From contig JAFGNO010000093.1 of NCBI GenBank assembly GCA_016926985.1, positions 2,933-66,932 of the forward strand: DNA of 64,000 nucleotides. Reading direction: 5' to 3'. Under the pieces are notes generated by a model. The model saw only the letters and a list, made by a program, of their open reading frames with translations. It was not told the DNA's origin and made no database searches. Below are positions 1 through 64,000 of the stretch, one piece after another. The stretch comes from Anaerolineae bacterium. Its GTDB lineage: Bacteria; Chloroflexota; Anaerolineae; Aggregatilineales; UBA3940. How positions within the stretch are numbered: the stretch's first letter is position 1; each line of letters begins with the position of its first letter. The position numbers and the translations under genes were made by a program.

Positions 1-262
1 CCGCTGCTTCATATTGGTCGATCAGATCGTCAAGATCCACAGCCTGCACTTCGGCTTTTGTTCGCCCCGTCAGTCGCGCAATCTCCCGCTGTATCCAGGC
101 TGGATCTCTCACATCGAAATCCAGGATGTCCACGGTATACTTGCCATCTGGTAATCCCCGGAGGTCAGCGATCATACCCTCCTGAATGAGGATTTGAACA
201 ACCGGGCGCCGGGTCAGCAAGCGCCAGAGTACAACCAGGGAACGCCAGTAATACTTGATCAT
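1..262 (-). CDS. hypothetical protein, N-terminal part (ORF continues past left edge)
   Basis: ATG at 262-260 preceded by GGAGAGAGG. Open to position 1. Reads MIKYYWRSLVVLWRLLTRRP... Divergent from integrase. Confidence 0.45.
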   Translation of the reverse strand, partial: MIKYYWRSLVVLWRLLTRRPVVQILIQEGMIADLRGLPDGKYTVDILDFDVRDPAWIQREIARLTGRTKAEVQAVDLDDLIDQYEAA

Positions 263-350
263 CCTCTCTCCTCCTGAAGCCATGAAATCATCCTTTTTCT
301 TTCTCCCGGCACGGACTGTCTTGATCCATCCTGGCGGATTTTGTTCTCCC

Positions 351-379
351 TTGCTCCTGAAAAACATTTGTTCTATACT
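351..379 (+). promoter_or_regulatory. sigma70-type promoter for integrase (TTGCTC-17-TATACT)
   Basis: TTGCTC 351-356, 17-nt spacer, TATACT 374-379. GGAGGG RBS at 387-392, ATG at 399. The -10 region ACATTTGTTCTATACT closely matches the one at 25357-25371. Confidence 0.6.
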
Positions 380-398
380 TGAGCGTGGAGGGTGAATC

Positions 399-1280
399 AT
401 GGATTTGAAGACCGCTATGCAGGCATTCCAGATGGAAAACGCTGCCCGGAAGCTCTCTGCACGAACCCGGCGCAGTTACCAGGACAATCTCGATCAGTTT
501 CTCGACTATGCCGGGAACATGGCGTTGTCCGATCTGACACCGGAGATCGTGAACCAGTTTATTCAATGGTATGGAGACCGTCCGGGCCGGATGGAGGACA
601 AGATCAGTCCGGCAACCCTTCACAAGGCGTATTCCGTCATCAATCGCTTTTGCCGCTGGATTTATCTCCAGCGCTGGACCGACCGCTGCATTACCGATTT
701 CACCAAAGCCCCGCGTCTGAACAAACCGATCAAGGATACCCTCACGGAGGATGAAATCGCCCGCCTGCTCCACAGTGTGCGCGGCAATGTCCGGGACCAC
801 CTGATCTTCTCGTTCTTTCTCGATACCGGCTGCCGACTGAATGAGGTCGTGCAACTGGATGTCGATGATATTGACTTCGAACAGCGGCTGGTGAAAGTGC
901 ATGGGAAAGGCAACAAGGAAGGCGTGGTCCCGATCGGTCAGCGGGTCACGAGGGATCTGTTTGTCTACATCCACAACGTGCGGGATGCCGCTCCCGGTGA
1001 GGATGCGGTGTTTGTCAACCGGGACGGAACCCGCCTTGAGTACAATGGGTTGTCCCAGCTGATCCGGCGCCGTTTTCACAAGCTGGGCATCGATGGACGC
1101 GCCCACAAGATGCGGCATACCTTTGCCACCCAGTTCCTGCGCAACGGAGGAAACCTGGAAGCCCTGCGGCGGATACTCCGCCACAGCGACATCAAGGTCA
1201 CACAGCAGTACCTGCATCTCCTTAACGACGATCTGATTGCGGAGCACGACCGCTTTGCTCCCATGGACCGGATGCACTGA
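399..1280 (+). CDS. tyrosine recombinase / phage integrase (XerC/D-like)
   Basis: 293 aa. N-terminal SAM-like core-binding region (RRSYQDNLDQFLDY). C-terminal catalytic signature HKMRHTFATQFL...LRHSDIKVTQQYLHL (R..HxxR..Y). Confidence 0.92.
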   Translation: MDLKTAMQAFQMENAARKLSARTRRSYQDNLDQFLDYAGNMALSDLTPEIVNQFIQWYGDRPGRMEDKISPATLHKAYSVINRFCRWIYLQRWTDRCITDFTKAPRLNKPIKDTLTEDEIARLLHSVRGNVRDHLIFSFFLDTGCRLNEVVQLDVDDIDFEQRLVKVHGKGNKEGVVPIGQRVTRDLFVYIHNVRDAAPGEDAVFVNRDGTRLEYNGLSQLIRRRFHKLGIDGRAHKMRHTFATQFLRNGGNLEALRRILRHSDIKVTQQYLHLLNDDLIAEHDRFAPMDRMH

Positions 1281-1494
1281 GACCGGTGAACCCGCTCAAG
1301 TCATAGATTTCATCCCAGGTCGCAGCGCATGCTCCGCATGTGACCGGGAGAAGCAGCCGGGTGTCCCCTTCTGCGATGACAACGCGCTCCGGTTTGAGAT
1401 GGTCACTGCTGTAGACCGGACAGTGTGAACCGTCATAGCGCAGCGTCCGTTTTCGATGTCGAAAACAGGATTGGATCATGGATGGAATGTTCAT
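1222..1494 (-). CDS. hypothetical small protein (last gene of leftward early operon)
   Basis: 90 aa. ATGA overlap with the upstream gene at 1491-1494. Its 3' end overlaps the integrase 3' end by 59 nt. Contains palindrome copy 1. Confidence 0.4.
   Translation of the reverse strand: MNIPSMIQSCFRHRKRTLRYDGSHCPVYSSDHLKPERVVIAEGDTRLLLPVTCGACAATWDEIYDLSGFTGLSASGPWEQSGRAPQSDRR
1449..1466. repeat. 18-bp palindrome family copy 1
   Basis: GTTTTCGATGTCGAAAAC. Confidence 0.9.
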
Positions 1495-1727
1495 CCTTCT
1501 TCCTTTCGCCAGATGAAAAAATGACCCGGCGTGGTATTCTGGCAGTGCTCCACAGCCAACCCATCGATTTGAAACCCCTCCATTTCACCGGGGTGAAACG
1601 TCACCCGGCTCGGCTCGCCAGCCTCCCAAAAATCCTGCAGGGCCCGTTCCACCTGCTTCTGGCGTTCCTCCGGTTTGGTGGACCGGAAACTGTATGCCCT
1701 GAAATCCCACAGGATGCCCGGTTTCAT
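1491..1727 (-). CDS. hypothetical protein
   Basis: 78 aa starting MKPGILWDF. ATGA overlap with the primase stop (1724-1727) and with the next gene (1491-1494). Confidence 0.55.
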   Translation of the reverse strand: MKPGILWDFRAYSFRSTKPEERQKQVERALQDFWEAGEPSRVTFHPGEMEGFQIDGLAVEHCQNTTPGHFFIWRKEEG

Positions 1728-2644
1728 GCGCTTGCCTCTCGAACCCAGGTATCCAGCGCCTTTCTCGCGCCGGTCTGATCGGCCAGAATCCACTCGTCCA
1801 GATCCTTGAATGGACCGGGCGGGAATTTCAACAACCCACCGAGATCCATGGCACGCTGCGACGCAGCCCTGACGCCGGCATCATCGTTGTCTCCCACGAC
1901 AACGATCCTTGCAAAGGCCAGGGCCCGGCGCCATTCCTCCTCAAAGGAGGTTTCCCCCATGCCCGGTGCGCAGGCTTGATATCCCAGCTGGGTCATCAAC
2001 ATGGCCGGGATCTCCGCCTTGACGTAGAAAACCACAGTGCGGGCATATTTGACCGCATCATGATTGAACAGGGATTTGCGGGAACCCTTTTCAACCAGGT
2101 ACCGCATCCCGGTCTTGAGGGCCCGTTTCTTGATGCTCATCAATTTGCCGTTGGTGAAAGCCGGGATGGTGAGGTAGTCCCGGTCCTGGCCCAGCCCAAA
2201 CAACTCAATGGAATGATCGCTCAACCCGCGTTGGTGCGCGTAGGCTCTGCCTTCCGATCCGATCGGCAGAAAATCCAGGTATCGCTTTTGCGGCAGGCCC
2301 TGGCGCTTCGGCTGCCCGGCGGGGAGGCTCCATGTCATCTCCCGCCGGGCCTGGAGCGCATCCACAGCCCGGCGGAGCATGACCGGGTCCGCAGGATGGT
2401 ACCCACTCACCCACAGATACCCGGCCAGATCGATCACATCCCCCTGCAGCCCACAATTTCCATGGCATTTGAAACGCTGAACACCATCCGGGGAGATGAA
2501 GACACTGAAGGACGCCGTGAAGTTGTGGTGTGCATGCTGCGGAAGCGGGCACACCCCATAGTCACGCGACATCTCCACGCCCAGGTCCGTCAGGACCTCG
2601 CGGATATCATACAGGGCGCGCAGTGCCTTCAGATCCCCCTCCAT
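1724..2644 (-). CDS. DNA primase (CHC2 zinc finger + TOPRIM, DnaG-like)
   Basis: CPLPQHAHHNFTASFSVF...FKCHGNCGLQGDVIDL (CHC2 finger). VKAEIPAMLMTQLGY and VVVGDNDDAG (TOPRIM E and DxD). ATG at 2644 overlaps the upstream TGA (TGATG). Alternative TTG start at 2647. Confidence 0.88.
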   Translation of the reverse strand: MEGDLKALRALYDIREVLTDLGVEMSRDYGVCPLPQHAHHNFTASFSVFISPDGVQRFKCHGNCGLQGDVIDLAGYLWVSGYHPADPVMLRRAVDALQARREMTWSLPAGQPKRQGLPQKRYLDFLPIGSEGRAYAHQRGLSDHSIELFGLGQDRDYLTIPAFTNGKLMSIKKRALKTGMRYLVEKGSRKSLFNHDAVKYARTVVFYVKAEIPAMLMTQLGYQACAPGMGETSFEEEWRRALAFARIVVVGDNDDAGVRAASQRAMDLGGLLKFPPGPFKDLDEWILADQTGARKALDTWVREASA

Positions 2645-2982
2645 CAAGCGGTCTCCATAATGTAGGGTAAAAGGTCACAGGCATGGTTCAAACGGATATA
2701 GTTCCTGCCCTCGTCCTGGTCCTGGATATAGGAAATCCAGTAGCGGAAGAGGTGTTCGTTCTCATAGCAAATCTCAAATTCCTTCCCTTCAAGGAGAAAG
2801 CGTGCCCGCGGTGTCATCAGGGCCGGCCAGAGATGCGTGATCGTAACGGGTGCCTCGTATTCAAAGAAAGCCTGGATATCCCGCGTGGCCTTCACCATCA
2901 GGCGGTCCTTTTCCTGTGTTTCGCGGGCAAGTTGTTTTTGCTGTTCTTGCTGCACCTTTTTCAGTAAATGGTCTGTCAGCAT
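2644..2982 (-). CDS. hypothetical protein
   Basis: 112 aa, coding-like composition, RBS GGAGGAA upstream, coupled to primase. Confidence 0.6.
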   Translation of the reverse strand: MLTDHLLKKVQQEQQKQLARETQEKDRLMVKATRDIQAFFEYEAPVTITHLWPALMTPRARFLLEGKEFEICYENEHLFRYWISYIQDQDEGRNYIRLNHACDLLPYIMETA

Positions 2983-3042
2983 GGTTCCTCCTTGGGAAGG
3001 GTCATGACCTGTATCCTGCGAGAGAGTTCCGGCGAAGACATT

Positions 3043-3699
3043 TCATCCCTCAGTGCGCAGATCAAAGCGGGCGATATCATGGAACAGAAAGGCGGGCGCC
3101 GGTTCTCCTTTCAACAGATGCATGACCTGGTTGGCGATATGCCCGGCAGCCATGAACGCAGTGAAGATAATCGCCTTGGCTGTACAGGGATCGTTGGGAA
3201 CATCCTCTTCGCGTGTCCCCATCAGCATGGTCTCATACCAGGCCGTGCCCCCGGAGAGGTCGATGGTATAGAGCTGAAATGTCTGGGCCGACATGCGGCT
3301 GTCCAGCCAATAGCGGGTAAACCCGGAGCGCCGGGCCTGCCAGACCTGCTGACGGGCGGTGATGCTGTCGAGCGCAGTGATAACGAGGTCCACGTCCGGC
3401 AGATGGGTATCCGGCGTGACCCTGGACCGGTACGCGACCCCTTTGCCATCGGTGAAAAAGCGGATAGCCTCAATCAGGCCAACCACCTTGGGCTTTCCCA
3501 CCGCGCCGATGGGTAAAAGCTGGTTGGGAATATTCACGTCCTCGATGGTGTCGAAGTCATACAGGTACAAATGCCCGATGCCCATCTTCGCCAGCGCCAG
3601 GGCCGTGGCAGCTCCGATCCCGCCGGTGCCGATCACCGCAACATGGGCGCTCTTCAGAATTTCGGGATGAATGATGTCGATGGATCGTGTATGGTTCAT
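3043..3699 (-). CDS. ThiF/MoeB-family E1-like adenylyltransferase (minimal, 218 aa)
   Basis: Rossmann loop VAVIGTGGIGAATALALAKMGIGHLYLYDFDTIEDVNIPNQL. Also DLVITALDSITARQQV and a Cys in NDPCTAKA. ATG at 3699 with GGAGGA 8 nt upstream. A longer ORF runs to 3780 but has no RBS. Confidence 0.8.
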   Translation of the reverse strand: MNHTRSIDIIHPEILKSAHVAVIGTGGIGAATALALAKMGIGHLYLYDFDTIEDVNIPNQLLPIGAVGKPKVVGLIEAIRFFTDGKGVAYRSRVTPDTHLPDVDLVITALDSITARQQVWQARRSGFTRYWLDSRMSAQTFQLYTIDLSGGTAWYETMLMGTREEDVPNDPCTAKAIIFTAFMAAGHIANQVMHLLKGEPAPAFLFHDIARFDLRTEG

Positions 3700-3819
3700 G
3701 GGTCCTCCACAGGGCGAGCAGCTGTACGGACGGAGCGGGAGACCCGGTTCCCCGGCCCGCGTTCGGAGTGCAGGGGACACACTGAACCATCAGCCGGTGG
3801 CTTGATGGGCAGACGGAGC

Positions 3820-4548
3820 TCAGCGATCCCAGGTATAGCGCGCATACGCTTCCTGAAGTTCATCAAAGGAAATCAATCCCAGTTCATGCAGTTCATAGAT
3901 GGTGAGATCATACAGATCAGCGACCTCCTCCGGCGATCCCGCCCGCAGGAGGGCACGGACCTCCTCGATGACGTCCGCATTCAGGCCGTAGGAACGCAGA
4001 TCCAGCCTCGGCGCCGGTGTCCAGTACGAAGTGAGCGCCTGCTGTCTGGGGGGCGCAGGGACGCGCACAGGCGCCAGGGCTGATGCGTACTCTTGCGGGG
4101 TCAGGACCTGCTCCACCGGCAGGTGATAAACAGTTTTGGAACCATGATCATCCAGGCGACCCACCCACCCCAGGGGTGTGCGCACAACCGCCAGGGACCA
4201 CTTGACCAGTTCCGGCAAAGAACCCAGGGGTTCCTGGGTGGCGGTGTGGACATCCGTCGCGGACCAGTTGTGGTCGCCGGGTATTCCATTTCCAATCGGA
4301 TGACGGTGAAGCCAACACTTCAGTTTTTCGGGCGCAATCCCGGATGCGTGCAGTTCGAGGATTTTATGGGTGGAGATTTCGGTGTAGACCGAGCTGCCGA
4401 CATCGAGCAGGAAGGCGTCGGTGAGAAGAAAGTTGCGGTTTTCGATGTCGAAATCAACGGTGGCTAACCCGGATACTTCCAGGCCGCCTGCAGAAGCGCA
4501 CCAGCCTTCCATCTTCAACAGCGTGGTGGGAGTAGGAACAATCTTCAT
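3820..4548 (-). CDS. JAB/MPN (JAMM) metallopeptidase-domain protein
   Basis: 242 aa. Glu in GGLEVSG. JAMM motif HRHPIGNGIPGDHNWSATD (HxH..S..D). ATGA overlap with the upstream gene at 4545-4548. Contains palindrome copy 2 (VDFDIEN). Confidence 0.8.
   Translation of the reverse strand: MKIVPTPTTLLKMEGWCASAGGLEVSGLATVDFDIENRNFLLTDAFLLDVGSSVYTEISTHKILELHASGIAPEKLKCWLHRHPIGNGIPGDHNWSATDVHTATQEPLGSLPELVKWSLAVVRTPLGWVGRLDDHGSKTVYHLPVEQVLTPQEYASALAPVRVPAPPRQQALTSYWTPAPRLDLRSYGLNADVIEEVRALLRAGSPEEVADLYDLTIYELHELGLISFDELQEAYARYTWDR
4438..4455. repeat. 18-bp palindrome family copy 2
   Basis: GTTTTCGATGTCGAAATC (inside the JAB gene). Confidence 0.9.
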
Positions 4549-5267
4549 AACGCACCTTCCCTGCGGGAGGTATACGGGGGATGGCAGAGGGCATCCGCCG
4601 GATTGATATTGCCGACGTACTTGTGCAGGTAGTCAAACAGACTGGCGACGTCGGCATCCTCGAACAGGGCGGGAATAATGCCGGCGAACCCGCCCCAGCA
4701 GGTACTGGCAAGATAATCGAGGGGATTGGCGTTCTCCTCTGGAATTTGGGCAGTCTGATGCATGTGCCGGTACCTCTCCCTGGGGTCCTGCGCCGGGAGG
4801 ACATGCACCGACGGAGACAGGGTGCCAAAAGAGCTGGTGTTGACACACACATAATACGGACCGTGGTCATAGGTCCCGGCATAATATCCCTGCTCGTGGA
4901 CGGTCACGAAGCTGTCGGTCTGGGCCACCATCCAGTCAATCCCCCGGTGATGTTTGACGGTCAGCATTTTGTAGGGGAGGCGCTTCAGCCGTGTGACCTG
5001 GTAGTCAAAACCGCCGCGGCGCGCCGCGGTTCCGGTTCCGGCGTCCTGCAGCTGCGCCAGCTGGACCTGCAGGTGCTTGATTTCCTCGGCCATGGCTGCC
5101 CTGCGGAATGAGGCCGCGTCGGTGTTCTGATAGTGAAGGCGCTTGGTACGCAGTTTCTCTTCCAGGTTCTCCCGGTGTCGCAGCAGACAGGTTTGCAACA
5201 GGTCCAGGAATTTCGGGTCGATCTGTACTTGGGTGGTTTCATGAATCGGTGCCAGTCGGATTGGCAT
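4545..5267 (-). CDS. hypothetical protein in the E2 position of the Ubl cassette (candidate E2-like)
   Basis: 240 aa from MPIRLAPI (RBS CAGGAGGAGA). N-terminal coiled coil (AEEIKHLQVQLAQLQ). C-terminal half has three Cys (YYVCVN, LASTCWGG, ALCHPPY). The function is inferred from gene order only. Confidence 0.35.
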   Translation of the reverse strand: MPIRLAPIHETTQVQIDPKFLDLLQTCLLRHRENLEEKLRTKRLHYQNTDAASFRRAAMAEEIKHLQVQLAQLQDAGTGTAARRGGFDYQVTRLKRLPYKMLTVKHHRGIDWMVAQTDSFVTVHEQGYYAGTYDHGPYYVCVNTSSFGTLSPSVHVLPAQDPRERYRHMHQTAQIPEENANPLDYLASTCWGGFAGIIPALFEDADVASLFDYLHKYVGNINPADALCHPPYTSRREGAL

Positions 5268-5282
5268 GGGTCTCCTCCTGAA

Positions 5283-5312
5283 AGAAGGAGAGGCCCGCAG
5301 GCCCCTCCTTCT
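5283..5312 (-). promoter_or_regulatory. intercistronic GC-rich stem-loop between the Ubl gene and the enzyme genes
   Basis: AGAAGGAG-A-GGCC-cgca-GGCC-C-CTCCTTCT (8+4 bp). On the leftward transcript it is followed by UUUC and then the RBS. Confidence 0.5.
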
Positions 5313-5325
5313 TCTGCGCGGGCTC

Positions 5326-5634
5326 TTATCCGCCCTTGATGTTGCCGTAGGCGGAGATGCGCATGCCGGAAGCAACGTGGACAGCGCCGGGATCAACCAC
5401 CTGCCCTTCCACCCAAAACTGCGTGGATGCGGGGACGTTGATGTCTGCGGCCAGCACCGCTTCCATGATGGTCTGCGGGACCACCTCACCAGCCTCCGTG
5501 CGCTGGATGGGCAGATACACCCGCTCCCCGCCGTTGGTGATCAGGGTTGCCATTTCCACCTGATCATAGTCCTGCGCCACCAGCGACTGCTCGATTTCAG
5601 CTGCAAACTCTTCGGGTAATGAAAAGTCACTCAC
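5326..5634 (-). CDS. ubiquitin-like / ThiS-MoaD-type beta-grasp protein ending in Gly-Gly
   Basis: 102 aa ending ...VHVASGMRISAYGNIKGG-stop. RBS CAGGAGGC. First gene behind a consensus promoter. Confidence 0.7.
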   Translation of the reverse strand: MSDFSLPEEFAAEIEQSLVAQDYDQVEMATLITNGGERVYLPIQRTEAGEVVPQTIMEAVLAADINVPASTQFWVEGQVVDPGAVHVASGMRISAYGNIKGG

Positions 5635-5681
5635 TATCCTGCCTCCTGAACTGGTTTATTTGTACACCGACTGTATGCCGG

Positions 5682-5710
5682 ATTATACATAGACTTGTAA
5701 CAGTTGTCAA
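5682..5710 (-). promoter_or_regulatory. consensus sigma70 promoter of the leftward early operon (TTGACA-17-TATAAT)
   Basis: Minus strand reads TTGACAACTGTTACAAGTCTATGTATAAT. The spacer contains CTGTTACAA (palindrome-family site). Confidence 0.75.
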
Positions 5711-5716
5711 CCACAT

Positions 5717-5745
5717 TTGCTTTCTCTGTTACAGTTTGCTATAAT
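5717..5745 (+). promoter_or_regulatory. promoter of the HTH gene (TTGCTT-17-TATAAT with TGn), probably a leaderless mRNA
   Basis: TTGCTTTCTCTGTTACAGTTTGCTATAAT. ATG at 5752 lies 6 nt after the -10 and no RBS is present. The spacer contains CTGTTACAG. Confidence 0.7.
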
Positions 5746-5751
5746 GGACGC

Positions 5752-6393
5752 ATGTCTGATGAACCCCTCCTTCCCCTGGATGAACGCCGGCACCCGGACG
5801 GGCGCCGGAAAATCAATCTGACCCGGACCGAGCGCGCTGAAATCCGGCGGCGGCGCATGATCGAAGCCGCTGTTGCCATGTTCCTCAACCCCTACGAACA
5901 CCTGCGGACGCAGGATATCGCCGCTGAACTGGGGATCTCCACCAAAACGCTGAAGAAGATCACCCAGGATGAAACCTTCATCGAGTTGTATAACGATCAC
6001 TTCCTGGAAGTCTCCCATGACCCGCGCATTCAACTGGTGCGCAGCTCCATCGGTGAAATTGCACCCTTGGCCCTGCAGCGTCTGACCGAGATGGTCGAGA
6101 AGGAAACCACACCCCCGACGGTCCTGCTCAATGCCATCAAACTGATCTTCGAAAAAGCGGGTATTGAACCGGTGAACGTGCGCAGCAGTGACAAGAAGGA
6201 GCTGGTGGACTTTCTCAATGACCGCGGCGTGAACATCCAGCAGATGAACGTGAACATCCACGCCCCCAGCGAATATGAAGAGGTGTATGCAGAAGTCCTG
6301 GAAGGCGTAGTGCGCGAGCCGGCCTCGTTGCTGGCCCCTACGGAAAAAGATGCCGCTGTTTCAGTGACACAAAGTGACGATCCCCTACAATGA
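5752..6393 (+). CDS. HTH DNA-binding protein (putative regulator; TerS-like architecture not excluded)
   Basis: 213 aa. HTH in LRTQDIAAELGISTKTLKKITQ. Divergent from the early operon. Confidence 0.55.
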   Translation: MSDEPLLPLDERRHPDGRRKINLTRTERAEIRRRRMIEAAVAMFLNPYEHLRTQDIAAELGISTKTLKKITQDETFIELYNDHFLEVSHDPRIQLVRSSIGEIAPLALQRLTEMVEKETTPPTVLLNAIKLIFEKAGIEPVNVRSSDKKELVDFLNDRGVNIQQMNVNIHAPSEYEEVYAEVLEGVVREPASLLAPTEKDAAVSVTQSDDPLQ

Positions 6394-6904
6394 TGTGATC
6401 GAGTAATTCGATGTCCATCATTTTGGCAGCTTCATAGAGATGTCTGGTGACAGAAATATCTTCCGGAGAAGGTTCCGGGTCGCCGGAAGGATGATTGTGC
6501 GCCAGCATCATCGCCTGCGCATTGATCAGGATGGCCGGACGCAGCAGTTCAGCGATCCGGACCTGGATGGTGTTCAAGGTGCCGGTATACACTTTCACCC
6601 CGGAGCGCAGCGGTTCATTTCGAGTGCTCAGCGGCAGAACCACCATCTGCTCCTGGAGCGGATTATCAAACAGTTCGAAAATCTTCCGGAACAGCTCGCC
6701 CGCCATGGAAGGGCTTTCCAGCCGGATCTCATGCGAGGTGCTGCGGACCAGCCCAAACGCGGCCACGATCTTCCGGGCTGTTTCCTGGTCCACGACGGTT
6801 GCCAGGGTTTCCTCATCCAGGCTGCGAAGGACCTCCAGGCTGCCAAAGGCTGTGCGCAAATTCTGGGCCGCATAGGGTCCGGTTAATTCTGCGAGATAGT
6901 CCAT
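6338..6904 (-). CDS. radC: RadC-like JAB-domain protein
   Basis: 188 aa from MDYLAELTG. C-terminal MMLAHNHPSGDPEPSPEDI (JAMM motif typical of RadC). Convergent with the HTH gene and overlapping it by 56 nt. Confidence 0.8.
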   Translation of the reverse strand: MDYLAELTGPYAAQNLRTAFGSLEVLRSLDEETLATVVDQETARKIVAAFGLVRSTSHEIRLESPSMAGELFRKIFELFDNPLQEQMVVLPLSTRNEPLRSGVKVYTGTLNTIQVRIAELLRPAILINAQAMMLAHNHPSGDPEPSPEDISVTRHLYEAAKMMDIELLDHIIVGDRHFVSLKQRHLFP

Positions 6905-6922
6905 TTCCTCATCCTTTCGCGC

Positions 6923-6960
6923 AGTGAGGCTGCTTCTGAGAGCAGCCTCACTTTTGTATT
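6923..6960 (+). terminator. stem-loop plus T-tract (rightward terminator or radC leader structure)
   Basis: AGTGAGGCTGC-ttctgaga-GCAGCCTCACT followed by TTTTGTATT. Confidence 0.4.
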
Positions 6961-7030
6961 GAAAAGCCGGAAGGCACCCACCAGGCCCGAACAGAACCGT
7001 TTCACGCGCCAGAAGCCTGCTTCCCATCCC

Positions 7031-7059
7031 TTGGAATAATATTTCCCTATTGATATAAT
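7031..7059 (+). promoter_or_regulatory. promoter (TTGGAA-17-TATAAT with TGA extended -10)
   Basis: TTGGAATAATATTTCCCTATTGATATAAT, about 200 nt upstream of the lipoprotein gene. Confidence 0.5.
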
Positions 7060-7266
7060 TTCACCCTCGTTGGTAGTCGGTTTGTTGGGGTAAACCTTTC
7101 ATCGGTAATTGCTCTTCGTAAATATTTCGTCACCAGTCAGATGCATAGTTCGTGATCCATGGCACAAGGGAGGTGCACATGCCTTGAAGCTCCATATCAT
7201 TCGCTTCCGCATGACCGATAGAAAGAGTTTTCCACCCTTATAGATTAACCTAGAGGAAGAATACCA

Positions 7267-8052
7267 ATGATGAAGAAGTCCCCATTAAAGCTCACCTTAC
7301 CAAAGCATATGGCTTTTCTGACTGTTACCATCTTTGCCCTCTCTATTTTGGCTGCTGGCTGTGGGCCAGCTACCCCGGAGCCAGGGGCAATTGAAACTGC
7401 GATTTTTCTCACACAACAAGCTGAGGAAGGGGCTGATGCGGTTGATGTAATTTCTGAGGAACAGGCTACCAACACGCCCTACCCATCTGCTACCCCGCAA
7501 CCCCCAACGGAGACGCCCTCCCCATCCCCAGAACCTGTAGCGAGTGCTGAGGATCATTGGGCAAAAAACTACGTCGGGACCTACGATAATGGTGATATTG
7601 TCCTGGAAATTGCCCGTATCGTTGTTGGATATAAGGATGCGATCGGCGATCAGGATTGGGACGTCCTGAACGATTACATCGAGGGCTGGGCAGATGTAGA
7701 AGTTGTTGGTGAGCTCGTTTTCAAAGTAACGAATAACTCAGAGAAGACTGTGAGCCTCTATCCTGACCAGGGAACCGTTCAAATAGGCTCAGAACAAATT
7801 CCGCTGGACGAATTCATGTTTTACACAACATTTGGCGATGATGTAGGCGGGGAAATATTCCCTGGCGTGACAAAGATTGGCGGAATGTGGTTCGCTATTG
7901 AGAGATCTGCACCAGATGAGATCACACAGATCATCTATCGAGCCAGTGCACCATTCGATGAAGAAACTTTTAACAACATTGGACCAGATATCGAAATCGT
8001 GATCGATATATCTGAGTATGTATTCGAAGAGTTACCTGAGGAATTGCATTAA
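7267..8052 (+). CDS. lipoprotein (moron)
   Basis: Signal peptide with lipobox: FLTVTIFALSILAAGC. Pro/Thr-rich linker. GC visibly lower than the phage backbone. Confidence 0.7.
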   Translation: MMKKSPLKLTLPKHMAFLTVTIFALSILAAGCGPATPEPGAIETAIFLTQQAEEGADAVDVISEEQATNTPYPSATPQPPTETPSPSPEPVASAEDHWAKNYVGTYDNGDIVLEIARIVVGYKDAIGDQDWDVLNDYIEGWADVEVVGELVFKVTNNSEKTVSLYPDQGTVQIGSEQIPLDEFMFYTTFGDDVGGEIFPGVTKIGGMWFAIERSAPDEITQIIYRASAPFDEETFNNIGPDIEIVIDISEYVFEELPEELH

Positions 8053-8367
8053 TTGCCCGTAGATTTGCATCAGATATAAACTTGCTATCCAAAATACTGT
8101 GTTGTGCTATACTGCAAATTGCATCTAGTAGTGTGAGCGCTCAAGAGATGCACGCTCCCCATCGGCCAGCCCCCCTCTGGTCGAGGGGAGCACCTCTTTT
8201 CTGTAGACCATCATCAAACAATCAACAGCTTCAGATTGGTTGCAAATATTGATGGCTTCATGCTAAGCTTGCTTGTTCCCGGAACATTGGATCTGAAGTG
8301 CCCGGCATAAGCAGGCAGCATGGCTGTACCAGCTATCTGGCTACCAATACACACAGGGGAAAACATC

Positions 8368-9297
8368 ATGCCCATGTTTCAAATCAGCAGCAGCAGTATG
8401 GCGCCGGTTTCGCAGAGCAATTTTCAATCGGAAAAGCAGCTCCAGCACCTGGTGGAAACCAACCTCGAAACGATCTTCAACTGCCGCTTTGTGGCAACTG
8501 AATTTTCAACCGGCGCCCAGCACGCCGGGCGCATTGATACACTGGCGCTTTCCGAAGACAACAACCCGGTGATCATTGAATACAAGAAAATCGAGAGTTC
8601 GGACCTGATCACGCAGAGCCTGTTCTACCTTTCCTGGATCGGCGATCACCGCGGCGATTTTGAAATTGCTGCACAGAAGAAGCTCGGGGCTGACGTGGAG
8701 GTGGACTGGTCCGATGTGCGCGTGCTGTGCATCGCACCGGGATACAAGAAGTATGATCTCCATGCAGTACGGGTGATGGGCGCTAATATTGAACTCTGGC
8801 GCTATCGCCTCTACGACAATCAGACCATCTATTTTGAGGAAATCTTCAAACAGGCTTATCCTGAAAATGACCTGGCAGGAGACAAGGACCCAGCCATGGT
8901 TGCAGCCGGCAAGAAGGGCGCGATCACCAGGGCCACAGCAACCTACACCTTTGAAGAACACCTCGATGGGAAACCGGAGAAAATCCGTTCTCTGGCTCAC
9001 GATGTGCGCGACTATATTCTCGGCCTGGATACAGCGATTGAGCAGAACCCCAGAAAGATGTACATCGGTTACAAGATTTCGCAGAACATCGTTTGCATGG
9101 ATGTTCAGAGCCAGCAAATCCGTTTGTGGCTCAAGCTGAAGCAGTCGGAAGTATCCGATCCTCCCTCCAATTATCGCGATGTGTCAAACCTGGGACATCA
9201 TGGAACCGGGGATGCGGAGTTCATCTTGAGATCGGAAGACGATTTTGAGAGAACGAAACCGTATATTGAAATGGCTTACCGGAAAATCGGCGGCTAG
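8368..9297 (+). CDS. NucS/DUF91-like PD-(D/E)xK nuclease-domain protein (R-M-associated type)
   Basis: MPMFQISS start with AGGGGA RBS. GRIDTLALSEDNNPVIIEYKK (D..ExK). Sits directly upstream of the hsdM fragment. Confidence 0.5.
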   Translation: MPMFQISSSSMAPVSQSNFQSEKQLQHLVETNLETIFNCRFVATEFSTGAQHAGRIDTLALSEDNNPVIIEYKKIESSDLITQSLFYLSWIGDHRGDFEIAAQKKLGADVEVDWSDVRVLCIAPGYKKYDLHAVRVMGANIELWRYRLYDNQTIYFEEIFKQAYPENDLAGDKDPAMVAAGKKGAITRATATYTFEEHLDGKPEKIRSLAHDVRDYILGLDTAIEQNPRKMYIGYKISQNIVCMDVQSQQIRLWLKLKQSEVSDPPSNYRDVSNLGHHGTGDAEFILRSEDDFERTKPYIEMAYRKIGG

Positions 9298-9305
9298 GAG
9301 AGGAT

Positions 9306-9497
9306 ATGCTCAAGGAACAGGAACGCGCGGAACTGCACCGCACCATCTGGCAGATTGCCAACGACCTTCGCGGCAGCGTGGACGGCTGGGATTTCAAGCA
9401 GTATGTGCTGGGCATGCTGTTCTACCGCTTCATCAGCGAAAACCTCACCAGCTACATCAACGAGGACGAACGGCGCAGCGGCAGCAGGGATTTCGAC
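9306..9497 (+). pseudogene. hsdM: Type I R-M methyltransferase HsdM, N-terminal fragment only
   Basis: LHRTIWQIANDLRGSVDGWDFKQYVLGMLFYRFISENLTSYINEDE... is the HsdM N-domain signature. Homology-like sequence stops after ...SRDFD, and composition switches to AT-rich at about 9498. Confidence 0.75.
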
Positions 9498-9672
9498 AGG
9501 AAAATTGAGTTATTTCTATCCGTCAGGTAAGGATCCACGATCACGCTGACAAGGTTAGGAAATTTACAAAACGACTAACAATACCATTTTAGGTAATTAA
9601 ATTCCGACTTTACTAGCGGAGTAAAAAACATTTGAATAATATTACAGTTATCTCCAAACAATCGAGTTGCCA

Positions 9673-11361
9673 ATGTTAAGAATTCCCAATCCAGGATCAG
9701 ATATAAAAAGTTTTATCAACATATATGTGGAACTGTACAATGCCCTTCATCACAGAAAAGACTTCGGTTTGGACGATATCTCATATGTCTTAGTAGAACA
9801 TAACCTTGCAGCATCAAGTGGATATGTGGGAGCCAAAGCTCTTGAGGAATCCTCCAGAGCAGATAGAAGTCGAGATCCTCTATACAACCAATCTAAAATG
9901 TATTCTGAACTATATAAATTGTTGGGGTGGTTACACCCGACAGAAGAAGCTGCTCTGCGATTCAAATTTACATTTTTGGGGTTACATGTAGTTAGGGCAT
10001 ATCCCAATCCAGAACAGATTTTTGAACAATCACTCCTAGGCGTAGTTTATCCAAATCCCATTCTGGATGTCAAAGGAAATCAACATATTAGACCATTTGT
10101 TACAATTTTGAAGGCCTGTAGGGATTTGGATGGGTACATCAGTAGGGACGAAATGATTATTGGCCCCTTATCATTATCGGATGATAGAAATAAGGAAAAG
10201 TATCAGGAAATGATTTCAACCATAAGGGGGATTAGAGGAAAAACTGAAAAACTCCAAAGCGCAATTAATTCTTTGGAAAATTCCCGAAGAATTAAATACA
10301 ACACAATGCAAAATTACACTAGGTTTCCGATCGCCGTCTTGAAGTGGACTAAATGGACTGTTTCCCAGAAAATGAGGATATATGAAAGAACATCAGGATT
10401 TTTAAAAATCACTCAAAAAGGTGAAGAAACGCTAAATCAGCTTGTGAACTTTAAAGATATTAGGTCAAAAGACTTAACTGAATTTCCCACTGATGAACTT
10501 AGAGCTGCTGTAGCACGATTAGCATTTTCACAGATGCTGGAGAGAGCGAATTTTGATGTATCAAGTAATTCTGAAATAATTAGCCAAGACACCCTCCTGA
10601 TTAAATCTAAAATTCCTGGTAGTGCTTTACAATTTCAATTTTCACCGTTCCAAGATATGTCCCAACCCCAGCTTACGAACATCTTTCCTTCTGTTATGGG
10701 AACTCATGATCAAGAATCAACCCAAACGGCTGGGAACAATCCCAATTCAGTAAAGTCAATTTCTTCAATTGTCAGATTGGATCGTGTAGATACAACTACA
10801 AACCTTTATGACGGGATCAAGGATTTGTTTATTTCCGATTCAGATGGTCTATCTGTTGATCAAATAGTGGAACGATTCTATTCATCCCACTCAGGATCAG
10901 ATCTCAATTCTTTTTATCCATTTGTAGAAAAGTTGTTTCGAAGTTTGGGATACGACTGTAGTCTCTCAAGAACCGGAGTAAACTATGAAAGATGGGATGC
11001 AATAATTAAGGACCCCTTACATTCGATACCAATAGAAATTAAATCGCCAAGTGAGGAAGAATCCATTTCATTGAAAGCTATAAGGCAAGCTTTAGAAAAT
11101 AAAATCATTCTATTGTCACGAGAGGCATATCCAACTAAACAAGATACAACTTCTTTAGTTGTTGGTTACAACTTTCCAAATAACCGATCAGAAGCTGTGG
11201 CTTTGATTGAAGCCTTCAAATTTTCGTATGGTTTTTCTATTGGGATAATTGACTTTCGGTCACTATTAACTTTGGTTATAGAAAAAATCCTAAATAAGAA
11301 GCAACACAATATTGAACAAATGAGAACATTGATAGGATTTATAGATGTTAAGACCACTTAG
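9673..11361 (+). CDS. putative restriction endonuclease (C-terminal PD-(D/E)xK-like)
   Basis: 562 aa from ATG 9673 (the ORF track starts at TTG 9667). C-terminal ERWDAIIKDPLHSIPIEIKSPSEEE fits D..ExK. Convergent with two MTase genes. Family not identified. Confidence 0.45.
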   Translation: MLRIPNPGSDIKSFINIYVELYNALHHRKDFGLDDISYVLVEHNLAASSGYVGAKALEESSRADRSRDPLYNQSKMYSELYKLLGWLHPTEEAALRFKFTFLGLHVVRAYPNPEQIFEQSLLGVVYPNPILDVKGNQHIRPFVTILKACRDLDGYISRDEMIIGPLSLSDDRNKEKYQEMISTIRGIRGKTEKLQSAINSLENSRRIKYNTMQNYTRFPIAVLKWTKWTVSQKMRIYERTSGFLKITQKGEETLNQLVNFKDIRSKDLTEFPTDELRAAVARLAFSQMLERANFDVSSNSEIISQDTLLIKSKIPGSALQFQFSPFQDMSQPQLTNIFPSVMGTHDQESTQTAGNNPNSVKSISSIVRLDRVDTTTNLYDGIKDLFISDSDGLSVDQIVERFYSSHSGSDLNSFYPFVEKLFRSLGYDCSLSRTGVNYERWDAIIKDPLHSIPIEIKSPSEEESISLKAIRQALENKIILLSREAYPTKQDTTSLVVGYNFPNNRSEAVALIEAFKFSYGFSIGIIDFRSLLTLVIEKILNKKQHNIEQMRTLIGFIDVKTT

Positions 11362-12412
11362 TCCTAAAAGAAATTATCGGCATGCAATATCCTTCAAGGA
11401 AAACTATAAACCAGCACGAATTGTGTGGAGTGGATTGCAACACCCTGCGACAATTCATTATTCCGATGGCAGCAGAAGTCCGAGTACTTGCATAAGATGT
11501 TTAGATGCACCATGTATGTATTATTCTGAAGATGAAATCCAAATAGGAATTTTTACTGATTTCCCCTACGATAAAAACAATGAAGTATGTCCTACTAAGG
11601 CAATTTCTTGGGAAGAAGACTTCTCTTCACCTCAAATCAACAATGAAAATTGCATCTTTTGCGGTCTATGCATCCAAAGATGTCCAGCAAAAGCAATATT
11701 TTTTTCACAGGAATCAGCAATTGTCATAGATAATCTGAATGATCATTTTGTTGAACTTGGAGAATTTGTAAACGAAAAATCCCTTAGAGAAACAACTCAT
11801 CTATTCCATAACGCTAAAGAAGAAGGAGTCTATTTGCTCGAAAATGATGACGTACTCCAATTATCAAAAACCAAACTAGATCAAATTCTTCCAAGATCAA
11901 ATGCCCAGTTTCCTAATCACTTGTCAAGAAATCTTTTACTTGGATTAGGCGTGGGTGCTATGATGAGACGCTTGGGGGATGTCAATATTCGAATGGACTT
12001 ACTGTTTGGCCCACCAGGTGTAAATCAAGGTACAGGTGAGGTTGAATTTGGAAACGGTGTCTTAGATGCGCCAAGGAATATCTTAGATAATTATGCAACC
12101 TTGGTCACAAAATATAATTCCTCAAGAGATTCGCTCTTCCCTATAGTTATTGTTAATACACTACCAAATTCGCGATCCGATTATTGGTTAGTCATACAGG
12201 ATATACGCAAAGTCCTTGGCATTAAAATACAAACAATGTCAATTGGTCTATTATACATACTGCTTTGGAATAAACTTTCATTATCAATAATCGATGGTAA
12301 TGAATTTTATATTGATGCTGATAATCCATCACTGCGAGAGAAATTGACTACTCACCTACAGAGAGAAAGTAGTATCATTTTTGATCTTGGCTATCTTGAG
12401 AGTGAAAAATAG
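11345..12412 (+). CDS. 4Fe-4S dicluster-domain protein with unknown C-terminal domain (REase partner?)
   Basis: CIRCLDAPC...CP and CIFCGLCIQRCP ferredoxin-type motifs. Overlaps the upstream gene by 17 nt and the MTase 3' end by 38 nt. Confidence 0.6.
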   Translation: MLRPLSPKRNYRHAISFKENYKPARIVWSGLQHPATIHYSDGSRSPSTCIRCLDAPCMYYSEDEIQIGIFTDFPYDKNNEVCPTKAISWEEDFSSPQINNENCIFCGLCIQRCPAKAIFFSQESAIVIDNLNDHFVELGEFVNEKSLRETTHLFHNAKEEGVYLLENDDVLQLSKTKLDQILPRSNAQFPNHLSRNLLLGLGVGAMMRRLGDVNIRMDLLFGPPGVNQGTGEVEFGNGVLDAPRNILDNYATLVTKYNSSRDSLFPIVIVNTLPNSRSDYWLVIQDIRKVLGIKIQTMSIGLLYILLWNKLSLSIIDGNEFYIDADNPSLREKLTTHLQRESSIIFDLGYLESEK

Positions 12413-13187
12413 GCATGCTTACTTTCCACTCATGAATTCGGTCATTCGCAATTTCAATGTACTCCGGATTGATTTCGAAACCCAAATACTTGCGTCCCTC
12501 CATGTAAGCTGCTAAACACTCTGTTCCACTTCCAACAAAAGGGACTACAACAATATCGCCCTCTTTTGAAAAATGTTTAATTATTCTCAAGGAAATTGAA
12601 AGTGGTTTTTGAGTTGGATGATCTACTTTTTCAGCCTGGAATCTTTTTCCAGCCAGTACAGGGAACTTCCAGACATCCCCTGCTAGTCTCCCCTCTGGAT
12701 GTGGATGCCATACTTTTCCATTTTTCGTGACTTTATACTTCAACCTATCTTGGCTTTTATAAGGTTCCCTAATAGGGAAATAAGTATAGTTACTCCCTTT
12801 AGAAAACCATAATATTGGTTCATAATGAGCAGCTAATGTCCTTTTCGAATACCCAGCAAATCCATTTTCATAGAACCATATGATCTGTCTACGATAATCA
12901 AGCTTAATTTCAGACATGTAACAATGCAGCCAACACAAATGGTGATGGATACCATATACAAATATATTTCCCCCAGGTTTCAAGATCCGTTTTGCTTCAT
13001 CCAACCAACTTTTACTCCATGATAGCCAAGTATCTTTGTGGTCCTTTTCTTTATAGATACCAAAATCTTTCCCAATATTATAAGGGGGGTCTGCTATAAT
13101 TAAATCAGCAAATTCGTCCGGCAAAGCCTTCATTCCTTCAATACAATCCAGATTATGGATGATGTTTAAATCATTGGTTTTTTTCAT
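12375..13187 (-). CDS. DNA methyltransferase, N4/N6 family (beta-type order: DPPY first)
   Basis: IIADPPYNIG (motif IV), HPTQKP, VPFVGSGTE (motif I). Confidence 0.88.
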   Translation of the reverse strand: MKKTNDLNIIHNLDCIEGMKALPDEFADLIIADPPYNIGKDFGIYKEKDHKDTWLSWSKSWLDEAKRILKPGGNIFVYGIHHHLCWLHCYMSEIKLDYRRQIIWFYENGFAGYSKRTLAAHYEPILWFSKGSNYTYFPIREPYKSQDRLKYKVTKNGKVWHPHPEGRLAGDVWKFPVLAGKRFQAEKVDHPTQKPLSISLRIIKHFSKEGDIVVVPFVGSGTECLAAYMEGRKYLGFEINPEYIEIANDRIHEWKVSMPIFHSQDSQDQK

Positions 13188-14067
13188 TATTATTCTGCAC
13201 TATTAGAATATATTGGTGGTGAATATTAGGAACATATGCATAGGGATAACCATAAGGAAAAACTCGCTTATGGCGTTGATAGAGTATCGTGATCCCTTTT
13301 AGCTCAAACCCTCGACTTTCTAATTGCATCGCTAAATCAGCATGAAACATGTAATACTTCGATTTATGACGGAAATCGCTTACTATGACGGCCATATACT
13401 TTTCTGGTTTTAGAACACGAATAGTGTCACCAAGAATTGCCGATAAATTTCTTAAGAATTCCTGATAATCTTCAATATTTCCTAAATCTCTTTCATCATT
13501 ACTATATCTGGTGTCCAATCCATTTGCTATGCGTTCTTGTCTTACTTTATGATCTTCCTTATGAAGAATGTTCCAGTAAGGCGGACTTGTAACTACAAAA
13601 TCGACAGTATTTTCCTCTACGGTATCCAACAAATCCCTTGCATCGCCAACGTAAATTTCCTGTTGATACTGAGAGGGGAACATTGGGGCAATTTCATTAC
13701 TTAATCTTTCCTTGGCTAACTCTGCATAATGTGGATTTAATTCAAAACCAATCCCACGCCGATTATTTATCGCACATGCCTTTAATGTTGAGCCTACCCC
13801 GACAAAGGGGTCAAGAACTAATTGTCCCTCCTTGGTAAAGAATTTAATTAATCGACCGACATCAGTAAACGAAAAAGGGGCAGGATGTTGTTTTTCAATT
13901 TTGGTATCTGGATGCTTTGCGCCTAACCCCTTTTGGTTCCATACAGAAATTGTTTCAACTATCCATTCTTTTGAAGGCAGGTCATTAAGCTTGTTTCGGG
14001 GATCAACTCCAGGCGATGGATCCTCAAAAGCGCTTTCTTGCTGATCGTGATTCTCAATTACTTCCAT
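13171..14067 (-). CDS. DNA methyltransferase, N4/N6 family (SPPY type, motif I before motif IV)
   Basis: QHPAPF, LDPFVGVGST (motif I), VVTSPPYWN (motif IV). Confidence 0.88.
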   Translation of the reverse strand: MEVIENHDQQESAFEDPSPGVDPRNKLNDLPSKEWIVETISVWNQKGLGAKHPDTKIEKQHPAPFSFTDVGRLIKFFTKEGQLVLDPFVGVGSTLKACAINNRRGIGFELNPHYAELAKERLSNEIAPMFPSQYQQEIYVGDARDLLDTVEENTVDFVVTSPPYWNILHKEDHKVRQERIANGLDTRYSNDERDLGNIEDYQEFLRNLSAILGDTIRVLKPEKYMAVIVSDFRHKSKYYMFHADLAMQLESRGFELKGITILYQRHKRVFPYGYPYAYVPNIHHQYILIVQNNNEKNQ

Positions 14068-14281
14068 AATTTTCCAGAACCTCCAGGAGTTTATCCAACT
14101 CCCGCTTTTGATATAATCGATAGTTATTCAGCGGATGCCTGTATGAATTCAATTTCCCAGACTTATCCCAATTTCGAAGTGTAGACGAAGAGACACCTAA
14201 GTATTTAGCAGCTTCACTCACAGTTAGATATTCATTAAATTTTTTAATTCGCTGAGGCATGACACTGAACCGTAAGATCAT
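14054..14281 (-). CDS. MerR/excisionase-type HTH protein (possible R-M controller)
   Basis: LTVSEAAKYLGVSSSTLRNWDKSGKL. Overlaps the MTase start by 14 nt. Alternative start at 14260. Confidence 0.65.
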   Translation of the reverse strand: MILRFSVMPQRIKKFNEYLTVSEAAKYLGVSSSTLRNWDKSGKLNSYRHPLNNYRLYQKRELDKLLEVLENYGSN

Positions 14282-14743
14282 CTATGTCGTGTTAACATTA
14301 TTAAGCATTGTCAATCAATACTATAGGTTGTTAAACCTTTTTTGTCAATTATTCCATTTTCACAACCTCAACATACAGTTTTATTTACTTGAAAACAAGT
14401 TCCTAATCCTTATTCCACAATATTGGAAATATTAAAGCCACAATAATCTCCTGCCAAAAAACTCCAAACCACTGATTGCCCTTATACTTCTTACCATTAC
14501 CTCCCCACATATTGCATAATCCGGCCAAGATCGACAACCGATTCAATATATGAATTAATCTAATTTTCATACCATCAGTTGCCAAACTCATCTAAGCCAT
14601 ATCCTTTTATCAAAACATAATTCCTTCCATTTCTACAGTTGACATATTACTAACTCACCTACGAATTTCAGAAAAGTGTGATATGATTATTTGTGAACAT
14701 ATGTTCAGAACAATTCCCATACAGAAAGGAACAAAAAACCATC

Positions 14744-15103
14744 ATGTACGAGTTAGTTAAGGAACCACCAGAGCATGATTTTGGAGGAATTATTCTTACG
14801 GGAAGGGAACAATTAGTCCTGTACATTATCTGCTCCTCAAAACCCCAATATCCAACATACCGCGAAATACTTAAGCGCCTAAATCTCATAGTGCCATCCC
14901 GAGATGGAGGGAAAACAAAATATTCATCAACTCAACAGGTGGTTAGAGTTATTGATAAACTTCGTCTTAAGGGGCTTTTGGTTAATCCTGAGATCGAAAG
15001 GGAGCTGTTGAACACAGCCAGGAATATCATACCGACCAATTTAGGTGAAGAGCTTGCACCTCAAATTGAGGCAATATTACGGACCTTGCCAGCCCCGCTT
15101 TAG
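14744..15103 (+). CDS. hypothetical winged-helix-like protein
   Basis: 119 aa from ATG 14744 (ORF track starts at GTG 14693). YREILKRLNL...VVRVIDKLRLKGLL suggests wHTH. Confidence 0.4.
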   Translation: MYELVKEPPEHDFGGIILTGREQLVLYIICSSKPQYPTYREILKRLNLIVPSRDGGKTKYSSTQQVVRVIDKLRLKGLLVNPEIERELLNTARNIIPTNLGEELAPQIEAILRTLPAPL

Positions 15104-15221
15104 AACTGAAATAAGTCTTCACATACACTATCTGTTGCTATCAAGTAATTATCGCGATTACCAGCATCTAGCTTAGCTATGAAAAACCGAATTCAATTGT
15201 CGTAAGCAGCATAATCAAATG

Positions 15222-15254
15222 AAAAATCACCCCAAACCCAAGGGGTGATTTTTT
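15222..15254. terminator. bidirectional rho-independent terminator at the island boundary
   Basis: AAAAATCACCCC-aaacccaa-GGGGTGATTTTT with extra T. A-run and T-run flank a 12-bp stem. Confidence 0.7.
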
Positions 15255-15323
15255 CGTCACACCCCTCTATACTGCATCTCAGAATGTGGTTATGCGTAGA
15301 CCATATCTCCATACCAGAAGGTT

Positions 15324-15341
15324 CTATTCGACATCGAAAAC
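15324..15341. repeat. 18-bp palindrome family copy 3
   Basis: CTATTCGACATCGAAAAC. Its right flank CTCAC is shared with copy 13. Confidence 0.8.
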
Positions 15342-15468
15342 TCACACCCCACGCGCCCCTTCTATCCAATGGTCACCACAATAGTAAAAACCGACCGATT
15401 ATCCACCTGCATACCATGCCTTTTCTTCCATCGCTTGCGATCGCGCCGGTCCGATTTGTCCCCATCCC

Positions 15469-15663
15469 TCACCTCACCCTGTCAATGATAGCCTTCACCA
15501 CGCCACAAAGCACCGGAAGCAGAAACGCAGCCAACCAGATCCATTTCGCCCTGTCCAGGTTTTCTTTCGAAAAGAACACATATATCTCCGGATCGGTCTC
15601 CACAGTCAGGTCATCCATCATCGTCCAGCCTTCTTCCCCCCAGTCATCCCAGTCATCCCCCAT
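15469..15663 (-). CDS. small membrane protein
   Basis: 64 aa. Acidic N-terminus (MGDDWDDWGEEGW). C-terminal TM WIWLAAFLLPVLCGVV. Overlaps the upstream gene by 11 nt. Confidence 0.5.
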   Translation of the reverse strand: MGDDWDDWGEEGWTMMDDLTVETDPEIYVFFSKENLDRAKWIWLAAFLLPVLCGVVKAIIDRVR

Positions 15664-16018
15664 GCGCGTCCTCCGGTTTGGTGTGTTTGATCGAGAAGGT
15701 CATGCAGCCGAGCGGCTTCCCGTCCTCCCCACGCACCATACGCCCAGGACTGATGAGGTCCTCCCTGTCCGACGCATCCATCGTCATCTTCGATACGATA
15801 TACAGGGTCTCCGGCGCAGGGTCCGGCAGATTGATCACATCCCCATAGATCGACCGCACCAGCGGTACCAGCGTTTGTCCTACCGTCAGCTTGCCCACAG
15901 ATACATCCATCTGATCCACCCTGGCGACCACGCCGGTTGGTGCAAATGTCCGCACGATTTCGCCGTCTGACGATACAACCGTAATTTCATGGGGTGTCAG
16001 ATTGATCATTTTTATCAT
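15653..16018 (-). CDS. hypothetical protein
   Basis: 121 aa from MIKMINLTPHEITVV. GGGAGA RBS 6 nt upstream. GC-rich, backbone-like composition. Confidence 0.55.
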   Translation of the reverse strand: MIKMINLTPHEITVVSSDGEIVRTFAPTGVVARVDQMDVSVGKLTVGQTLVPLVRSIYGDVINLPDPAPETLYIVSKMTMDASDREDLISPGRMVRGEDGKPLGCMTFSIKHTKPEDAHGG

Positions 16019-16388
16019 TGGGTTTCTCCCTGATATCAGTTTATGGCTGAACAGCCAACTGCAAAAATTGGGTACTATTCTTTTCATGTAGCACCTTTAC
16101 AGTGAAAAGGTTCAAAATGGTAGACCTCATTTCAATAGGGCGTCTATCGTAGAAAAAATAATCCGCACAGATTTTGGATAGTTAAGAGGAGAAAGTCACG
16201 GCAGCGCTTGCCAAAGCAGCACCTGCCCGTATACAACAAGAAACATGGATGAGCTGGATAAGCAGGGTGATATTGTGAATCCACACCGCAATTCGGGTTC
16301 TAAATCCCCTGATGAAACACTGTTGGATGGGAATAGGCAGCCGATACTATAGGCGTAATCTTATCGAAAATGAAGTTGTCAGTCTCAT

Positions 16389-17669
16389 TTATTCCTGAGT
16401 TACATTACCATCTTCAGAAACCCATAGAAAGCTAAAATTGGCAGCTATTTTGAACCATTGAATCTCCTGCTTCAATCTGTGATAAGTAGGGAAGTCGGGG
16501 AGAGCTACAAAGAGGACCGCTCTACTGTTTTCCTGACGATATCGTATCATGTCATACACTGCAGCCTTAAACCAGTGTCGTGCTTGGGGAGCTAACCTGG
16601 TTCTGACAGTTCCTTTTGGGTAACCCTTCACGGTCACCCAGGCGTTTTGCTCATCAAACACTGCTTCTATATCTTTTCCTCTTTGTCGTGATCTGGTATC
16701 GGCTACTGACCGGATGGTGTATTCATTCAAGACCAGATACTCGACGATGCGAGACTGGATATTACCTTCCCAGAACCACGGTTCTTTTTCAGAATCGCAT
16801 GAATAATTGGCCGTCTCAATTTTCGTTGTATCTCCGATCCAAAAATTAAGAATTTTTCCCTCTCTCTTTTCGCGCTTAACTAATCCTTCTTTAGCTAGAT
16901 CACGACAGATTGAATTTGCTTGCTGTCGAAAGTTAAACCCCAGGTTTAAGGCAAGTTGATCATCATCAAGTCCACCTGAATGGGATTGGAGATGCTCAAT
17001 TACTCGCTCTCGTTGTTTCATCATCAGCTCCTTATCTACAGATTCGGTTGTGATTTTTCCGTTCTCATCTATCCACTTGAAGCAAACGAAGGGTATGTTA
17101 AGAAAGGCTCTTCTCAATAATGAATACCTGCGCCACGCTTCGCAATCAGGTAATGCAATAAAACCAACAGGAGATGAGTGAGAGAGAAAAGAATTGTTAT
17201 ATAAGTCGGAGATGCAATCGAATATTTCAACTACTTCAAACATACTATCAATCTGACATCCATGCTTTTCATTCGATGAATCTAGGTTATCCACCCTAAA
17301 CCCACGGTTTAGTTTACAGCCAACCACAAAGACTTCAAAATAAGGTATTCTTGAAGAACCAACAATCATACGGTATATTGGAAAACTGGCAGGTTGCCAA
17401 AAATCAGTTACCTGGTATCCGTTTTCCAAGAAAGAGAGCCTTAGTCTATTACGCAAACCTCCGACAGAATACCATAGGGGATTATGCAGATCCCCACTCC
17501 AATAGTACCTGATTCCAGAACTGTGAACCTCATGATGAATGTACTCTGGGTCTAATTTTTCAATATACATCCTCGCAGCCACTGAGGATATATTGAATTC
17601 CTCAGCAATTTGATCTGCATCAAATCCGCCATATATATTCTGTATGCGATTTTTAATTTTTTCTAACAT
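16389..17669 (-). CDS. two-wHTH protein with C-terminal PD-(D/E)xK-like nuclease domain
   Basis: 426 aa, AT-rich. DADQIAEEFNISSVAARMYIEKL and DDDQLALNLGF..ICRDLAKEGLVKRE (wHTH). C-terminal RQRGKDIEAVFDEQNAWVTVKGYP (D.E...K). Confidence 0.5.
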   Translation of the reverse strand: MLEKIKNRIQNIYGGFDADQIAEEFNISSVAARMYIEKLDPEYIHHEVHSSGIRYYWSGDLHNPLWYSVGGLRNRLRLSFLENGYQVTDFWQPASFPIYRMIVGSSRIPYFEVFVVGCKLNRGFRVDNLDSSNEKHGCQIDSMFEVVEIFDCISDLYNNSFLSHSSPVGFIALPDCEAWRRYSLLRRAFLNIPFVCFKWIDENGKITTESVDKELMMKQRERVIEHLQSHSGGLDDDQLALNLGFNFRQQANSICRDLAKEGLVKREKREGKILNFWIGDTTKIETANYSCDSEKEPWFWEGNIQSRIVEYLVLNEYTIRSVADTRSRQRGKDIEAVFDEQNAWVTVKGYPKGTVRTRLAPQARHWFKAAVYDMIRYRQENSRAVLFVALPDFPTYHRLKQEIQWFKIAANFSFLWVSEDGNVTQE

Positions 17670-18035
17670 GAGAGAATACCTTCAATACTAAATATTCTTT
17701 CAAATCAAAATCCCACGTCGACTAGAATTTAGCATGCCTCAATTTTTCCTAATAAAACTAACGGTTGTAGCTGAACCCAAAAAACGTAACTTGGTATTGT
17801 TCCCTCCAAATGTATCACTTTTTATTAATCCGTCCTATAAAAACGGAGGTTTGAAGGGATTTTTTCAGCGTAACCCAAATCTCAAATAACGGGCTTAAAC
17901 ACGAAAAGGGTCGTAAGGCAGACTTCCTTTATCCATTTCTTGATGAGGGTTCCATTCAGAAAGCTCTACCACACTTCTCGCTGTTTCTGCAGAAAAGCTC
18001 ATGGTTACGGATACCTGGAAACATGGTTCACTTCC

Positions 18036-18329
18036 TCAGAACGGAATGGGCAGGCAATAGGCTTCCGCGATGGCCTTCTCGGAGCTGATCCCTTTCCGGT
18101 CTCCCAGCCGGCACACTTCCAGGATCAGACAATACAAATCGTCGGTATCCTGGACATGCTCCATCAGCTCGTGCAGGGTGAATTTGCCCATGCTGCAGGG
18201 TTCCGGCGAATGGCTGTGACACTCCGGGCAAAGACCCTGCGAAGCGATGGGATAGACGGTTCCGCATGTGCACTGGGTCATGAACGGTTCCCCGGCGCAG
18301 TAGTGCTCGTAGTCTGTTGTGTATTTCAT
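18036..18329 (-). CDS. Cys-rich (zinc-ribbon-like) hypothetical protein
   Basis: 97 aa from MKYTTDYEHYC with AGGAGA RBS. CTCG...CPEC pairs. Confidence 0.55.
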   Translation of the reverse strand: MKYTTDYEHYCAGEPFMTQCTCGTVYPIASQGLCPECHSHSPEPCSMGKFTLHELMEHVQDTDDLYCLILEVCRLGDRKGISSEKAIAEAYCLPIPF

Positions 18330-18399
18330 GGTGTCTCCTGTTGTCATCCGGATCTGTCTCCTGAATTTGCAATACGGCGCCCCTGCAGCTGAGGGGTGC

Positions 18400-18417
18400 C
18401 TTTTCGACGTTGAAAAC
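18400..18417. repeat. 18-bp palindrome family copy 4
   Basis: CTTTTCGACGTTGAAAAC. Intergenic. Preceded by the hairpin CCCCTgcagctgAGGGG. Confidence 0.85.
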
Positions 18418-18427
18418 GGACGCCGGG

Positions 18428-18895
18428 CTAGTTATCAAAATCCATCACAATACGCACATGCGCCGGATCAGGAGAGAGCTTCTTCAAAGCCTCCAGCTCC
18501 GTGAAGTACAAGGACCCAAGGGTCTCTGCCAGGCTGGTCCCGTCCGGCAGGGTCCTGGTGTAGTCCACAGCCAGCAGGTCCGCCAGGGTCATCCAGTTCA
18601 GCGAATGGCTGATGACGCTGGGCCACCAGTTGGCGTACATCGACCGGAAGGAGCTGTCGTCGGGGACAAACAGTTTGCTGGGGAAAAGCCGGGGTGCAGC
18701 GCCGCGGCTTTCGACACCGAACAGGGCAAACATGTCATAGTTGCGCCACCAGAAAACCGCGCAGTCAATGGCTTCGAACGGCTCCAGGCCCTCCACCCTG
18801 CGCTGGTGATAATGGGTACCGGGAATGGGCTCCACCACACACTGCCAGTCTCCGCCGGTTTTCACTTCAACAAATGCATGAATATCACAGCCCAT
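18428..18895 (-). CDS. hypothetical protein
   Basis: 155 aa from MGCDIHAFVEV. GGAGGG RBS. Confidence 0.6.
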   Translation of the reverse strand: MGCDIHAFVEVKTGGDWQCVVEPIPGTHYHQRRVEGLEPFEAIDCAVFWWRNYDMFALFGVESRGAAPRLFPSKLFVPDDSSFRSMYANWWPSVISHSLNWMTLADLLAVDYTRTLPDGTSLAETLGSLYFTELEALKKLSPDPAHVRIVMDFDN

Positions 18896-18926
18896 TGTTC
18901 CCTCCTGGTTGATTGATGAGAACCTT

Positions 18927-19415
18927 TCACCTTGGGGTGTATCCGCGATCCTCTGGCAGGTTGTCACCCCTTGCTGCTGTTCGGGACAGGCTGTCGCACA
19001 GCTCATTGAAGGCGTTCCCGTCATGACCTCGAACCCATTGGAAACGGACGGTCCGATCCTCCACCCGTTTCAGAAGCTGCTCCCACAGATCCCGGTTTTT
19101 CACGGGACGGTAGCCACTCTTCTTCCAGCCTTTGCTCTGCCAGCGCCGGACCCAATCCTTTTCAAAGGCATGTACCAGCAGCTGGCTATCTGTATGCAGC
19201 GCAACTTCCTCCCCAACGGGAACCAGATCCAGCGCCCTGATTGCAGCCATGATTTCCATGCGGTTGTTGGTTGTCATGCGATAGCCCTGGAACAGACGTG
19301 CAACTTCCCTGCTGACGGTGTTCCCATCCTGGTTGTATTCTTCGAACAGGATGGCAGCATATCCGCCGGGGCCCGGATTGCCCAGGCTGCTTCCATCGGT
19401 ATAGATCGTATACAT
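18927..19415 (-). CDS. rnhA: ribonuclease HI
   Basis: MYTIYTDGSSLGNPGPGGYAAIL, TNNRMEIMAAIRAL, HTDSQLLV, VRGHDGNAFNELCD. GGAGGA RBS. Confidence 0.92.
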   Translation of the reverse strand: MYTIYTDGSSLGNPGPGGYAAILFEEYNQDGNTVSREVARLFQGYRMTTNNRMEIMAAIRALDLVPVGEEVALHTDSQLLVHAFEKDWVRRWQSKGWKKSGYRPVKNRDLWEQLLKRVEDRTVRFQWVRGHDGNAFNELCDSLSRTAARGDNLPEDRGYTPR

Positions 19416-19568
19416 GTCAATCCTCCAATCCTTGAAGATGGCGTCCATCCTGTGAACGCAAGACAGGCATGCCGGAAGGCACCCTGGAAGCTGCCTATCC
19501 GTTCTGCGGGCAGGTTGAGGTACTGGTGGAATACGCAGGCAGAGGATGCCTGCAAAGCCAGGGCGCTC

Positions 19569-19586
19569 CTTTTCGACGTCGAAATC
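19569..19586. repeat. 18-bp palindrome family copy 5
   Basis: CTTTTCGACGTCGAAATC (non-coding region). Confidence 0.9.
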
Positions 19587-20085
19587 TGCGCCGGTTCACA
19601 GCCTGGGCCCGTAGAGAGAGAGGACAGACTGCAACCCGGTTGCCCCCCTGCTCCCTCCGGGTGCCTGTTCCAGCTCCTTTGGATGCCTTCCGGCCTGATC
19701 CCAAGAAGAAGCAAGGCGCCCGTCCTGTCCCTCCCAAACCCATAGAAAGGAACGTGCCCGGCTCCCGGCTGAGCCGGAAGACCGCAGGGAGGGGAGCGAT
19801 CTCGATCGCAGTGCCAGCCCACCGGGAGACCGCTTCCACGTCGTGATCCATTCCGTCCCGGCTCCACATGGATGTCAAACGTACCACGCCTCCCCTTCCC
19901 CGCAACGCCGTCTGCGGGTCCCAAAGGGTTCCCGTAGAGGGCTGGCAGGGCCGGTGAAGACAGCACCAGGGTGTATGACATGGCGTCCGCCCCACCCGGC
20001 AGTCCCGATCGTCCTAACCACCTTACTCCCCTGCCTACGCCCGGTTTTGCGGGACTAGACTGCACGGTTCCCATATTGGGATGTC

Positions 20086-20103
20086 CTTTTCGGCGTCGAA
20101 AAC
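20086..20103. repeat. 18-bp palindrome family copy 6
   Basis: CTTTTCGGCGTCGAAAAC (non-coding region). Confidence 0.85.
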
Positions 20104-20210
20104 GGGGAGGGGTGTGGGGAGACTGTCCACCCAGGGACCTTATCCGGCGTATTCGAGCGGGTGCCCTGCAAAAGCGGCTCACTCCACCATGGGGACGAGC
20201 GAGACGCCAC

Positions 20211-20246
20211 AAAAAGGGGGGAGACCGCACCTGTGTGCGGTCTCCC
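20211..20246 (-). terminator. rho-independent terminator after the 483-aa gene
   Basis: GGGAGACCGCAC-acag-GTGCGGTCTCCC (12 bp) followed on the minus strand by CCCTTTTTG. Confidence 0.8.
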
Positions 20247-20252
20247 TGCGGA

Positions 20253-21704
20253 TCACAGGACGGTGAGCAGCTCGGAGCCCCAGCCTCTGGACTGGAGCAG
20301 TTCGACCAGCTTTCCGCGTTTGTCCTGGCTGAGCCTGAAGCCTTCATTCTGTGCGATCAGTCCGGCCACCCGGTAGGTCACGACCCGGTCGGCGTCTCCG
20401 TGTTTGATGCGCAGTCCATGCGGAAGGACGCCGGTGATCTCTTTGGACTGGGAAGAGGCGATCTCCCCGGCGGCACGGGCGGCCACGTAGAAAGCCCGGC
20501 CTGCCGTCTTGCGGTCAGCGCCGTGCATCTTTGCCTGGAGGTAGGCTTCGTAGCCAGCTTTGGAGGTGCGCGATCGCCAGAACTCCCAGGCAAGGTCGGT
20601 CGCGGACTTCTTTCCGTCATCCGTACTGTACAGCGGTGCGCCGGCCAGGACAGCCTGGATGTAACCTTCGACCCAGTAGCGGGAACGGACGACAGAGGTG
20701 TCGTCAACGTCCATCGTGTCAAGATACTCCCGGAGCATGGCATCGGCGGTATCCGCGATCTCCTGCTGCCGGGGTTCGCCCAGATGGACACCGGGGCGCC
20801 CATCCCGATCGAGGTCGAGATCCTCCAGGATTTCATCCACCGTCAGACCATTGGAACAGAGGATCTGGGCCCCGTTTTCGACATCGAAACAGAACCCGTG
20901 CTGAAACCGGGAGAACATTTCAGCGATATCTTCCGGCTCATACTTCCAGACCATGGACTGCAGAGACGCAAGGAACTGTTCAGCTTCCGCTGAGTTTTGT
21001 ACCCTGCGCCGGATACGCGGGATCTCATAGGGAAACCCCATCTTGCCGACACGGGACCGTGCGTGTTCAATCTCCTGATCGATCCTGCGCCGGAGCGCCT
21101 GCACATCCGCACGCATCTCGATCCCGAGATCCGCAATCTGGGAGGTGTATTCAGGAAGCAGGCTCTCCGGCAGGTAGCCGCGATCATCATCGGGTAAGAA
21201 GTCATCGTCCTCGCTGCCGATATAGTCCCGGTTGGCAGCGATGAATTGTGCGTTGAGTTCATCGGTTGGATATGGCCGGCGTTCATACAGGTAGCGGGTC
21301 CAGTCCGAGACCGGGAGAGACTGCCGGTTCTTCCTGCGAATATCCGGGTCATCCAGTTCGTCCTCAATCTCCTGTTCATCGTCAATCAGCTCCCCGGTGT
21401 AGCTGTCCAGCCAGCGCCGCTCCTCCACCTCAGACAAGGGTCCCGTTTGCTGATAGGTAAGGGTCCGCACAGCCTGCTGCAAAGCCATCGTATGCAGCGG
21501 CTGGACCACGCGGGTCTGTCGCAGCAGGGGCAGATGCTTGCGGGCCAGGTCCGCCCAGGTCGCCTCAATCAGGCCGGCTTTTTTGTCAGCGATATCCTGC
21601 CGGGCATGGATCAGCGCCGCGGGTTCCAGCATGATCCCGGTCCTGTCTTCAGAGTGGTACGGAAGGCTGATCGCAGTCCGGGTTCCATCCATTTTCTCAG
21701 TCAT
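20253..21704 (-). CDS. large hypothetical early protein
   Basis: 483 aa from MTEKMDG (GGGAGAG RBS). Acidic and coiled regions. No motif recognised. Contains palindrome copy 7 (CFDVEN). Confidence 0.65.
   Translation of the reverse strand: MTEKMDGTRTAISLPYHSEDRTGIMLEPAALIHARQDIADKKAGLIEATWADLARKHLPLLRQTRVVQPLHTMALQQAVRTLTYQQTGPLSEVEERRWLDSYTGELIDDEQEIEDELDDPDIRRKNRQSLPVSDWTRYLYERRPYPTDELNAQFIAANRDYIGSEDDDFLPDDDRGYLPESLLPEYTSQIADLGIEMRADVQALRRRIDQEIEHARSRVGKMGFPYEIPRIRRRVQNSAEAEQFLASLQSMVWKYEPEDIAEMFSRFQHGFCFDVENGAQILCSNGLTVDEILEDLDLDRDGRPGVHLGEPRQQEIADTADAMLREYLDTMDVDDTSVVRSRYWVEGYIQAVLAGAPLYSTDDGKKSATDLAWEFWRSRTSKAGYEAYLQAKMHGADRKTAGRAFYVAARAAGEIASSQSKEITGVLPHGLRIKHGDADRVVTYRVAGLIAQNEGFRLSQDKRGKLVELLQSRGWGSELLTVL
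20874..20891. repeat. 18-bp palindrome family copy 7
   Basis: GTTTTCGACATCGAAACA (inside the 483-aa gene). Confidence 0.85.
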
Positions 21705-21966
21705 TTTGGCTTCTCTCCCTTTCAGAAAGTGCTCACTCAGCCATGGACGCGAGGGGGTCTGTCTGCACGCGGAGGAAGGCGCGATCCGGTTTCTTGGAAC
21801 CGAAAGCCTGCATGCATACAGTGGCCCGCAAGATCCCATTTCTTGGGACCTGGGTTGCATCTCCCCTCACCGTGTGGTTCATCGCCTGGCCCTTTCGGAG
21901 GCTGAAAAAGGCAAGAGCGGGACACGCTTTTCGTCCCGCATCTTGCCGTTCCGTGGACGCACACAG

Positions 21967-21997
21967 AAAAAAAGGGCCAGGAACCCGAAGGCTCCTG
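21967..21997 (-). terminator. rho-independent terminator after ssb
   Basis: Minus strand reads CAGGAGCC-ttcg-GGTTCCTG, then GCCC and a T7 run. Confidence 0.7.
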
Positions 21998-22021
21998 ACC
22001 CTGTCAGGGAGGACGTTCTGC

Positions 22022-22402
22022 CTAGAAGGGAATTTCCTCCGTCTCGGTCTCTGCCTGACCGTTGCCAGTGCCCAGGAAGCGCACCGTATCGGCATTGACC
22101 TCGAACGAGGCAGCCCAGGTCCCATCGTTGCGCTGCCATACGCGTGGATTGCCATTTTCATCTGTGACGAGGCGGCCTTCCACCAGGATCTGGCGGCCCT
22201 TGCTGAGATACTGCTGGCACGCTTCGGCCTGCTTGCCCCAGACCGAGATCCGGAACCAGGTCGTTTCCTTGACCTGCTGCCCGTCCTTGGTATAGGTGCG
22301 ATTGGTCGCCAGGGACATGTTCGTCACCGGGGTGCCGGCCTCGGTATAGCGCATTTCCGGGTCCTTGCCGAGGTTGCCAACCAGCGTAAGTTTCTGATGC
22401 AT
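22022..22402 (-). CDS. ssb: single-stranded DNA-binding protein
   Basis: OB-fold pattern KLTLVGNLGKDPEMRYT...WFRISVWGKQAE. Acidic tail ending EEIPF. Confidence 0.93.
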   Translation of the reverse strand: MHQKLTLVGNLGKDPEMRYTEAGTPVTNMSLATNRTYTKDGQQVKETTWFRISVWGKQAEACQQYLSKGRQILVEGRLVTDENGNPRVWQRNDGTWAASFEVNADTVRFLGTGNGQAETETEEIPF

Positions 22403-22492
22403 GTTTACACGCTCCTAGAATGAGGTTTCTGATGGGAACCCACCAGTTCAGGGAGAAAAGCGCCGTAAGGCACCTTTCTCCAGGTTATCTTT

Positions 22493-22524
22493 ATTATACT
22501 ACATTTGGTGTACAACTGTTACAG
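22493..22524 (-). promoter_or_regulatory. putative ssb promoter: TATAAT preceded by a CTGTAACAG palindrome at the -35 position
   Basis: Minus strand reads CTGTAACAGTTGTACACCAAATGTAGTATAAT. It shares TGTAACAGTTGT and TTGTACACC with the 5660-5707 control region. Confidence 0.45.
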
Positions 22525-22737
22525 ATACTTCTCAAGCGGATGCGGTTCCCCAAACTCCATACGGTCGTAGGTGTCGGGACGCTCCGCCATCCGGCGCACC
22601 AGGAAGCGGCGCCCCTGCCACTCAACCAGCGCTTCTTCTGCCTGCGCAAGCGAGCGCTGAATAGCCGGCACGATCGCCGGCGCTTCCTGCAGGATGGTGC
22701 GATGAATGCGGTCGGGAAAGCGGGCGACGATCTTCAT
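22519..22737 (-). CDS. hypothetical protein
   Basis: 72 aa. ATGA overlap with the upstream gene. Confidence 0.55.
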   Translation of the reverse strand: MKIVARFPDRIHRTILQEAPAIVPAIQRSLAQAEEALVEWQGRRFLVRRMAERPDTYDRMEFGEPHPLEKYL

Positions 22738-22949
22738 GCCGATCTCTCAAAGACGTGCAGGAAGGTGCGTCCATTGTTGGTGAAGACATGAATGCGGTGA
22801 TCAGCCCCGAAGCGGCGCGCGAGCTGGAGGATGTTCTGCTCCTCGACGGACGCAGGCGCAAACTTCGCGTCCTCCGTACGCTGCATGAGCGGAGACATCG
22901 CTTTTCCGACGATCCTCTGAGCAAAGATAAGTTTCGGTTCCGAATTCAT
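22734..22949 (-). CDS. hypothetical protein
   Basis: 71 aa from MNSEPKLIF. AAGGAG RBS 8 nt upstream. Confidence 0.55.
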   Translation of the reverse strand: MNSEPKLIFAQRIVGKAMSPLMQRTEDAKFAPASVEEQNILQLARRFGADHRIHVFTNNGRTFLHVFERSA

Positions 22950-23019
22950 TTTCAAACTCCTTTTCAAGAAAGATTTGGAAACGCAGGCAAAAGGGCGCCG
23001 GCAGGCACCCTCTCAGCAG

Positions 23020-23247
23020 CTACGACCGGGACCCCTCCACCGCAGAAAGCTCCCTCGAATACAGCGGCGGAGGAACCCGGTAGCAGCTGCATTCCCAGCC
23101 ATCCCCGCGGGCAGAAGAGAACATCCTCCTGCCGCAGCGCCGGCAGCAGGGTCTCCGGTCCGGTTTGGCCGGTGCCACAGTTGGCTTCTGTGGAATGCGG
23201 TTTTCGATGTCGGAAACGAACCGCGCCATCAATGCCTCTCGATTCAT
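23020..23247 (-). CDS. possible small Cys-rich protein
   Basis: 75 aa from MNREALMARF with GGGAGG RBS. Contains CCRRCG...CSC. Composition is borderline. Contains palindrome copy 8. Confidence 0.3.
   Translation of the reverse strand: MNREALMARFVSDIENRIPQKPTVAPAKPDRRPCCRRCGRRMFSSARGDGWECSCYRVPPPLYSRELSAVEGSRS
23200..23217. repeat. 18-bp palindrome family copy 8
   Basis: GTTTTCGATGTCGGAAAC. Confidence 0.85.
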
Positions 23248-23587
23248 GCGAACCTCCCATTTCAAGCGATTTGGGAAAGTACGCGCCGCAAGGCATCCCG
23301 GCCAGCCCCTCCTCAAAATCACCGGGGCCACCATGATCCTGGGAACCAGGCTCCCTCACCCCCCTCCGCCATGGACGCAGGCAGAAGCAGGAGGCCCAGC
23401 CGGGCGGTGTTTGTGTCTTCCCTGCTGGGACGTGCGCTGCCCTGTGACGCTGCATCGTCTGGCTGTCTGCGATCGGGAACGCCGCAGCACGACCGGGCAG
23501 GACAGGCTTCCCGTCCTGCTCCGGGAGGGCAAGGCGTGTCCTGCCTGCCGGAAAAAAAGAAAACAGAACAACCAGGGCGCCCACCAC

Positions 23588-23619
23588 AAAAAAAGCCAGA
23601 CACCCGGAGGCGCCTGGCT
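23588..23619 (-). terminator. rho-independent terminator
   Basis: Minus-strand RNA: AGCCAGGCGCC-UCCG-GGUGUCUGGCU (with G-U pairs) followed by U7. Confidence 0.7.
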
Positions 23620-23626
23620 CTTGGTG

Positions 23627-23779
23627 CTATGCGGTCTCAAGGGCTGCAAGATCGCATTCCACTTCGAAGATCTCATCCTCAAGGGCTGCGATCTCCACAC
23701 GGTCTCCCTGCTCCAACTGGCACGCCAGCTGAAGCAGGAGATCCTCCATCCGCTGAGCGAGGTAGGCATGCTCAGTCAT
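23627..23779 (-). CDS. small acidic hypothetical protein (below the ORF-track cutoff)
   Basis: 50 aa, MTEHAYLAQRMEDLLLQLACQLEQGDRVEIAALEDEIFEVECDLAALETA. Overlaps the upstream gene by 8 nt. A terminator follows. Confidence 0.45.
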   Translation of the reverse strand: MTEHAYLAQRMEDLLLQLACQLEQGDRVEIAALEDEIFEVECDLAALETA

Positions 23780-24098
23780 CGAAGCACCCTCCCTCCGCCT
23801 CGTACTCGACTATCTCCTCAAGCCGAAGATCCCTGACTGCTTCGAGCTCCTGCTCGTAGAGATCCTGCAGGCTGAGATGGTCGTGGTTGTCCGGAACCGA
23901 AAGGTCCTGCAGCACAGCCTTTGCCTCGGCAACCTGCATCGCTGCAAAGGCCAGATCTCCGATTGGAAGGACCTTGTAGGATGCTTGCAGGTAGGCGATG
24001 TGATCCTTGACATCTGCGATGGTCTGCAGATCGAGGAAGTACGCCTTCGCTTCGTCTTCCAGCGCAGCGATCTCCTCCACAGCATGGTCTGACTTCAT
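23772..24098 (-). CDS. hypothetical acidic protein
   Basis: 108 aa from MKSDHAVEE. GGGAGG RBS 8 nt upstream. Confidence 0.55.
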   Translation of the reverse strand: MKSDHAVEEIAALEDEAKAYFLDLQTIADVKDHIAYLQASYKVLPIGDLAFAAMQVAEAKAVLQDLSVPDNHDHLSLQDLYEQELEAVRDLRLEEIVEYEAEGGCFDD

Positions 24099-24603
24099 GG
24101 GTAGCACCTCCCAGTGCACAGGATTTGCTGACCCAGGGGTCGTCAGGCACCCACACCCTCACGCGGAGTGAGCAAACAAGCTCGATAGACGCTGTGCATG
24201 CGCAGGAGGACCAGCGCAGTTTCAAAAGGGCGGTGCAGGAGCCGCCGCGAACCCGACCCTCCCCCCGCCCTCCCCCCGTCATGAAAGCTGCCCTGTGTGA
24301 CGCGGGAGATCAAGAGAGACGGGTGTACCGTTCACTTCATTCAAATCATAGAAGCGCGGTCTAACCCCCTCCCCTCGACAGATTGAAAACCATCTGTACG
24401 TTTGTCAACGCCGGACCGGGAAGTGCCGACAGCCTGAGACGGAACAAAATGCAGGGAGGAAGAAGAAACAGGGCTGGCGCCCCACCCCTCCGGGCAGGGT
24501 TCCTGGGAGGGACATCCGGCACAAATACCTGGCATATCATCTGAATACCAGGCTGACTGGCCTGTTTTACGTGAGAGCTAGGAGAAGAAATGGGGGAACA
24601 ACA

Positions 24604-24626
24604 AAGCTGCCCGTGATGGGCAGCTT
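24604..24626 (-). terminator. stem-loop downstream of the LysM gene
   Basis: AAGCTGCCC-gtgat-GGGCAGCTT (9 bp). The T-tract is weak. Confidence 0.4.
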
Positions 24627-24650
24627 CTGTTTCATTGAACCTTGAAAAGC

Positions 24651-24869
24651 TCAGTCCAGTTTGGGAATTCTCAATTTCTGGCCGGGTTGAAGGGCATTGG
24701 GATTATCGCCGATAACCGCTTTGTTGGCGTTGTAAATCTTCATCCACTTTTCGCGGTCGCCTGACTTGTAATACTCTAGAGCGATAGCACTCAAAGTGTC
24801 TCCCTTCTTGACTGTGTAAGTACCCAGGAAGGCGGCGCCTTTCTTATCCTCGTGCTCAATTATAGGCAT
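24651..24869 (-). CDS. LysM-domain protein
   Basis: YTVKKGDTLSAIALEYY...NPNALQPGQKLRIP is a canonical LysM. Confidence 0.85.
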   Translation of the reverse strand: MPIIEHEDKKGAAFLGTYTVKKGDTLSAIALEYYKSGDREKWMKIYNANKAVIGDNPNALQPGQKLRIPKLD

Positions 24870-25342
24870 GATCCTTCTCCTTTCATGCGGCCAATCTATT
24901 CCACGAACCGTATCTACGATTACCCCGATTATACATCACCGATATGGTCAGGGAAAAACCCTGGAAGAAAGGCTTCTTTTTGAACTTTCTGCGTCCGGTT
25001 TTAATGAGTTGGAAGTCAAGCTGCAAACTCATTGTCCATGGATCAAAAGTGGCATTCAGTAGTACCTTGGTACTGTTGAGGGCCTTTTAATTTGCAGGCA
25101 TTTTTTGAAAACGGTACCCTTAAAAAGGCGTCCTATTCACCCACACAGGACTGTTCTCCGCAGCCAGGACGCCTCTCTCCAAATCTCTCCTGATCATAGA
25201 CAAGATTCTTAAGGCACCTTGGTCAAACCTGATCAGGTGTGCGATCCACAGCACGCTCCCCCTCATCAGCGTGTCCGTTCTGCTTCTCCCGGAAGGAATA
25301 CCCGAAGAATGGTTTAGTTGTGCTCCATATTTTCCTTTATTG

Positions 25343-25371
25343 TTGCACATACAGAACATTTGTGCTATACT
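25343..25371 (+). promoter_or_regulatory. promoter of the rightward holin-like/HNH/TerL block (TTGCAC-17-TATACT with TGn)
   Basis: TTGCACATACAGAACATTTGTGCTATACT. Confidence 0.6.
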
Positions 25372-25432
25372 CCCCGTGTTGGTGCCCCCTGCACCGGATG
25401 ATCCCCACGCTAATCAATCGAGAGGAGTTGCC

Positions 25433-25789
25433 ATGTTGGATCTGTTAACACAGGAAGTTGTGCATGCCTTGGGGTTATTGCTCGCCGGATTAATGGCCTC
25501 TGCATTTGTGATGCTGGTGAAATCCATCAACACCTATCTGCACACGCACGTCTCGGGAGAAAACCTGACCTTTCTCAAAGGAATGGCGTCCACCATTGTG
25601 CGCTACGTGGAGCAGTCGGATGCATTCCACCAGGTGAAGCTGCAGGGCAGCGAGAAGAAGCAGAAAGCCCTGATGCTGTTCTCCGAATACTGTACAGAAA
25701 ATGCTATCCCCCTGGACTATGACTTCATGGACCGGTTGATTGAAGAGGCGGTCAACCTCATGAATGGCATGGTGCAGAGCGAACGATGA
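25433..25789 (+). CDS. membrane protein, holin-like (LL-H-family-like by recollection)
   Basis: 118 aa. N-terminal TM ALGLLLAGLMASAFVMLV. C-terminal GSEKKQKALMLF...LIEEAVNLM. AGAGGAG RBS. Confidence 0.45.
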   Translation: MLDLLTQEVVHALGLLLAGLMASAFVMLVKSINTYLHTHVSGENLTFLKGMASTIVRYVEQSDAFHQVKLQGSEKKQKALMLFSEYCTENAIPLDYDFMDRLIEEAVNLMNGMVQSER

Positions 25790-26283
25790 ACCTCGCCGGA
25801 AATTGGCCGTACCTCGAAAAAGTAGCCGAGGTACGGCTATCCCGTAACAAGACCCCGGACCACGTGTTCCGGTACGGGCCGGACATCGAAGTCATGGGAG
25901 CAGCAGGGGAAGTCATCGCCCGGAGGGTGTTGGGGCTGCCGGAACAACTCCACACCGGATGGGACGGGGGCAGTGATTTGACCTGGCGGAACTGGCGGGT
26001 GGATATCAAAACCACCAAATTGACACCTCGCCTGGAGTACCGCTATTTACAGTGGCGCGAAAGCAAGCCGCTGAAGGCAGATCTTGTCCTGATGATTGCG
26101 GTTGATTTGCAGGAGAAAAAGGGTGTGCCGGTTGGATGGGCCTGGAAGCAGGAAATGCTGGCGGCGCCCGTCAATCAGGAACGCTATCAGCCCTGCCACG
26201 AAATTCCCGTCCCGGATCTGCATCCGATCTGGATGCTGGAGACCATCCCGTGGAAGAAATGCAGCACGCTGCGAAATAGTTGA
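25786..26283 (+). CDS. hypothetical protein (possible PD-(D/E)xK fold)
   Basis: 165 aa. ATGA coupling to the upstream gene. GAAGEVIARRVLG...GGSDL...VDIKTTK. Confidence 0.5.
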   Translation: MNLAGNWPYLEKVAEVRLSRNKTPDHVFRYGPDIEVMGAAGEVIARRVLGLPEQLHTGWDGGSDLTWRNWRVDIKTTKLTPRLEYRYLQWRESKPLKADLVLMIAVDLQEKKGVPVGWAWKQEMLAAPVNQERYQPCHEIPVPDLHPIWMLETIPWKKCSTLRNS

Positions 26284-26459
26284 ATAGTACGATCCCCGTC
26301 CGGCGCTGCGGCCCGGCGTCCGGGAGAAGTCCTGTACCCACTGGACGGGCCCATTGGGGATGATGATCAAAAAGGCGCAGGCGCGCCACGGGGGCTCACC
26401 CTTTCCCCCCAGAACGGCCTCATCGGGGCAGCCTGCGCTGGTTTTTTCCGGAGGTTGTC

Positions 26460-26555
26460 ATGCAGAAGCGGAATGAACAGGACGATATCTTCACCGGTGC
26501 CATGATCATGCTGTTCATCCTGTACCTGATGGCCCGTATCGCTGCAGGGAACTGA
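26460..26555 (+). CDS. 31-aa single-TM micro-protein (candidate)
   Basis: GGAGG RBS. MQKRNEQDDIFTGAMIMLFILYLMARIAAGN. Its stop abuts the RBS of the HNH gene. Confidence 0.35.
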   Translation: MQKRNEQDDIFTGAMIMLFILYLMARIAAGN

Positions 26556-26566
26556 GGAGGACCATC

Positions 26567-27085
26567 ATGAAGCCTGTCCCCAAACCGGAACCTTCCTCCC
26601 GCGGACACGGTTCGCAGAGAAACCGCTCGATCGTGGATGCAGCGCGGGAACGCGATGGTGTGTGCCTGGTTGGATTGTGGAGCCAGGATGGATGTGTCCC
26701 TGGCGTGGATGTAGCCCATATCCGGGGCTGGGGCGCCCACCGCTCCTCAGCAGACGTGTTGGAAAATGTGATCTGCCTGTGCCGCAAGCATCATCAGCTG
26801 CATGAAAACGGCGCCATCCCGGATATCACCCTGCAGGGCATCCTGTATCACTACTACGGCTATGGACCGGAACCGGATGTCGTACAAGCCCTGGACTGGA
26901 TCAGGGAATTCGCCCAGTCCTACGGCCTGCAGGCAACCTTCCGCCTGACCGATGCCTTGATCACCGTGCGGTACGCCGGGTTGTTTTCCAATCTCACACA
27001 GGACATCTCCTGGCCGGTCCTGGAACGGCGCACCATGCTGACAACCACTGTGGATGATTTTCTGTATTCCAAGACCAGGAAGTAG
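26567..27085 (+). CDS. HNH endonuclease (terminase-associated type)
   Basis: VAHIRGWGAH...NVICLCRKHHQLHENG. Immediately upstream of TerL. Confidence 0.85.
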   Translation: MKPVPKPEPSSRGHGSQRNRSIVDAARERDGVCLVGLWSQDGCVPGVDVAHIRGWGAHRSSADVLENVICLCRKHHQLHENGAIPDITLQGILYHYYGYGPEPDVVQALDWIREFAQSYGLQATFRLTDALITVRYAGLFSNLTQDISWPVLERRTMLTTTVDDFLYSKTRK

Positions 27086-27102
27086 TTTTCGACGTCGAAA
27101 TC
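27085..27102. repeat. 18-bp palindrome family copy 9
   Basis: GTTTTCGACGTCGAAATC. Starts at the last base of the HNH stop codon and ends 10 nt before the TerL ATG. Confidence 0.9.
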
Positions 27103-27112
27103 CGGAGATCCC

Positions 27113-28615
27113 ATGCCCATTCTGACCGAAGCTGACCAGACCCTGCTGCCGCTGGCACTCAGAGAAAACAAAGGCTGTGTCACTGCGTCGGAATGGTATT
27201 TCGGGCAGACGCCGATGCCGCTGCAGTATGCCTTTCACCAGATCCTGGTCCCGAACGTCACCTACCTGGCCGGCATCGCCGCCGGAAAAACCACCGCCGT
27301 GGCTCAATCCTACACCCTGGACTGCATCAGCATCCCGCATTTCAAGGCCCTCAACACCTCCGTTACCTCCACGCAGGCGGAGCTGGTGTTTGAAATGATC
27401 AACGGCTGGATTGAGACCAACGACCACCTTGCCCACCTGGTAGAAGACATCAGCCTGCGCCCCTACCCGGTCATCCTCTTCAAGAACTATTCCGAATACC
27501 ACTTCCGTACCGCTGGAAAGGATGCACGCTTTATACGCGGCCAGGAATATGACCGCATCAATTACGACGAAGCCGGACTGGATTACGCCGGGGTGTCTCT
27601 GCAGACCCTGCGCGGCCGGTTGCGCGGCAAGCGCCCGGACGGGAACACCCGCATGGCACGCATGGACGTGACCACCTCCCCGACCGACGCCCCCTGGCTG
27701 GAGCAGCGCTTCAACCGCGGCGTCAAAGACCATCCCACGGCTGCCCTGGAGATGTACCGGTCCATCCGGGCGACCATCTATGACAACACGCACCTCACAC
27801 CGCAGCAGGTTGCCCTGATGGAGGCGGACTATACCGATGAGATGATCGACGTGGAGCTGCGCGGATTATTCCCCAAATACGGCCTGACCATGTTCCCGCG
27901 GGAGCATATCGATGCCTGTACCGACATGGAACTGAACGACCTCATGACCGAAGCCATCCGGCCAGAGACCGGCAAACCCCAATCCGGCTACCGGTACATC
28001 GAACACCCGCGCTACGGGATCACGCATTTCGAACTCCCGGCGGAAAAACAGGGACGTTATATCCTGGCCGGTGATCCCGGCATGGGGGACCCGCCCAAAC
28101 GTAACGCACCGGTTGTATTGGTGGCCCGGATCGACCGGGAACCGTGGGACATTGTGTATTTTGACTGGGTGTATGGGCGCGGGTCGTATAAGCCCTTCCT
28201 GAATTCCTTCAAGTATGCTATCGAAAAGTACCAGCCTGTGCTCCGGGGACTGGATGCCACCGGCACGCAGCGGGCCATTGAGGAACTGGCCTTTGAAAGT
28301 GAAGGCATCGTCGTGGAGGGGTTGAATTTTCAACGGGACAAGGACGCCATGATCAATGCGCTGTCTCTATGCATCACCGGGCACCGCTTCCGCTGGCCGG
28401 TGATCCGTGGCCTGATCAATCAGATGCGCACCTACAAACGGGAAGAAGACAAGAAGCTGGCCCAGGATATTGTGATGACCCTGGCCGAGATTGCGTTCCT
28501 GGCCCGCTGGCTCCCGGAGGAGATGGGGGCAGACGTTGCCTACACCCGCGCCGGTGCCTTTCGTAACCGCAAGCAGCGCACCACCATGGGCCGGCGGGGA
28601 AGGACGAGGAGGTAG
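27113..28615 (+). CDS. terminase large subunit
   Basis: 500 aa. Walker A LAGIAAGKTTAV. Acidic motifs YDRINYDEAG. Lies between HNH and (across the island) portal. Confidence 0.8.
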   Translation: MPILTEADQTLLPLALRENKGCVTASEWYFGQTPMPLQYAFHQILVPNVTYLAGIAAGKTTAVAQSYTLDCISIPHFKALNTSVTSTQAELVFEMINGWIETNDHLAHLVEDISLRPYPVILFKNYSEYHFRTAGKDARFIRGQEYDRINYDEAGLDYAGVSLQTLRGRLRGKRPDGNTRMARMDVTTSPTDAPWLEQRFNRGVKDHPTAALEMYRSIRATIYDNTHLTPQQVALMEADYTDEMIDVELRGLFPKYGLTMFPREHIDACTDMELNDLMTEAIRPETGKPQSGYRYIEHPRYGITHFELPAEKQGRYILAGDPGMGDPPKRNAPVVLVARIDREPWDIVYFDWVYGRGSYKPFLNSFKYAIEKYQPVLRGLDATGTQRAIEELAFESEGIVVEGLNFQRDKDAMINALSLCITGHRFRWPVIRGLINQMRTYKREEDKKLAQDIVMTLAEIAFLARWLPEEMGADVAYTRAGAFRNRKQRTTMGRRGRTRR

Positions 28616-28617
28616 GG

Positions 28618-28881
28618 ATGCCGGTGTACACCTATGTCTGCCCGCAGTGCAGCCGGGTTTTCGATGTCGAAAAGTCGATGACGGCGCCCCACCCTGTTCA
28701 CTGTGAGGACTGCGGGTATCAAGGTCCGTTGATGCGACGCTTCAATCAACCTTCAATCAAGTACAGATGTTCAGGCTTCTACACCACAGACAAGAAACTG
28801 GACACGTTCGTTCCTGGCTATGACGGGCCGGATGAAGTGACGTTGATGGAGATGGGGGAGGATGTGCCTGGGGAGGGGTGA
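28618..28881 (+). CDS. FmdB-family zinc-ribbon protein
   Basis: MPVYTYVCPQCSRVFDVEK...HCEDCG. Contains palindrome copy 10. Confidence 0.8.
   Translation: MPVYTYVCPQCSRVFDVEKSMTAPHPVHCEDCGYQGPLMRRFNQPSIKYRCSGFYTTDKKLDTFVPGYDGPDEVTLMEMGEDVPGEG
28657..28674. repeat. 18-bp palindrome family copy 10
   Basis: GTTTTCGATGTCGAAAAG (inside the FmdB gene). Confidence 0.9.
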
Positions 28882-28884
28882 GGA
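28813..28884 (+). repeat. 72-bp direct repeat, copy 1 (3' end of the FmdB gene)
   Basis: CCTGGCTATGACGGGCCGGATGAAGTGACGTTGATGGAGATGGGGGAGGATGTGCCTGGGGAGGGGTGAGGA. 69/72 identical to 30068-30139. Confidence 0.95.
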
Positions 28885-29050
28885 GACGCTGAAACGCGAT
28901 AATAATCCCTAAATGAAAAAATTCTTCAGCTGATTTATGAACTGGATCACTAAATCGTTGTTCAATGGAGCGAACCATGCTAGGATCGAGTGTGTCTTCA
29001 CGGCAGTTCTACCGCGATGGCTAATAATTACGGTGTCTAGTTTACTAATT

Positions 29051-29818
29051 ATGGATCACATACCTAATAACCAAAGAGTAACCCAAAGAAACTTTCTACA
29101 ACTCTTTTTTGGATCTATTTGGGGTATTATCCTATCGTCATGTAATTTTCGTATAAGCACTCTAACACCTACTATTCAAAACACCAAGACACCCGCTCCT
29201 GAACCATCCAGCCCCCCCTCCCCCAGGAATACCTCAACGCCTACCAAGACCCCATCTCAAACCCCTACACACACTACAATACCTACTCAGGATTACTGCA
29301 AAACCGAGGTTGTTAATGATCTGAATCGGCTTGTCTCCACATTATCAGATCAAAACATCTTGTATCAAAACGAAAAAGGAGATCATCCATATTCTGATGG
29401 AACACTATACATAAATGTTGGGGATTGGGAAGTAGAGATCAATAATCAAATATTGGAATATATCGAGCAGTGCGATTTAGAGTTAGCCCTTCTTGAAGAA
29501 ATCGTAAATGAGTTCAGGCTCTTTGAAATTACCAATCGTGATGGTGACTTGATTCTCAACACCCGATCCGCTCCCATATCGGGTCCAAACCAGGGAGAAG
29601 GTGAATATTCGATCGCTTTCACGGGAGGAATTGGCAGGGTATTTTATCTGGCTGTCTTAGTTCAAAGAGAATGGATACCTGTTGAGAATTCTGAGATCGC
29701 TTTTGGATTTCTGATCGCAAAACCAACCAACAACCCTGACGAAGGCGATGCTGGGGGAAGTGGCAGCACAAGCGACACTAACAATACTAGTAGTTGGAGT
29801 TCCACGAGCGATCAGTAG
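29051..29818 (+). CDS. lipoprotein with Pro/Thr/Ser-rich linker
   Basis: From MDHIPNNQRVTQRNFLQLFFGSIWGIILSSC (lipobox LSSC). The ORF is open from 28937. Confidence 0.55.
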   Translation: MDHIPNNQRVTQRNFLQLFFGSIWGIILSSCNFRISTLTPTIQNTKTPAPEPSSPPSPRNTSTPTKTPSQTPTHTTIPTQDYCKTEVVNDLNRLVSTLSDQNILYQNEKGDHPYSDGTLYINVGDWEVEINNQILEYIEQCDLELALLEEIVNEFRLFEITNRDGDLILNTRSAPISGPNQGEGEYSIAFTGGIGRVFYLAVLVQREWIPVENSEIAFGFLIAKPTNNPDEGDAGGSGSTSDTNNTSSWSSTSDQ

Positions 29819-29911
29819 TGGACCCATATAGTTGGACACTTATTGAGGCATCCTTATGGGGATGCATTATACTGAGTAATAAGCGAAAATTCAGAATACC
29901 GTGGATTTTAA

Positions 29912-29992
29912 GCATACCTCCTGTTGCCTAATCATGAGCGTCCCCATCAGGCATTGGATTATAAAACACTGGCAGAAATTTATTTCTGTGTT
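29912..29992 (+). pseudogene. remnant of a DDE transposase/integrase C-terminus
   Basis: LPNHERPHQALDYKTLAEIYF matches the conserved YN..RPH.aLgy.TP.e tail of rve-domain transposases. Only about 27 codons are present. Confidence 0.6.
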
Positions 29993-30067
29993 GACGGGGG
30001 ATCTAATGTTGGGTTCCCCCTAAACCTTTATGGAGCACATAAAGTCCAGCTAGTTCGGGTTGCCTCA

Positions 30068-30139
30068 CCTGGCTATAACGGGCCGGATGAAGTGACGCTT
30101 ATGGAGATGGGGGAGGATGTGCCTGGGGAGGGGTGAGGA
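30068..30139 (+). repeat. 72-bp direct repeat, copy 2 (orphan FmdB 3' end)
   Basis: Encodes ...PGYNGPDEVTLMEMGEDVPGEG-stop with no zinc-ribbon part upstream. Confidence 0.95.
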
Positions 30140-30223
30140 AACTGGGAGGCCAAGGTTTCCAGCGGCAATAGATTATGCCTATCGTAACCATCCGAATTGC
30201 CTTGCTGCATTAGTCTTTACCGT

Positions 30224-31798
30224 CTAATATCTTGCATTTGTAATTCTGGATAATGCTTTGTAGAAATCTTCCTCATCAATCATCAAGTTGGTAGTATCAA
30301 TTTCTTCAATTTGTAGCAACGCAGAATTAAGATCAAAGCTTCTGCGAATGCAATTATATGCGCCTTCACGAGCAACGAAGGCGATATCGGCACCAGTAAG
30401 GCCAAGTAATTGATTGCTTAATTCCTCAATATGGATATTCGGTGAAAGAGGCATTCCTGATATGCACTTAGAAAAGATATCAAAGCAGCCCTTCTTGGTA
30501 GGTTTCTTTACCTCGATATGGTAATCAAACCTCCCTGGTCTCACCAATGCTTGGTCTAGTAACTCTGGACGATTGGTTGAGCCCAATACTCGAATATTCC
30601 CATAATTCTCAAGACCGTCCATTAATGATAGCAATTGATTAACAAAACGCGAATCTAATCTAAGGTTTTCTTCACCTGATCGTTGTTGAGCAATGGAATC
30701 AATTTCATCAAAGAATATTATTGCTGGTTCCAATTCTTGAGCCTCTTCAAAAATCATACGAAGATTTTTCTCAGATTGCCCATGATACTTATTGAGTAGT
30801 TCAGGGCCTTTCACACCGATAAAGTGTGCATTAATTTCATTTGCAATTGCTTTGGCAATCATAGTTTTGCCACACCCTGGAGGACCATAAAGCAATATCC
30901 CTTTATGAGGGATAATTTTCATGTATTCAAACAGGTTTGGCTGCTTCAACGGTAATTCAATTACTTCTCTAATTGTCCCGATGATCTCATCTAAACCACC
31001 GATATCCTCAAATGATACCTCTGGAATATCCCGTTTCCTCTTTTCGCGCAGCTCTGTTTCAAATGAAATTCTTCCAAATGAAATTTGTTGTGATCCATTG
31101 TCCACTTCTTCCTTTTTCGGTTGAATTCCTGTAATTTTCTCTTCAATTGTGTAGCCATCGTCAATTTCTTGTCGCTTCAGCTCAAATTGCTCATCGGTAT
31201 TCGGATCGATTTCATTCGGCAACTTAGACAAGATTATGTCTATATTATCTACATCAAAATACGGGCAAAATGAGAGTAACTTTGATCCTGCTTCATCAAC
31301 TAGGATTTCCTTAATCTTCTCTTTATCGATTTGCCATTTCTCGTTGCTGAAACTGCCAAAGTCGTACCAAATCCTTCCATTGTACTGACGATAACCCCAA
31401 GAATTCGTGGGATGATGATATCTATTTATGGACACTAGATGTCTACATTGCCAGCCTTCCTTAATATCTTGATCAATGTAACAATACTTTGCTCCTAAGT
31501 AGTTCATCCCAGATGCACAGGACATAGTATTTTTTAAGTTCCGTATTTGATCTGACGAGGCAGTATTTCCATTTATGAGAATTTCCGTTCCTTTCCAATT
31601 TTGGATCATTTCATAGATAATTTGGAATATTTGATAATGCTCGACGAATTGGGTGCTATCAAATTCAATTGAATTTGTCTTTGAGCTTTCAGTAAAAGTG
31701 TATGTATCAAATTTCTTACACATCCTAATAACTTTTGGATAATTTTGTGAACTTGATTTTGAAAACCTAAGTGTAACTAGAAAATCTGATTTATCCAT
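30224..31798 (-). CDS. classical-clade AAA+ ATPase (CDC48/FtsH-like module) with an unknown ~260-aa N-terminal domain
   Basis: [20 protein letters not shown] (Walker A), [12 protein letters not shown] (Walker B), [20 protein letters not shown] (SRH / Arg fingers). Confidence 0.88.
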
Positions 31799-32096
31799 TT
31801 TCAGAACCTCGGAACCTAAGTAAGTTAAATAACTTTAGCTGAGACGCACGAGCTCATCAACTCAAGTTTTTCAGATTGACACTTTAGCTCAATCAACTGT
31901 CAACCGCTGCAGATCCTCAACTACAATCTGAAAACATCATAGAGACGAGACTAATTGTATAGGTGCCGGAATTATTGCCAAACTCAGTTTCAGCAACAGG
32001 AATTCGACCCAATTTTTTAACCATCTCCTAAGTAACTCGTGCGGTCTGATCCTGATAGCCTTCTACCTAACTATAGGCAACGTTAGAGGAGCCTTT

Positions 32097-33065
32097 TCAA
32101 ATATTTAATAAAGGTTTTTCAAAAAACCATAACGGACTCGATGGGACTTCATAATCTGAAATGTCCTCATGAAGAAACCAGGTAAGCAGCTCTCTTAATG
32201 CCTCCATCGCGTTCTTAGTAGATGGATAGTCATTCTCCGCATTATGAGCCAGATCATTTCTACTCTTTCTTGCCTTGTGAAGTCTATCTGCCAAATCCTC
32301 AGAGAAAATACCCGCCGTAAGTAATATTTCTGTCTGAATAGCAGCTGTGTAAGTTCTAGTATCCTTTAATCGATTTAACCGGTTCTTATTTTCAATTTCA
32401 TCACGATACTTCCTCCATTCATGAGCAATAAGTTGTTCACATGCAATCCAAGAATTAAGGAGGGAAGTGTCAAGATGATATCTTGAGAACGATGAATAAG
32501 CAGTAACGATGAACGCAGGCAAGCTTAAAGAAACGGATTCGAGTTTGGTTGCAAGATCTAAATTAGCGACTTTATAAATGATCTCAATACTGGAATTTAA
32601 GGAGGTCCACATAAGTTCGTCTTCTTCATTTTTGCGACTTGAATCAAATGGCGCTAGATTATAGCTAGGCTTGAAAGACACTGAGGGGTAGAGGATAGAA
32701 ACATGACCATTATGTATTTCGCCAACACAAAGGCGAGATGGAGTAGCAGCCTCAGAAATCAATCCGTTTAGTGTCAACTCACAGATTAGACGATTCAGTA
32801 GTCTGCAGGAGTTATGTTCAAAATCGAGTTGCAAGTTCAGATAATCTAAATTTAGATGTCCCAAATCATTCTCCCTTCGACCTAATAGATCATCGGGGAT
32901 AGGAAGGAATAATCCTCCCATTGCTGTGATGTGGATTCGATAATCGGAGTTAACTGCAACTGTTCTAATAATTTTGTGAGCGCTTTTTGGGTTTTCAAGA
33001 TTGACTTCAGTTAAAAATGTGAGTGGATCGAGATAAGTTCCGATGAAATATTTCGCTTGGTTCAC
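32097..33065 (-). CDS. HEPN-domain protein (Abi-like), unknown N-terminal domain
   Basis: C-terminal helical region with LHKARKSRNDLAHN (Rx4H HEPN motif). Confidence 0.55.
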   Translation of the reverse strand: MNQAKYFIGTYLDPLTFLTEVNLENPKSAHKIIRTVAVNSDYRIHITAMGGLFLPIPDDLLGRRENDLGHLNLDYLNLQLDFEHNSCRLLNRLICELTLNGLISEAATPSRLCVGEIHNGHVSILYPSVSFKPSYNLAPFDSSRKNEEDELMWTSLNSSIEIIYKVANLDLATKLESVSLSLPAFIVTAYSSFSRYHLDTSLLNSWIACEQLIAHEWRKYRDEIENKNRLNRLKDTRTYTAAIQTEILLTAGIFSEDLADRLHKARKSRNDLAHNAENDYPSTKNAMEALRELLTWFLHEDISDYEVPSSPLWFFEKPLLNI

Positions 33066-33258
33066 GCTGTCACTCCGATTTACAAACTCATAAATATAAC
33101 CTAACAGTTATAGTTACTGGCATGCCTGGTACTTGCTGAAAAGATACAAGATAACGATCTCATAATTGATATTGAAACCTGAAACCCCAATAGTCAAAGC
33201 ATCGTCGAGACAATTCCTTGGTATGTTGTTATGCGAAAGTTGATTGTTCACCCAGCCA

Positions 33259-33417
33259 TTATTTTGGCTTGCTTGGCCTAGGTTTCGGTTTTTCGGGCGG
33301 TGGGGCTGGGACCCGTTGACCTTTTATTGCGTCATTGCCACTACCGATTTTTTTATCAGGAGTACCGGTTTTCTTTTCCTCCAGAAATATTGCATTTGGT
33401 TTCCTTCTGAGTAACAT
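33259..33417 (-). CDS. 52-aa Lys/Pro-rich peptide (candidate)
   Basis: TAGGAG RBS overlapping the upstream stop. MLLRRKPNAIFLEEKKTGTPDKK...PPPEKPKPRPSKPK. Confidence 0.35.
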   Translation of the reverse strand: MLLRRKPNAIFLEEKKTGTPDKKIGSGNDAIKGQRVPAPPPEKPKPRPSKPK

Positions 33418-33425
33418 TTTTACTC

Positions 33426-33827
33426 CTAAAGGTTTGAGTGTGTAAAAATTGCAGCGAAAATTACGCCCACTACAAATAAAATACCGCCTAATGCATTCAA
33501 AATGCCTGTGAGAATATCCTGCCATCCACCAGGATGATTATCATAAATTTTTTCTATATCAACTTGCTTAATCGCCTTCCTCAATGCCCAATTGCTGGAG
33601 TAGAAGGATAATAAAACAATAGAAATGCTTATAGCCCATAAAATCCAAGCCACTAAGATGTAATTGGGATTGACTACTGAATTGCTGCCAATAATGTCTT
33701 TTATAAATGCAAAGGTAATTCCTAACGCGCCACCCGATAACGCGATAAGGTTTTTATCGTAATCATCCTGAGCTTTTTGCTCTGCAGTCATCAAGTTTGT
33801 CCTATATTTTTCGAGTAAATCAGACAT
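33426..33827 (-). CDS. three-TM membrane protein
   Basis: 133 aa from MSDLLEKYRT (AGAGGA RBS). TM segments LIALSGGALGITFAFI, ILVAWILWAISISIVLLSFY, ILNALGGILFVVGVIFAAIF. Confidence 0.6.
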   Translation of the reverse strand: MSDLLEKYRTNLMTAEQKAQDDYDKNLIALSGGALGITFAFIKDIIGSNSVVNPNYILVAWILWAISISIVLLSFYSSNWALRKAIKQVDIEKIYDNHPGGWQDILTGILNALGGILFVVGVIFAAIFTHSNL

Positions 33828-34199
33828 TTTTTTCCTCTTGCTCGATTGGATTATCAAAAAAATCCTCCCCTTTTTAGGGAGTCTATAGCACACGAACACT
33901 TCGTCAAGATTTTAATAACCTTCGCCAAGGCAACAGAAACTGCGAGTAGAACGAGGTCCCTCAAGCTTACCTTCACTAATATGGAATCAAATTTGTCTTC
34001 CTGAATTATTCCGGAATTCAACTCATAAAGTAGCCGTTAAGCGATCAGCCCCTTCGAACTAAAGCGCTGTTATTCGTCCCAAATCCTGCTTTCTAAATAA
34101 AGAGATAGTCTCCCACCAGACAAATCGTTGCATTTCCTCGACCGATTCCAGAGTGAAGTTAGCCGGAGATGAGACGACCCAAACAAAGATCTGTGGTGA

Positions 34200-34850
34200 T
34201 TAAACAAATGCTTTAAGAAAGCTTTCAAAGCTCTGAATATGTCCGGTCTGGTCCAAACGAATTTGAAGCTGTTCTAAATATTTGGAATGTAATAAAGCTT
34301 TGGGTTGGCTTTTTGAATAAGTCAAATTCCTATATTTGTCATTCAATGCAGCAATTAGATATTTCTTCGCAAACTGAGCTCTTGACAGATCTTCTATTGC
34401 CGGTAATTGTTCAGGGTCTTGACTTCCTACATTGAAAAATCTTTGATAGGTTCTTAATCGAGAAGATTGGGAGTTTCGACGAATTATCTTTCTATTGCCA
34501 AGAGCCCAAGTCTCAAAGCAAAAATGCTGAACCACAATCTTAACTGGTACTCGACAAGGAAATTGGACTAAGTGGGACTGGATTTCCTCGTATTTTTCAT
34601 CTCTCGACATTTCTTCAGAGTCTATTGATATCACAAGCCGGTCAAAATTTGTGTGAGAATTTACATCAGAAATAGCATTCTCAATAACAGTAAAATAACG
34701 TGGGTATCCACCACCCGTTATGAGGTAGCAATCATCATTCTTAATCTCATCGATATAGTTCTTCAGAGTTAGGCGCGGATTAATTAAAGGGATCCAATGT
34801 TTATAAACCTTCTGCTCAGTTACCCCCTCAACCACAACATAGATATTCAT
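34200..34850 (-). CDS. TOPRIM-like protein (DUF4276/RloB-like)
   Basis: MNIYVVVEGVTEQKVY (conserved EG.TE start). RLVISIDSEE (acidic DxD-like). ATGA coupling to the ATPase gene. Confidence 0.55.
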   Translation of the reverse strand: MNIYVVVEGVTEQKVYKHWIPLINPRLTLKNYIDEIKNDDCYLITGGGYPRYFTVIENAISDVNSHTNFDRLVISIDSEEMSRDEKYEEIQSHLVQFPCRVPVKIVVQHFCFETWALGNRKIIRRNSQSSRLRTYQRFFNVGSQDPEQLPAIEDLSRAQFAKKYLIAALNDKYRNLTYSKSQPKALLHSKYLEQLQIRLDQTGHIQSFESFLKAFV

Positions 34851-35977
34851 TCAACACCGTCAGTATAGAAAGGATCATTAATAAGCTGAATAAACGCTTC
34901 TTGCTTAGATTTTCCAAACCTACCCTCAAGCTCTTCACCATACAATATTTGAATATCGGTACCTTTCCTATGGAATAAGTACCAGTTCCGAGAAGGAATG
35001 TCATTAATAATGTAAGGATGATGACTCGTGACAAAGAATTGAATTTGTTTCTCAAGACGAAGAATGAAATCAGGAAAAAAATCAATAGCACTAATTCCAA
35101 GTGAATTCTCATACTCATCGATGATATAGATGGAATCATCCGGAGCAGAATAAATATCAGTAAGAATTAGGAGGATTTTTTGCATACCAGAGGACATATC
35201 AGGGAGTGGAATCCAGTCCTGTTGATTTCGTTCACGAATACAAAAAACCGGTACATTTAAAGGGAAAGCTACATTAGGCGAAACTTGAGCTAAATCTCGA
35301 AAGCTGAAATCACTAACAAATGAGAATGCGATTTTAAATTGCTCTTCAATTTCGGTGAAGAGATCTGGGAAATACTTATCCATCAAATACAATGTAGTAT
35401 TCAATCCAAACCCGGTCTTGTATAAAGCGCGTAGAGTTGGTTCGTTGTCAAACTTTTGATGAAGCTCTAAACTGACAGCCTCTAAATGAGATAATCTCGC
35501 CAAATCATCATGGAAGAATCGACGTCTCCTAATATTTTCGAATCCATTGAATATTGGCTGAACAACTTCCTCCTCCCTTAATAACGAAATTGCAGTCTTT
35601 CTAGCGGGAAGTTTTGGAAGATCAGTTGAACTGAACCTAAATTTTCCTGGCCTTCGATCTACTAAAACTTGACTTTCCTCATTCCCCAATATCTCAAGTT
35701 TCTCAAAAATTATCCTAGAATCCTCATCGGGGTTTACATCATCTGTTTCAATAACCCACTTGTAGGTTATGCCTGATTGCAGAAAAGTAATATCCCACTT
35801 TCCTTGCACAAACTTGTCTGCAGCGACAAAGGAACCAAGATTAAATAAAGTATTCAATAACCGAGTCTTCCCTGTTGCAGAATCTCCAACTAACAAATTC
35901 ATCTTTTGGAATTCAACGGGAGTAAAAGACCAATGTGTATGACCCTTACCATGACATTCATATCGTAGAATTTTCAT
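34847..35977 (-). CDS. ABC-type (AAA_21/OLD-like) ATPase
   Basis: LLVGDSATGKTRLL (Walker A), MSSGMQKILL (signature), IYIIDEYENSLG (Walker B), FVTSHHP (H-loop). Confidence 0.8.
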   Translation of the reverse strand: MKILRYECHGKGHTHWSFTPVEFQKMNLLVGDSATGKTRLLNTLFNLGSFVAADKFVQGKWDITFLQSGITYKWVIETDDVNPDEDSRIIFEKLEILGNEESQVLVDRRPGKFRFSSTDLPKLPARKTAISLLREEEVVQPIFNGFENIRRRRFFHDDLARLSHLEAVSLELHQKFDNEPTLRALYKTGFGLNTTLYLMDKYFPDLFTEIEEQFKIAFSFVSDFSFRDLAQVSPNVAFPLNVPVFCIRERNQQDWIPLPDMSSGMQKILLILTDIYSAPDDSIYIIDEYENSLGISAIDFFPDFILRLEKQIQFFVTSHHPYIINDIPSRNWYLFHRKGTDIQILYGEELEGRFGKSKQEAFIQLINDPFYTDGVE

Positions 35978-36124
35978 TGCATCCTACCTTTCTAATCCCT
36001 AGGAAAAATCTGTCCAAAATAATAAGTAATTAATAAAGTCAACTTTTTTATGAGGGTCCGTAAAAATTATCTACTCTACCGAATATTGTTCTATTTCGAC
36101 TAACAAGATTGATTATTGGTTTCT

Positions 36125-36724
36125 TCAAGCAAAGATATCTGTCAACACTGACCTATTAGAATCAGTATCACCGAATACCTGTAAACCTCTATTAAGTAGT
36201 TGAGTAGTTGCATCAGAGTTCGAATACTGTTTCCTCAAAACGTTAAACATTCGCTTAAACCGTTGATTCAATTTTGGCGTGACGATTGAAAGCATAGAAA
36301 CAAGGCGGAGATCCTTCGTATATCCGTATTTAAGGTCAACAATGTTTTCTATAAAGTAGCAAAGTTCCCATTCTTCAAGTACATCAGGAGAAGGGATATG
36401 GGAAATATCGTAACTATCGATGCCTCTGTCCAAAAGCCAAAGGTTTCTATACTTTTCGAACGCTTCATCTGAAGGTATCAATGGACCCAACTCTATTAAT
36501 GTAATAGCCAAGTGAATAAGCATGTCCATTATACGATGATTAAGCCTCAAGGTTTTCCCCTCTAAATTAAGTAAAGCTGCTTTTGTTGCCAATTCGATAA
36601 CGTGAGCATGAAGGAAGGGTAAAGATCCGTTATTAAAATCCCTTTTCTTCAACAAGATGATGTCTAGCATAAAATCATCAGCTAGGCGGCCAAAATTACC
36701 AGCAACCACATCCATACTTTCCAT
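36125..36724 (-). CDS. hypothetical helical protein (HEPN-like N-terminal helices?)
   Basis: 199 aa. LHAHVIELATKAALLNLEGKTLRLNHRIMDML resembles the HEPN helix pair. No Rx4H motif seen. Confidence 0.5.
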   Translation of the reverse strand: MESMDVVAGNFGRLADDFMLDIILLKKRDFNNGSLPFLHAHVIELATKAALLNLEGKTLRLNHRIMDMLIHLAITLIELGPLIPSDEAFEKYRNLWLLDRGIDSYDISHIPSPDVLEEWELCYFIENIVDLKYGYTKDLRLVSMLSIVTPKLNQRFKRMFNVLRKQYSNSDATTQLLNRGLQVFGDTDSNRSVLTDIFA

Positions 36725-37038
36725 TGCACATCCCTAATAATGCCGAGAAAAATCAAATTCAATTTCGATACTCTGCTGATTTTATTCAGTTTGACGCATC
36801 TGGTAGTAATTTCAGAAATTATGCAGCGATTAATTCCACCTCATATTTCTCTCTGAAAGTGATTATCTTTCAGAACACATCAAATTTAGCACATCTTCCT
36901 CCATTTGCCACTTCTTCTTGAGAGCCATATCTTCTTATCAGCGATCAGAAATGGTGTTTTCATAAACTACTCTTCACATTGCAAATACCGTTCATATCCC
37001 ATATATCCATACTGTTGTATTATTTATAATCCATACGG

Positions 37039-37067
37039 TTGACCACTATTACATTCTGTGATACAAT
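37039..37067 (+). promoter_or_regulatory. promoter of the portal/structural operon (TTGACC-17-TACAAT with TGn)
   Basis: TTGACCACTATTACATTCTGTGATACAAT. Confidence 0.55.
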
Positions 37068-37176
37068 CCCAATTAAGTAGAACCACTTCTGCACAAACAG
37101 AAGCAGTTCCAAACTGCCTTTCCCCCATTTAGGCTCTACCCCCTTTTGAGTTGCAAATTCATAGTAAGGATGACCG

Positions 37177-38700
37177 ATGCTGACCTATCCCGATTATTCG
37201 GATCTCAGCATGTCGCCGTTCAGCGATGGCCTGCAGCTCCTGTGGGACCAGGCGTTCACCGAGCGGCAGAAATACCACCATTACTTCTCCGGGGAAGTGT
37301 TCCATGAACGCGTCCAGGTGGAGGACGAGGACACCCAGGGTGATCCCCCCCTGCTCTACCCCGTGGGGATGAACCTGGTTCGGACCCTGTGTGTCTCCCA
37401 ATCGGAAGCCCTGTTTGGTGAATGGGAAGATATGGTCATGCGCTTCCGGGCCCGCCAGGACGTTGCCGAAGACACCTCCACCGAAAAAGCAATCGAATGG
37501 GCGCATCAAATCCTGACCGATAACCACTTCGAGACCCTCGGCTATGAATTGGCCCTCGATCGTGAAGTGTACAAGGGCTGTGCGGTCAAGATCAGCTTTG
37601 ATCTCACCCTGCCATCAAAAATCCGGCTGTCCCGCCTGCCACTGGATTACTTCTACCCGATCTGGGACCCCGACAATCCGGACCGGCTGCTGGAAGCGTA
37701 TCTGGCCGTCCCGATGTCCCTGGAGCAGGCACGAGCCCGCTACGGGGTCAAGATGGAAAACGCCCACGATATCGTTTTCCGCGTGGAGCACTGGACCGAA
37801 ACAACCTACGAAAGCCGCCTCAATGATATCCGGATTGACGAATATTCCGGTCACAACCCCTGGGGTGTTGTCCCAATCGAATACATCCCCCGCATGCGAA
37901 CGGATGACTGGTACGGCGACAGCCTGGCAAAGGAAATCATCACGGTGCAGGATGAGCTCAACATGCGCCTGGCCGACATGGGAGAAGCCGTCAACTACAA
38001 TTCGCACCCGATCCGCTGGGGCCGGGACCTTCCCAAGCAGTTCAACGCCCGCAACTTCCCGGTCGGTGCCTTTGCCTTCTGGAACCTGGGGCGTTCCCTG
38101 CAGGACAAAACCCCTGAAGTCGGTGTGCTTGAAGTCAAGAACCCGGTCCCGAAGGAAGGGCTGGATTACATCAACTTCCTGTATGACTGGACCCGGACCT
38201 CTTCCTTCTCCCCTCCAATCGCCTTTGGGGAGGATGACGGCGGCGGTCAACGCTCCGGGCGGACGTTGCAGATCCGCATGTGGCCCCTGATCCGGGCCAC
38301 CCGCCGCAGCCGGGCCTATTTCGGCGCCGGCATGATCCGCATTCTCCATAAAGCGGCTGCCATCATGCGGCAAAAGAACCTGGGTAATTCCTATGCGACA
38401 CAGCGGGTACTGGAAGGCCGACTGGTGGCACAGTTTGCGGAAATCATGCCGCAGGACGAAGCCGCAATTGTCGACAAGGTTGTACGCCTGCTGACCCTGC
38501 CGGTGCCACCCATGTCGCTGGAAACTGCGACCAAAGAGCTTGGCTATGGCGCCCGTGAAGTGGATCGCATTCGAGCCTATCTCTCAGATGAGCTGTTTCA
38601 GGACTATCTCAACAAGAAGCCGGAAGTGTCCACCCCTGGCGAGGAAACACTGGAACCACAGGATACGAAGGATCGCAAGGCCGACCGGAACCCAGAATGA
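37177..38700 (+). CDS. portal protein
   Basis: 507 aa. First structural gene after TerL (across the island). Size and position fit. No motif verified. Confidence 0.7.
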   Translation: MLTYPDYSDLSMSPFSDGLQLLWDQAFTERQKYHHYFSGEVFHERVQVEDEDTQGDPPLLYPVGMNLVRTLCVSQSEALFGEWEDMVMRFRARQDVAEDTSTEKAIEWAHQILTDNHFETLGYELALDREVYKGCAVKISFDLTLPSKIRLSRLPLDYFYPIWDPDNPDRLLEAYLAVPMSLEQARARYGVKMENAHDIVFRVEHWTETTYESRLNDIRIDEYSGHNPWGVVPIEYIPRMRTDDWYGDSLAKEIITVQDELNMRLADMGEAVNYNSHPIRWGRDLPKQFNARNFPVGAFAFWNLGRSLQDKTPEVGVLEVKNPVPKEGLDYINFLYDWTRTSSFSPPIAFGEDDGGGQRSGRTLQIRMWPLIRATRRSRAYFGAGMIRILHKAAAIMRQKNLGNSYATQRVLEGRLVAQFAEIMPQDEAAIVDKVVRLLTLPVPPMSLETATKELGYGAREVDRIRAYLSDELFQDYLNKKPEVSTPGEETLEPQDTKDRKADRNPE

Positions 38701-38810
38701 TCCATCCGTAGCACAACAAGCAGTCATTCCAGGCCCGTCCTCCTTGGGAATGGGTGCAGCTGACAAAGGGTTCAAAGCGGGCGGACGTATGTAGTTCAGG
38801 AGAAGAGAAC

Positions 38811-39932
38811 ATGGCATTAGACGCGCCAACCATTTCCAGCATCGCGGGCACCTATCAATCAACCGCTCCCAACGGTCCGTACGGCATCCGCTACCTTCTG
38901 GAGCAGATCGCAGCCAATCTGGAAGCAGCAGAACTTCCGGACGGCATCGCTCAAAATCCAGGCCAGGTCGCCAGTGCCCGTATCCGGATTGCCAGTGCGG
39001 TGCAGGACGCCGAAACCGTCACCATCGGTACAGATGTGTACGAGTTCGATACGCACGACCCGGCGCGCCTGGCAGCAGCCACCGCCATCCGGGTCAACGT
39101 GTCCGGCGGAAGTACGGTCCAGGCACAGGGCACCCTGACCCTGGATACCCAGCCCACTGCCGGGGATACCATGACCCTTGGCACCAAGGTCTACACCTTT
39201 GTCCCGGATGGCACAGCCAATGGTGATGGGGAAATCGACCGGGGAGCAGACCTGGCAGCAGCGAAAGTAAATATTGTGGCAGCCATCAATGGCACGGATG
39301 AAATTAATACGCCACACCCGCTGGTATCAGCAGCCGATTTCTCCAGTGATGACTGTGTGATCACCGCACTGGCCGGCGGCACCGCTGGCAACAGCATCCC
39401 CAGTACGGAGACCTTCACAGCAGGGACCAATGTTTTCGACGCCGAAACCCTGGGCACCACAACTGCCGGCGTTGACCCGACCGCAGGGGAAGCATCCGAT
39501 GCCCTGATCGCCGCCATCAACACAAGCGGCACCGAAGACATCACCGCGATCGACATCAGCGCCAATGAGGTGCTGCTGGTCGGAAGCGAAGTGGGAGCCA
39601 ATACGACGGCACTGTCAGAAACCTTGGCCGGGGCAAACAACACCATCGACGCTGCCATGGCAAACGGAGAAGCCGCAGCCGATGTCATCATCTTCCAGAC
39701 CAGCCGCGTGCCTGCCGCTTCGGATGTGGCCCTGGGCAACCTGTTCTTCGCCCTGGACTTCGTTCCCGACAGTGCCCTGGCACAGGTCCGGGTAACGGCA
39801 ACCGGCGCTCTGAAAGCATGGGACGGAAAACTGACCATCACAGGGGGAGATCATCCGTACGTTCAGCTGGATAACAGCGGCTCGACTGACTGGGCTACCA
39901 CCGATACCGTTTCATTGATCGCCTTTGCATAA
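38811..39932 (+). CDS. Ala/Thr/Gly-rich structural protein with internal repeats
   Basis: 373 aa from MALDAPT (AGGAGA RBS). Repeats ETVTIGTDVYEF and DTMTLGTKVYTF. Contains palindrome copy 11. Confidence 0.6.
   Translation: MALDAPTISSIAGTYQSTAPNGPYGIRYLLEQIAANLEAAELPDGIAQNPGQVASARIRIASAVQDAETVTIGTDVYEFDTHDPARLAAATAIRVNVSGGSTVQAQGTLTLDTQPTAGDTMTLGTKVYTFVPDGTANGDGEIDRGADLAAAKVNIVAAINGTDEINTPHPLVSAADFSSDDCVITALAGGTAGNSIPSTETFTAGTNVFDAETLGTTTAGVDPTAGEASDALIAAINTSGTEDITAIDISANEVLLVGSEVGANTTALSETLAGANNTIDAAMANGEAAADVIIFQTSRVPAASDVALGNLFFALDFVPDSALAQVRVTATGALKAWDGKLTITGGDHPYVQLDNSGSTDWATTDTVSLIAFA
39432..39449. repeat. 18-bp palindrome family copy 11
   Basis: GTTTTCGACGCCGAAACC. Confidence 0.8.
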
Positions 39933-39957
39933 GCACAGGCGATGGAGGCTTTAGCAC

Positions 39958-40602
39958 ATGACCGAAGACGTCCATGACCCTGTTCAGCAGGAAACCCCTG
40001 AACAGCAGCCAGCGACAACGACACAGGCACCCGTGTCACCCGACCTGGACTGGGAAGCCCGCTACAAGGGCTCCGTGAAAAAGATCCAGGACCTTACGAT
40101 CGAGAACCGTGATCTCAAGGCACAGCTTGAGCAGCAGACCTCAGACATCGAGCGGCTGAATGCCCACCTGTCAACCAGCGGCGTAGAAAAGGACGCTGCT
40201 GTTGGAGAACGGGACAAGATCATCGAGCAGCGTGTCCTTGAGCTGCAGGCCAAAGACAGAGAACTGGAGGAGCTGCGGAGCTTTAAAGCAAAAGTTACCA
40301 CCGCCCGTGAGCTGGATGCGCCGGAACTGATCGACATCATCGACAATATTCCGAGCGTTTCAGACCCGGAAGCCCTGAAGACTGTCATGGCCGATTTCAA
40401 ATCGTTCGCAGATCGTAAAGTCAAACAAAGAGAAGAGCAGTTGATGGCCGGCTTCACACCGCCGGTCGGACCGGTCAACAATACACCGACGAAACCATCC
40501 ACCAGGGATGGCTGGCAGCGGCTGGTGAACAACCTGCCGCTGGGGTCGGCAGAGCGCCAGAAGGCCCTCGATGACTGGTTTGAAAGCGGCATGCTGGAAT
40601 AA
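39958..40602 (+). CDS. scaffolding protein (putative)
   Basis: Coiled coil (DLTIENRDLKAQLEQQTSDIERL, ELQAKDRELEELRSF). Immediately upstream of the capsid gene. Confidence 0.6.
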   Translation: MTEDVHDPVQQETPEQQPATTTQAPVSPDLDWEARYKGSVKKIQDLTIENRDLKAQLEQQTSDIERLNAHLSTSGVEKDAAVGERDKIIEQRVLELQAKDRELEELRSFKAKVTTARELDAPELIDIIDNIPSVSDPEALKTVMADFKSFADRKVKQREEQLMAGFTPPVGPVNNTPTKPSTRDGWQRLVNNLPLGSAERQKALDDWFESGMLE

Positions 40603-40625
40603 CTGCTCACGAAGGAGCATGAACC

Positions 40626-41912
40626 ATGTCTGACTACGCAAGCGGCGCACTGTATTCAAGCTCTCTCCCGGCAGGGCAGCGAGCTTATTATGAGCAGGTC
40701 CTGCTCGATACGCTGCGCACACAGTCCATTCTCGTTCCGTTCGCCATCATGAAGGAAGACTTCCGCGCCCGGGACACCGGCCAGATCGTTTACACTGAAG
40801 TCTTCGATCCGGAACCAAACTGGAACTCCGTTGCCGAAAGCACCATCTGGCTGACCGGGCAGCATCTGGACAGCCGGACCGTGAATATCGGTCTTGAAAT
40901 TCACGGCGGCACCATCAAGGTTTCCGACTATAACGAGCTGGTCAACTTCTGGGCCAGCGGCGACTTGCGCGGCCTGTGCCGCGGCAAGCTCGGTGCCTCC
41001 ATGGTGACAGAGCTTGATATCCTGATGCGCAACGCCATCCTGGATGCGCCGGCAGCCTACAAGCATTTCTCCGGCGATGCCACCAGCCGCTATGAGCTGG
41101 CGCAGAGCGACGTGTTTGACGTCAACCTCGGCGGCCTGGTGCGGGTGCACCTGGAGGAGCGCGACATCCCTGGCGTGATGAGCCCCGAAGACGGCGGCGG
41201 TGAAGTGATCGTCGGGATCACCAGCCCGCGAGTGATCTATGACATCCGCAAGGCCGAGGGATCTGCCTGGCTGGATGTGCAGAACTATCACCAGACCGGG
41301 CGCCCCTTCACCAATGAAGCGGGCATGTGGGATGCCGTACGCTATGTTAAAACCAACCGCATGCGCATGTTCAACCACGGCAAGGTCATCGCCCAGACCA
41401 CGCTGAACGGCGCAACCGTCGTCGGCCAGGGTGCCAAACAGGTGGTCGATCAGGTCTACAACGTGGGCCAGAGCACCTCCACCCGCTACGTCACCGTAAC
41501 AGACAGCTCCGTATTCAGCGTGGGCGATATGGTGACGATCCACTATGAAGGGGCTGCTGTGGACGATGGTGATGGCGGGTTCGCCGTACCGGAAAGTGAC
41601 GGCACCCAGGAAACCCGCCGGGTTGTCGAGCTCAACGCAGGCGGCGCCAACCGCATCTCCTTTGACCGGCCCCTGATGAAGGAACATGCGGATGGTGACT
41701 ATGTAACCAGGGCTGTGACCATTCACGCCACCGGCTTCATGGGCGGTCCATCCATCGTCTACGGTGTGGGTGAACGCCCCCACCCCATGATCCTGCCCAA
41801 GTTTGACGACCTGGGCATGATCAATCGCTTCAGCTGGAGAGGTTTCCTGAAATTCCAGCAGTACCGGCCGGAATGGATTGAAGTCGTGGAAAGCGGCGGC
41901 AGTAACACCTGA
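40626..41912 (+). CDS. major capsid protein (N4-gp56-like by recollection)
   Basis: 428 aa. N-terminus AYYEQVLLDTLRTQSILVPFA. Position after the scaffold gene. Confidence 0.7.
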   Translation: MSDYASGALYSSSLPAGQRAYYEQVLLDTLRTQSILVPFAIMKEDFRARDTGQIVYTEVFDPEPNWNSVAESTIWLTGQHLDSRTVNIGLEIHGGTIKVSDYNELVNFWASGDLRGLCRGKLGASMVTELDILMRNAILDAPAAYKHFSGDATSRYELAQSDVFDVNLGGLVRVHLEERDIPGVMSPEDGGGEVIVGITSPRVIYDIRKAEGSAWLDVQNYHQTGRPFTNEAGMWDAVRYVKTNRMRMFNHGKVIAQTTLNGATVVGQGAKQVVDQVYNVGQSTSTRYVTVTDSSVFSVGDMVTIHYEGAAVDDGDGGFAVPESDGTQETRRVVELNAGGANRISFDRPLMKEHADGDYVTRAVTIHATGFMGGPSIVYGVGERPHPMILPKFDDLGMINRFSWRGFLKFQQYRPEWIEVVESGGSNT

Positions 41913-41927
41913 GTGTAAGGAACAGCG

Positions 41928-42593
41928 ATGACCACCTGGGCGCAGTTTCTGGCTGAGATCAGAACAGACATTCGTGATGACAGCGCGACCCCGCGCTGGA
42001 GCGATGCCCTGCTGCTGCTCTATGTCCGGGACGCGCTCAGGGACTATTCCAGCTATGTACCGCGCATTGTGCTGCGCGAAGAACTATCCGTGGTGGAGGG
42101 GGTCACTCCCCTCCCCGCGGAGCTGCTGGACATTATCTATGTGGAAAGCCCGCAGGACACGTACTTACTGGAGCGCAGTCCACAGCCCGGCACCCGTGTT
42201 CCAGCGGGATTATCCAAGCGATATTACTACCGACAGGGTGCTCAGCTGATCCTGTGGGGCGCCAGTTCTGAAGATCCGGTCTGGCTTACCTATGCAGCCA
42301 ATCACCTGGTCCCCGCCTCCACCGCAGAGACTACCTTTGAAATGACGTTCCCGGACATGGACGCGGAGATCATTCGGTTGTACGTCAAGGCGAAGGTGTA
42401 TGAGCAAATGCGCAGTCGGCAGAGTGCCCTGGACCGGTTCAAAAACCGCAATCAGGGCGGCACCTCCACCCGGCAGGATAACCCCCTGGAACCGGAAGTT
42501 GCCAATCTTATGGAGGACTACTACGCCAAAATTTCTGAACGCGTAGGCGGAACGGGTTTCTATCTCCAGGTGCGCAACCGGAGAAACCGATGA
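41928..42593 (+). CDS. head-tail adaptor/connector (putative)
   Basis: 221 aa. Position between the capsid and tail genes. Confidence 0.4.
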   Translation: MTTWAQFLAEIRTDIRDDSATPRWSDALLLLYVRDALRDYSSYVPRIVLREELSVVEGVTPLPAELLDIIYVESPQDTYLLERSPQPGTRVPAGLSKRYYYRQGAQLILWGASSEDPVWLTYAANHLVPASTAETTFEMTFPDMDAEIIRLYVKAKVYEQMRSRQSALDRFKNRNQGGTSTRQDNPLEPEVANLMEDYYAKISERVGGTGFYLQVRNRRNR

Positions 42594-43126
42594 ACGGGAT
42601 TAATCTGGAGATCACCCGTCACCTGCAATCACGGCTGACGGATCGACTGATAACACAGATTGAACTGGATGACCCGGCCAGGGTGAGCATTGTCAAGATC
42701 GGAACCCTGGATGGAGAACCGGACCCGGCCGACGGACGCATCACGATCAAAGTGCACGAAAACGATCCCGATGCCCTCGGTGGTACTGAATGGGTTGACG
42801 AGATCGTCTTTTCCGAGTGCGGCGGATCGGTAACGTGGTCGAGAAAGTTTTCTGTGAAAGCGAGAGCGTTGCTGGTCGATACAATGGAAAGTCTGGAGGA
42901 AGCGCGTTCGATTGCATCAACCTTGAAATCCCGGATCGAACTTGCGCTGTTGAGCGATCTTTTTACCGGGGTTCAGTCCGGAAATGAATATGTCAGCCGG
43001 GGCATCACCTCGGAAGATCTGGAAGTGGAGATGCTGCAGGGCGGTGGACCGCCGGATAGCTACGACTTTCAGATGAAATTCCGGTTTGACATCTGGACAA
43101 CCTTGACAGGAGTATATGATGGCTAG
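42590..43126 (+). CDS. head-tail joining protein (putative)
   Basis: 178 aa. ATGA coupling. Confidence 0.4.
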   Translation: MNGINLEITRHLQSRLTDRLITQIELDDPARVSIVKIGTLDGEPDPADGRITIKVHENDPDALGGTEWVDEIVFSECGGSVTWSRKFSVKARALLVDTMESLEEARSIASTLKSRIELALLSDLFTGVQSGNEYVSRGITSEDLEVEMLQGGGPPDSYDFQMKFRFDIWTTLTGVYDG

Positions 43127-44444
43127 TGCAGAAGGAACCTTTCTCGGGATCGCCAGGCAAAGCGCGAAGGGGACCCCGAATACTACCGATGCGGATTTCA
43201 AGTATTTTCTCTTCCGGCAGAGCAGCGTCAGTCCCAACAACATGCTGCTGCCGCTGGACATGGAAGTCGGCGGCGGGGCCATGTCCCGCGGGATGGTCAA
43301 GGCAGGCGTGACATCGGGTGGAGGTCTGGACCTTATCCCGCGTCCCTCCACGCTGGGCTCGCTGCTGTATGGAGCACTGGGTCAGGTCAGCACAAGCATG
43401 GCCCACGCAGATGCCGAAGCTGTCCTGGAGGAGACAGTTCTCACCACCAGCACCCAGACCATCACGACAGGACTTACGTCGCCCGTGACCCCTTCCATTG
43501 TCGTCGTTGTTCCCGGCCCTGCGGGGCTGAGCTTCTCCGGCACGGTCGTGGTGACCGGCACCGATGCAGCCGATGCACCTGCTACGGAGAATTTCATCTT
43601 TGATGAAGACACCGAAGCCATTGCCGGCACTCAGGTATTCAAGACCATCACGGAGGTTGGGCTGCCGGTTCGTGTGACCGAAGACGACACGATCTCGCTG
43701 GGCCTCGTGGATGCCTGGCAGCATACCTTCACCATACCGACCGATCCATTTGATGCGCCCTATTGGACCATCCGGCATGCACCCGGAGGGAAATGGGGTG
43801 AACAGTATCAGGATGCCCGCGTTGCAGCGTTAGGTCTGAACTTTGCCGGAGCCCGCTTTCTGGAAGGCGCTGCTGCATTCATGGGCGGCCTGCCTACCCC
43901 CGGTGTCTCCATGACAACCTGGGGTGCTGCGGCCCTGGTGGATGATGGCCCACAGTTCCTGGCACCAGTTTCGAGCATCCAGCTTCCCAGCGGCTCCAGC
44001 CTGAAGGTTCTCTCCGGCAGCGTCAACTTCGGATTGAACATCCCCCTGGATGAACAGTGGATTGTTGGTTCCTACGTACCGGATGCGTTTGATATCAATC
44101 AGCGTTCGGTGGCGTTTTCCCTCAATGTGAAAGTGGACGATGCGACCCTGTATAACAAGATGATGTATGACGGGGCCGGCGCGGTGACCGCCTGGGCTGC
44201 CGAGCTGTATGAAGAAGGCGATATCCTGCTGCGCTTCGACAGCCCGCAGGAAGCAGCGGAGGGAACACCCTACCGGCTCAGCATCACGGCCAACTCCAGC
44301 GAGAACAATGTCCAGTGGGCGGCATCTCCGATTGGCATCCGCGCCGGACGGCAGCTGGTCCTCAACCTGACCGGCCTGGTCAAGAATGTCAGCGCCGGGG
44401 ACCCCCTTACCTGCACCCTGATCAATCAGGATGAGAGCTATTAG
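43116..44444 (+). CDS. major tail protein (putative, extended)
   Basis: 442 aa. Immediately upstream of the G/G-T chaperone pair and the tape measure gene. Confidence 0.55.
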   Translation: MMASAEGTFLGIARQSAKGTPNTTDADFKYFLFRQSSVSPNNMLLPLDMEVGGGAMSRGMVKAGVTSGGGLDLIPRPSTLGSLLYGALGQVSTSMAHADAEAVLEETVLTTSTQTITTGLTSPVTPSIVVVVPGPAGLSFSGTVVVTGTDAADAPATENFIFDEDTEAIAGTQVFKTITEVGLPVRVTEDDTISLGLVDAWQHTFTIPTDPFDAPYWTIRHAPGGKWGEQYQDARVAALGLNFAGARFLEGAAAFMGGLPTPGVSMTTWGAAALVDDGPQFLAPVSSIQLPSGSSLKVLSGSVNFGLNIPLDEQWIVGSYVPDAFDINQRSVAFSLNVKVDDATLYNKMMYDGAGAVTAWAAELYEEGDILLRFDSPQEAAEGTPYRLSITANSSENNVQWAASPIGIRAGRQLVLNLTGLVKNVSAGDPLTCTLINQDESY

Positions 44445-44462
44445 CTTTTTGACGTCGAAAAC
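44445..44462. repeat. 18-bp palindrome family copy 12
   Basis: CTTTTTGACGTCGAAAAC. Directly after the major tail stop. Followed by the hairpin AGAGAGGggcgcccctgctCCTCTCT. Confidence 0.85.
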
Positions 44463-44511
44463 AGAGAGGGGCGCCCCTGCTCCTCTCTTCCATTCTCCCT
44501 GGAGGCCCTCC

Positions 44512-44952
44512 ATGAATTTCGGACAGTATGCTGTACTCGAACCGTTTACCTATCACTTCAGGAAAATGCCGGAATGGACCTGGCGTTTTCGAGCCCCCAC
44601 TTCCGGAGATGAACTGAAAATGCTTCAGTTTATGAACCGGGCCCAGCTTCAGCCCGACCGCGGCCTTACGCCTCCTTCCTGGCTGGAAATGGCGCATCGT
44701 GAAATTTCGCTGACCTTCGCCGGAACTACGATCCCAGTAAAAGAGGATGCACCGGTTGAAGAGGGCGGAAAACCCCTGATCGCAGAAGGACTGTCCCTTG
44801 AGAAAATCGAACTGATCCTGCAGGCCATGCCGCATGAGATGATCATGGAGATCTGGCAGGCCATGGGCGAGCATGTCCCCGGTTGGGGTTACCAGATTGC
44901 TCCCCGTGCGGAAATCGGAGACGGCGACCCAAAAGCAGTTCGGGACGATTAG
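44512..44952 (+). CDS. tail assembly chaperone (G-like)
   Basis: 146 aa from MNFGQYAVLEP (GGAGG RBS). Lies upstream of the tape measure gene. A slip site sits 5 codons before the stop. Confidence 0.7.
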   Translation: MNFGQYAVLEPFTYHFRKMPEWTWRFRAPTSGDELKMLQFMNRAQLQPDRGLTPPSWLEMAHREISLTFAGTTIPVKEDAPVEEGGKPLIAEGLSLEKIELILQAMPHEMIMEIWQAMGEHVPGWGYQIAPRAEIGDGDPKAVRDD

Positions 44953-45197
44953 GGGACCTGGAAGAGTACGTCAAGGACTACATCGTCACCTATCGTGAAG
45001 ATGATCCGGTACTGAATTTCTACATTTCCCTGGTACTGGAGGCGAACAATACTGGGCACGACATCTTCTCGGTAGGGCTGCTGGACCGGCCTGTCTTTTT
45101 TGAACGGTATTTGCGCCGGTGGGTCCGGGAAGGCATGGCAGAGCTGGCCCTGCAGCAGGACTTTCAGGACAAGGTATTCAAAGGGGATGTGAGGTGA
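44512..45197 (+). CDS. tail assembly chaperone G-T-like frameshift fusion product
   Basis: Zero frame 44512-44934 joined in the -1 frame to ...KSSSGRLGDLEEYVKDYIVTYRED... ending at 45197, just before the tape measure start. Confidence 0.6.
44928..44934 (+). promoter_or_regulatory. -1 programmed ribosomal frameshift heptamer C_CCA_AAA
   Basis: In the zero frame it reads gaC CCA AAA gca. The -1 frame (CCC AAA AGC...) stays open to 45197. Confidence 0.75.
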
Positions 45198-45242
45198 TCG
45201 CCTCCCACCTCTCATCCCCCTATTCCCCACAGAGCACACACC

Positions 45243-48200
45243 ATGGCAAGACGGAGCAAATCCAAACGGGCTTTCCTTGAAAACCGCGGTTACGAGGACA
45301 GCTCCCCGACCCGGTATGATCCCTATTCCAAGCTGGATCATGCCCGCGCGCTGTCTGCTGCCCTGCAGTATGACGGACCCTCTTCGTCTTCCTACTACAA
45401 AGCCCTGATCCGGGGGATCCAAAACACCCGCCAAGCGTTTCCGAATACCGACTTCCCGGCCCTGATGAAGACCCGCGTGGACCTCGATACCTATTGGGAT
45501 AAGGGCTGGGGGGAGCCCCCCACCAGCGTCCAGGCCGCCATGAACCGGATCATCGAAAGCCTGGGTCCATATGCTGCTCAGGTGGCCGGCAAGCAGGGCA
45601 GTAACTGGGAAAACGCCCTCTCCACGTTTTTCTACGGCAGCCGGCACGCACAGGGCACACAGCACATGGGCGTCTTCGGTGCGGTTTTCGACTACGATTT
45701 CAAACGCGGCGGAGGCATGCCCTTCACCTTCCTGGCCGATCGCGGCCTGGCTGCGCTGAAAGCTGAGGAACGCGGCGATCGCAAGGATTTCAACCCGATG
45801 GTGTTCTCCTCCTTTGAGTATACGAACGAAGAGGGGGAAACCGCCTTCGCAGAGGAGCTCCTGCACGGCACGATGGCTACGGTTGGTGCTGGAGATCCTG
45901 TCGGGAATCTCCCTCCGGAGCTCAGTTCCTACATCCAGATGCGTCAGACCGGGGAGCTGCAGTACGGCACCCGGTATCCCTTGACGTTTCCAGATACCGG
46001 GAAAGTGGTCCATGTGCCTTCGGAAGAGTTGTATACCCAGATTGACCGGGTTACAGAAAACTTCACCCACTATGACCGGTCCAGGGGACTGGACTGGTGG
46101 CCTGAACAGGGACATGGGCTCACAGCACCGATCATGAACCCCAGCATGCCTCATCTGTGGGCGCAGCAAACCCATTTGCACCGCAACGATTTCAACGCGC
46201 TGAAAGGATATTTCAGGGCCTACTCAGACCGACAGCTCGATCCGGAAGGGCTGTACCCCATCTCCATGGCGCACTACGGCTTCAGAGGCGTGCGCTACGC
46301 CTCCGGGAAACGGCTGTCGGATGCAATCGGTGTCATTCTTCACACGGCTCACGAGTTCTCCCTGGGCATCCAGCCGGATTTCAAGCTCGGTTCCGAACCG
46401 GACAACATGGACAGATTGGAAGAGACACTGGCAAGGCAACCAGACGATCTTGCCAATCTGTCGCATCATGTCTACCACGGACCAATCACATCCCTGAACG
46501 AGACCACCGGCCAGCTGGACGTCGCTCCTGGATCGTTGGACCTCGGTGTGAGCACCACCAACCTGCCGCGCCCGCGCTTTTCAGACACCCAGCGTCAGTC
46601 CATTCTGTCCAGGGCCGCTGCCGCCGGAGACCCGCGTGCTTCTGCCATGCTCCAGATGGCCAGGAATGGGGAAACCGGCCTGGAAGACATGTTCGTCAAC
46701 TGGTATCAGGAAACGATCCGCGGCGAGCATGCCGGCGCAAGACGAGTGCGATCGGACCAGTGGTACGACAACGCCTTGAGCGATCTGCAGCATCTGGGTG
46801 GAGATATCCAGCGACGAAGCGAACAAGGGTATGCGCGCGGCCAGTCGCCTGCTGCCAGGACCCTCATGCAGCGCATCATGAATTTGTACCCTCAACTGGA
46901 AATGGAAGCAGAGGAACCGGGGTATTTCCGGAACGATGCCAGCTACCGGGTTGGAAACCGGATGCAAAAGGGGTGGGACATCCATAAACAGATTGGCGTC
47001 CTGCGCAACGATTTTTATGCATGGCAGCGGGACATGCGCGAGGCCCAGGAGACGGGCCAGTTACCCACGGATGAAGTCTCAGCGGCAGGCCCCCGGCGTT
47101 CCTTTTTTCCGGATGGCCGCGCGGTCGTTGATGATTATCAGGAATACGGCTTGCCGGGGCCTGTCTCCGTGCAGGATGGCGGCGCCGGTGATCCGTATGT
47201 GGTCTCCCACCCGGTTGCCACACTTGAAAAGGATGATCCGCGCGACGACCCCATGCTGAGCAGGGATGAGGAGGGAAAACGCCGGATGGGTTCAGGCGAG
47301 ATGCTCGCGGACGCCCTGTCTGCCAACCCCGCCCAGGGAACCATCCCGCGCACCTACCACCGGGCTCTGCAGCGCCGGATGGCATCCGGGCGCTGGCCCA
47401 GGCTGAATGACGATGCTCCCTTCCGCACTGCCCAGGCTCGGGCAGCCGAACGGGTCCGGCATCGCAATGCCCAGCACAATATTGTGATTGGAAAACTGCG
47501 GTACCCCACCTCCCCATCCATGCAGGCTGCACAGGCCCGGCTCGAAGAAATGCGGGTGGAAAACGAAACGCGTACCGCCCGCCGGACCGCCCTGGCCGTT
47601 CGAAGGACCGGCACCCAGCTGGTGACAGCGAAACAGGCGCGTGCCATGCGGTTGCTCGATGGTACCGATGCACAGGAGAGGACCCCTGACACCTTCATTG
47701 CCAATGAAAAGGGCATTGTCATAAGGCAGAAGGATATGGATGATGCTGCGCGTTGGTACTGGCAGGACGCCCTCGAAGAAGAAGTGTCGATAGCTGCTGA
47801 GGAAGGTACAGGGTATCAAACCGGGCATCTCAGTGAAGACGAATGGCATCGACAGCAAGCGGGGTTGCCTCTGTCCTATCCAGGTCATCGATCCCCGGTT
47901 CGCTCTCAAAGAATCATTCGTTCTGCTCCGGAACGAACCCAAACACCGGTCCCTGCTTCTGCCGGCGGTGGGTCCGCTGGGACGTCTCCCGTACCGGTTT
48001 CCGGGGGTGCATCCGGGGGTTCCGGCGGCGGCAAGCCCCCCGGACCTCCCCTGGCTCCGGAAAGTGGTTTCTGGCACGACGAGGAGGAAGGGTCTCCACA
48101 CGAAAGCGGAGCCTCTGCCCCCGGACATCCTGATCCGTCCCCGGTCCCCATGACCGAAGAGGAACAGCAGCGCATCGCGGCACATGGACAGCGAGCCCGC

Positions 48201-51200
48201 CAGCAGATGCAGGAGTGGCTGGAAAGCAGCAGCCGGTTCCGCGGCACGGGCGGCCATCGGCCGGACCCGCGCCAGTTTGTCGGAAACATCCGAGACAGGC
48301 TTTCGGATGAGTTCACCCCGCGTGGTTGGGAGCGGCATGCTGCGAAGCATCCGAACAAAGCCAGCCACGCAAACCTTGGCCTGTACCGCGCCGAAACAGG
48401 CCAATGGCACATCCCTGGAACAGGAGAGATTTCCCTGTCTCGGGATGAAATGTCTGAAGCCAGTGATGTCGCCCGCGGCGCGCTGACCTACGCCACCAAC
48501 ATGCCCGTTGGTGGCAGTAAAATGGCAGTCTTTGCCAACCTCAACAAGCGCATGACGGATTTCATCCGTGAGTGGTCTGATCAGCAGATTGCCCATCTGG
48601 AAGAAGCGATCAAAGATCCTGCTGAACAATCCCTTGCCAAACGCCAGCTGAATAAAACCGTGGTCCAGGCCAGGGAAATGGTCACGGGCATGCTCAAGGA
48701 CATTGCCGACGAAGAAAGCGTCAAAGACTTCGGGGATCAGGCATATACCCCACAAAGAATGGCAGCGTCTGCACTGCGCAAGCTGACCGAAACTCCCGGC
48801 GCGCTGCCAGAAACCCTGCGGGAAGATATTTTGCATGGCGTCCACGCCGTGGGCGGCTGGAAGCAGGTCAACAAACTGGGTGGGTTCTACGGCGGCGGCG
48901 ACACCGGGGACCAGATGTATGAAGTACGCGCCGGCGCAGATGATGTACGCGGACCCTTGTCCCTGTTTGGACATCCGCTTGGTCGTGCCATGCAGACCCT
49001 GTATTACATGAAACGCACCTGGCAGATGCTGGCCCAGCCAGCCATGCAGGATATGGCTGCCTACGGGGAAGGGCAGCTGCCCCTGGAACGTGTTGCAGGC
49101 GGGGTTGACTTCGGTGCCTCAGCGGGTGGTCAGGGGTATCGCGCCGGGGTCCTGTCGGACTGGCTCGGACAGGGTGCATTTGATGTTGTCGGCGGTTTTG
49201 GCCGGATCTCCCAGCCCATGACCCAAAGTCCTGCGCTGGGACGCATGGCCGCAGCCGGCGGGATTGGGGGCGGCCTGGCGATTGCCGGTCAGCTGGCCGC
49301 GGCCGGCATCCCCGGTGTGGTTCCAGGCCTGGCTGCTGCCGGTCCGATCGGACTGATTGCCGGAGGCGCCCTGGCTGCCGGGACGGTTGGCATGGAAATC
49401 TACAATGCTGCCACCGGGTCCGACGTGTCCTGGACCGGAATGATTAACGGGCTGGCGGACTATCATGCGGCCGCCACCTGGTATACCGGTGACAAGGGCC
49501 TCTTTGTGGGATACAACCGGGATCTCATGCAGTACCTGGCCCAACCCGGAACCAATATGGCAGGGCTCGTTGAGGAGTATCGTTCCCAGATTGCCAGTGG
49601 TGGACGCCTGGATATCGACCAGATGAATGATGTGGCCGATCGGGTTTCCCAACTGTCTGGGATGAAGCAGAAAGAAGCGGAAGATCTGGTCGCGGGGTTC
49701 CTTGGAGCGACGGGGGTTGAAGGGGATCTGTCCCGAACCGTATTGGGCAACCAGACTGCACCGGATATTCTGGAAGCCCTGACGGAGGCCGCCAACCGAA
49801 GCGGGACCGGCCTCGATCAGATGCTCAGCCAGGCCCTCGGCTACGGAACCAGTCTTGGATATGCTCCGGGGACAGACGGCTCCTGGGAAGCCATGTCCCG
49901 GTTTGCAGGCATGGACGTTCCTTCCCGTACGAGGGCTCTCTCCACTGCCGGGGACACAGCCAGCCGGACCTCCATGCTGCGCCAGAATGTAAGCCGGGAT
50001 GTGGTTGGCACAGAAGAACTCTCCCGGTATGCCGAACGTTTTGAAACCGGCGCGCAGGCTCAACGGGCCAACACCTATATCGGGGCCATGGTTGCTGGCG
50101 GCCTGGAGCAACGCGGTGCCATGTCGTTAGGGGCTGCCCTGGCTCAGCAGCCGGCTGGCACAGCCAGCCTGCGTTATTCCACCATGGGTACTCTGGGGGA
50201 CCTGTTTGGTGCCGGTGGCTATGCTGCCGGCTTCAGCCTGACAACCGGGATGAATTACAGTCAGACAGCCCTGACTGCACAGATTGCCGCAGGGGATCTG
50301 GGAGCGATGTCCTATGCCTCACACCAGGGCATGCTCGGCTCGCAGTATAGGTTCCAGGACATCTATGGTGCGCCCCTGTTCCAGACGGACTGGTCCGGGT
50401 TCCTCGACATGGGCATGGCAAACGCTCAGGCAGGAACGCCCGGAGCAGGAATGAGGTTCGGCCAGCTCGTGCAGGCCAGCGCCTCCGGCATGACCGATCC
50501 CCGTCAACTGACAGAGATGTTTTTCCGCGGCGGCGGTGTAACTCTCCCCGGCGGAGCGATGGAAGCCCTGGTGGGTGGTTATCGGGGATACACCGGCTGG
50601 GAGGCTGTGGATCAGTGGGGCTCGGACCGACGCTACCAGGCTCAGGCTGCTCAGGCCGGGCTACAGGCCCAGGGTGTCCGGGCAGACATGGCGTATTACT
50701 GGGGATCGGGCAGCTGGGACAACCCCGGTCGCGGGTCGCTGTGGTGGCTGGAAGATGAACAGCGCACCATGGGATACCGTCATCAGCAGGCGGACTTTGC
50801 CTACAACGCCCGCAGAGCGCAAACCTCCAATCAATTTGCCCTGCGCGGGGAAGAGATCTCCGAGCGGCAGATGGCTGCCAGCCATGACTGGCAGCGGTAC
50901 TCACTCAGCCATCAACGCACACAGCAGCTTCAGAGCCGGCAGTGGACACGGGAAGACTGGCAGTATCAGGACCAGATGACCAGCCTTAATAACAGCTGGG
51001 CTCTGGATGATATCAACGAGGCGATCCGGCTCAGTTCCGGGCGGGAGCGCCGGCAGCTTGTCAGGCAGCGGGAACGCACAACCCTGACCCAGAACCTTGA
51101 AGGAGAGCATCTGGACGAAACCCGCTCACGGCAAGAGCAGCTGTGGGCGATGGAAGATGAGCACTATCAGAAGTCGGTAACGTACCAGACGGAGCTCATG

Positions 51201-51605
51201 TCTCTTGAACAGGAGCGGTTCAGCCTGCAGGTTCAGCAGCGTGAAACATTCTACGAGATGGAGAAGGAGAACCTCAAGCGCCAGAAGAGCGAATACGAGG
51301 AGCAGTTCAAACTGCAGGACCAGATCATCGCCCTGCAGCGGCAGCACCAGGCGGAAAGCCTCGAACGTTCCCTGCAGATGGCCGGTATCTCTGCCGGGCT
51401 CGCAAGCGAGATGAAGGAGCTGGATGACGGCGCCAAGATGGTCAACGACAGCTTCGGCAAGATGACCGGGTATATGGAGCAGATTTCGAGATACGACAAG
51501 GCCATTCAGGTCGCAGCCGCGATGGAAGACCTGGCTGCCAAACTGAATAAGACGAACGTTGCTCGGGTGTGGGCTATCACCCGCATGATTGGGATGCTCG
51601 ACTGA
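45243..51605 (+). CDS. tape measure protein (2120 aa)
   Basis: Position after G/G-T. Gly/Ala-rich TM-like block AAGGIGGGLAIAGQLAAAGIPGVVPGLAAAGPIGLIAGGALAAG. Long Q/R/E-rich coiled coil at the C-terminus. Confidence 0.88.
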   Translation: MARRSKSKRAFLENRGYEDSSPTRYDPYSKLDHARALSAALQYDGPSSSSYYKALIRGIQNTRQAFPNTDFPALMKTRVDLDTYWDKGWGEPPTSVQAAMNRIIESLGPYAAQVAGKQGSNWENALSTFFYGSRHAQGTQHMGVFGAVFDYDFKRGGGMPFTFLADRGLAALKAEERGDRKDFNPMVFSSFEYTNEEGETAFAEELLHGTMATVGAGDPVGNLPPELSSYIQMRQTGELQYGTRYPLTFPDTGKVVHVPSEELYTQIDRVTENFTHYDRSRGLDWWPEQGHGLTAPIMNPSMPHLWAQQTHLHRNDFNALKGYFRAYSDRQLDPEGLYPISMAHYGFRGVRYASGKRLSDAIGVILHTAHEFSLGIQPDFKLGSEPDNMDRLEETLARQPDDLANLSHHVYHGPITSLNETTGQLDVAPGSLDLGVSTTNLPRPRFSDTQRQSILSRAAAAGDPRASAMLQMARNGETGLEDMFVNWYQETIRGEHAGARRVRSDQWYDNALSDLQHLGGDIQRRSEQGYARGQSPAARTLMQRIMNLYPQLEMEAEEPGYFRNDASYRVGNRMQKGWDIHKQIGVLRNDFYAWQRDMREAQETGQLPTDEVSAAGPRRSFFPDGRAVVDDYQEYGLPGPVSVQDGGAGDPYVVSHPVATLEKDDPRDDPMLSRDEEGKRRMGSGEMLADALSANPAQGTIPRTYHRALQRRMASGRWPRLNDDAPFRTAQARAAERVRHRNAQHNIVIGKLRYPTSPSMQAAQARLEEMRVENETRTARRTALAVRRTGTQLVTAKQARAMRLLDGTDAQERTPDTFIANEKGIVIRQKDMDDAARWYWQDALEEEVSIAAEEGTGYQTGHLSEDEWHRQQAGLPLSYPGHRSPVRSQRIIRSAPERTQTPVPASAGGGSAGTSPVPVSGGASGGSGGGKPPGPPLAPESGFWHDEEEGSPHESGASAPGHPDPSPVPMTEEEQQRIAAHGQRARQQMQEWLESSSRFRGTGGHRPDPRQFVGNIRDRLSDEFTPRGWERHAAKHPNKASHANLGLYRAETGQWHIPGTGEISLSRDEMSEASDVARGALTYATNMPVGGSKMAVFANLNKRMTDFIREWSDQQIAHLEEAIKDPAEQSLAKRQLNKTVVQAREMVTGMLKDIADEESVKDFGDQAYTPQRMAASALRKLTETPGALPETLREDILHGVHAVGGWKQVNKLGGFYGGGDTGDQMYEVRAGADDVRGPLSLFGHPLGRAMQTLYYMKRTWQMLAQPAMQDMAAYGEGQLPLERVAGGVDFGASAGGQGYRAGVLSDWLGQGAFDVVGGFGRISQPMTQSPALGRMAAAGGIGGGLAIAGQLAAAGIPGVVPGLAAAGPIGLIAGGALAAGTVGMEIYNAATGSDVSWTGMINGLADYHAAATWYTGDKGLFVGYNRDLMQYLAQPGTNMAGLVEEYRSQIASGGRLDIDQMNDVADRVSQLSGMKQKEAEDLVAGFLGATGVEGDLSRTVLGNQTAPDILEALTEAANRSGTGLDQMLSQALGYGTSLGYAPGTDGSWEAMSRFAGMDVPSRTRALSTAGDTASRTSMLRQNVSRDVVGTEELSRYAERFETGAQAQRANTYIGAMVAGGLEQRGAMSLGAALAQQPAGTASLRYSTMGTLGDLFGAGGYAAGFSLTTGMNYSQTALTAQIAAGDLGAMSYASHQGMLGSQYRFQDIYGAPLFQTDWSGFLDMGMANAQAGTPGAGMRFGQLVQASASGMTDPRQLTEMFFRGGGVTLPGGAMEALVGGYRGYTGWEAVDQWGSDRRYQAQAAQAGLQAQGVRADMAYYWGSGSWDNPGRGSLWWLEDEQRTMGYRHQQADFAYNARRAQTSNQFALRGEEISERQMAASHDWQRYSLSHQRTQQLQSRQWTREDWQYQDQMTSLNNSWALDDINEAIRLSSGRERRQLVRQRERTTLTQNLEGEHLDETRSRQEQLWAMEDEHYQKSVTYQTELMSLEQERFSLQVQQRETFYEMEKENLKRQKSEYEEQFKLQDQIIALQRQHQAESLERSLQMAGISAGLASEMKELDDGAKMVNDSFGKMTGYMEQISRYDKAIQVAAAMEDLAAKLNKTNVARVWAITRMIGMLD

Positions 51606-51979
51606 TGAACAATTACATTACCCTGGACAGCAAGAAGTACATGACTTCATCCAAGGACTGGGCCCCGGTATGGCTCAAGCCAGCGACCGACCGCATCACC
51701 CTCAGCGGGGAGATGGATGTCACCTATGGCCCTGGACTGATTGTCGGCTACACCGGGTCGATCATTGCGCCGGTTACATCACCGGGGACAGGATGGGGCA
51801 CCGTCAGCGACCTGAAGACCACCCTCGCCAAGCGGACTGCTGTAACCTTCACTGCCCACGACAGCTCTACGGCTGTCAACGTTCATGTGCTTGGGCCCTT
51901 CAACCCGGCGTCCATGTCTCCCATGTGGGACGCCAGCTCCAATGAATGGCACGTCCCTGTGCGGGTACTGGAGGCGTAG
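51605..51979 (+). CDS. small tail protein (distal-tail position)
   Basis: 124 aa from MNNYITLDSKKY. ATG overlaps the tape measure TGA. Confidence 0.5.
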   Translation: MNNYITLDSKKYMTSSKDWAPVWLKPATDRITLSGEMDVTYGPGLIVGYTGSIIAPVTSPGTGWGTVSDLKTTLAKRTAVTFTAHDSSTAVNVHVLGPFNPASMSPMWDASSNEWHVPVRVLEA

Positions 51980-51980
51980 T

Positions 51981-54900
51981 ATGCGAACACTGCCGGTTGG
52001 TTTTCTTTCCGACGTCGAAAACTCACGCTCCATTTCTGCCCGGCTCACGTTTCGGGATAACCGCCTGGTCTTCACCGAGCGTGTGCTCGCGGACAGCCTC
52101 GGCCTGGCCGACCCGTCAACTGCCGACGCCGCCCCATCCGGCACCGGCATCCTCCGGGTTGTGAACTATTCCAACGCATTGTATACGCAGGACATCACCG
52201 ATCCCTCCTCCATTCTGTACCCGGATTGGGCAGATGCTTCCATTTCCCTGGCAGTCTCCAGCAGGCCGGGTGTTGAGGGTGACAGGATTTGGTATCAGGA
52301 CAGCATTGGCGACATCTATTACTGGGATTACCCGTCCGGTTCTCCCGTCCTCGTCACGAGCTCCTACGCTGCTTACACCGTGACCCTGGCGCCGGTCAGC
52401 ACCAGTGTGTGCTACATCCATTTCCTCGATCAGGGATGGGGCAGGATTGTTCGCCTCACCAGCGCCGGCGCCGAGACGGAGTGGCAGGGCCGTATCTATG
52501 GCAATGTTGTCACCGCCCAGTATTTCGATGCTGTAACCCTGAATGGCGAGGATCACCTCTACGCAGCAGACCAGAATGATGGCAGGCTGCTGACCCTCAA
52601 GTATTACGAGGGTATCTGGAGCGACACCTCGTATGTCATCCCGCTCGATGTGGTTGATGAAACCTCCTACTTCCGCATGGCGTATGCCAGTGTGATTGAC
52701 GGCAAGGTTGTTATCACCGGAAGGTTGTCCCGGCAGACGGAATACGACGTCCCGGTCGCCTTTGATATCTACACCTTCGGGCCGGACCACTACACCATGG
52801 GACGTGATTTGTTTGTCAGCCAGGAGGATATCGGCGGGAAGATGTTCCTGATTGACAGCATGCTGTTCTACGTGGGCATCAATACGGTCAGCGAAGCAGA
52901 TGCGACCATGCTGGTTGGATACGATCACCCGGACCACAAGGTCGTGGTGAACGATCTGCACAGCTGGTCCCTGGGGTGTGCCGGGAATACATCCGGGCAG
53001 TTCTCTGCGTCCCTGGCGCGCTCGGAAGAAGATGCCATGATCCGCAGGAATGCGGAAGCCCTTCTTGAGATCAACATCAACGGAGCATGGGCAACAATGG
53101 CAACGGTCTCCCTCGATACGGTGACTGCCACGGATGATATGGATCGCCAGGAGCTGCTTCTATCCGGTCGCTCCTCTGCGATCAAGAAACTCTCGATGTG
53201 GGAGAGCGATCAGAACTACGACTACTGGTCGCAGGCCAAGCTGTCTGCTCATCCCGGAGAGCTGGAGAATGTCATCCGTGTGACCGGGCTTTGGGACGAG
53301 GCGGACGCGGGACCGCTGGAGCTGGAAGACCTGAACGTGGATGGCGTGCTGTATATGAGCGCCAAGGCGTCCCGCGGCGGCCTGATGAGAGCGAAATTCC
53401 AGAAGCCCACTGCCGATGATTTCTCTCCGCTGTACGGCGTTGCGCTCAACTATTACTACAACACTGAGGCGGAGATTGGGCACAATGGTCTCCTCGCAAT
53501 CTGGGGTGACGATCAGCACAGCGGCGGCGCCGGTATCGGTTTGTATTACTGGGATGACGGAGTGATGACCCTGCTGACCAGCGCTTCCCTTTCAATCCCG
53601 GATGATACCTGGCACTGGCTGATGATGACATTCCAGGATGGATTGATCCGTGTCTTCTACCGGCTGGACAGCACAACGACATGGACTTCGGTGATTTCCA
53701 TGGTGTTCGATGAAGAGGACTATCTCCCCTGGAAACGGGAAGCCTTCGGTCGTGGTGGGCTGTACATTCGCAATCGAACGCCCTACTCCATGACCCCTGG
53801 GTTCAGCAGCAACAGCATGATCCTGCCCGTTGAGAGTACGGCTTCATTTCCGACGTCGGAAACAGTGGTCGTCAATCAGGAGAAGATCACCTATGATGGC
53901 ATCCTGTCGGGCACCCCTATCCCCGGTGATCTCATTTATGACCCGGATGGATATACAGCTACCAGGGCCACTCACAATAACTCCTACTTTGATGGATCGG
54001 AAATTGTCGCCAGGGATGGCGCGTACATCCCGGCCGACCGCAACCTGAATTCATCAGCCTCCTATCTTTTCGGTCCATCCTGGAAACAAACGGGCCTCAC
54101 GATGGTTACGGAAATCAAGTTTCTGCTAAAACGCAACGGGTCTCCCCCGCCCCTGTATTGTTACCTGGTACATGACCACTATGATAATCAAGCCCCCCAG
54201 CAACAGTACGTTCGATCATGGGGAAGCGTCAGCTACAGCTCGGTCGGCACATCGTATTCGTGGGTCACGTTCACAATCACCAATCCGGTCTGGACTTCGC
54301 CAACGGGCTATTTCGCGATGTTGACCATGAGAAATCCATCCACCGGGGCGCATCCCGGATACGATGCCTCCAATTATTGGACCGTTCAAATTGACAACAA
54401 CAATCTTGAGAGACCTGGGGTAATTCGTGCCTATAACAACGGGTGGTACACCGTGGAAGGTATTGCGGTCCCATTCCAGGTGCTTGGGCGCAACAGAACC
54501 GGCACCGGGTATGAGATTTATCTCGATGGTCGCGGCTCTCCGTGTGAACGGGATACCTATAATAATTTCTCCCTGGTCGTCACGGACGGCCCCGGCAAGG
54601 GCTCCGTATTCACAGTTACGGACTATGACTGGCAGGCCCCGAACCAGTGGGTTCCGAACCAGGAGTATGAAGCGCCGGAGAAGTGGCAGGATTATGCTGG
54701 CCTGAGCGGTCATGGCAGCTGGGCAACATCGAACCTGAGCCGCATCTTCGTTCAGGAAAATCCCAGCGGGATCATCGGCGCCGGTACAGTTTTCAGGATG
54801 TGGCCCTCCCTCCTTGTTTCAGAGCGCGGCGTCGATGGTACTTTGAGCACTTCCCACGGCGAGACAGAGGTATCTGTTTACCGCGATGCATCGGTCCAGA

Positions 54901-55988
54901 CCGACCTCGTTCAGTTCTACTCCACGGAACCCGACATGATGATGGAGGACATCATCAGGGAACTCGGAACCAAGGCTGGCGTGCAGGATTTCGAATTCGA
55001 TCAGGCTTTAGAAACGGCAGTCTCCTCCACTGCAGGTACGTGGGGAGCACCGTCCTACCTCCCCGGTCGCAAGAATTTCATCGCCAGATTTAACGCACCC
55101 ACCCTCTCATCTTCGCAGGAAGTCGGTGTGATCTGCCGGGCAACGGCTCAGGAACCAGCGATTGCAGACCTGGACCAGGGCTACATGATTACGCTGACTT
55201 GGGAGAACAAGCTCAGGTTCTACATCAACACGCTCGGAACCTGGATCATGCTGGAGGAGTTTGCACCGGGCTTCTCATTTGCCGGTGAGGTGCGCATATC
55301 AGGCCAGGACGATGCCTTCTCAGTCTGGGTCAGCGGGCGCTATGCCTACACCTTCCACGACGCTACCTGGGCTGATGGCGAGTACGCCGGGATGATTGTA
55401 TACGGGGCGGCTACTGTTACGCCGAACTGGTCCGACCTGGACCGCCGCAAGGATAACTACATCTTTGATATGGGTCAGCGAGGCGCCCAGCTTCTCGCAG
55501 ACATGATTGGGCAGCGGCGTATCTATTACCACGACAGCCAAACCGGTGCCCTGAAAGTCTTCCGGTCCAGGCCCGCTGCCTATGATGTGGGGGATGTACT
55601 GATCGCGTCGAATGATATCCAGTCTGATGGGGCTGCCGCATCCCGCGTGAGGGCAGAGGGCTACAACGTAGCCGAATACGTTGACTACGATCTCCTCCGG
55701 GAAGAGGGCAACCTGTTCAAGCTCATCAATGCCATGGAAGCCAATGACGCCTGGGAGAGCTACGAAGAAGCACGCAAGGTGCTGCTTGAGGCAGCCAGCC
55801 GCACCAGCAACTATGCGCCGGTCGGATTTGCCGATCCCCGCATTGAACCCAACGATCAGATTGTTCTGTCACTGCCAGATGGAGATGTTTCCGTGATCGT
55901 GGATGAGGTCCAGTTCGGGATGGATATTGCGTCAGACCGTGTGACCTTCGACATGGAGATAGGAGCGCGAGATGCCGAGGGGTCTTAA
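51981..55988 (+). CDS. large tail/baseplate protein with LamG/ConA-like lectin-type segments
   Basis: 1335 aa from MRTLPVGF. DDTWHWLMMTFQDGLIRVFYRLD and ENKLRFYINTLGTW...VWVSGRYAYTF resemble LamG strands. Contains palindrome copies 13 and 14. Confidence 0.65.
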   Translation: MRTLPVGFLSDVENSRSISARLTFRDNRLVFTERVLADSLGLADPSTADAAPSGTGILRVVNYSNALYTQDITDPSSILYPDWADASISLAVSSRPGVEGDRIWYQDSIGDIYYWDYPSGSPVLVTSSYAAYTVTLAPVSTSVCYIHFLDQGWGRIVRLTSAGAETEWQGRIYGNVVTAQYFDAVTLNGEDHLYAADQNDGRLLTLKYYEGIWSDTSYVIPLDVVDETSYFRMAYASVIDGKVVITGRLSRQTEYDVPVAFDIYTFGPDHYTMGRDLFVSQEDIGGKMFLIDSMLFYVGINTVSEADATMLVGYDHPDHKVVVNDLHSWSLGCAGNTSGQFSASLARSEEDAMIRRNAEALLEININGAWATMATVSLDTVTATDDMDRQELLLSGRSSAIKKLSMWESDQNYDYWSQAKLSAHPGELENVIRVTGLWDEADAGPLELEDLNVDGVLYMSAKASRGGLMRAKFQKPTADDFSPLYGVALNYYYNTEAEIGHNGLLAIWGDDQHSGGAGIGLYYWDDGVMTLLTSASLSIPDDTWHWLMMTFQDGLIRVFYRLDSTTTWTSVISMVFDEEDYLPWKREAFGRGGLYIRNRTPYSMTPGFSSNSMILPVESTASFPTSETVVVNQEKITYDGILSGTPIPGDLIYDPDGYTATRATHNNSYFDGSEIVARDGAYIPADRNLNSSASYLFGPSWKQTGLTMVTEIKFLLKRNGSPPPLYCYLVHDHYDNQAPQQQYVRSWGSVSYSSVGTSYSWVTFTITNPVWTSPTGYFAMLTMRNPSTGAHPGYDASNYWTVQIDNNNLERPGVIRAYNNGWYTVEGIAVPFQVLGRNRTGTGYEIYLDGRGSPCERDTYNNFSLVVTDGPGKGSVFTVTDYDWQAPNQWVPNQEYEAPEKWQDYAGLSGHGSWATSNLSRIFVQENPSGIIGAGTVFRMWPSLLVSERGVDGTLSTSHGETEVSVYRDASVQTDLVQFYSTEPDMMMEDIIRELGTKAGVQDFEFDQALETAVSSTAGTWGAPSYLPGRKNFIARFNAPTLSSSQEVGVICRATAQEPAIADLDQGYMITLTWENKLRFYINTLGTWIMLEEFAPGFSFAGEVRISGQDDAFSVWVSGRYAYTFHDATWADGEYAGMIVYGAATVTPNWSDLDRRKDNYIFDMGQRGAQLLADMIGQRRIYYHDSQTGALKVFRSRPAAYDVGDVLIASNDIQSDGAAASRVRAEGYNVAEYVDYDLLREEGNLFKLINAMEANDAWESYEEARKVLLEAASRTSNYAPVGFADPRIEPNDQIVLSLPDGDVSVIVDEVQFGMDIASDRVTFDMEIGARDAEGS
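52005..52022. repeat. 18-bp palindrome family copy 13
   Basis: CTTTCCGACGTCGAAAAC, 24 nt after the ATG of the 1335-aa tail gene. Confidence 0.85.
53846..53863. repeat. 18-bp palindrome family copy 14
   Basis: ATTTCCGACGTCGGAAAC. The two deviations are symmetric, so TTTCCGACGTCGGAAA is still a perfect palindrome. Confidence 0.85.
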
Positions 55989-57726
55989 CGCCAACATCAC
56001 TGCCATCGTTCAACAGGTTCTTGCCCGGAGGGAAGCGTATGAAGCGTCTTCCGGGATTGTCTTCGCCATTGACGGAGACCGGGTGGATTTACGGATCAGC
56101 GGCTCAGCCAATGTTATCCGCAATGTCGCGGTGATTGGCTCCGCCTCCAGTCTGGCAGTCGGTCAGGAAGTATCACTCCGCTGGGAGAACGGGCGCCCCA
56201 TCGCGCTGGCAACTTCAACCAGTCAAGCGCAGACGATCGTATCCACCGCTGGTGCATCATCCGATGTCGAGGTGGACGATGACACCATTGAACATTCTGC
56301 CTTCGGCCTTCGGATTAAGGCGGGCTCGCTGCAGCAGTGGCACCTCGCATTCACGCCCTCCGTAGAGGGGCACACGCACAAGGACAGTCTGGAACGCGCC
56401 GGTTGGCAGGTTGATACGGATGGGGCCATTTTCAAGAACGACACCTTCATTCATGCTGATGGGCAGTTGTCTCTTGGTGAGGGTGCGGATGTCATCAAGC
56501 TCGACAGCACCCACCCGGTTTACCGTATCTGGGCTGGCGCCCTGACCCCGGAAGCATCTACGTTTTCGGTGTCGAAAACTGGCGAGCTGTATGCCACCGC
56601 CGGCCAGATCGCCGGTTGGGACATTGAAGCAGATAAGCTCACCAAGAACAACATAGACCTTGATCCATCGGGCCAGATCACAGTAGGTACAGGCGACGAT
56701 ATCGCTGTACTGAGTTCAATTGACCTGGATGACTACGCCTTTTGGGTTGGCAGTGCCACGCCAGCTACGGCTCCATTCCGTGTGAAAAGCACTGGCGAGG
56801 TCTGGCTGGAAAATGCGCATGTTGCAACAGAGTTGGAGAGCACCAACTATGCGTCGGGGATTGCCGGATGGAAGATTGACCAGAGTGGCTGGGCTGAATT
56901 CAACGATGTCACGATCCGGGGCGAGATCGTTGCCTCCGTGTTCAAGACAGAAGAGGTTTCAGTCATTGCCGGGCGCCAGCGAATTACTGACGGAACAACA
57001 TTTGCGATTGATGCGGACAGCGTCGACACCATGATTACCCTGACAGATCCGGTTTTTGAGATGCACGATCTTCTGTATGTTGTTCCGTCTGCGGGGACAA
57101 AAGAGTGGATGCAGGTAACCGGCGAATACACTCACACCGCAGATGGGTATGAATATCCAGTGATGCGCGCGGCGGACGGCATGACAGCTCATGACATCAT
57201 GGCGGGTACATCCATTCATTCAACCGGTGCAGCCACCTGGCCTGACCCAGTGCCTTTGTTTGGCGAGATCCAGTTTGGCGAGGAACTTTTCGGAGGTGGC
57301 CCGTATGCTGCATTGGGTGGCTTCCTGACACTGGAGGGGTCCAGGGACTATGGCCCCTACTTTGGTGTAGCCCGTCGCTTCGGCCCGCATCCATATCAGA
57401 TTGCAGACGTAGCCAGGTTTGGTCTGGTGCGCGGCTTTCTGGGAATAGGCGAAACTGAATATGGTGTTGCGATTGGCGATGCCAACCGACATTTTATCTA
57501 CACCTATAATTCGGGTCTCGAAATCCAGACCGACGAAGGAAATCTGATCATTAATGATAATGGTCTTCGCGTAGACCGTGTGACTTTTACACCGCGCACG
57601 GTTGCCCCGAACTATGTGGACCAGACTTTAATCATCTGGTTGGACGACAGCGGAAATCTCATGGGCCGTTATAAGGACGGAGCCACGGAGACAGAAGCGA
57701 CGATCCAAGCCTTTGGAGGAGCGTAA
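55972..57726 (+). CDS. tail fibre/tail protein
   Basis: 584 aa in the structural block. Contains palindrome copy 15. Confidence 0.55.
   Translation: MPRGLNANITAIVQQVLARREAYEASSGIVFAIDGDRVDLRISGSANVIRNVAVIGSASSLAVGQEVSLRWENGRPIALATSTSQAQTIVSTAGASSDVEVDDDTIEHSAFGLRIKAGSLQQWHLAFTPSVEGHTHKDSLERAGWQVDTDGAIFKNDTFIHADGQLSLGEGADVIKLDSTHPVYRIWAGALTPEASTFSVSKTGELYATAGQIAGWDIEADKLTKNNIDLDPSGQITVGTGDDIAVLSSIDLDDYAFWVGSATPATAPFRVKSTGEVWLENAHVATELESTNYASGIAGWKIDQSGWAEFNDVTIRGEIVASVFKTEEVSVIAGRQRITDGTTFAIDADSVDTMITLTDPVFEMHDLLYVVPSAGTKEWMQVTGEYTHTADGYEYPVMRAADGMTAHDIMAGTSIHSTGAATWPDPVPLFGEIQFGEELFGGGPYAALGGFLTLEGSRDYGPYFGVARRFGPHPYQIADVARFGLVRGFLGIGETEYGVAIGDANRHFIYTYNSGLEIQTDEGNLIINDNGLRVDRVTFTPRTVAPNYVDQTLIIWLDDSGNLMGRYKDGATETEATIQAFGGA
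56562..56579. repeat. 18-bp palindrome family copy 15
   Basis: GTTTTCGGTGTCGAAAAC. Confidence 0.85.
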
Positions 57727-59000
57727 TGACCATACCGACAACTATCAATTTCCCCGTTTCGATTGACGACGAAAATACCTTTTTGGGATTTCCCGTCGAT
57801 AGTCAGAGTTTCACTCTGTCGATTGGCGTGGACGGGGTCTCCACATCAATTACGGTAAGCGAGGACTGTTCTGGGATCAATGTTCCCTACCTGGCCCGTT
57901 TCCAGTCCGGCGAATTTGTTTACATCACTGCAAAGGATAATGGGACAAAGGTTCTCACTGTTGAGCGGGGCGTAAACGGCACCTCGGCAACTTCGCATGA
58001 CGGCGGTGAGGTATTACGACTGGGCCTAACCGCTCCGCAGTACAACCAGCTCATCCGCGGCATTGAAAATTTGCAGTCCACGCTGGGTGTTGCCGTCAGC
58101 ACCTCCGGCTCTGCTGCCGGGACGGTCGCCGGGCGTATTGCAGCTATCGAAGATGACGTCAGTGCGCTCGGCACTTCGCCGGAGGGTAGTTATGCTGACG
58201 TGGCTGCAAGACTGACGGCTATAGAGGGTGACATTGACACTGCCGAAAGCGATATCAGCACTATTGAGGGCACTCTTGGCACAAGTCCGGAGGGCAGCTT
58301 CGATGATGTGGCAGCTCGACTGGATGATCTTACAATCAACTCCGAGCGCCTCATTGCCTCGCAAGGTTCCACACTCACGATCTCCTCCGGTGCAATTACC
58401 GTTGGGGGTGCCGGATGGTATAGAGTTGAGGGTGAAGGGGCGGCGGCTGATACTCTATCCGTAATAAACGGTGGATCAAAGGGAGATATAGTTGTATTTT
58501 CTGCCTATAGTGGCACTGTAACGATCACCCTTGAGCATAGTTATCCGACAGCTAATGGTATTTTTATCTCCTACTCAGAGGCAGATATTTTACTTAGTGC
58601 GAACGCTTCGGTCTTCGTGTCGTTGATCTACAACGGAACATTTTGGGAAGTCCTCAACGCCAACACCCGCCCCGTCTACCTCGGCTTCACAATCGGTAAC
58701 GGCACAGATGCAATCGCCAGTGGAAGCTATTGTGACTGGCCGATGGCTCCTTCAATGGTCGTGACGGGAATTTACGGCGTGGCAGATGCGAGCGGGTCCG
58801 GGCAGATTGATGTTTTTGCAAGCGACGGCCTCTGTGCCCCGGCCGTGAAGCGGTACGACTTCGACTTTTCCAGTCAGCAGACGGTCTCGTCAACGGGCAA
58901 ATCAGACGAGTATGCGGCCAGCAGTTGGCGGGTCAAGGCCATGAACGCCTTCACAACGATCAAACAGGTGTCCGTGGTAATTGCCGGATGGACAAGGTAA
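57726..59000 (+). CDS. tail fibre protein with a tandem coiled repeat
   Basis: 424 aa. LGTSPEGSYADVAARLTAIEGDI and LGTSPEGSFDDVAARLDDL repeats. Confidence 0.55.
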   Translation: MTIPTTINFPVSIDDENTFLGFPVDSQSFTLSIGVDGVSTSITVSEDCSGINVPYLARFQSGEFVYITAKDNGTKVLTVERGVNGTSATSHDGGEVLRLGLTAPQYNQLIRGIENLQSTLGVAVSTSGSAAGTVAGRIAAIEDDVSALGTSPEGSYADVAARLTAIEGDIDTAESDISTIEGTLGTSPEGSFDDVAARLDDLTINSERLIASQGSTLTISSGAITVGGAGWYRVEGEGAAADTLSVINGGSKGDIVVFSAYSGTVTITLEHSYPTANGIFISYSEADILLSANASVFVSLIYNGTFWEVLNANTRPVYLGFTIGNGTDAIASGSYCDWPMAPSMVVTGIYGVADASGSGQIDVFASDGLCAPAVKRYDFDFSSQQTVSSTGKSDEYAASSWRVKAMNAFTTIKQVSVVIAGWTR

Positions 59001-59004
59001 GGCG

Positions 59005-59661
59005 ATGGCTATTTCAAGAGTATCGTATTCCAATCCGGCATTAAGCACTTCGGCTGGGGCTACAACTACGGTCCCCCTGAATGTCGGCACGGGGCCTGGG
59101 CGATTTGTGATTGCCTTTATGTGCGGAGAAAACGCCTGCGGAAGTTTCATCCGGGAAAACAGCACCACAACGAATGATTTCACGAAGGTCCTAATCGATA
59201 CGTGTCAGGGCTACTATTATCGCGCTGTTACCGGAACTGGAACCGTTAACTTTTATGTTAAAACTGGCAGCACGTATGAGCAAGTGCATTTCGCCTGCTA
59301 CCAGGGAGTGGACACAGGCGCGGTCGCCTACCTTGGCGGAAAGGGGTTTGTTCAATCCAATCGAAGCTGGTCTGAAAACTATTCCAAGAATGGCTTTCTC
59401 TGGGCTGGACACGGTATGGAGCGTGGGCAGGAAAACAGCTTTAGCGTCACCGTAGCCTCTGGCGTCAACCATCTCAGCAGCCGCTGTGTCGGAACCTGTT
59501 ATGGAAGTCGCGGGGCTGCGTGCGATAGATACGTGTCCGGCAGCGGCAGTGTTACGATGGGCTGGTCTGGGTTCGATGGAACCAGTTACGGCACTGGACC
59601 AAGTGTGTTTCTTCCTGAAAAGACCGCAGGCGGCAACAAAATCTTTGGGGGTGTATTTTGA
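59005..59661 (+). CDS. hypothetical structural-module protein
   Basis: 218 aa from MAISRVSYSNPAL. Confidence 0.45.
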   Translation: MAISRVSYSNPALSTSAGATTTVPLNVGTGPGRFVIAFMCGENACGSFIRENSTTTNDFTKVLIDTCQGYYYRAVTGTGTVNFYVKTGSTYEQVHFACYQGVDTGAVAYLGGKGFVQSNRSWSENYSKNGFLWAGHGMERGQENSFSVTVASGVNHLSSRCVGTCYGSRGAACDRYVSGSGSVTMGWSGFDGTSYGTGPSVFLPEKTAGGNKIFGGVF

Positions 59662-60314
59662 GAGCCTTCATCATTGGAACCGGACCGTCCATCCAGTCCG
59701 TTGACTTCAATCAGTTGCAGGCTGAATACTGTTTCACGACAGGCCGTATTCATCTTCTGCTGCGCGACTTTGACTTCACTCCGGCGGTTCACGTCATCAC
59801 GGAAAGCTCAGTCAATCCTTACTTTCCAGAGGATAGGCAATATCATCTGGCGCAATCGTATGAATTGATTGTCATGGCAGAGTTACTGCCAAAATCAATT
59901 TACGATGACTGGACACGAAAGCCCAATATTACTCCTTACGGCATGTGCCCGCATACGGTACATCATCCTCCTGACGCATGGCATTTCCCCTATCTGTGCA
60001 AACAGGGTGGCGCCGTTCCGGTTGCGATCCAGGCGGCAGTCATGCGTGGCTTTGAGGAGATCTATCTTCTGGGCTGCGATGGGAACTTTCGAGCAACAGA
60101 TGCTCATTCTGGCAACTATTTCCACACAGATTACAACATTTCATTCGGGTCTCAATTCGCAGAGGAGCGCAATCAAAGCCTGATGCTTGCTCACACCCTT
60201 GCCGCTAAAGAGTGTGCCGAGCGGGGTGTGAGTATCTACAATCTGTCGCCGGACAGTATGTTTGATATGTATGAAAAGAAAACACTCACGGAAGTATTGG
60301 AGGAGAAATCATGA
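59658..60314 (+). CDS. glycosyltransferase-like protein (DUF115/MptE-like or GT42-like N-terminus)
   Basis: (TTG start) RAFIIGTGPSIQSVDFNQL... and EIYLLGCDGNF resemble the (I/V)IGNGPSL ... LG.D pattern of Maf/CstII-type transferases. Confidence 0.4.
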   Translation: MRAFIIGTGPSIQSVDFNQLQAEYCFTTGRIHLLLRDFDFTPAVHVITESSVNPYFPEDRQYHLAQSYELIVMAELLPKSIYDDWTRKPNITPYGMCPHTVHHPPDAWHFPYLCKQGGAVPVAIQAAVMRGFEEIYLLGCDGNFRATDAHSGNYFHTDYNISFGSQFAEERNQSLMLAHTLAAKECAERGVSIYNLSPDSMFDMYEKKTLTEVLEEKS

Positions 60315-60655
60315 CCGCAGTAACCCTGAACGTAACACAGCAGTACGATCTTCCCCTGATCACATTCGATGCAGAACAGAACTCCGTCAAGGTGATCCAG
60401 GTGGTGCGCTGGATGCTTCCGGATGGAAACACATGGAAAACACGGGAGTATACCTTCTGGGAAACAGTCCCGGCGCCGGTGACGCGACCTGTCTACGATG
60501 AGCAAGGCGTGCAAACCGGGACCGAGGAGGTTCCGAACCCGGATACCTGGAAGCTGCTTCCCTCTGCGTATGCCCTTGGCGCCAGGGGGCTGTACGACTA
60601 CCTGATCGGACAGGTATCGCCCCTTGAAGAGGCTGAGATCTTGAGCATGGCGTAG
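60311..60655 (+). CDS. hypothetical protein
   Basis: 114 aa. ATGA coupling. Confidence 0.5.
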   Translation: MTAVTLNVTQQYDLPLITFDAEQNSVKVIQVVRWMLPDGNTWKTREYTFWETVPAPVTRPVYDEQGVQTGTEEVPNPDTWKLLPSAYALGARGLYDYLIGQVSPLEEAEILSMA

Positions 60656-60672
60656 TTTTCGACGTCGGAAAC
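60655..60672. repeat. 18-bp palindrome family copy 16
   Basis: GTTTTCGACGTCGGAAAC. Starts at the last base of a stop codon. Followed by the AAAGGAG RBS and the endolysin ATG at 60685. Confidence 0.9.
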
Positions 60673-60684
60673 AAAGGAGCTGGT

Positions 60685-62706
60685 ATGGCATGGATTGATG
60701 AAAGTGTCAAAGCAATTGATGTGTCGGTATTCAACGTAACCAAAGCGAACGCAGCTGCTGGAAGGCTGATTGACTTCTTCGAACTGAAGCGCCTGAACCC
60801 GAATATCCAGGTGGTGATCTCGCGCCTGGCCGGGGCCAATGGTCTCGACCCGCACTTCGAGCACAACTACGATCAAAGCGGCGAGGCTGAATTCGACCAG
60901 GGTCTTTATCTCAATGCCAATCCCTATTACTCGGTGGATTACATGCTCAACGAATGGTGGGGCCCCGGTATTGGCAATCGCAAACCCCCGCTGATTGTCA
61001 TGGACGCAGAGGTCAACGGCTGGAAAGACAAGAAGGGCAAGTGGCATGACCGCAAGTCACCAGAAGAGGCAACCGCTCACGTGCAGGAAGTCCTGGCAGC
61101 GATCCGGCGGGAGTGGCCGTTTGCATTCAACTGGATCTATTCCAAGAACTGGTGGAACGAGAACATCATCAAGGGCTGGGAGCGCAAGGAGAAATTCTGG
61201 ACGTCCCATTATCCGTACTGGGAGAAATACGAGGGCGAAGAAGAGGAGTGGCGGGAAGCGTGGACGTTTGAGGAAGTGGATAAATTCCTGCCCATCACAG
61301 CCAGGCACATTCCCAAGCGTGCTTACTATGTGACCGATGAGCAGCTGGACGCCTTCCAGTTTACAAGCCAGGGGCGGATTGCCCCGATCTGGATCAACGA
61401 GGAAGAAGGTATGCCTGTTGATCTGAACTACATCAAGAAGGAAGCATATGAGAGGATATGGGGCCGGCAGTCTTCCAATGAAGAAAAGCCGCCGGTTATC
61501 ATTCCGGGGACAAAAACAATGAACTTCACAGGCAAGTGGGTGTACATCTGGAACATCAAGAACATCTTTCGCGGCGACATCAATCAGATCATTACCGAAC
61601 TGAAACGCGCCGGTACCCGTGGGGTGGCTGTCAAGGTGCAGGATGGGCCCAGCCGCTATCCCTGGACAGAAGCAGACCAGGCATCCACCCGGCGCTTCAT
61701 GAATGCCTGTAAAGCCAACGGCATCCGTGTCGGTCTCTGGGCCTATGTCTACCTGACCAACGCTGTTGCAGAAGCCAACCTGTCCAGGCAGCTCATTGAC
61801 GAGCTCAGGCCGGACTTCTTCCTCATTGACGCAGAGGATCATGCCAAGGGCAAGGTTGCTTCGGCGTGGGTGTATGCAAAGATGATAAAGGGTGCCGCCA
61901 CTGAAATCGGCCTTTCCTCCTACCGCTTCCCCTCCCTGCACAGCGATTACAGGGACCGGAGCGGCAAGTTCTGGCCGGGGCTTCCCTGGGAAGCACTGCG
62001 CTCCTGCTGTACCTTTGACAGTCCGCAGGTGTACTGGCGCAACCGCGATCCGGTTGAGGATCTGAGGAAATCGAAGGCTGAATTCGGAGCGATGAGCCCG
62101 AAACTGCCCTTCTTCCCCGCCGGGGATCTGTATTACGAACATGGCATCAAGCCTACCGCGGCCGCAGTGCGCCGGTACCTGGATGCCTGTGTTGCTGACC
62201 CGGACATTACCGGAACCCTGATGTGGAGTATGGACCAGGGCGAGACCACGCCGGATCTGTGGGCAGCGTTTGCGGAATACACCTGGCCTGGTGACGATCC
62301 CCTTTTCTATCCTGAAGTGGATGCTTCGCAGGCAGTGGGTGACTTCCTGGACAAGATCGAACAGGCCGTCGTTGAGAAAATCGAGACATACCAGGAAGCC
62401 CTGGAGCAGGGCCTGCTTGCCGGAACGCTGCCGATGCCGCAAGGGTGTGTGGATACGGTTATCTCGATGGCATTTGTGGAATATCTCGAACCGATCCTGG
62501 GGCGCCGGATTGGATGGAAGGAGCTGGCCCGGTTTGCAGGGGCTGTAAAGGCATCCATCCTGAACATCCGCACCGGGCCGGGAACCCAGCACGCCAGAGC
62601 GGGGCAATACCGCCGCGGTGATCGGGTGGACATCTTCGAAGAAAAAAACGGTTGGGGACGCACAGACCGGGGATGGATCTCGCTTGACTATATCCAGAGC
62701 ATGTAG
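60685..62706 (+). CDS. endolysin-like protein: glycoside-hydrolase-like (GH25-like) N-terminal region plus C-terminal SH3b
   Basis: KAIDVSVFNV...RLIDFFELKRLNPNIQVVISR resembles the GH25 start. C-terminal ILNIRTGPGTQHARAGQYRRGDRVDIFEEKNGWGRT is SH3b-like. Confidence 0.55.
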   Translation: MAWIDESVKAIDVSVFNVTKANAAAGRLIDFFELKRLNPNIQVVISRLAGANGLDPHFEHNYDQSGEAEFDQGLYLNANPYYSVDYMLNEWWGPGIGNRKPPLIVMDAEVNGWKDKKGKWHDRKSPEEATAHVQEVLAAIRREWPFAFNWIYSKNWWNENIIKGWERKEKFWTSHYPYWEKYEGEEEEWREAWTFEEVDKFLPITARHIPKRAYYVTDEQLDAFQFTSQGRIAPIWINEEEGMPVDLNYIKKEAYERIWGRQSSNEEKPPVIIPGTKTMNFTGKWVYIWNIKNIFRGDINQIITELKRAGTRGVAVKVQDGPSRYPWTEADQASTRRFMNACKANGIRVGLWAYVYLTNAVAEANLSRQLIDELRPDFFLIDAEDHAKGKVASAWVYAKMIKGAATEIGLSSYRFPSLHSDYRDRSGKFWPGLPWEALRSCCTFDSPQVYWRNRDPVEDLRKSKAEFGAMSPKLPFFPAGDLYYEHGIKPTAAAVRRYLDACVADPDITGTLMWSMDQGETTPDLWAAFAEYTWPGDDPLFYPEVDASQAVGDFLDKIEQAVVEKIETYQEALEQGLLAGTLPMPQGCVDTVISMAFVEYLEPILGRRIGWKELARFAGAVKASILNIRTGPGTQHARAGQYRRGDRVDIFEEKNGWGRTDRGWISLDYIQSM

Positions 62707-62715
62707 GGTGGGCCA

Positions 62716-63108
62716 ATGGCAGAGCATAACGAAGATGTTGGGCAACTCAAGGGAGAGCTGACAGGGGTTCTGAGAGACCTCAAAGACGTTCATCGCATTC
62801 TCCTGGGCAACGGCAGACAGGGCTTGCTGGAGCGCATGATGGGTCTTGAGACCTCTATGGAGGCAACCCAAAGCAGCCTGGACACCGTTTCAGGCCAGCT
62901 TCAGCGTGTCTCGGAGAAGATCGATCTGATCGGGACAAAACTGGACGATCATCTCAAGGACGAAAACCTGCATACAGCCAGGGGCATGTTTCTGCAGAAG
63001 AAAGTGCTGGCAAGCGCCCTGGGCATCATCATCGTCATCAATATTGCCATCGCCGCGGTTGGCTGGCAGAAGCTGGCAGAGATCTTTGTACTGATCGGGC
63101 TCCTGTAG
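62716..63108 (+). CDS. coiled-coil protein with C-terminal TM segments (holin/spanin-like position)
   Basis: 130 aa. VLASALGIIIVINIAIAAVGW and IFVLIGLL at the C-terminus. Confidence 0.4.
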   Translation: MAEHNEDVGQLKGELTGVLRDLKDVHRILLGNGRQGLLERMMGLETSMEATQSSLDTVSGQLQRVSEKIDLIGTKLDDHLKDENLHTARGMFLQKKVLASALGIIIVINIAIAAVGWQKLAEIFVLIGLL

Positions 63109-63146
63109 AAAAAAGGCTCACTGTGCATCGATCGGTGTGGTGAGGT

Positions 63147-63185
63147 AAAAAAAAAGCCCCCCTTAATCGGGGGGACATTTTTTTT
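63147..63185. terminator. bidirectional rho-independent terminator
   Basis: A9-GCCCCCC-ttaatc-GGGGGG-aca-T8. Separates the rightward late genes from the leftward genes. Confidence 0.85.
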
Positions 63186-63396
63186 CGATAACCAGCTTGC
63201 GGGCCATATCCAGCAGCATCAGGATCAATTCGTCGGTGGGTCTTCCAGCGAAAACGACCTCCACGCCGCCGGTCGGGGTGGCTGCGATCGTAATCGCAAC
63301 AGCCGGCTGCTTGATCAGGGCCAGCAGCTGTTCTTCCGTCAGATCCTTGTTTTCAAACAGATCCTGCAGCTGTTGTGTTAAGCCTGGTTTGCCCAT
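63163..63396 (-). CDS. hypothetical protein
   Basis: 77 aa. Its last codons lie inside the terminator stem. Confidence 0.5.
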   Translation of the reverse strand: MGKPGLTQQLQDLFENKDLTEEQLLALIKQPAVAITIAATPTGGVEVVFAGRPTDELILMLLDMARKLVIEKKCPPD

Positions 63397-63456
63397 GTAC
63401 CTCCTCCAAAAGAAAGGGAACCAGGGAAGAGGACGGGCGCCCTCTTCCCTTCTGAT

Positions 63457-64000
63457 TTACTTGCTGCCGTTGCCGTTGTCGTAGGCCATGATTGCCTCGA
63501 CCATTTCGGTCCAGCGCTGAGGTTCAAACCCGGTGATCCCGTTGGCCTTCAGCGCATCAGCGACCATCTGGGCACTCATGCCCCGCTGGGAACCCAATGC
63601 CAGCAGCCCACCCTGGCTGCGATCCTCGGATGCTTCCCGGAGGAGCTGCCGTTCTGCGACTTCCACATCATCCGAGGTGGCTGTTCCGCCGCCGGTGGCA
63701 TACGCCAGCAGTTCTTCCGCCGGGTAATGATCCAGCACCGTACCCACCGGGAACATCTTTCCCAGGGAACCCTGGGCTTTGGTGACCTGGCAGCGGAACG
63801 GGTTCACCGACTGCATGTGCAGGGCAAAGTTGACTTCATAATCCAGACCACGCATGGCATCGATGGTGACGCCTTCCTTGACCAGCTCGGTTCGCCCATT
63901 GTTCTGGCGCTCGACGTACTGATCCTTTTCACGGGTCGTCAGGACCAGGTACTTCACCCCCGGCGCATTCAGCCTGGCATTCAGGCGTTTGAGCGGACGC
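63457..64000 (-). CDS. recombination/replication ATPase C-terminal part (AAA_24/Sak4-like?), 5' end outside the window
   Basis: The frame is open upstream of the GTG at 63957 to the window edge (...RPLKRLNARLNAPGVKYLVLTTREKDQYVE...). Confidence 0.4.
   Translation of the reverse strand, partial: RPLKRLNARLNAPGVKYLVLTTREKDQYVERQNNGRTELVKEGVTIDAMRGLDYEVNFALHMQSVNPFRCQVTKAQGSLGKMFPVGTVLDHYPAEELLAYATGGGTATSDDVEVAERQLLREASEDRSQGGLLALGSQRGMSAQMVADALKANGITGFEPQRWTEMVEAIMAYDNGNGSK

Follow-up and report, generated by a model that had tools for sequence, protein, structure and literature searches.

What is a short palindrome doing in many dispersed copies in a phage genome, and what reads it? The question is raised by a 64-kb stretch of DNA from an Anaerolineae metagenome-assembled genome (the window, meaning the whole stretch that was analysed), which represents a novel integrase-carrying siphophage or prophage, and in which a sequence-only reading had listed 16 copies of an 18-bp palindrome. 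All 16 were confirmed at their positions with 1-3 mismatches to the 18-mer consensus, while the perfect consensus is present in 0/16. The family exceeds chance as claimed, since 100 dinucleotide-shuffled sequences contained on average 0.01 matches (at most 3 mismatches) and none reached 16. A symmetrised position weight matrix (PWM), trained on the same 16 sites that it then scored, placed these at 22.8-30.3 and the next-best site at 13.2, and as this latter score falls inside the shuffle range, the family is discrete. Two extra copies are located just outside the window, at the window-equivalent positions 64434 and -95 on contigs identical to the window, which gives at least 18 copies in the phage at a density of roughly 0.25 per kb.

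The individual sites, given here without strand, occur in very different surroundings. Site 1 (GTTTTCGATGTCGAAAAC, 1449..1466) has the top PWM score (30.3) and is intergenic, between the converging genes of the integrase (399-1280, +), which indicates a temperate context, and the primase (1724-2647, -), while site 2 (4438..4455) is within a JAB-like gene (3820-4548, -) and is read as D-F-D-I-E-N. Site 3 (CTATTCGACATCGAAAAC, 15324..15341) has three mismatches and a PWM score above only those of 53846 and 20874, and falls in the GC-richer 15.0-16.1 kb segment flanked by AT-rich islands 1 and 2. Site 4 (18400..18417) is intergenic, 10 nt past the stop of 18428-19024 (-) and 52 nt ahead of the start of 18036-18347 (-). 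Sites 5 (19569..19586) and 6 (20086..20103) share a gene-free, GC-rich region of ~770 nt, with the RNase H start (18927-19448, -) 121 nt downstream of site 5, and site 6 about 115 nt beyond a strong minus-strand terminator (20246-20219). Site 7 (20874..20891) is contained in a lineage-conserved 535-aa gene (20253-21860, -; reading C-F-D-V-E-N), and site 8 (23200..23217) is found in the stretch 22968-23626, after a terminator at 23622-23591, and is probably non-coding since the sole ORF over it is low-scoring and not protein-like.

Further to the right, site 9 (27085..27102) shares its first base with the end of the HNH stop codon (TAG), and GGAG and the TerL ATG (27113) come next. Site 16 (60655..60672) likewise shares its first base with the end of the stop codon that closes 60311-60655, with AAGGAG and the ATG of the endolysin gene (60685) after it; these sites end 10 and 12 nt before the respective ATG, as had been described. 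Site 12 (44445..44462) starts directly after the tail-tube stop codon, again in agreement with the earlier description. Site 10 (28657..28674) covers codons 14-19 of an FmdB-like Zn-ribbon gene (V-F-D-V-E-K), whereas site 11 (39432..39449) is within the gene 38754-39932 (+; reading V-F-D-A-E-T), where its right arm arose by a P/A>E codon change when compared with homologues. The tail gene 51885-55988 (+) contains both site 13 (52005..52022, L-S-D-V-E-N), a hybrid whose left arm is C-type and whose right arm is T-type, and, in another frame, site 14 (ATTTCCGACGTCGGAAAC, 53846..53863), in which both arms are C-type as in relatives through the symmetric pair T5>C / A14>G noticed before. Site 15 (56562..56579) is within the tail gene 55972-57726 (+), in frame F-S-V-S-K.

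Taken over the window, about 8-9 of the 16 copies are non-coding versus roughly 11% of the backbone (binomial p ~1e-4, an estimate from the ORF map), in line with the claim that about half are intergenic. As for the F-D-V/I-E frame proposed for the intragenic copies, five of about eight (4438, 20874, 28657, 39432 and 52005) are in the frame x-F/S-D-V/I/A-E-x, while 53846 and 56562 use another frame and the ORF over 23200 is doubtful. The site in the FmdB gene is kept in the window (VFDVEK) and in the relative L181 (VSDVEK), where F>S is exactly the T5>C arm change, and sequence comparison supports the view that selection at the DNA level overrides the coding sequence at some of the sites. The AT-rich, defence-type islands (9.5-15.2, 16.1-18.0 and 28.9-37.1 kb) are without any copy, as originally reported, with 15324 located between two of them, and this may merely reflect their recent foreign origin.

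Conservation in related phages was a point on which the proposal of a functional site depended, and the sites are conserved there. Relatives down to 48% TerL identity carry GTTT(C/T)CG-RYRY-CG(G/A)AAAC at about 0.1-0.4 per kb, versus a shuffle expectation of 0-0.06 copies per locus. In an unbiased count the top palindrome was TTTCG-N4-CGAAA in the window and one relative (L166), and TTCCG-N4-CGGAA in the other relatives, and a scan of viral contigs with the C-type pattern recovered additional relatives, whose TerL or MCP is 48-60% identical. At 48-65% TerL identity, sites are conserved in position in the FmdB gene (28657 in the window, kept in several relatives), at the tube/chaperone junction, upstream of TerL and upstream of the scaffold gene, and the relative L261 has a site at the same tail-tube junction as 44445. 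The palindrome is a mark of the whole phage lineage, with arms that switch between sublineages. The T-type 18-mer is also present three times at cistron junctions of an unrelated 7.7-kb viral contig (L005).

The symmetry of the sites was assessed with 45 sites oriented by sense strand. Base frequencies are mirror images at positions 1/18, 5/14, 8/11 and 9/10 and are thus symmetric with respect to the direction of transcription, the centre is R-Y-R-Y in 41-44 of the 45, and the ±40-nt flanks have no information content. Variants of the half-site (T/C at position 5, C/T at position 6) occur singly as well as doubly. Strong canonical terminators were found at 20246, 22002 and 23622, none coinciding with a palindrome, and no sigma-70-like promoter match is overlapped by any site; the palindromes are neither terminators nor promoters, nor do they form stable RNA hairpins. 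Their best-supported interpretation is that of double-stranded DNA dyads read by a symmetric dimer rather than RNA elements, and the genome-wide operator set for one dimeric protein, as first suggested by the sequence-only reading, is the reading best supported by the symmetry, the RYRY centre, the independent half-sites, the conservation in the lineage with its switching arms, and the selection on DNA over coding sequence.

For this discrete set of sites we tentatively favour binding by one homodimeric protein, ancestral to the lineage, which would act as a roadblock or silencer. Each monomer would recognise a half-site G-T-T-T-(T/C)-C-G, and the constraint of the central 4 bp to purine/pyrimidine alternation only points to indirect, shape-based readout. 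The protein and its sites would form a system ancestral to this lineage of Anaerolineae siphophages, in which selection would keep roughly one site per 3-4 kb and new sites would arise by point mutation wherever tolerated, be it in the very short spacer that separates a stop codon from the ribosome-binding site after it, in extended non-coding segments of the early region, or in coding stretches already near V-F-D-V-E. The sites lie within operons and not at promoters, and the bound dimer may be a transcription roadblock or a genome-wide silencer of lytic genes, functionally like Cluster A stoperators or distal KorB operators. Candidates for the binder are a 75-aa LexA-N-terminal/MarR-like winged helix protein with its gene 1.9 kb past the window's right end, which was not found among the relatives' loci compared, the lineage-conserved HTH protein at 5704-6393, and a ParB/KorB-type protein supplied in trans. 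The binder might also be encoded by the host. None of the DNA-binding candidates in the window has a palindrome at its own promoter, and the proteins originally named for binding assays show no link to the sites: the MerR-like gene belongs to an AT-rich island of foreign origin, the FmdB gene simply has site 10 inside it, and there is no site near the HTH gene.

The closest known case is the 17-bp palindromic repeat 5'-TGTTCGGNNNCCGAACA of the Cluster O mycobacteriophages, for which a dimeric DNA-binding protein was inferred and the function is unknown (PMC4351075). Both are short dyads with 7-bp arms and a variable spacer, present in tens of copies across a siphophage genome of ~70 kb, with many copies in short gaps between genes and about a third within genes in Cluster O, without a link to promoters or orientation with transcription, and kept across the whole cluster. 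The sequences are unrelated, as are the hosts (Actinomycetota vs Chloroflexota), and the spacer is a strict RYRY of 4 bp here and an A/T-rich 3 bp in Cluster O. The density here is lower, with about 18 copies versus more than 30 in Cluster O, the arms vary here between sublineages (TTTCG, TTCCG, TTCTG), and the integrase of our phage contrasts with the lack of an obvious temperate lifestyle in Cluster O. The stoperators of Cluster A phages, sites of the L5 gp71 repressor, are proposed to halt RNA polymerase during elongation and to silence lytic genes (PMC4351075, PMC3203893). The comparison with these sites, drawn at the outset, holds for the distribution: a single short site recurs many times along the genome of a temperate phage, for the most part in narrow gaps between the genes of operons and not at promoters. 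It fails on symmetry and orientation, as stoperators are asymmetric 13-mers oriented with transcription and the dyads here are orientation-free, with candidate binders only in place of a cognate repressor.

An explanation that we consider unlikely, despite several points in its favour, is that the palindromes are parS- or OB-like sites of a ParB/KorB-family protein, used for partition or for loading of a CTP-dependent sliding clamp that silences at a distance; the protein would come from the unsequenced phage remainder, the host or a co-resident element. The half-site resembles the canonical parS (tGTTTCAC|GTGAAACa) and the Noc site. On other, independent replicons, palindromes with the same arms adjoin parAB- or korB-like genes: a Burkholderia contig has 13 copies of TTTTCGACGTCGAAAA within 1.5 kb by parA-parB and a Rep3 gene, and in a family of phages of 83-92 kb, ~9 copies of GTTYTCG-CATG-CGAAAAC surround an operon of parA and a ParB_N+KorB+HTH_ParB gene. 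On the viral contig L280/L306, a parB-like gene contains a perfect C-type site, which weighs little because it is one site only and the contig had been selected by the pattern. Plasmid RK2 has 12 OB sites, and these KorB operators (core TTTAGCGGCTAAA) and the ParB-parS/Noc sites share with our sites the dispersed palindromes with T-rich/A-rich outer arms, although those are contiguous palindromes of 13-16 bp and ours is 18 bp with a free 4-bp centre. KorB is a dimeric HTH protein that regulates globally, including from dispersed operators that are far from promoters (PMC11790492). Against this explanation, Pfam scans, BLAST and a ParB HMM (E<=10) found neither ParB nor ParA in ~72 kb of sequence of this phage or at the loci of its relatives, the palindromes are unclustered, unlike usual centromeres, and this is an integrating phage rather than a plasmid, which with its integrase has no evident need for partition.

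A role as mRNA hairpin, with a stem of 7 bp and a loop of 4 nt, immediately upstream of ribosome-binding sites, in translation initiation, cistron coupling, or processing or stability, also appears doubtful to us. It is favoured by the recurrent order stop codon, site, Shine-Dalgarno (SD) sequence and ATG (27085, 60655 and 64434; also in L166, in L217, L252 and L261, and in the unrelated L005), and by an SD sequence plus start within 45 nt, mostly at 9-20 nt, of 28/86 lineage sites versus 14% of control positions. One in three of the lineage sites ends 6-27 nt ahead of a start codon, often touching the SD sequence, which genome compaction accounts for only loosely and which an RNA or translation role also predicts. 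In addition, the arms change symmetrically, T:A>C:G and C:G>T:A, in a way that looks compensatory. However, about half of the sites are intragenic, some of these conserved in position, half-changed sites are as frequent as double-changed ones, and the stem sequence itself is conserved beyond pairing. Stem mismatches on the sense strand of the 45 sites comprise 5 G·U vs 6 A·C, and about 6 vs 8 with further lineage sites added (counted by eye), hence no G·U preference, while the outer positions 1 and 2 are non-complementary and the 'loop' obeys a mirror-symmetric RYRY rule that is meaningless in RNA. The hairpin adds only about -3 to -7 kcal/mol with z-scores about 0, not above shuffles, several minimum-energy folds ignore it, and Rfam gave no match, which together disfavour the RNA alternative raised originally. 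The Start-Associated Sequences and extended SAS of Cluster K are conserved across subclusters and absent from the host, with unknown function (PMC3203893). Like the sites here these are short repeated elements directly upstream of many start codons, but they are asymmetric 13-mers that include the ribosome-binding site in nearly always one orientation, unlike our symmetric dyad, which excludes the SD sequence and of which half of the copies are not start-associated.

It is improbable that the dyads are DNA signals for recombination, replication or module exchange, either as microhomology or cruciform sites for gene-cassette shuffling or as entry sites for phage nucleases or recombinases. Sites are near three of six AT-rich island borders (15324, 18400 and 28657), a variable TerL-portal segment in relatives is flanked by sites, four sites are grouped in the replication module (18.4-20.9 kb), and the phage encodes PD-(D/E)xK-type nucleases and HNH, yet the border proximity is weakly significant (p about 0.03, an estimate), most sites are away from synteny breakpoints, and the strict RYRY centre and discrete, high-affinity-like set fit protein recognition better than microhomology. 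Recombination between repeats explains some deletions in Cluster O, but few repeats coincide with rearrangements there (PMC4351075). Finally, it is very improbable that a prophage and its Anaerolineae host share a host-wide repeat (REP-, uptake-sequence- or host-regulon-type). The three copies in L005 could mean a shared host factor, but the exact 18-mer is high-copy in none of the representative genomes of 185,579 species (source host genome outside this exact-match scan) and occurs in only 41 stretches across 596 Gb, scattered over unrelated taxa, the AT-rich islands of the same element lack the motif, and the motif type tracks the phage lineage, with the arm variants tracking its sublineages.

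The 16 copies of the dispersed palindrome listed in the sequence-only reading are exactly those recovered when the window is searched with the T-type consensus GTTTTCGACGTCGAAAAC (TTTCG arms; the C-type form, with TTCCG arms, is GTTTCCGACGTCGGAAAC) at three mismatches or fewer, where dinucleotide shuffles predict 0.01, and none of the 16 is a perfect copy of the consensus. Scored with a symmetrised weight matrix trained on these same 16 sites, the copies reach 22.8-30.3 and the next best position in the window 13.2, within the range of shuffled sequence; a continuum of weak copies is clearly absent. Two Logan contigs identical to the window, one extending it by 5 kb to the right and the other by 2.9 kb to the left, reveal two more copies, the 17th of which precedes an AAA_24 gene start by 11 nt; the two contigs do not close into a circle, having no overlap at their ends. 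The placement reported earlier also stands: eight or nine of the 16 copies are in the non-coding part of the backbone, estimated from the ORF map at about 11% (binomial p ~1e-4), the copies at 27085 and 60655 start on the last bases of TAG stop codons, the copy at 44445 on the first base past the tail-tube stop, and the three AT-rich islands contain no copy. The TerL start codon follows 10 nt past the site at 27085 with GGAG between them, and the endolysin start codon 12 nt past the site at 60655 with AAGGAG between them. The proposed F-D-V/I-E reading frame is true of part of the set, as codon-usage scoring places five copies in the frame reading x-F/S-D-V/I/A-E-x and two in another frame, the rest being non-coding or doubtful.

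The window genome is siphophage-like, and encodes a tyrosine integrase (399-1280), a primase (1724-2647), a ThiF/JAB module (ThiF at 3043-3780, JAB-like at 3820-4548) with RadC (6338-7027), RNase H (18927-19448), SSB (22022-22402), a holin (25271-25789), an HNH protein (26567-27085), TerL (start at 27113), the FmdB-type Zn ribbon that contains the site at 28657, a structural module with portal, capsid, tube and tape measure genes, and an SH3-bearing lysin (start at 60685). Searches of INPHARED by megablast, and by tblastn with TerL, gave no close relative among deposited phages. In nr, TerL has a 100% identical entry from an 'Anaerolineae bacterium'; marine-sediment metagenomes and Anaerolineae MAGs supply the nearest relatives, with 55-70% TerL identity. 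The AT-rich islands (9306-14281, 16389-17669 and 28937-36724; 35-43% GC vs ~58% in the backbone) encode an N-terminal fragment of HsdM, a 564-aa ORF without Pfam match, a 4Fe-4S protein, two N6/N4 DNA methylases with a MerR/HTH_17 gene, an AAA ATPase and an AAA_21/AbiEii-like ATPase; this cargo is defence-type. The third island fills the gap between TerL and portal, which in relatives consists of ~1.2-1.9 kb of small variable genes.

Palindromes of the same type are present across the related phages, as the sequence-only reading required of an operator set. The exact 18-mer is absent from the relatives, and in an unbiased count of all palindromes with 5-nt arms TTCCG-N4-CGGAA was the commonest in every one of them (8 copies in the 21.5 kb of L178, 5 in L179, 4 in L012, 3 each in L016 and L181, and 2 in L002), with TTTCG-N4-CGAAA the commonest by the same count in the window and in the related locus L166; shuffles predict 0-0.06 copies per locus. 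Further members of the lineage were recovered by scanning viral contigs for GTTTCCG-N4-CGGAAAC, among them a 69.7-kb contig whose gene order matches that of the window between integrase and tail (35-59% amino-acid identity) and which carries a third arm variant, GTTTCTG...CAGAAAC, in half-changed and fully changed forms. Several positions are kept within the lineage: inside the FmdB gene (window, L181, L261, L297 and L192), directly past the tube gene (window and L261), upstream of TerL, and upstream of the scaffold gene. The motif is absent from L184, a phage that has only tail genes in common with the window (48% identity), and thus does not travel with the tail module. Three T-type copies were found at cistron junctions (3944, 6161 and 7378) of L005, an unrelated 7.7-kb viral contig of 49% GC, two of the three being perfect and two of the three directly past TGA stops; the window has no protein in common with L005-L007, unrelated contigs that bear the motif, and the L005 copies hint that a host factor is shared or that a regulator gene is mobile.

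Comparison with homologues shows selection at the DNA level and indicates how individual sites arose. The window codes for V-F-D-V-E-K across the site in its FmdB gene and L181, which keeps the site, for V-S-D-V-E-K, the F-to-S change being exactly the T-to-C arm switch of its sublineage; three other relatives have a similar peptide without the site. At 39432 the homologues read N-V/F-F-D-A-P/A-T and contain only the left arm; the replacement of P/A by E in the window creates the right arm. Point mutation in contexts that tolerate it, and not the insertion of a mobile unit, has therefore produced the sites, and this accounts as well for the F-D-V-E frame being preferred.

The symmetry of the motif was assessed on 45 non-redundant lineage sites oriented by sense strand, with the consensus G-T-T-T-Y-C-G-R-Y-R-Y-C-G-R-A-A-A-C. 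Positions 1/18, 5/14, 8/11 and 9/10 have mirror-image base frequencies, a weak asymmetry is confined to positions 2/17 (12 vs 4), the centre is purine-pyrimidine-purine-pyrimidine in 41-44 of the 45 sites, and the flanks hold no information over ±40 nt. Half-changed sites are common, at about the frequency predicted for independent half-sites, and on the transcribed strand the transitions in the 'stem' give 5 G·U vs 6 A·C (~6 vs ~8 by eye when later sites are added). The mirror rule in the 'loop', the conserved sequence of the stem and the strand-blind mismatches fit a dyad-symmetric protein site on duplex DNA, not an RNA hairpin.

The most likely mechanism, which we propose with some reserve, is that a single homodimeric protein binds a genome-wide set of putative duplex-DNA sites, which would serve within operons as roadblocks or silencers. 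The original observation is confirmed and extended (to 18 copies and a lineage), and its interpretation as an operator set comparable to stoperators is supported in part. The closest known case is the Cluster O mycobacteriophages, with a 17-bp dyad TGTTCGGNNNCCGAACA in >30 copies, many of them intergenic and a third in genes, which are neither at promoters nor oriented, and which their authors interpret as sites for a dimeric protein, with no function assigned (PMC4351075). Both are short inverted repeats with a variable spacer, dispersed between and within genes and conserved group-wide, a likeness of kind without sequence homology. With the Cluster A stoperators, at which the phage immunity repressor blocks elongation, the motif shares its distribution (many copies inside operons, about half of them non-coding and none on a promoter-like match) and its temperate context, given the integrase, but stoperators are asymmetric and oriented with transcription and the 45 sites are mirror-symmetric, so that membership of that class fails on its defining feature. 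The Cluster K SAS are, like the motif, associated with gene starts, but each is asymmetric and has the ribosome-binding site within it (PMC3203893). The KorB operators follow the same logic of dispersed palindromes for one global regulator (PMC11790492). Dispersed phage dyads are a known kind with an unsolved function, of which the present case is a new instance.

The rival which survives best is a putative binder of the ParB/KorB type supplied in trans. In comparison with parS, the motif is palindromic with GTTTC...GAAAC arms, and palindromes with the same arms are found beside ParB-family genes elsewhere: in a Burkholderia sp. Ac-20365 contig (L031, 4951-6405), a parA-parB operon and a Rep3-type initiator are separated by 1.5 kb of non-coding sequence with 13 copies of TTTTCGACGTCGAAAA at irregular intervals, which is probably a secondary replicon's centromere and uses the phage's palindrome; ~9 copies of GTTYTCG-CATG-CGAAAAC surround a parA / KorB-domain operon in a family of 83-92-kb phages; and one C-type site is inside a parB-like gene. 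These cases keep the in-trans binder a live rival. Against it, the motif is an 18-bp element with a free 4-bp centre, and Pfam scans, BLAST and a ParB HMM (E<=10) detected neither ParB nor ParA in ~72 kb of the phage (with a small unsequenced gap) or in the relatives' loci, and thus no cognate ParB-family gene in the same replicon. A more novel reading, in our view unlikely, is a phage-wide silencing or organising system in an integrating phage of an uncultured Chloroflexota host, based on a ParB/KorB-like protein or on a LexA-type winged helix standing alone; one small protein at ~18 sites, each set exactly at a cistron junction, would switch the whole lytic programme, and its specificity would have evolved together with all of them at once (TTTCG, TTCCG and TTCTG arms by sublineage).

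With regard to binders encoded by the phage itself, of the HTH and MerR-like proteins suggested earlier the TerS-like HTH protein (5704-6393) is kept in the 69.7-kb relative and has no site near it, and the MerR-like gene is in a foreign island. PDB sequence searches with this HTH protein, a 535-aa protein (20253-21860) and a 166-aa protein were uninformative. Just outside the window, on another contig of the same phage (L183, 18137-18364; window-equivalent ~65.9 kb), a 75-aa stand-alone winged helix of the LexA-N-terminal/MarR type is encoded between the DnaB and PD-(D/E)xK genes; it matches LexA in PDB 3k2z (E = 1.4e-5), has no peptidase domain, and occurs in the same gene order with 75% identity in L185, another metagenome contig. 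The 5+4+5 dyad geometry of the motif fits the LexA/SOS-box type, although its arm sequence differs. This arrangement is also that of the Gram-positive SOS box CGAACRNRYGTTCG and of LexA-type operators. The 75-aa protein does not appear to be a conserved partner: its sole close homologue retrieved is on a 2.4-kb contig without sites, it was not found in the relatives' loci, no co-occurrence with the motif was seen in relatives, and the similar LexA-like proteins of L090 and L174 are encoded on contigs without the motif family.

An RNA hairpin controlling translation or processing, the alternative offered in the sequence-only reading, finds its best argument in the tight placement of sites before gene starts. 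A Shine-Dalgarno sequence together with an ORF start (ORF length >=60 codons) is found within 45 nt of 28 of 86 lineage sites (control positions, 14%), mostly 9-20 nt away, and several early genes of the 69.7-kb relative are preceded by [site][AAGGAG][N5][ATG]. The same placement is also expected when an 18-bp element is fitted into minimal intercistronic gaps. As RNA, the motif hairpin is worth only ~-3 to -7 kcal/mol and is missing from several minimum-energy folds, 'stem' positions 1 and 2 are non-complementary, folding z-scores against shuffles are near zero in all but one of ten copies, and Rfam gave no match to known RNA families, nor were there tRNAs. Together with the common half-changed sites and the lack of a G·U excess, these results speak against the hairpin, which shows neither the compensatory and G·U changes nor the stability above background of a structured RNA. 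A bolder variant of the phage-wide silencing reading, in which the element works at two levels, could combine a DNA site with an RNA hairpin adjacent to the Shine-Dalgarno sequence.

A promoter, including one of the ECF-type -35/-10 class, was rejected on the unconserved ±40-nt flanks and the 10-20 nt between site and start codon, which leave no room for it, and no sigma-70-like match is overlapped by a site. The motif is not the terminator either, as strong canonical terminators are found elsewhere (20246-20219, 22002-21973 and 23622-23591); its stems are A/U-rich without T run, its flanks are unconserved, and the G+C stem with U tract of a terminator is not seen. Nor does it appear to be a known host-wide repeat among representative genomes: the exact 18-mer, of which the window itself has no perfect copy, is high-copy in none of 185,579 representative genomes, and occurs in only 41 scattered stretches from unrelated taxa in 596 Gb of such genomes, a scan which the source Anaerolineae MAG lies outside. 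A mobile 18-bp unit inserted into genes is contradicted by the homologues, which show point changes and not 6-codon insertions, and a peptide-level FDVE repeat is ruled out by the three reading frames and the non-coding copies.

In phages, sets of one short site spread over the whole genome are rare and little understood, and the Cluster O palindromes and Cluster K SAS are still without an assigned function. To these the present case adds Anaerolineae phages of a deep, uncultured lineage, whose natural variation is unusually informative: three arm variants occur both half-changed and fully changed, the RYRY centre is strict, particular gene junctions keep their sites, and coding sequences are bent to the motif. 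The conserved positions and natural arm variants make the feature more tractable, since the variation would make the binder findable by co-variation given full genomes, and offers binding assays a ready set of specificity mutants. Should the sites prove to be roadblocks or silencers, they would show that stoperator-like whole-genome silencing arose independently, with a symmetric site and in phages of a different bacterial phylum.

Several further features were noted. In unrelated viral contigs of 54-106 kb (L138 at 2700-8600, and also L075, L117, L121 and L159), many copies of GTT(C/T)TCGCATGCGAAAAC, often paired 41-48 nt apart and directly past stops, are found around an operon of parA and a ParB_N+KorB+HTH_ParB gene; an asymmetric variant in the L138-type contigs appears to follow gene direction, and an IS605 OrfB/TnpB gene is nearby. 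In the window, a perfect TTGACA-17-TATAAT promoter at 5710-5682 on the minus strand, without a motif copy, drives a leftward operon and diverges from the HTH gene at 5704-6393, an arrangement that looks like a switch region. Two long GC-rich stretches without convincing genes (19449-20218 and 22968-23626) each contain one or two motif copies, start right after a strong minus-strand terminator and have no Rfam match; similar gene-free stretches of ~1 kb are present in the early region of relatives, and an origin or an unannotated RNA could account for these stretches. Relatives have a gene for a 193-206-aa protein, which may be TerS, between HNH and TerL and overlapping the TerL start (L178, 8904-10023). 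In the window, 26567-27112 is without it, the order being HNH, motif and TerL, and the sole TerS-like HTH is 21 kb from TerL, at 5704-6393. Finally, the genes at 3043-5489 and 6338-7027 encode ThiF (E1-like), a JAB-like protein, the product of an adjoining minus-strand gene kept in a distant relative, and RadC, and a Prok-E2_D gene is present on an unrelated motif-bearing contig (L280, 3395-4063); these genes look like a phage-borne ubiquitin-like conjugation module.

What the first reader, a model, noticed from the sequence alone, without database searches (positions are those of the whole stretch)
9673..14281. Self-contained AT-rich R-M cassette with two differently permuted N4/N6 MTases and a two-gene nuclease side
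Seen: the rightward genes are a 562-aa protein with a C-terminal D..ExK-like motif, overlapping a 355-aa Fe-S protein. Convergent with them are HTH, then an SPPY-type MTase, then a DPPY-type MTase, with 14- and 17-nt overlaps.

Established knowledge: two separate MTases are typical of Type IIS or asymmetric-site systems, where each strand needs its own enzyme. Some of these (BspD6I-type) have large and small nuclease subunits.

Inference: an asymmetric-site R-M with a heterodimeric nuclease. From memory, the 562-aa protein has some architectural resemblance to the AlwI/BstNBI family, but I cannot verify this.
Basis: partly seen in the sequence, partly recalled or inferred. Interest (0 to 1): 0.6.

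Follow-up and report, generated by a model that had tools for sequence, protein, structure and literature searches.

The report
Iron-sulfur two-subunit restriction-modification cassette
This low-GC insert is a complete restriction-modification system whose DNA-cutting enzyme has a large FokI/BspD6I-like subunit and a small catalytic subunit that unusually carries a two-cluster iron-sulfur (ferredoxin) domain; the same four-gene module is widespread in bacteria and I found no description of it.

Summary

The interpretation, an asymmetric-site R-M with a heterodimeric nuclease, is supported.
- **Large subunit (562 aa).** Its AlphaFold model matches full-length Nt.BspD6I and FokI (Foldseek E about 1e-8). 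D442/E455/K457 are invariant.
- **Small subunit (355 aa).** It has an N-terminal 2x[4Fe-4S] ferredoxin domain. Its C-terminal domain is a paralogue of the large subunit's cleavage domain (hhalign 96.4%), as in BspD6I. Its motif is D..ExE.
- **Conservation.** All 36 genome loci from more than 10 phyla carry the same four genes.
- **Fe-S domain.** The eight cysteines are invariant, except in two lineages (Prochlorococcus, a C. botulinum phage) that lack the whole domain. It is therefore an accessory module, and it is acidic.
- **Databases.** Neither nuclease subunit hits Pfam, NCBIfam or PADLOC. No ferredoxin-type Fe-S restriction subunit appears in the searched literature.

Not established: the recognition site, the cleavage chemistry and the role of the Fe-S domain.

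Verdict: a new variant of a known kind (Class III heterodimeric Type IIS), of moderately high interest. REBASE could not be checked.

The parts
9673..11361 (+). Gene A: large restriction subunit, 562 aa. Recognition domain is aa 1-340 (nt 9673-10692). A disordered, indel-rich linker spans aa 342-362 (nt 10696-10758). The FokI-like PD-(D/E)XK cleavage domain is aa 363-562 (nt 10759-11358), with D442 (10996-10998), E455 (11035-11037) and K457 (11041-11043).
   Evidence: ORF. AF2 model has pLDDT 87.9, with only the linker below 50. Foldseek PDB top hits are Nt.BspD6I and FokI, E 1e-8 to 4e-7. The catalytic triad is invariant 42/42. There are at least 1,497 homologous clusters with no Pfam, NCBIfam or PADLOC hit.
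11345..12412 (+). Gene B: small restriction subunit, 355 aa. It overlaps A by 17 nt, which suggests translational coupling. The N-terminal acidic domain (aa 1-145) carries eight Cys: C49-x2-C52-x4-C57...C82-P and C103-x2-C106-x2-C109-x3-C113-P (nt 11489-11686), a 2x[4Fe-4S] ferredoxin pattern. The C-terminal PD-(D/E)XK-like domain (aa 146-355, nt 11780-12409) has D218 (11996-11998), E232 (12038-12040) and E234 (12044-12046).
   Evidence: Pfam Fer4/Fer4_7. PDB profile hits are to polyferredoxins and NuoI only, in aa 80-125. AF2 model has pLDDT 91.6 and pTM 0.91. Foldseek matches a ferredoxin subunit plus the FokI/Nt.BspD6I cleavage domain, EndoMS, Card1 and Can2, and viral 'restriction endonuclease'/Mrr folds. 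hhalign to the A cleavage domain gives prob 96.4%, E 1.4e-9. B has exactly eight Cys.
12375..13187 (-). Gene M2: beta-class N6/N4 DNA methyltransferase, 270 aa. DPPY is at aa 33 (nt 13091-13080) and FxGxG at aa 217. It is predicted to make m6A. Its 3' end overlaps the 3' end of B by 38 nt.
   Evidence: Pfam PF01555 at 2.5e-52. PADLOC MTase_II at 1.8e-59. Closest solved structure is M.MboIIA (1g60) at 7.9e-39.
13171..14067 (-). Gene M1: circularly permuted N6/N4 DNA methyltransferase, 298 aa. FxGxG at aa 88 precedes SPPY at aa 161 (nt 13587-13576). It is predicted to make m4C. It overlaps M2 by 17 nt.
   Evidence: Pfam PF01555 matches in two stretches, with the C-terminal half of the profile matching first. 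Closest solved relatives are 2zie (2.1e-28) and N4-cytosine MTases 8s9n/8s9m.
14054..14281 (-). MerR/excisionase-type HTH protein, 75 aa. It is the first gene of the HTH-M1-M2 operon and overlaps M1 by 14 nt. It is a probable transcriptional controller and a lineage-specific accessory.
   Evidence: Pfam MerR 6e-12 and HTH_17 1.5e-11. PADLOC mad1 8.8e-15. Among the loci, an orthologous HTH is detected only in the Chloroflexota subgroup. Other loci have none, or an unrelated HTH_3 or otherwise annotated HTH gene.
14320..14348 (-). Near-consensus sigma-70-like promoter (TTGACA-17-TATAGT, 11/12), about 40 nt upstream of the HTH start codon.
   Evidence: Consensus scan. It is a pattern match only, and the total number of promoter-like sites in the region is not above shuffled expectation.

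Best explanation
The cassette is a Type IIS (subtype IIT, 'Class III') restriction-modification system.

**Proposed mechanism**
1. M2 (DPPY, m6A-type) and M1 (SPPY, m4C-type) each methylate one strand of an asymmetric recognition sequence.
2. Subunit A binds the unmethylated site through a FokI/BspD6I-like N-terminal recognition domain.
3. A's tethered C-terminal PD-(D/E)XK domain (D442/E455/K457) cuts one strand at a short distance from the site.
4. Subunit B is translationally coupled to A and carries a paralogous cleavage domain with a BamHI-like D218...E232-x-E234 site. It docks on A's cleavage domain and cuts the second strand, giving a double-strand break.
5. B's N-terminal 2x[4Fe-4S] ferredoxin domain is an accessory module. 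It most likely makes folding, recruitment or activity of B depend on cluster loading or redox state. It is unlikely to contact DNA.
6. The HTH protein autoregulates the methylase operon in the Chloroflexota lineage.

**Shown**
- Gene content.
- Folds.
- A/B paralogy.
- Strict four-gene co-occurrence.
- Conservation of active-site and Cys residues.
- Natural variants that lack the Fe-S domain.

**Inferred**
- Heterodimer formation.
- Strand assignment.
- Cleavage at a distance.
- Base specificity of the MTases.
- Any role of the clusters.

The cassette itself is a horizontally acquired low-GC insert. It abuts a truncated hsdM gene inside a region that carries an integrase.
For: **Large subunit A**
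- Only Nt.BspD6I and FokI match A significantly, and they match over about 600 aligned columns.
- The model shows an N-terminal helical/winged-helix region, a 20-residue disordered linker and an alpha/beta C-terminal domain.
- The linker region is the most variable and indel-rich part of the family alignment.

**Small subunit B**
- The A and B C-terminal domains align at 96.4% probability. D442 aligns with D218, and E455-x-K457 with E232-x-E234.
- D218, E232 and E234 are invariant in the loci, except for one natural E234K variant.
- B's C-terminal domain matches the FokI and Nt.BspD6I cleavage domains and other PD-(D/E)XK nucleases.

**Gene neighbourhood**
- A, B, M2 and M1 are adjacent in 42/42 fetched loci covering more than 10 phyla, in two gene orders.
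- The same holds in a C. botulinum phage.
- A and B overlap by 17 nt here and in the Dehalococcoidia locus.

**Methyltransferases**
- They are more conserved than the nuclease subunits: 60-74% against 32-49% identity in the convergent subgroup. This is usual for R-M systems that share one specificity.
- M2 is closest to the Type IIS m6A enzyme M.MboIIA.

**Precedent**

**Fe-S domain**
- The eight Cys are invariant.
- The domain is absent from the small subunit in Prochlorococcus (232 aa) and phage CWou-2020b (214 aa), where the D..ExE site is retained.
- It is acidic, with mean net charge -6.4.
Against: - No biochemical or methylome data exist for any member, as far as I could find.
- Identity of A to BspD6I and FokI is only 11-14%. 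TM-scores are low (0.25-0.33), presumably because domain orientations differ.
- Foldseek E-values for B's nuclease domain are weak (6e-3 to 5e-2). ss.BspD6I (2p14) itself is not among the top 50 hits.
- B has Glu where canonical sites have the catalytic Lys. It could therefore be a catalytically dead partner.
- Word-avoidance analysis did not reveal a recognition site.
- SPPY/DPPY only suggest m4C/m6A.
Confidence: 0.72

Rival explanations
1. A acts like FokI. It is a Type IIS enzyme that cuts both strands by transient homodimerisation of its own cleavage domain. B is a catalytically inactive pseudo-nuclease. It heterodimerises with A to regulate restriction (inhibiting or licensing it) according to Fe-S, redox or iron status.
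For: - B carries E234 where the canonical catalytic Lys lies.
- FokI is as good a structural match to A as BspD6I.
- The Fe-S domain is acidic and dispensable in two lineages, which fits a regulatory add-on.
Against: - D218/E232/E234, R216, R244 and D248 are invariant at 30-48% overall identity. That is expected for a working active site.
- D..ExE is an active configuration in BamHI (from my own knowledge of BamHI, not checked here).
- One natural variant has ExK at this position.
- B is retained even where the Fe-S domain is lost, so the nuclease-like domain is the essential part.
Confidence: 0.17
2. The system is not a classical R-M. It is a methylation-associated defence of another kind, for example MADS-like, or a natural nicking system in which only one strand is ever cut.
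For: - The HTH matches PADLOC mad1 (8.8e-15) and M1 weakly matches mad2 (9.7e-13).
- Large subunits of Class III enzymes nick on their own.
Against: - No other mad genes, ATPases or helicases are present here or in any of the 42 loci.
- The HTH is absent from most loci.
- Both MTases score far better against ordinary Type II MTase models.
- Two conserved nuclease active sites argue for two-strand cleavage.
Confidence: 0.05
3. B is a genuine redox protein, a ferredoxin-like electron carrier. It performs or supports a chemical DNA modification or repair reaction rather than hydrolysis.
For: - The dicluster ferredoxin motif is invariant.
- All sequence hits in the PDB are electron-transfer proteins.
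Against: - The ferredoxin domain is missing in two otherwise complete systems.
- No radical-SAM, flavin or other redox partner is conserved nearby.
- B's conserved core is the nuclease paralogue.
Confidence: 0.04

Closest known systems
R.BspD6I / R.BstNBI (Nt.BspD6I large subunit plus ss.BspD6I small subunit; GAGTC 4/6), a 'Class III' heterodimeric Type IIS (IIT) enzyme
   Same: - The large subunit has a FokI-like recognition domain plus a C-terminal PD-(D/E)XK domain. Nt.BspD6I is the best structural match to A.
- The small subunit is encoded by the next ORF and is homologous to the large subunit's catalytic domain.
   Different: - There is no detectable sequence relationship: 11-14% identity and no Pfam RE_AlwI hit.
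- The small subunit here is twice as long because of an N-terminal 2x[4Fe-4S] ferredoxin domain.
- Its active site reads D..ExE.
- The recognition sequence is unknown.
FokI (GGATG 9/13)
   Same: Same overall architecture and fold as A: a three-part recognition region, a linker and a cleavage domain. B's C-terminal domain also matches the FokI cleavage domain.
   Different: FokI has no small subunit. It cuts the second strand by homodimerising (PMC3017599). From my own knowledge, its methyltransferase is a single two-domain protein.
BtsI / BsrDI heterodimeric Type IIS enzymes
   Same: Large subunit plus small subunit, each cutting one strand. The small subunit is inactive on its own.
   Different: In those enzymes the two catalytic sites are of two different kinds and are related to BsmI/Mva1269I. 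Here the two sites are paralogues of one FokI-like domain.
MboII-type modification pair (M1.MboII m6A plus M2.MboII m4C on GAAGA/TCTTC)
   Same: M2 is most similar to M.MboIIA among solved structures (7.9e-39). The DPPY-plus-SPPY pairing resembles this kind of strand-specific pair. The MboII pairing itself is from my own knowledge.
   Different: Similarity is at family level only, so specificity cannot be transferred. M1 is circularly permuted. GAAGA is not depleted in host loci (O/E 1.03).
Fe-S-containing PD-(D/E)XK nucleases (AddB, Cas4, Dna2, Exo5)
   Same: A PD-(D/E)XK nuclease domain combined with [4Fe-4S].
   Different: In those enzymes four Cys bracket the nuclease domain and hold a single cluster (from my own knowledge). 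Here all eight Cys lie in a separate, removable ferredoxin-type dicluster domain.
Ferredoxin-like domain of archaeal RNA polymerase subunit Rpo3 (D)
   Same: A 2x[4Fe-4S] ferredoxin-like domain sits in a nucleic-acid enzyme subunit. There the clusters act on heterodimer and complex assembly rather than on electron transfer (PMC5300874, abstract seen). It is a functional analogy for B.
   Different: The host protein and process are unrelated. This is an analogy only.

Membership tests
Class III heterodimeric Type IIS (IIT) restriction enzymes of the BspD6I/BstNBI kind | Large subunit with a FokI-like DNA-recognition region followed by one PD-(D/E)XK cleavage domain | tested here: met
   Foldseek on a pLDDT 87.9 model puts Nt.BspD6I and FokI as the only hits with E<1e-3, over the full length. 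D442/E455/K457 are invariant.
Class III heterodimeric Type IIS (IIT) restriction enzymes of the BspD6I/BstNBI kind | Small subunit encoded next to the large one and homologous to its catalytic domain | tested here: met
   hhalign of the A C-terminal domain against the B C-terminal domain gives prob 96.4%, E 1.4e-9. B follows A in 42/42 loci and in the phage.
Class III heterodimeric Type IIS (IIT) restriction enzymes of the BspD6I/BstNBI kind | Large subunit nicks alone; small subunit cuts the other strand only in complex | not testable with these tools
   Needs purified proteins. This behaviour is documented for BspD6I.
AlwI/BstNBI/PleI/MlyI sequence family (Pfam RE_AlwI) | Significant match to the family's sequence profile | tested here: not met
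   There is no Pfam hit for A at E<=0.01. None of the 50 family members hit RE_AlwI or FokI models at E<=10. A profile of A finds nothing in PDB sequences at E<=10.
Type II restriction-modification system | Separate DNA methyltransferase(s) and endonuclease gene(s) in one conserved module | tested here: met
   Two PF01555 MTases are adjacent to two nuclease-fold proteins in all loci.
Type II restriction-modification system | Site-specific cleavage blocked by cognate methylation | not testable with these tools
   Requires cleavage assays and a methylome. Word-avoidance analysis was inconclusive.
N6/N4 DNA methyltransferases (PF01555) | Motif IV (D/S)PPY and motif I FxGxG above the Pfam gathering score | tested here: met
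   M2 scores 178.4 bits and M1 98.3 bits against a cut-off of 26.7. The motif order is IV then I in M2 and I then IV in M1.
2x[4Fe-4S] bacterial-type ferredoxin domain | Two Cys motifs (CxxCxxCxxxCP type) giving eight ligands, with a Fer4 profile match | tested here: met
   Fer4 scores 33.1 bits (cut-off 21.1) and Fer4_7 33.1 bits (cut-off 27). The motifs are C49/52/57...C82P and C103/106/109/113P. They are invariant in all loci that have the domain. The first motif is atypical (CxxCxxxxC...CP).
2x[4Fe-4S] bacterial-type ferredoxin domain | Actual binding of two clusters | not testable with these tools
   Needs UV-vis/EPR and iron/sulfide analysis of anaerobically purified B.
MADS (methylation-associated defence system) | mad1 HTH and mad2 MTase together with the further mad genes (ATPase/nuclease components) | tested here: not met
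   Only a mad1-like HTH (8.8e-15) and a weak mad2 hit are present. No other mad components occur here or in related loci.
Fe-S 'iron-staple' PD-(D/E)XK nucleases (AddB/Cas4/Dna2) | Four Cys flanking or inside the nuclease domain that hold one cluster | tested here: not met
   B's nuclease domain (aa 146-355) contains no Cys. All eight lie in aa 49-113.

The most novel reading that the evidence does not exclude
The double-strand cutting step of a restriction enzyme is gated by two [4Fe-4S] clusters on its small subunit. Restriction would then be coupled to the cell's iron, oxygen or redox state. Alternatively, the need for host Fe-S maturation gives a built-in delay that lets methylation precede restriction when the cassette enters a new host. 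This would be the first R-M system with a ferredoxin-type redox cofactor. Natural cluster-less variants (Prochlorococcus, a C. botulinum phage) would serve as built-in controls.
Probability: 0.25. Interest if true: 0.8.

Novelty: new variant of a known kind. Interest (0 to 1): 0.62.

Why it matters
**Scale and coverage.** The module is widespread. There are at least 1,497 clusters of the large subunit at 90% identity and 587 representative clusters of the small-subunit domain, spread over more than 10 phyla. Yet both nuclease subunits lie outside Pfam, NCBIfam and PADLOC and are annotated as 'hypothetical' and '4Fe-4S binding protein'. Genome annotation and defence-system finders therefore see only two orphan-looking methyltransferases.

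**Mechanism.**
- It would extend the rare BspD6I-type large/small subunit design to a large new sequence family.
- As far as I could establish, it would add the first ferredoxin-type iron-sulfur domain to a restriction enzyme.
- It offers a compact two-protein model, with natural domain-less variants, for asking what Fe-S clusters do in DNA-cutting enzymes.
- It bears on an open question stated in PMC3017599: how small subunits of Class III enzymes are switched on.

**Practical use.** Large subunits of this class are natural strand-specific nickases, so the family may yield new nicking enzymes.

Tried and rejected
- **Sequence-level assignment of A failed.** Pfam, NCBIfam, PADLOC, and PDB searches with phmmer and with a profile all found nothing. 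Only the fold search was informative.
- **MADS reading rejected.** Only the HTH matches mad1, and no other mad genes are present.
- **Fe-S domain as a DNA-binding module rejected as unlikely.** It is acidic, with mean net charge -6.4.
- **Fe-S domain as essential to catalysis rejected.** Two lineages lack it.
- **'Restricted to anaerobes' rejected.** Hosts include Polynucleobacter, Trinickia, Halioglobus, a Xanthomonadaceae MAG and Poribacteria.
- **Recognition site not found.** I measured word depletion across 40 loci (523 kb). The strongest 5-mer signals were GAGTC/GACTC (O/E 0.76), GGWCC (0.79) and CCATC (0.87, below expectation in 37/40 loci). The 6-mer list was dominated by ordinary palindromes. 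No control genomes were available, so this is inconclusive.
- **Rest of hsdM and island boundaries not found.** There is no NPPF or motif I elsewhere in the window, no tRNA in 1-30000 and no convincing flanking repeats in 9000-18800.
- **Plasmids.** No homologue of A was found. Phages gave one.
- **Literature.** Six full-text searches found no description of a ferredoxin-type Fe-S restriction subunit (40 for BspD6I background).
- **REBASE** could not be queried.

Full report
**1. What is in the sequence**

- A: 9673..11361 (+), 562 aa.
- B: 11345..12412 (+), 355 aa.
- M2: 12375..13187 (-), 270 aa.
- M1: 13171..14067 (-), 298 aa.
- HTH: 14054..14281 (-), 75 aa.

A and B overlap by 17 nt, M1 and M2 by 17 nt, and HTH and M1 by 14 nt. 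The convergent 3' ends of B and M2 overlap by 38 nt. GC is 0.35-0.38 between about 9.5 and 15 kb, against 0.53-0.60 on both sides.

Pfam and NCBIfam give the following.
- B has a Fer4 dicluster domain confined to aa 45-120.
- Both methyltransferases match PF01555.
- The 75-aa protein has a MerR/excisionase-type HTH.
- A has no hit.

M2 has DPPY (aa 33) before FxGxG (aa 217). M1 has FxGxG (aa 88) before SPPY (aa 161), so the two are circular permutations of each other.

**2. The 562-aa protein is a FokI/BspD6I-type Type IIS nuclease**

A has at least 1,497 homologous clusters (43-51% identity among the best 120 listed). All are unnamed and none has a Pfam domain. Sequence and profile searches against PDB sequences find nothing.

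An AlphaFold2 model built on 50 homologues is confident (mean pLDDT 87.9). The only segment below 50 is residues 342-362. That segment coincides with the most variable, indel-rich part of the alignment.

Foldseek against the PDB returns eleven hits with E<=1e-3. All are Nt.BspD6I (5liq, 6qnz, 5lhc, 2ewf, 5liz) or FokI (1fok, 2fok), at E 1e-8 to 4e-7 and probability 1.0, aligned over about 600 columns. The next hit has E 0.04. TM-scores are low (0.25-0.33), as expected when multi-domain proteins differ in domain orientation.

The predicted active site is D442...E455-I-K457, followed by a conserved RQALENK helix. It is invariant in 42/42 sequences.

A therefore has the Type IIS architecture: a recognition region of about 340 aa, a flexible linker, and a cleavage domain of about 200 aa. 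It is not a sequence member of the AlwI/BstNBI Pfam family. None of 50 members hits RE_AlwI or FokI models even at E<=10, and 6/50 give sub-threshold Mrr_cat hits.

**3. The 'Fe-S protein' is the second nuclease subunit**

B's model is very confident (pLDDT 91.6, pTM 0.91).

*N-terminal part.* It holds exactly eight cysteines, arranged as C49-x2-C52-x4-C57...C82-P and C103-x2-C106-x2-C109-x3-C113-P. This is a bacterial dicluster ferredoxin pattern with an insertion in the first motif. PDB sequence hits are all polyferredoxins, NuoI and similar proteins, and they fall only in aa 80-125.

*C-terminal 210 residues.* These match no sequence family. By profile-profile comparison they align with A's cleavage domain at 96.4% probability (E 1.4e-9). 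D218 aligns with D442, E232-V-E234 with E455-I-K457, DAPRNILDN with KAVRQALEN, and LPNxRSEYW with LPNdRSEV.

Foldseek agrees with this reading, though the E-values are weak.
- After a ferredoxin subunit, the next hits are FokI (2fok_B, 5.9e-3) and Nt.BspD6I (2ewf, prob 0.97; 6qnz_A, rmsd 2.9 A over 97 columns).
- Then come EndoMS, Card1, Can2, EcoO109I and Mus81.
- In the viral library, the top hits are 'restriction endonuclease' and Mrr-type proteins.
- ss.BspD6I (2p14) is not in the top 50.

A small subunit that is a paralogue of the large subunit's catalytic domain, encoded by the next ORF, is exactly what is described for BspD6I/BstNBI (PMC3017599). In that enzyme the large subunit nicks the top strand. 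The small subunit cuts the bottom strand only together with an active large subunit (PMC6261011).

B's site reads D..ExE rather than D..ExK. From my own knowledge, BamHI uses such a configuration. One natural homologue (L010) has Lys at position 234.

**4. The four genes form a rigid, widespread module**

Contexts of three homologues (Dehalococcoidia, an environmental scaffold, an Omnitrophica MAG) and 36 genome loci were analysed with profiles of A and B and with phmmer for M1, M2 and HTH. Every locus carries A-B-M2-M1.

Two gene orders occur.
- A and B converge on M2 and M1, as in this window.
- M1, M2, A and B all run in the same direction.

Hosts include:
- Chloroflexota, Poribacteria, Firmicutes;
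- Actinomycetota (Collinsella, Eggerthellaceae);
- Verrucomicrobiota, Planctomycetota, Elusimicrobiota, Omnitrophota;
- Proteobacteria (Trinickia, Polynucleobacter, Halioglobus, a Xanthomonadaceae MAG);
- Prochlorococcus.

In the convergent subgroup the methyltransferases are 52-74% identical to those of the window, mostly 60-74%. A is 36-49% identical and B 32-48%. This suggests one shared specificity with faster-evolving nuclease subunits.

A profile of B's nuclease domain finds 587 representative clusters (217 at E<=1e-30) among 1.84 billion representatives. Most are 340-365 aa with the domain at about 147-355, so they carry the N-terminal extension.

The HTH gene is detected only in the Chloroflexota subgroup. 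Other loci have none, or an unrelated HTH_3 or otherwise annotated HTH gene.

No homologue of A is on PLSDB plasmids. One is in a phage record, Clostridium phage CWou-2020b of C. botulinum. There the genes are annotated HTH, 'DNA methylase', 'site-specific DNA-methyltransferase', 'hypothetical' and 'hypothetical'.

**5. The iron-sulfur domain is conserved but dispensable**

All eight Cys are invariant in every locus that has the domain. So are D218, E232, R216, R244 and R277, and E234 except for L010.

Two systems lack the whole domain.
- In Prochlorococcus sp. AG-347-K18 the small subunit is 232 aa and starts inside the end of A.
- In the C. botulinum phage it is 214 aa. It matches B's C-terminal profile at 99.7% and retains RFD...EVE.

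The two belong to different gene-order subgroups whose other members have the domain, so at least two independent losses are the parsimonious reading. A few further Cys-less representatives that start with Met exist, such as P0262 and P0233. Most short hits are truncated ORFs.

The domain is acidic in 23 of 24 homologues, with mean net charge -6.4 and pI 4.3-6.0. That argues against DNA binding. Carriers include aerobes, so it is not simply a trait of anaerobes.

My inference is that it is an accessory module. It would couple folding, recruitment or activity of the second-strand nuclease to cluster loading or redox state. The ferredoxin-like domain of archaeal RNA polymerase subunit Rpo3, which acts on complex assembly, is a functional analogy (PMC5300874, abstract). 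This step is not shown.

**6. Methyltransferases and recognition site**

M2's closest solved relatives are M.MboIIA (7.9e-39), then M.RsrI and CcrM. M1's are TTHA0409 (2zie) and N4-cytosine methyltransferases. A DPPY-plus-SPPY pair fits one m6A and one m4C enzyme acting on the two strands of an asymmetric site, but this is motif-based inference.

Word-depletion analysis over 40 loci (523 kb) gave only modest signals. These were GAGTC 0.76, GGWCC 0.79 and CCATC 0.87, plus the usual palindromic 6-mers. No control genomes were available, so I draw no conclusion.

**7. Genomic setting**

Immediately upstream lie a DUF5655/PDC-S18 gene (8320..9297; PADLOC 2.6e-108) and a 74-aa ORF (9306..9530). That ORF is the N-terminus of a Type I HsdM (TIGR00497 2.3e-29). 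The HsdM similarity ends at about residue 60, where GC drops. No HsdM catalytic motifs exist anywhere else in the window. The low-GC DNA therefore abuts a truncated Type I system.

The same contig (Logan SRR13394437, 31 kb, 'Anaerolineae bacterium') has a tyrosine integrase, a ThiF-like gene and RadC upstream, and an RNase H gene downstream. No tRNA or flanking repeats were found.

**8. Comparison with what is known, and novelty**

In function and architecture this is a Class III heterodimeric Type IIS (IIT) R-M system of the BspD6I kind. It is not a sequence member of that family.

The distinguishing features are:
- a new, very large sequence family for both subunits;
- a D..ExE site in the small subunit;
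- a 2x[4Fe-4S] ferredoxin domain fused to the small subunit.

Known Fe-S nucleases (AddB, Cas4, Dna2) hold a single cluster with Cys that bracket the nuclease domain. Here the nuclease domain has no Cys at all.

Full-text searches found no description of such a restriction subunit. REBASE could not be consulted, so prior database-level knowledge cannot be excluded.

I rate this as a new variant of a known kind, with interest 0.62.

Noticed in passing
window 9306-9530 (+): A 74-aa ORF that is the N-terminus of a Type I HsdM (TIGR00497 2.3e-29, HsdM_N 1.4e-12). The similarity stops at about residue 60, exactly where GC falls from about 0.53 to 0.36. No HsdM catalytic motifs (NPPF, motif I) occur anywhere else in the 64-kb window. 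The low-GC DNA therefore abuts a truncated hsdM, and the rest of that Type I system is missing.
   Followed up: partly
window 8320-9297 (+): A DUF5655 protein that matches the PADLOC candidate defence family PDC-S18 very strongly (2.6e-108). It sits directly upstream of the hsdM remnant.
   Followed up: no
window 15653-16087 (-) and 16389-17669 (-): A 144-aa protein matches PADLOC 'Unk_01, small protein sometimes fused to CARF' (3.6e-19). A 426-aa protein has no family apart from a weak CARF3-related hit (6e-4). The second lies in a further AT-rich block (GC 0.39-0.43 at 16-18 kb). This may be another defence module in the same island.
   Followed up: no
window 12375-12412, and related loci (e.g. 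L003, L019, L026, L027, L039): The convergent genes B and M2 overlap at their 3' ends: 38 nt here and 8-62 nt in most convergent-layout loci. No terminator-like site was found in this stretch of the window. Convergent read-through or antisense transcription may therefore link restriction and modification expression.
   Followed up: partly
L029 (Prochlorococcus sp. AG-347-K18) 7598-8296; L043 (Clostridium phage CWou-2020b) 6679-7323: Natural small subunits of 232 and 214 aa. They lack the entire ferredoxin domain but keep the D..ExE site, inside otherwise complete four-gene modules.
   Followed up: yes
L010 (Candidatus Poribacteria MAG) 2903-3997: The only homologue in which the small subunit's ExE reads ExK (Lys at the position of E234), i.e. 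the canonical PD-(D/E)XK motif.
   Followed up: no
window about 399-1280 (+), about 3043-3699 (-), 6338-7027 (-), about 18927-19415 (-): A tyrosine integrase, a ThiF-family gene, a RadC-like JAB gene and an RNase H gene flank the region (gene calls on the identical Logan contig, converted to window coordinates). The whole stretch may be an integrated mobile element. No tRNA was found in 1-30000.
   Followed up: partly
40 loci plus window (523 kb pooled): CCATC/GATGG is below Markov expectation in 37 of 40 loci that carry the system (O/E 0.87). GAGTC/GACTC is the most depleted 5-mer (O/E 0.76). Without control genomes this cannot be tied to the system's specificity.
   Followed up: partly
window 14693-15103 (+): A 136-aa ORF in the AT-rich DNA just beyond the HTH gene. 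It has no family hit apart from marginal PADLOC matches. It is not conserved next to the module in other loci.
   Followed up: no

What the first reader, a model, noticed from the sequence alone, without database searches (positions are those of the whole stretch)
11345..12412. Ferredoxin-type 2x[4Fe-4S] domain fused to an unknown domain, translationally linked to the putative REase
Seen: CIRCLDAPC...CP plus CIFCGLCIQRCP at the N-terminus. About 230 further residues have no motif I recognise. The start overlaps the upstream gene by 17 nt.

Established knowledge: Fe-S clusters occur in some DNA enzymes (AddB, Cas4, EndoIII, DinG) but are not a standard R-M component.

Inference: this may be a redox- or cluster-dependent nuclease subunit or sensor, and possibly a new R-M accessory class.
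Basis: partly seen in the sequence, partly recalled or inferred. Interest (0 to 1): 0.55.

Follow-up and report, generated by a model that had tools for sequence, protein, structure and literature searches.

The report
Iron-sulfur subunit of a restriction enzyme
This gene encodes the small, second-strand-cutting subunit of a two-subunit FokI/BspD6I-like restriction enzyme, and it unexpectedly carries a conserved double iron-sulfur (ferredoxin) domain that I could not find reported for any Type II restriction enzyme.

Summary
ORF 11345-12412 (+) encodes 355 aa with eight invariant Cys in two ferredoxin motifs, and it overlaps the upstream gene by 17 nt.

The ~230 "unknown" residues are a FokI/BspD6I-type PD-(D/E)xK cleavage domain. 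It is paralogous to the C-terminal domain of the upstream 562-aa protein (hhalign 95%, E 1.8e-8). That upstream protein's model matches only Nt.BspD6I and FokI in PDB (E 1e-9 to 1e-7).

Together with two PF01555 MTases (DPPY and SPPY types) and an HTH regulator, this forms a heterodimeric Type IIS/IIT R-M system of the BstNBI/BspD6I kind. The large subunit recognises DNA and cleaves one strand; the small subunit cleaves the other.

Co-occurrence is complete: 20/20 genomic and 69/69 metagenomic loci carry large subunit, small subunit and MTases. The Fe-S form is the norm (114 of 148 representatives). One separate clade, which includes a Clostridium phage, has a ~200-aa cysteine-free small subunit like ss.BspD6I.

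The protein is therefore an integral catalytic subunit, not an accessory. What the clusters do is untested. Both R subunits lack any family in Pfam, NCBIfam, PADLOC and PHROGs, and I found no literature on Fe-S Type II restriction enzymes. Verdict: new variant of a known kind.

The parts
9673..11361 (+). Large R subunit (562 aa from ATG 9673; ORF opens at TTG 9667). N-terminal DNA-recognition region of about 340 aa, a disordered linker, and a C-terminal cleavage domain.
   Evidence: No sequence family. AF2 model pLDDT 85. Foldseek PDB: the top 10 hits are only Nt.BspD6I (E 9e-10) and FokI (E 3.6e-8), then a gap to E 0.1. At least 1497 homologous clusters, all named 'hypothetical'.
10996..11043 (+). 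Catalytic motif of the large subunit: D444 ... E457-I-K459 (564-aa numbering), canonical PD-ExK.
   Evidence: Invariant in 28 homologues. Aligned with the small-subunit motif.
11334..11337 (+). AGGA Shine-Dalgarno-like motif, 7 nt upstream of the small-subunit ATG and inside the end of the large-subunit gene.
   Evidence: Read from the sequence. Supports translational coupling (inference).
11345..12412 (+). Small R subunit, 355 aa: N-terminal beta region plus 2x[4Fe-4S] ferredoxin domain plus FokI-like cleavage domain.
   Evidence: AF2 pLDDT 91.6, pTM 0.91. Foldseek hits to a ferredoxin subunit, FokI and N.BspD6I.
11345..11740 (+). Fe-S module (residues ~1-132). Cys motif 1 at 11489-11515 (C49, C52, C57) plus C82-P83 at 11588-11593. 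Cys motif 2 at 11651-11686 (C103, C106, C109, C113-P114).
   Evidence: Eight invariant Cys. Pfam Fer4 and Fer4_7 above cut-off. Short-form small subunits begin where this module ends. Column identity 0.64, the same as the catalytic core.
11741..12409 (+). Cleavage domain of the small subunit (residues ~133-355). Catalytic motif D218 ... E232-V-E234 at 11996-12046. Conserved tail ending in invariant K355.
   Evidence: hhalign to the large-subunit C-terminal domain: 95.4%, E 1.8e-8. Motif register. 355 representatives in the exhaustive search.
12375..13187 (-). DNA MTase, 270 aa, beta-class PF01555 with DPPY motif (probably N6-adenine). Convergent with the small subunit; the 3' ends overlap by 38 nt.
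   Evidence: Pfam 2.5e-52. PADLOC MTase_II. Closest solved structure M.MboIIA 1g60, E 8e-39. Present in all related loci.
13171..14067 (-). DNA MTase, 298 aa, permuted PF01555 with SPPY motif (probably N4-cytosine; inference).
   Evidence: Pfam 8.3e-28. Closest PDB matches are 2zie and N4-cytosine MTases 8s9n/8s9m. Present in all related loci.
14054..14281 (-). 75-aa MerR/HTH_17 regulator at the head of the MTase operon; putative controller protein.
   Evidence: Pfam MerR 6e-12, HTH_17 1.5e-11. Homologues occupy the same position in many loci. The phage copy has an HTH regulator there too.

Best explanation

The large subunit recognises an asymmetric site through a FokI-like N-terminal domain. 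It cuts one strand with a canonical D...ExK cleavage domain. The small subunit has no recognition domain. It brings a paralogous cleavage domain (D...ExE, a BamHI-like variant) that cuts the other strand once it docks on the DNA-bound large subunit.

Two MTases, one DPPY and one SPPY, each protect one strand, and a small HTH protein controls the operon.

The new element is the N-terminal ~130 residues of the small subunit. They form a bacterial-type ferredoxin domain predicted to hold two [4Fe-4S] clusters, packed rigidly on the cleavage domain. My preferred reading, which is inference, is that this is a structural, non-redox module. It would occupy the place that the recognition domain takes in the large subunit, and it would stabilise, position or restrain the second cleavage domain. 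Comparable non-redox uses are the dicluster domain of ABCE1/RLI and the Fe-S 'staples' of AddB, Cas4 and Dna2.

Shown here: domain identities, paralogy, fold, gene linkage and conservation. Inferred: heterodimer formation, strand assignment, cluster binding and the role of the clusters.
For: - Fold of the large subunit: only Nt.BspD6I and FokI match (E 9e-10 to 8e-8, probability 1.00, ~600-650 aligned columns), then nothing below E 0.1.
- Small-subunit model (pLDDT 91.6, pTM 0.91): matches a ferredoxin subunit, then FokI and N.BspD6I.
- Paralogy of the two cleavage domains: hhalign 95.4%, E 1.8e-8 over ~160 residues. Shared G(D)N..R.D, ExK/ExE and PN.R(S/T)(E/D) motifs.
- Linkage: 20/20 genomic loci across many phyla and 69/69 metagenomic loci have large subunit, small subunit and both MTases. 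The window genes overlap by 17 nt and have an SD-like motif.
- A separate clade has a ~200-aa cysteine-free small subunit that begins where the Fe-S module ends. This matches ss.BspD6I (186 aa) next to Nt.BspD6I (604 aa), as described in PMC3017599 and PMC4081073.
- Type IIT enzymes are generally accompanied by two MTases (PMC4081073).
- Eight invariant Cys. The Fe-S domain is as conserved as the catalytic core, 0.64 against 0.65.
- The Fe-S form occurs in loci from Brevibacterium and Idiomarina as well as from Clostridia and Selenomonas. Brevibacterium and Idiomarina are aerobes by my own knowledge. This fits a buried structural cluster better than an O2-labile sensor.
Against: - No sequence-level similarity to BspD6I or FokI, even with profiles. 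The relationship rests on predicted folds and architecture.
- The small subunit has E in place of the catalytic K. Activity is assumed from the BamHI precedent and from conservation, not shown.
- The recognition sequence, cleavage positions, heterodimer formation and cluster binding are all untested.
- The Fe-S domain is near-neutral to acidic (core pI about 4.8), so a direct DNA-binding role has no support from charge.
- A short-form clade exists, so the Fe-S module is dispensable for the basic architecture. That leaves a regulatory role open.
Confidence: 0.75

Rival explanations
1. Redox, oxygen or iron gate. The architecture is the same, but the two [4Fe-4S] clusters act as a sensor. Only with intact (or reduced) clusters does the small subunit complete the double-strand break. 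Otherwise the enzyme only nicks. Restriction strength would then follow the cell's redox or iron state.
For: The Fe-S domain is as constrained as the active site and all eight ligands are invariant. It is dispensable for the basic architecture because a short-form clade exists, which is what one expects of a regulatory add-on. Large subunits of Class III enzymes are nickases on their own (PMC3017599), so a nick/cut switch is mechanistically available. The ferredoxin core is acidic like electron carriers.
Against: There is no partner reductase or redox gene in any of the conserved modules. The Fe-S form is found in both aerobes and anaerobes (physiology from my own knowledge). pTM 0.91 suggests a rigidly packed domain. 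No experimental data exist.
Confidence: 0.2
2. The small subunit is a catalytically dead partner, because ExE replaces ExK. It only regulates or stabilises the large subunit, and the system is a nicking R-M system.
For: The Lys of the ExK motif is replaced by Glu in every small subunit examined, long or short.
Against: D/E218, E232 and E234 are at least 90% conserved across the family, which is unexpected for a dead site. BamHI uses E-x-E (established knowledge). The review notes that D/E or K residues can be recruited from elsewhere, citing BspD6I (PMC4081073). An invariant C-terminal Lys is present.
Confidence: 0.1
3. An independent ferredoxin-like redox protein, or a loosely associated R-M accessory, that is not part of the endonuclease itself.
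For: The public annotation is '4Fe-4S binding protein' or 'ferredoxin'. The only family hits are ferredoxin domains.
Against: The C-terminal two thirds is a nuclease paralogous to the neighbouring gene's cleavage domain. Linkage is complete at 89/89 loci. No homologue was found in a metabolic context.
Confidence: 0.03

Closest known systems
R.BspD6I / R.BstNBI (Nt.BspD6I 604 aa + ss.BspD6I 186 aa; GAGTC 4/6), Class III heterodimeric Type IIS/IIT
   Same: The large subunit combines a FokI-like recognition domain with a cleavage domain. The small subunit is encoded by the adjacent downstream ORF and carries a paralogous cleavage domain. Strand-specific MTase activities protect an asymmetric site. 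The best structural match of the large subunit is Nt.BspD6I. The short-form clade's ~200-aa small subunit is directly comparable to ss.BspD6I.
   Different: No detectable sequence similarity. The small subunit here carries an extra ~130-residue 2x[4Fe-4S] ferredoxin domain and an ExE rather than ExK motif. The recognition sequence is unknown.
FokI (Type IIS, homodimerising cleavage domain)
   Same: Same order of a multi-wHTH recognition domain followed by a C-terminal PD-(D/E)xK cleavage domain. Structural hits for both subunits.
   Different: FokI uses two copies of one protein. Here the second cleavage domain is a dedicated, divergent gene product with an Fe-S domain.
BtsI / BsrDI (Class III heterodimers)
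   Same: Large plus small subunit, one catalytic site each; the small subunit is inactive alone (PMC3017599).
   Different: In those enzymes the catalytic sites are of two unrelated types (PD-ExK and PD-Xn-E-X12-QR), and the large subunit's site is N-terminal (my own knowledge of PMC1950550). Here the two sites are paralogous and C-terminal.
Fe-S nucleases of the PD-(D/E)xK superfamily (AddB, Cas4, Dna2, Exo5)
   Same: A [4Fe-4S] cluster is attached to a restriction-endonuclease-fold nuclease, generally in a structural role (established knowledge).
   Different: Those enzymes have one cluster held by four Cys that flank the nuclease domain (an 'iron staple'). Here a separate, classical two-cluster bacterial ferredoxin domain lies N-terminal to the nuclease.
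ABCE1/RLI N-terminal dicluster ferredoxin domain
   Same: A 2x[4Fe-4S] ferredoxin-type domain at the N-terminus of a non-redox nucleic-acid-machinery protein. It appears among the NCBIfam and PDB hits.
   Different: The partner domain is unrelated (ABC ATPase) and so is the function (ribosome recycling).
BamHI active site (D94, E111, E113)
   Same: Glu replaces the Lys of the (D/E)xK motif (my own knowledge), as in D218...E232-x-E234 here.
   Different: BamHI is a homodimeric Type IIP enzyme and is not otherwise related.

Membership tests
Class III heterodimeric Type IIS/IIT REase (BstNBI/BspD6I type) | Large subunit with a FokI-like DNA-recognition domain followed by a PD-(D/E)xK cleavage domain | tested here: met
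   Foldseek: only Nt.BspD6I and FokI match, over ~600 columns. Invariant D...ExK motif. This rests on a predicted structure (pLDDT 85, pTM 0.60).
Class III heterodimeric Type IIS/IIT REase (BstNBI/BspD6I type) | Small subunit encoded by the adjacent ORF, with a catalytic domain homologous to that of the large subunit | tested here: met
   hhalign 95.4%, E 1.8e-8; alignment; adjacency in 89/89 loci.
Class III heterodimeric Type IIS/IIT REase (BstNBI/BspD6I type) | Two strand-specific MTase activities accompany the enzyme | tested here: met
   Two PF01555 MTases in the window and in all related loci; DPPY and SPPY motifs.
Class III heterodimeric Type IIS/IIT REase (BstNBI/BspD6I type) | Sequence homology to BspD6I/BstNBI/PleI/MlyI | tested here: not met
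   phmmer and profile searches of PDB, which holds 2ewf and 1fok, find nothing. It is therefore a distinct sequence family with the same architecture.
Class III heterodimeric Type IIS/IIT REase (BstNBI/BspD6I type) | Asymmetric recognition site; large subunit nicks alone; heterodimer makes the double-strand cut | not testable with these tools
   Needs biochemistry or methylome data.
Bacterial-type 2x[4Fe-4S] ferredoxin domain (Pfam Fer4 / Fer4_7) | Two Cys motifs providing eight ligands, each ending in C-P | tested here: met
   C49, C52, C57 ... C82-P and C103, C106, C109, C113-P, all invariant. Motif 1 is the CxxCx4C variant, with a 24-residue insert before its C-P.
Bacterial-type 2x[4Fe-4S] ferredoxin domain (Pfam Fer4 / Fer4_7) | Score above the Pfam gathering threshold | tested here: met
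   PF00037 33.1 bits against 21.1; PF12838 33.1 bits against 27.
Bacterial-type 2x[4Fe-4S] ferredoxin domain (Pfam Fer4 / Fer4_7) | Actually binds two [4Fe-4S] clusters | not testable with these tools
   Needs anaerobic purification, UV-vis/EPR and Fe/S analysis.
Iron-staple Fe-S nucleases (AddB/Cas4/Dna2) | Four Cys flanking the nuclease domain that hold one cluster | tested here: not met
   All conserved Cys lie in the N-terminal ferredoxin domain, and none is conserved in the nuclease domain.
Known PADLOC defence systems / PDC candidates | Match to a PADLOC v2.0.0 model | tested here: not met
   There are no hits for either R subunit; only the MTases match.

The most novel reading that the evidence does not exclude
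The two [4Fe-4S] clusters are a working switch. Their redox or assembly state decides whether the small subunit completes the double-strand break, so the enzyme toggles between a site-specific nickase and a true restriction endonuclease according to oxidative or iron status. This would be the first metabolically gated Type II restriction enzyme, and it would come with a ready-made ferredoxin-controlled nick/cut module for engineering.
Probability: 0.2. Interest if true: 0.85.

Novelty: new variant of a known kind. Interest (0 to 1): 0.62.

Why it matters
Type II restriction enzymes have been studied in great depth, yet a 2014 comprehensive review never mentions iron, Fe-S or ferredoxin. My literature searches found no Fe-S restriction or nicking endonuclease.

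This family is widespread. There are at least 355 representatives at 50% identity for the small subunit and at least 1497 clusters for the large subunit. It spans many bacterial phyla, an archaeon and a phage. In the family the dicluster ferredoxin domain is the rule and is as conserved as the active site.

It raises a clear, testable question: why would a hydrolytic DNA-cutting subunit need two iron-sulfur clusters? The family contains natural controls, namely the short-form clade without the domain and L016, where both cleavage domains carry one.

In practical terms:
- It defines two unannotated protein families, now labelled 'hypothetical' and '4Fe-4S binding protein', that should be annotated as R subunits.
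- It may yield new Type IIS specificities and natural nickases.
- Members may have been missed in activity screens if the clusters are lost during aerobic purification (speculation).

Tried and rejected
- Family libraries: Pfam, NCBIfam, PADLOC and PHROGs give nothing for the large subunit or for the small subunit's C-terminal domain.
- Sequence searches of PDB with single proteins and with three profiles (A1, A2, A3) return only ferredoxins or noise, with no FokI or BspD6I.
- 'Rare family' idea: the first homologue search returned only 26 clusters. That was a word-index sensitivity artefact. Locus sampling and the exhaustive search show hundreds.
- DNA-binding by charge: the Fe-S domain is not basic (net charge about -1, core pI 4.8), so this argument was dropped.
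- Plasmid carriage: no match in PLSDB. There is one phage record.
- The Payne et al. 2024 preprint mentions a PDC with a '4Fe-4S' gene embedded in Type I R-M systems. Its text does not identify that candidate, and neither R subunit matches any PADLOC PDC model, so it could not be equated with this module.
- Recognition sequence: not inferable. MTase similarity to M.MboIIA, CcrM and 2zie is generic, and a 64-kb window is too small for site-avoidance statistics, so that analysis was not attempted.
- I could not inspect model coordinates, so the distance from the clusters to the active site and the position of the C-terminal Lys remain unknown.
Full report
**1. Observation**

ORF 11345-12412 (+) encodes 355 aa. 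It carries C49-x2-C52-x4-C57 ... C82-P83 and C103-x2-C106-x2-C109-x3-C113-P114.

Pfam Fer4 and Fer4_7 score above their gathering thresholds at residues 80-118. NCBIfam and PDB sequence searches return only ferredoxin-type domains such as NuoI, RnfB, polyferredoxins and ABCE1/RLI.

All eight Cys are invariant in 24 homologues down to 27% identity. By the usual ferredoxin wiring, which is established knowledge, C49/52/57 plus C113 would hold one [4Fe-4S] cluster and C103/106/109 plus C82 the other.

The ATG at 11345 lies 17 nt inside the upstream gene, whose TAG ends at 11361. An AGGA precedes it by 7 nt.

The gene sits in a 36-40% GC island (about 9.5-17.7 kb) within a ~58% GC genome. The identical protein is in nr as '4Fe-4S binding protein [Anaerolineae bacterium]'.

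**2. What the 'unknown' 230 residues are**

An AlphaFold2 model built on the family alignment is very confident (pLDDT 91.6, pTM 0.91). Foldseek against PDB gives a ferredoxin subunit (WOR5-B) for the N-terminal part. It then gives FokI (1fok, 2fok) and the nickase N.BspD6I (2ewf, 5liq, 6qnz), with probabilities 0.8-0.97. Against viral models it hits only generic restriction endonuclease and PD-(D/E)XK proteins.

Independently, a profile-profile comparison shows that residues ~151-316 are homologous to residues ~385-547 of the upstream protein (hhalign 95.4%, E 1.8e-8).

A joint alignment of long small subunits, short small subunits and large-subunit C-termini is clean.
- Large subunits have R-W-D444 ... 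E457-(I/V)-K459, invariant in 28 sequences (564-aa numbering).
- Small subunits have R-(M/F)-D218 ... E232-x-E234.
- Both share G(D)N..R.D, a conserved helix (LDAPRN / KAVRQA) and PN.R(S/T)(E/D).

The C-terminal domain is therefore a PD-(D/E)xK cleavage domain with a BamHI-like E-for-K variant. The BamHI comparison is from my own knowledge.

**3. The partner and the system**

The upstream protein is 562 aa from ATG 9673. It has no sequence family. Its model (pLDDT 85) matches only Nt.BspD6I (E 9e-10 to 6e-8) and FokI (E 4e-8 to 8e-8) over ~600-650 columns, and the next hit is at E 0.1. So it has the architecture of a Type IIS enzyme: recognition domain plus cleavage domain.

Downstream and convergent are two PF01555 MTases.
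- The 270-aa MTase has DPPY. Its closest solved relative is M.MboIIA, a Type IIS adenine MTase (E 8e-39).
- The 298-aa MTase is permuted and has SPPY. Its closest matches are 2zie and N4-cytosine MTases.

A 75-aa MerR/HTH_17 protein heads the MTase operon.

This is the make-up of a Type IIT / Class III Type IIS system as described for BstNBI/BspD6I. That system has a 604-aa large subunit that recognises DNA and nicks, a 186-aa small subunit from the adjacent ORF with a paralogous catalytic domain that is active only in the complex, and generally two MTases (PMC3017599; PMC4081073).

**4. Comparative evidence**

All 20 genomic loci that encode a relative of the Fe-S protein carry a large-subunit homologue immediately upstream and both MTases. 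The hosts are Anaerolineae, Poribacteria, Flavobacteriaceae, Elusimicrobiota, Clostridia, Selenomonas, Gastranaerophilales, Brevibacterium, Idiomarina, Eggerthellaceae, Acidimicrobiales, Woesearchaeota and Veillonella.

Starting from the large subunit instead, 69 of 80 metagenomic loci have enough downstream DNA to judge. All 69 have the ferredoxin domain and the nuclease domain next to it, and 66 match both strict Cys motifs. The MTase pair is downstream in 58 and upstream in 10.

An exhaustive HMMER search with the nuclease domain alone finds 355 representatives at 50% identity, 256 of them at E<=1e-10. Of the 148 retrieved, 114 are full Fe-S forms with a median of 349 aa, 11 are N-truncated Fe-S forms, and 23 lack the Cys (short forms or fragments). 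The large subunit has at least 1497 clusters. The apparent rarity (26 clusters) was a search artefact.

**5. Natural variants that inform function**

(a) Five loci have a 192-214-aa cysteine-free small subunit that starts where the Fe-S module ends and keeps the D...ExE motif. They are Aliidiomarina, a Woesearchaeote, a Lachnospiraceae MAG, Veillonella parvula and Clostridium phage CWou-2020b. Their large subunits form one separate clade, 52-78% identical to each other and at most 39% identical to the others. One gain or loss of the module therefore separates two lineages, and the module is not required for the basic architecture.

(b) In one Acidimicrobiales MAG (L016) the recognition domain is followed by a TAG and then a 306-aa ORF. 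That ORF has its own eight-Cys ferredoxin domain fused to a large-type (E-V-K) cleavage domain. The normal Fe-S small subunit follows. This arrangement is unique in my sample (0 of 93 and 0 of 120 large subunits) and could be a nonsense mutation. It shows the ferredoxin module associating with the cleavage domain as such.

(c) One locus (L159) has the third Cys of motif 2 replaced by Arg.

(d) Within the family the ferredoxin domain is as conserved as the nuclease core (column identity 0.64 against 0.65).

**6. Mechanism**

Shown: domain content, paralogy, predicted folds, strict gene linkage and conservation.

Inferred: the large subunit binds an asymmetric site and cuts one strand; the small subunit docks through its cleavage domain and cuts the other; the MTases modify one strand each, probably as m6A and m4C.

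The role of the clusters is open. I favour a structural or positioning role. The reasons are a rigidly packed domain (pTM 0.91), no redox partner gene in any module, and presence in both aerobes and anaerobes. A redox or iron gate on second-strand cleavage is a serious alternative (about 0.2), because large subunits of this class are nickases on their own.

The domain is not basic, so I have no evidence for direct DNA binding.

An invariant C-terminal Lys in a conserved tail, found only in small subunits, might supply the missing positive charge of the ExE site. This is speculation, prompted by the review's remark that K or D/E can be recruited from elsewhere in BspD6I.

**7. Comparison with the known, and novelty**

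The system works like BstNBI/BspD6I and meets that class's architectural criteria. It shows no sequence similarity to it even with profiles, so it is a separate family of the same kind.

Fe-S clusters are known in PD-(D/E)xK nucleases such as AddB, Cas4 and Dna2, but as a single four-Cys 'staple' around the nuclease domain (my own knowledge). Here no conserved Cys lies in the nuclease domain, and the module is a classical dicluster ferredoxin domain, as at the N-terminus of ABCE1/RLI.

I found no report of an Fe-S domain in a Type II restriction or nicking enzyme.
- The 2014 review has zero occurrences of iron, Fe-S or ferredoxin.
- A 2025 R-M review cites Fe-S only for DndC.
- Other searches gave nothing relevant.
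- PADLOC's candidate systems do not include it.

REBASE could not be consulted, so a prediction or an unpublished characterisation there cannot be excluded.

Verdict: a real feature, and a new variant of a known kind. Interest 0.62.

Noticed in passing
window 9306-9530 (+): A 74-aa ORF is the N-terminal fragment of a Type I hsdM (Pfam HsdM_N, 1.4e-12). The similarity stops near 9495, exactly where GC content drops. The low-GC island carrying the R-M module therefore appears to have truncated a Type I methylase gene. No remainder of hsdM was found to the right of the island.
   Followed up: partly
window 8320-9297 (+): A 325-aa protein matches PADLOC candidate defence family PDC-S18 (2.6e-108) and DUF5655. 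It lies just upstream of the hsdM fragment.
   Followed up: no
window 15653-16087 (-) and 16389-17669 (-): Within the same low-GC island, a 144-aa protein matches PADLOC 'Unk_01, small protein sometimes fused to CARF' (3.6e-19). Next to it is a 426-aa protein with only a weak CARF-like hit (6e-4). This may be another defence gene pair.
   Followed up: no
window ~30000-37000 (second low-GC island, 38-39% GC): It holds further defence-like genes: an IetA-like AAA+ ATPase (30224-31798, PADLOC 1e-39) and an AAA_21 (AbiLi/AriA-like) ATPase (34847-35977). The latter overlaps a weak DUF4276 match (34200-34850; 21.6 bits, below Pfam's 30.2-bit cut-off). Several neighbouring ORFs have no family.
   Followed up: partly
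L016 7945-10948 (Acidimicrobiales MAG CBDBZP010000005.1): Three-ORF version of the endonuclease. A recognition-domain ORF is followed by a TAG. Next comes a 306-aa ORF with its own eight-Cys ferredoxin domain fused to a large-type (E-V-K) cleavage domain. The usual Fe-S small subunit follows. It is unique among about 213 large subunits checked, and it is unknown whether this is a real split or a nonsense mutation.
   Followed up: partly
window 12380-12409 (residues ~346-355 of the small subunit) and the equivalent positions in L001-L020 and L161: Small subunits, both long and short forms, end in a conserved tail G-x-(L/F)-(E/x)-(S/P)-x-K, and the final Lys is invariant in the 24-sequence alignment. 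Large subunits lack the tail. It might compensate for the Lys-to-Glu change in the ExE motif (speculation).
   Followed up: no
L161 (Clostridium phage CWou-2020b, CP063968.1, record 6714-11285): A circular 52-kb phage or phage-plasmid of C. botulinum carries the short-form version of the whole module: HTH, two MTases, a 563-aa protein and a 214-aa protein. PGAP annotates both R genes as 'hypothetical protein'. An IS3 transposase pseudogene and GIY-YIG and HNH nuclease genes lie next to it.
   Followed up: partly
window 6338-7027 (-): A RadC-like JAB domain protein (Pfam 7.3e-33) lies in the flank of the island. Such proteins are common on mobile elements (my own knowledge).
   Followed up: no
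L159 (metagenome contig Ga0067045_1032099), small-subunit ORF: The second ferredoxin motif reads C-x2-C-x2-R-x3-C-P, so the third Cys is replaced by Arg. This is a natural variant that could hold a [3Fe-4S] cluster or have lost one cluster.
   Followed up: no
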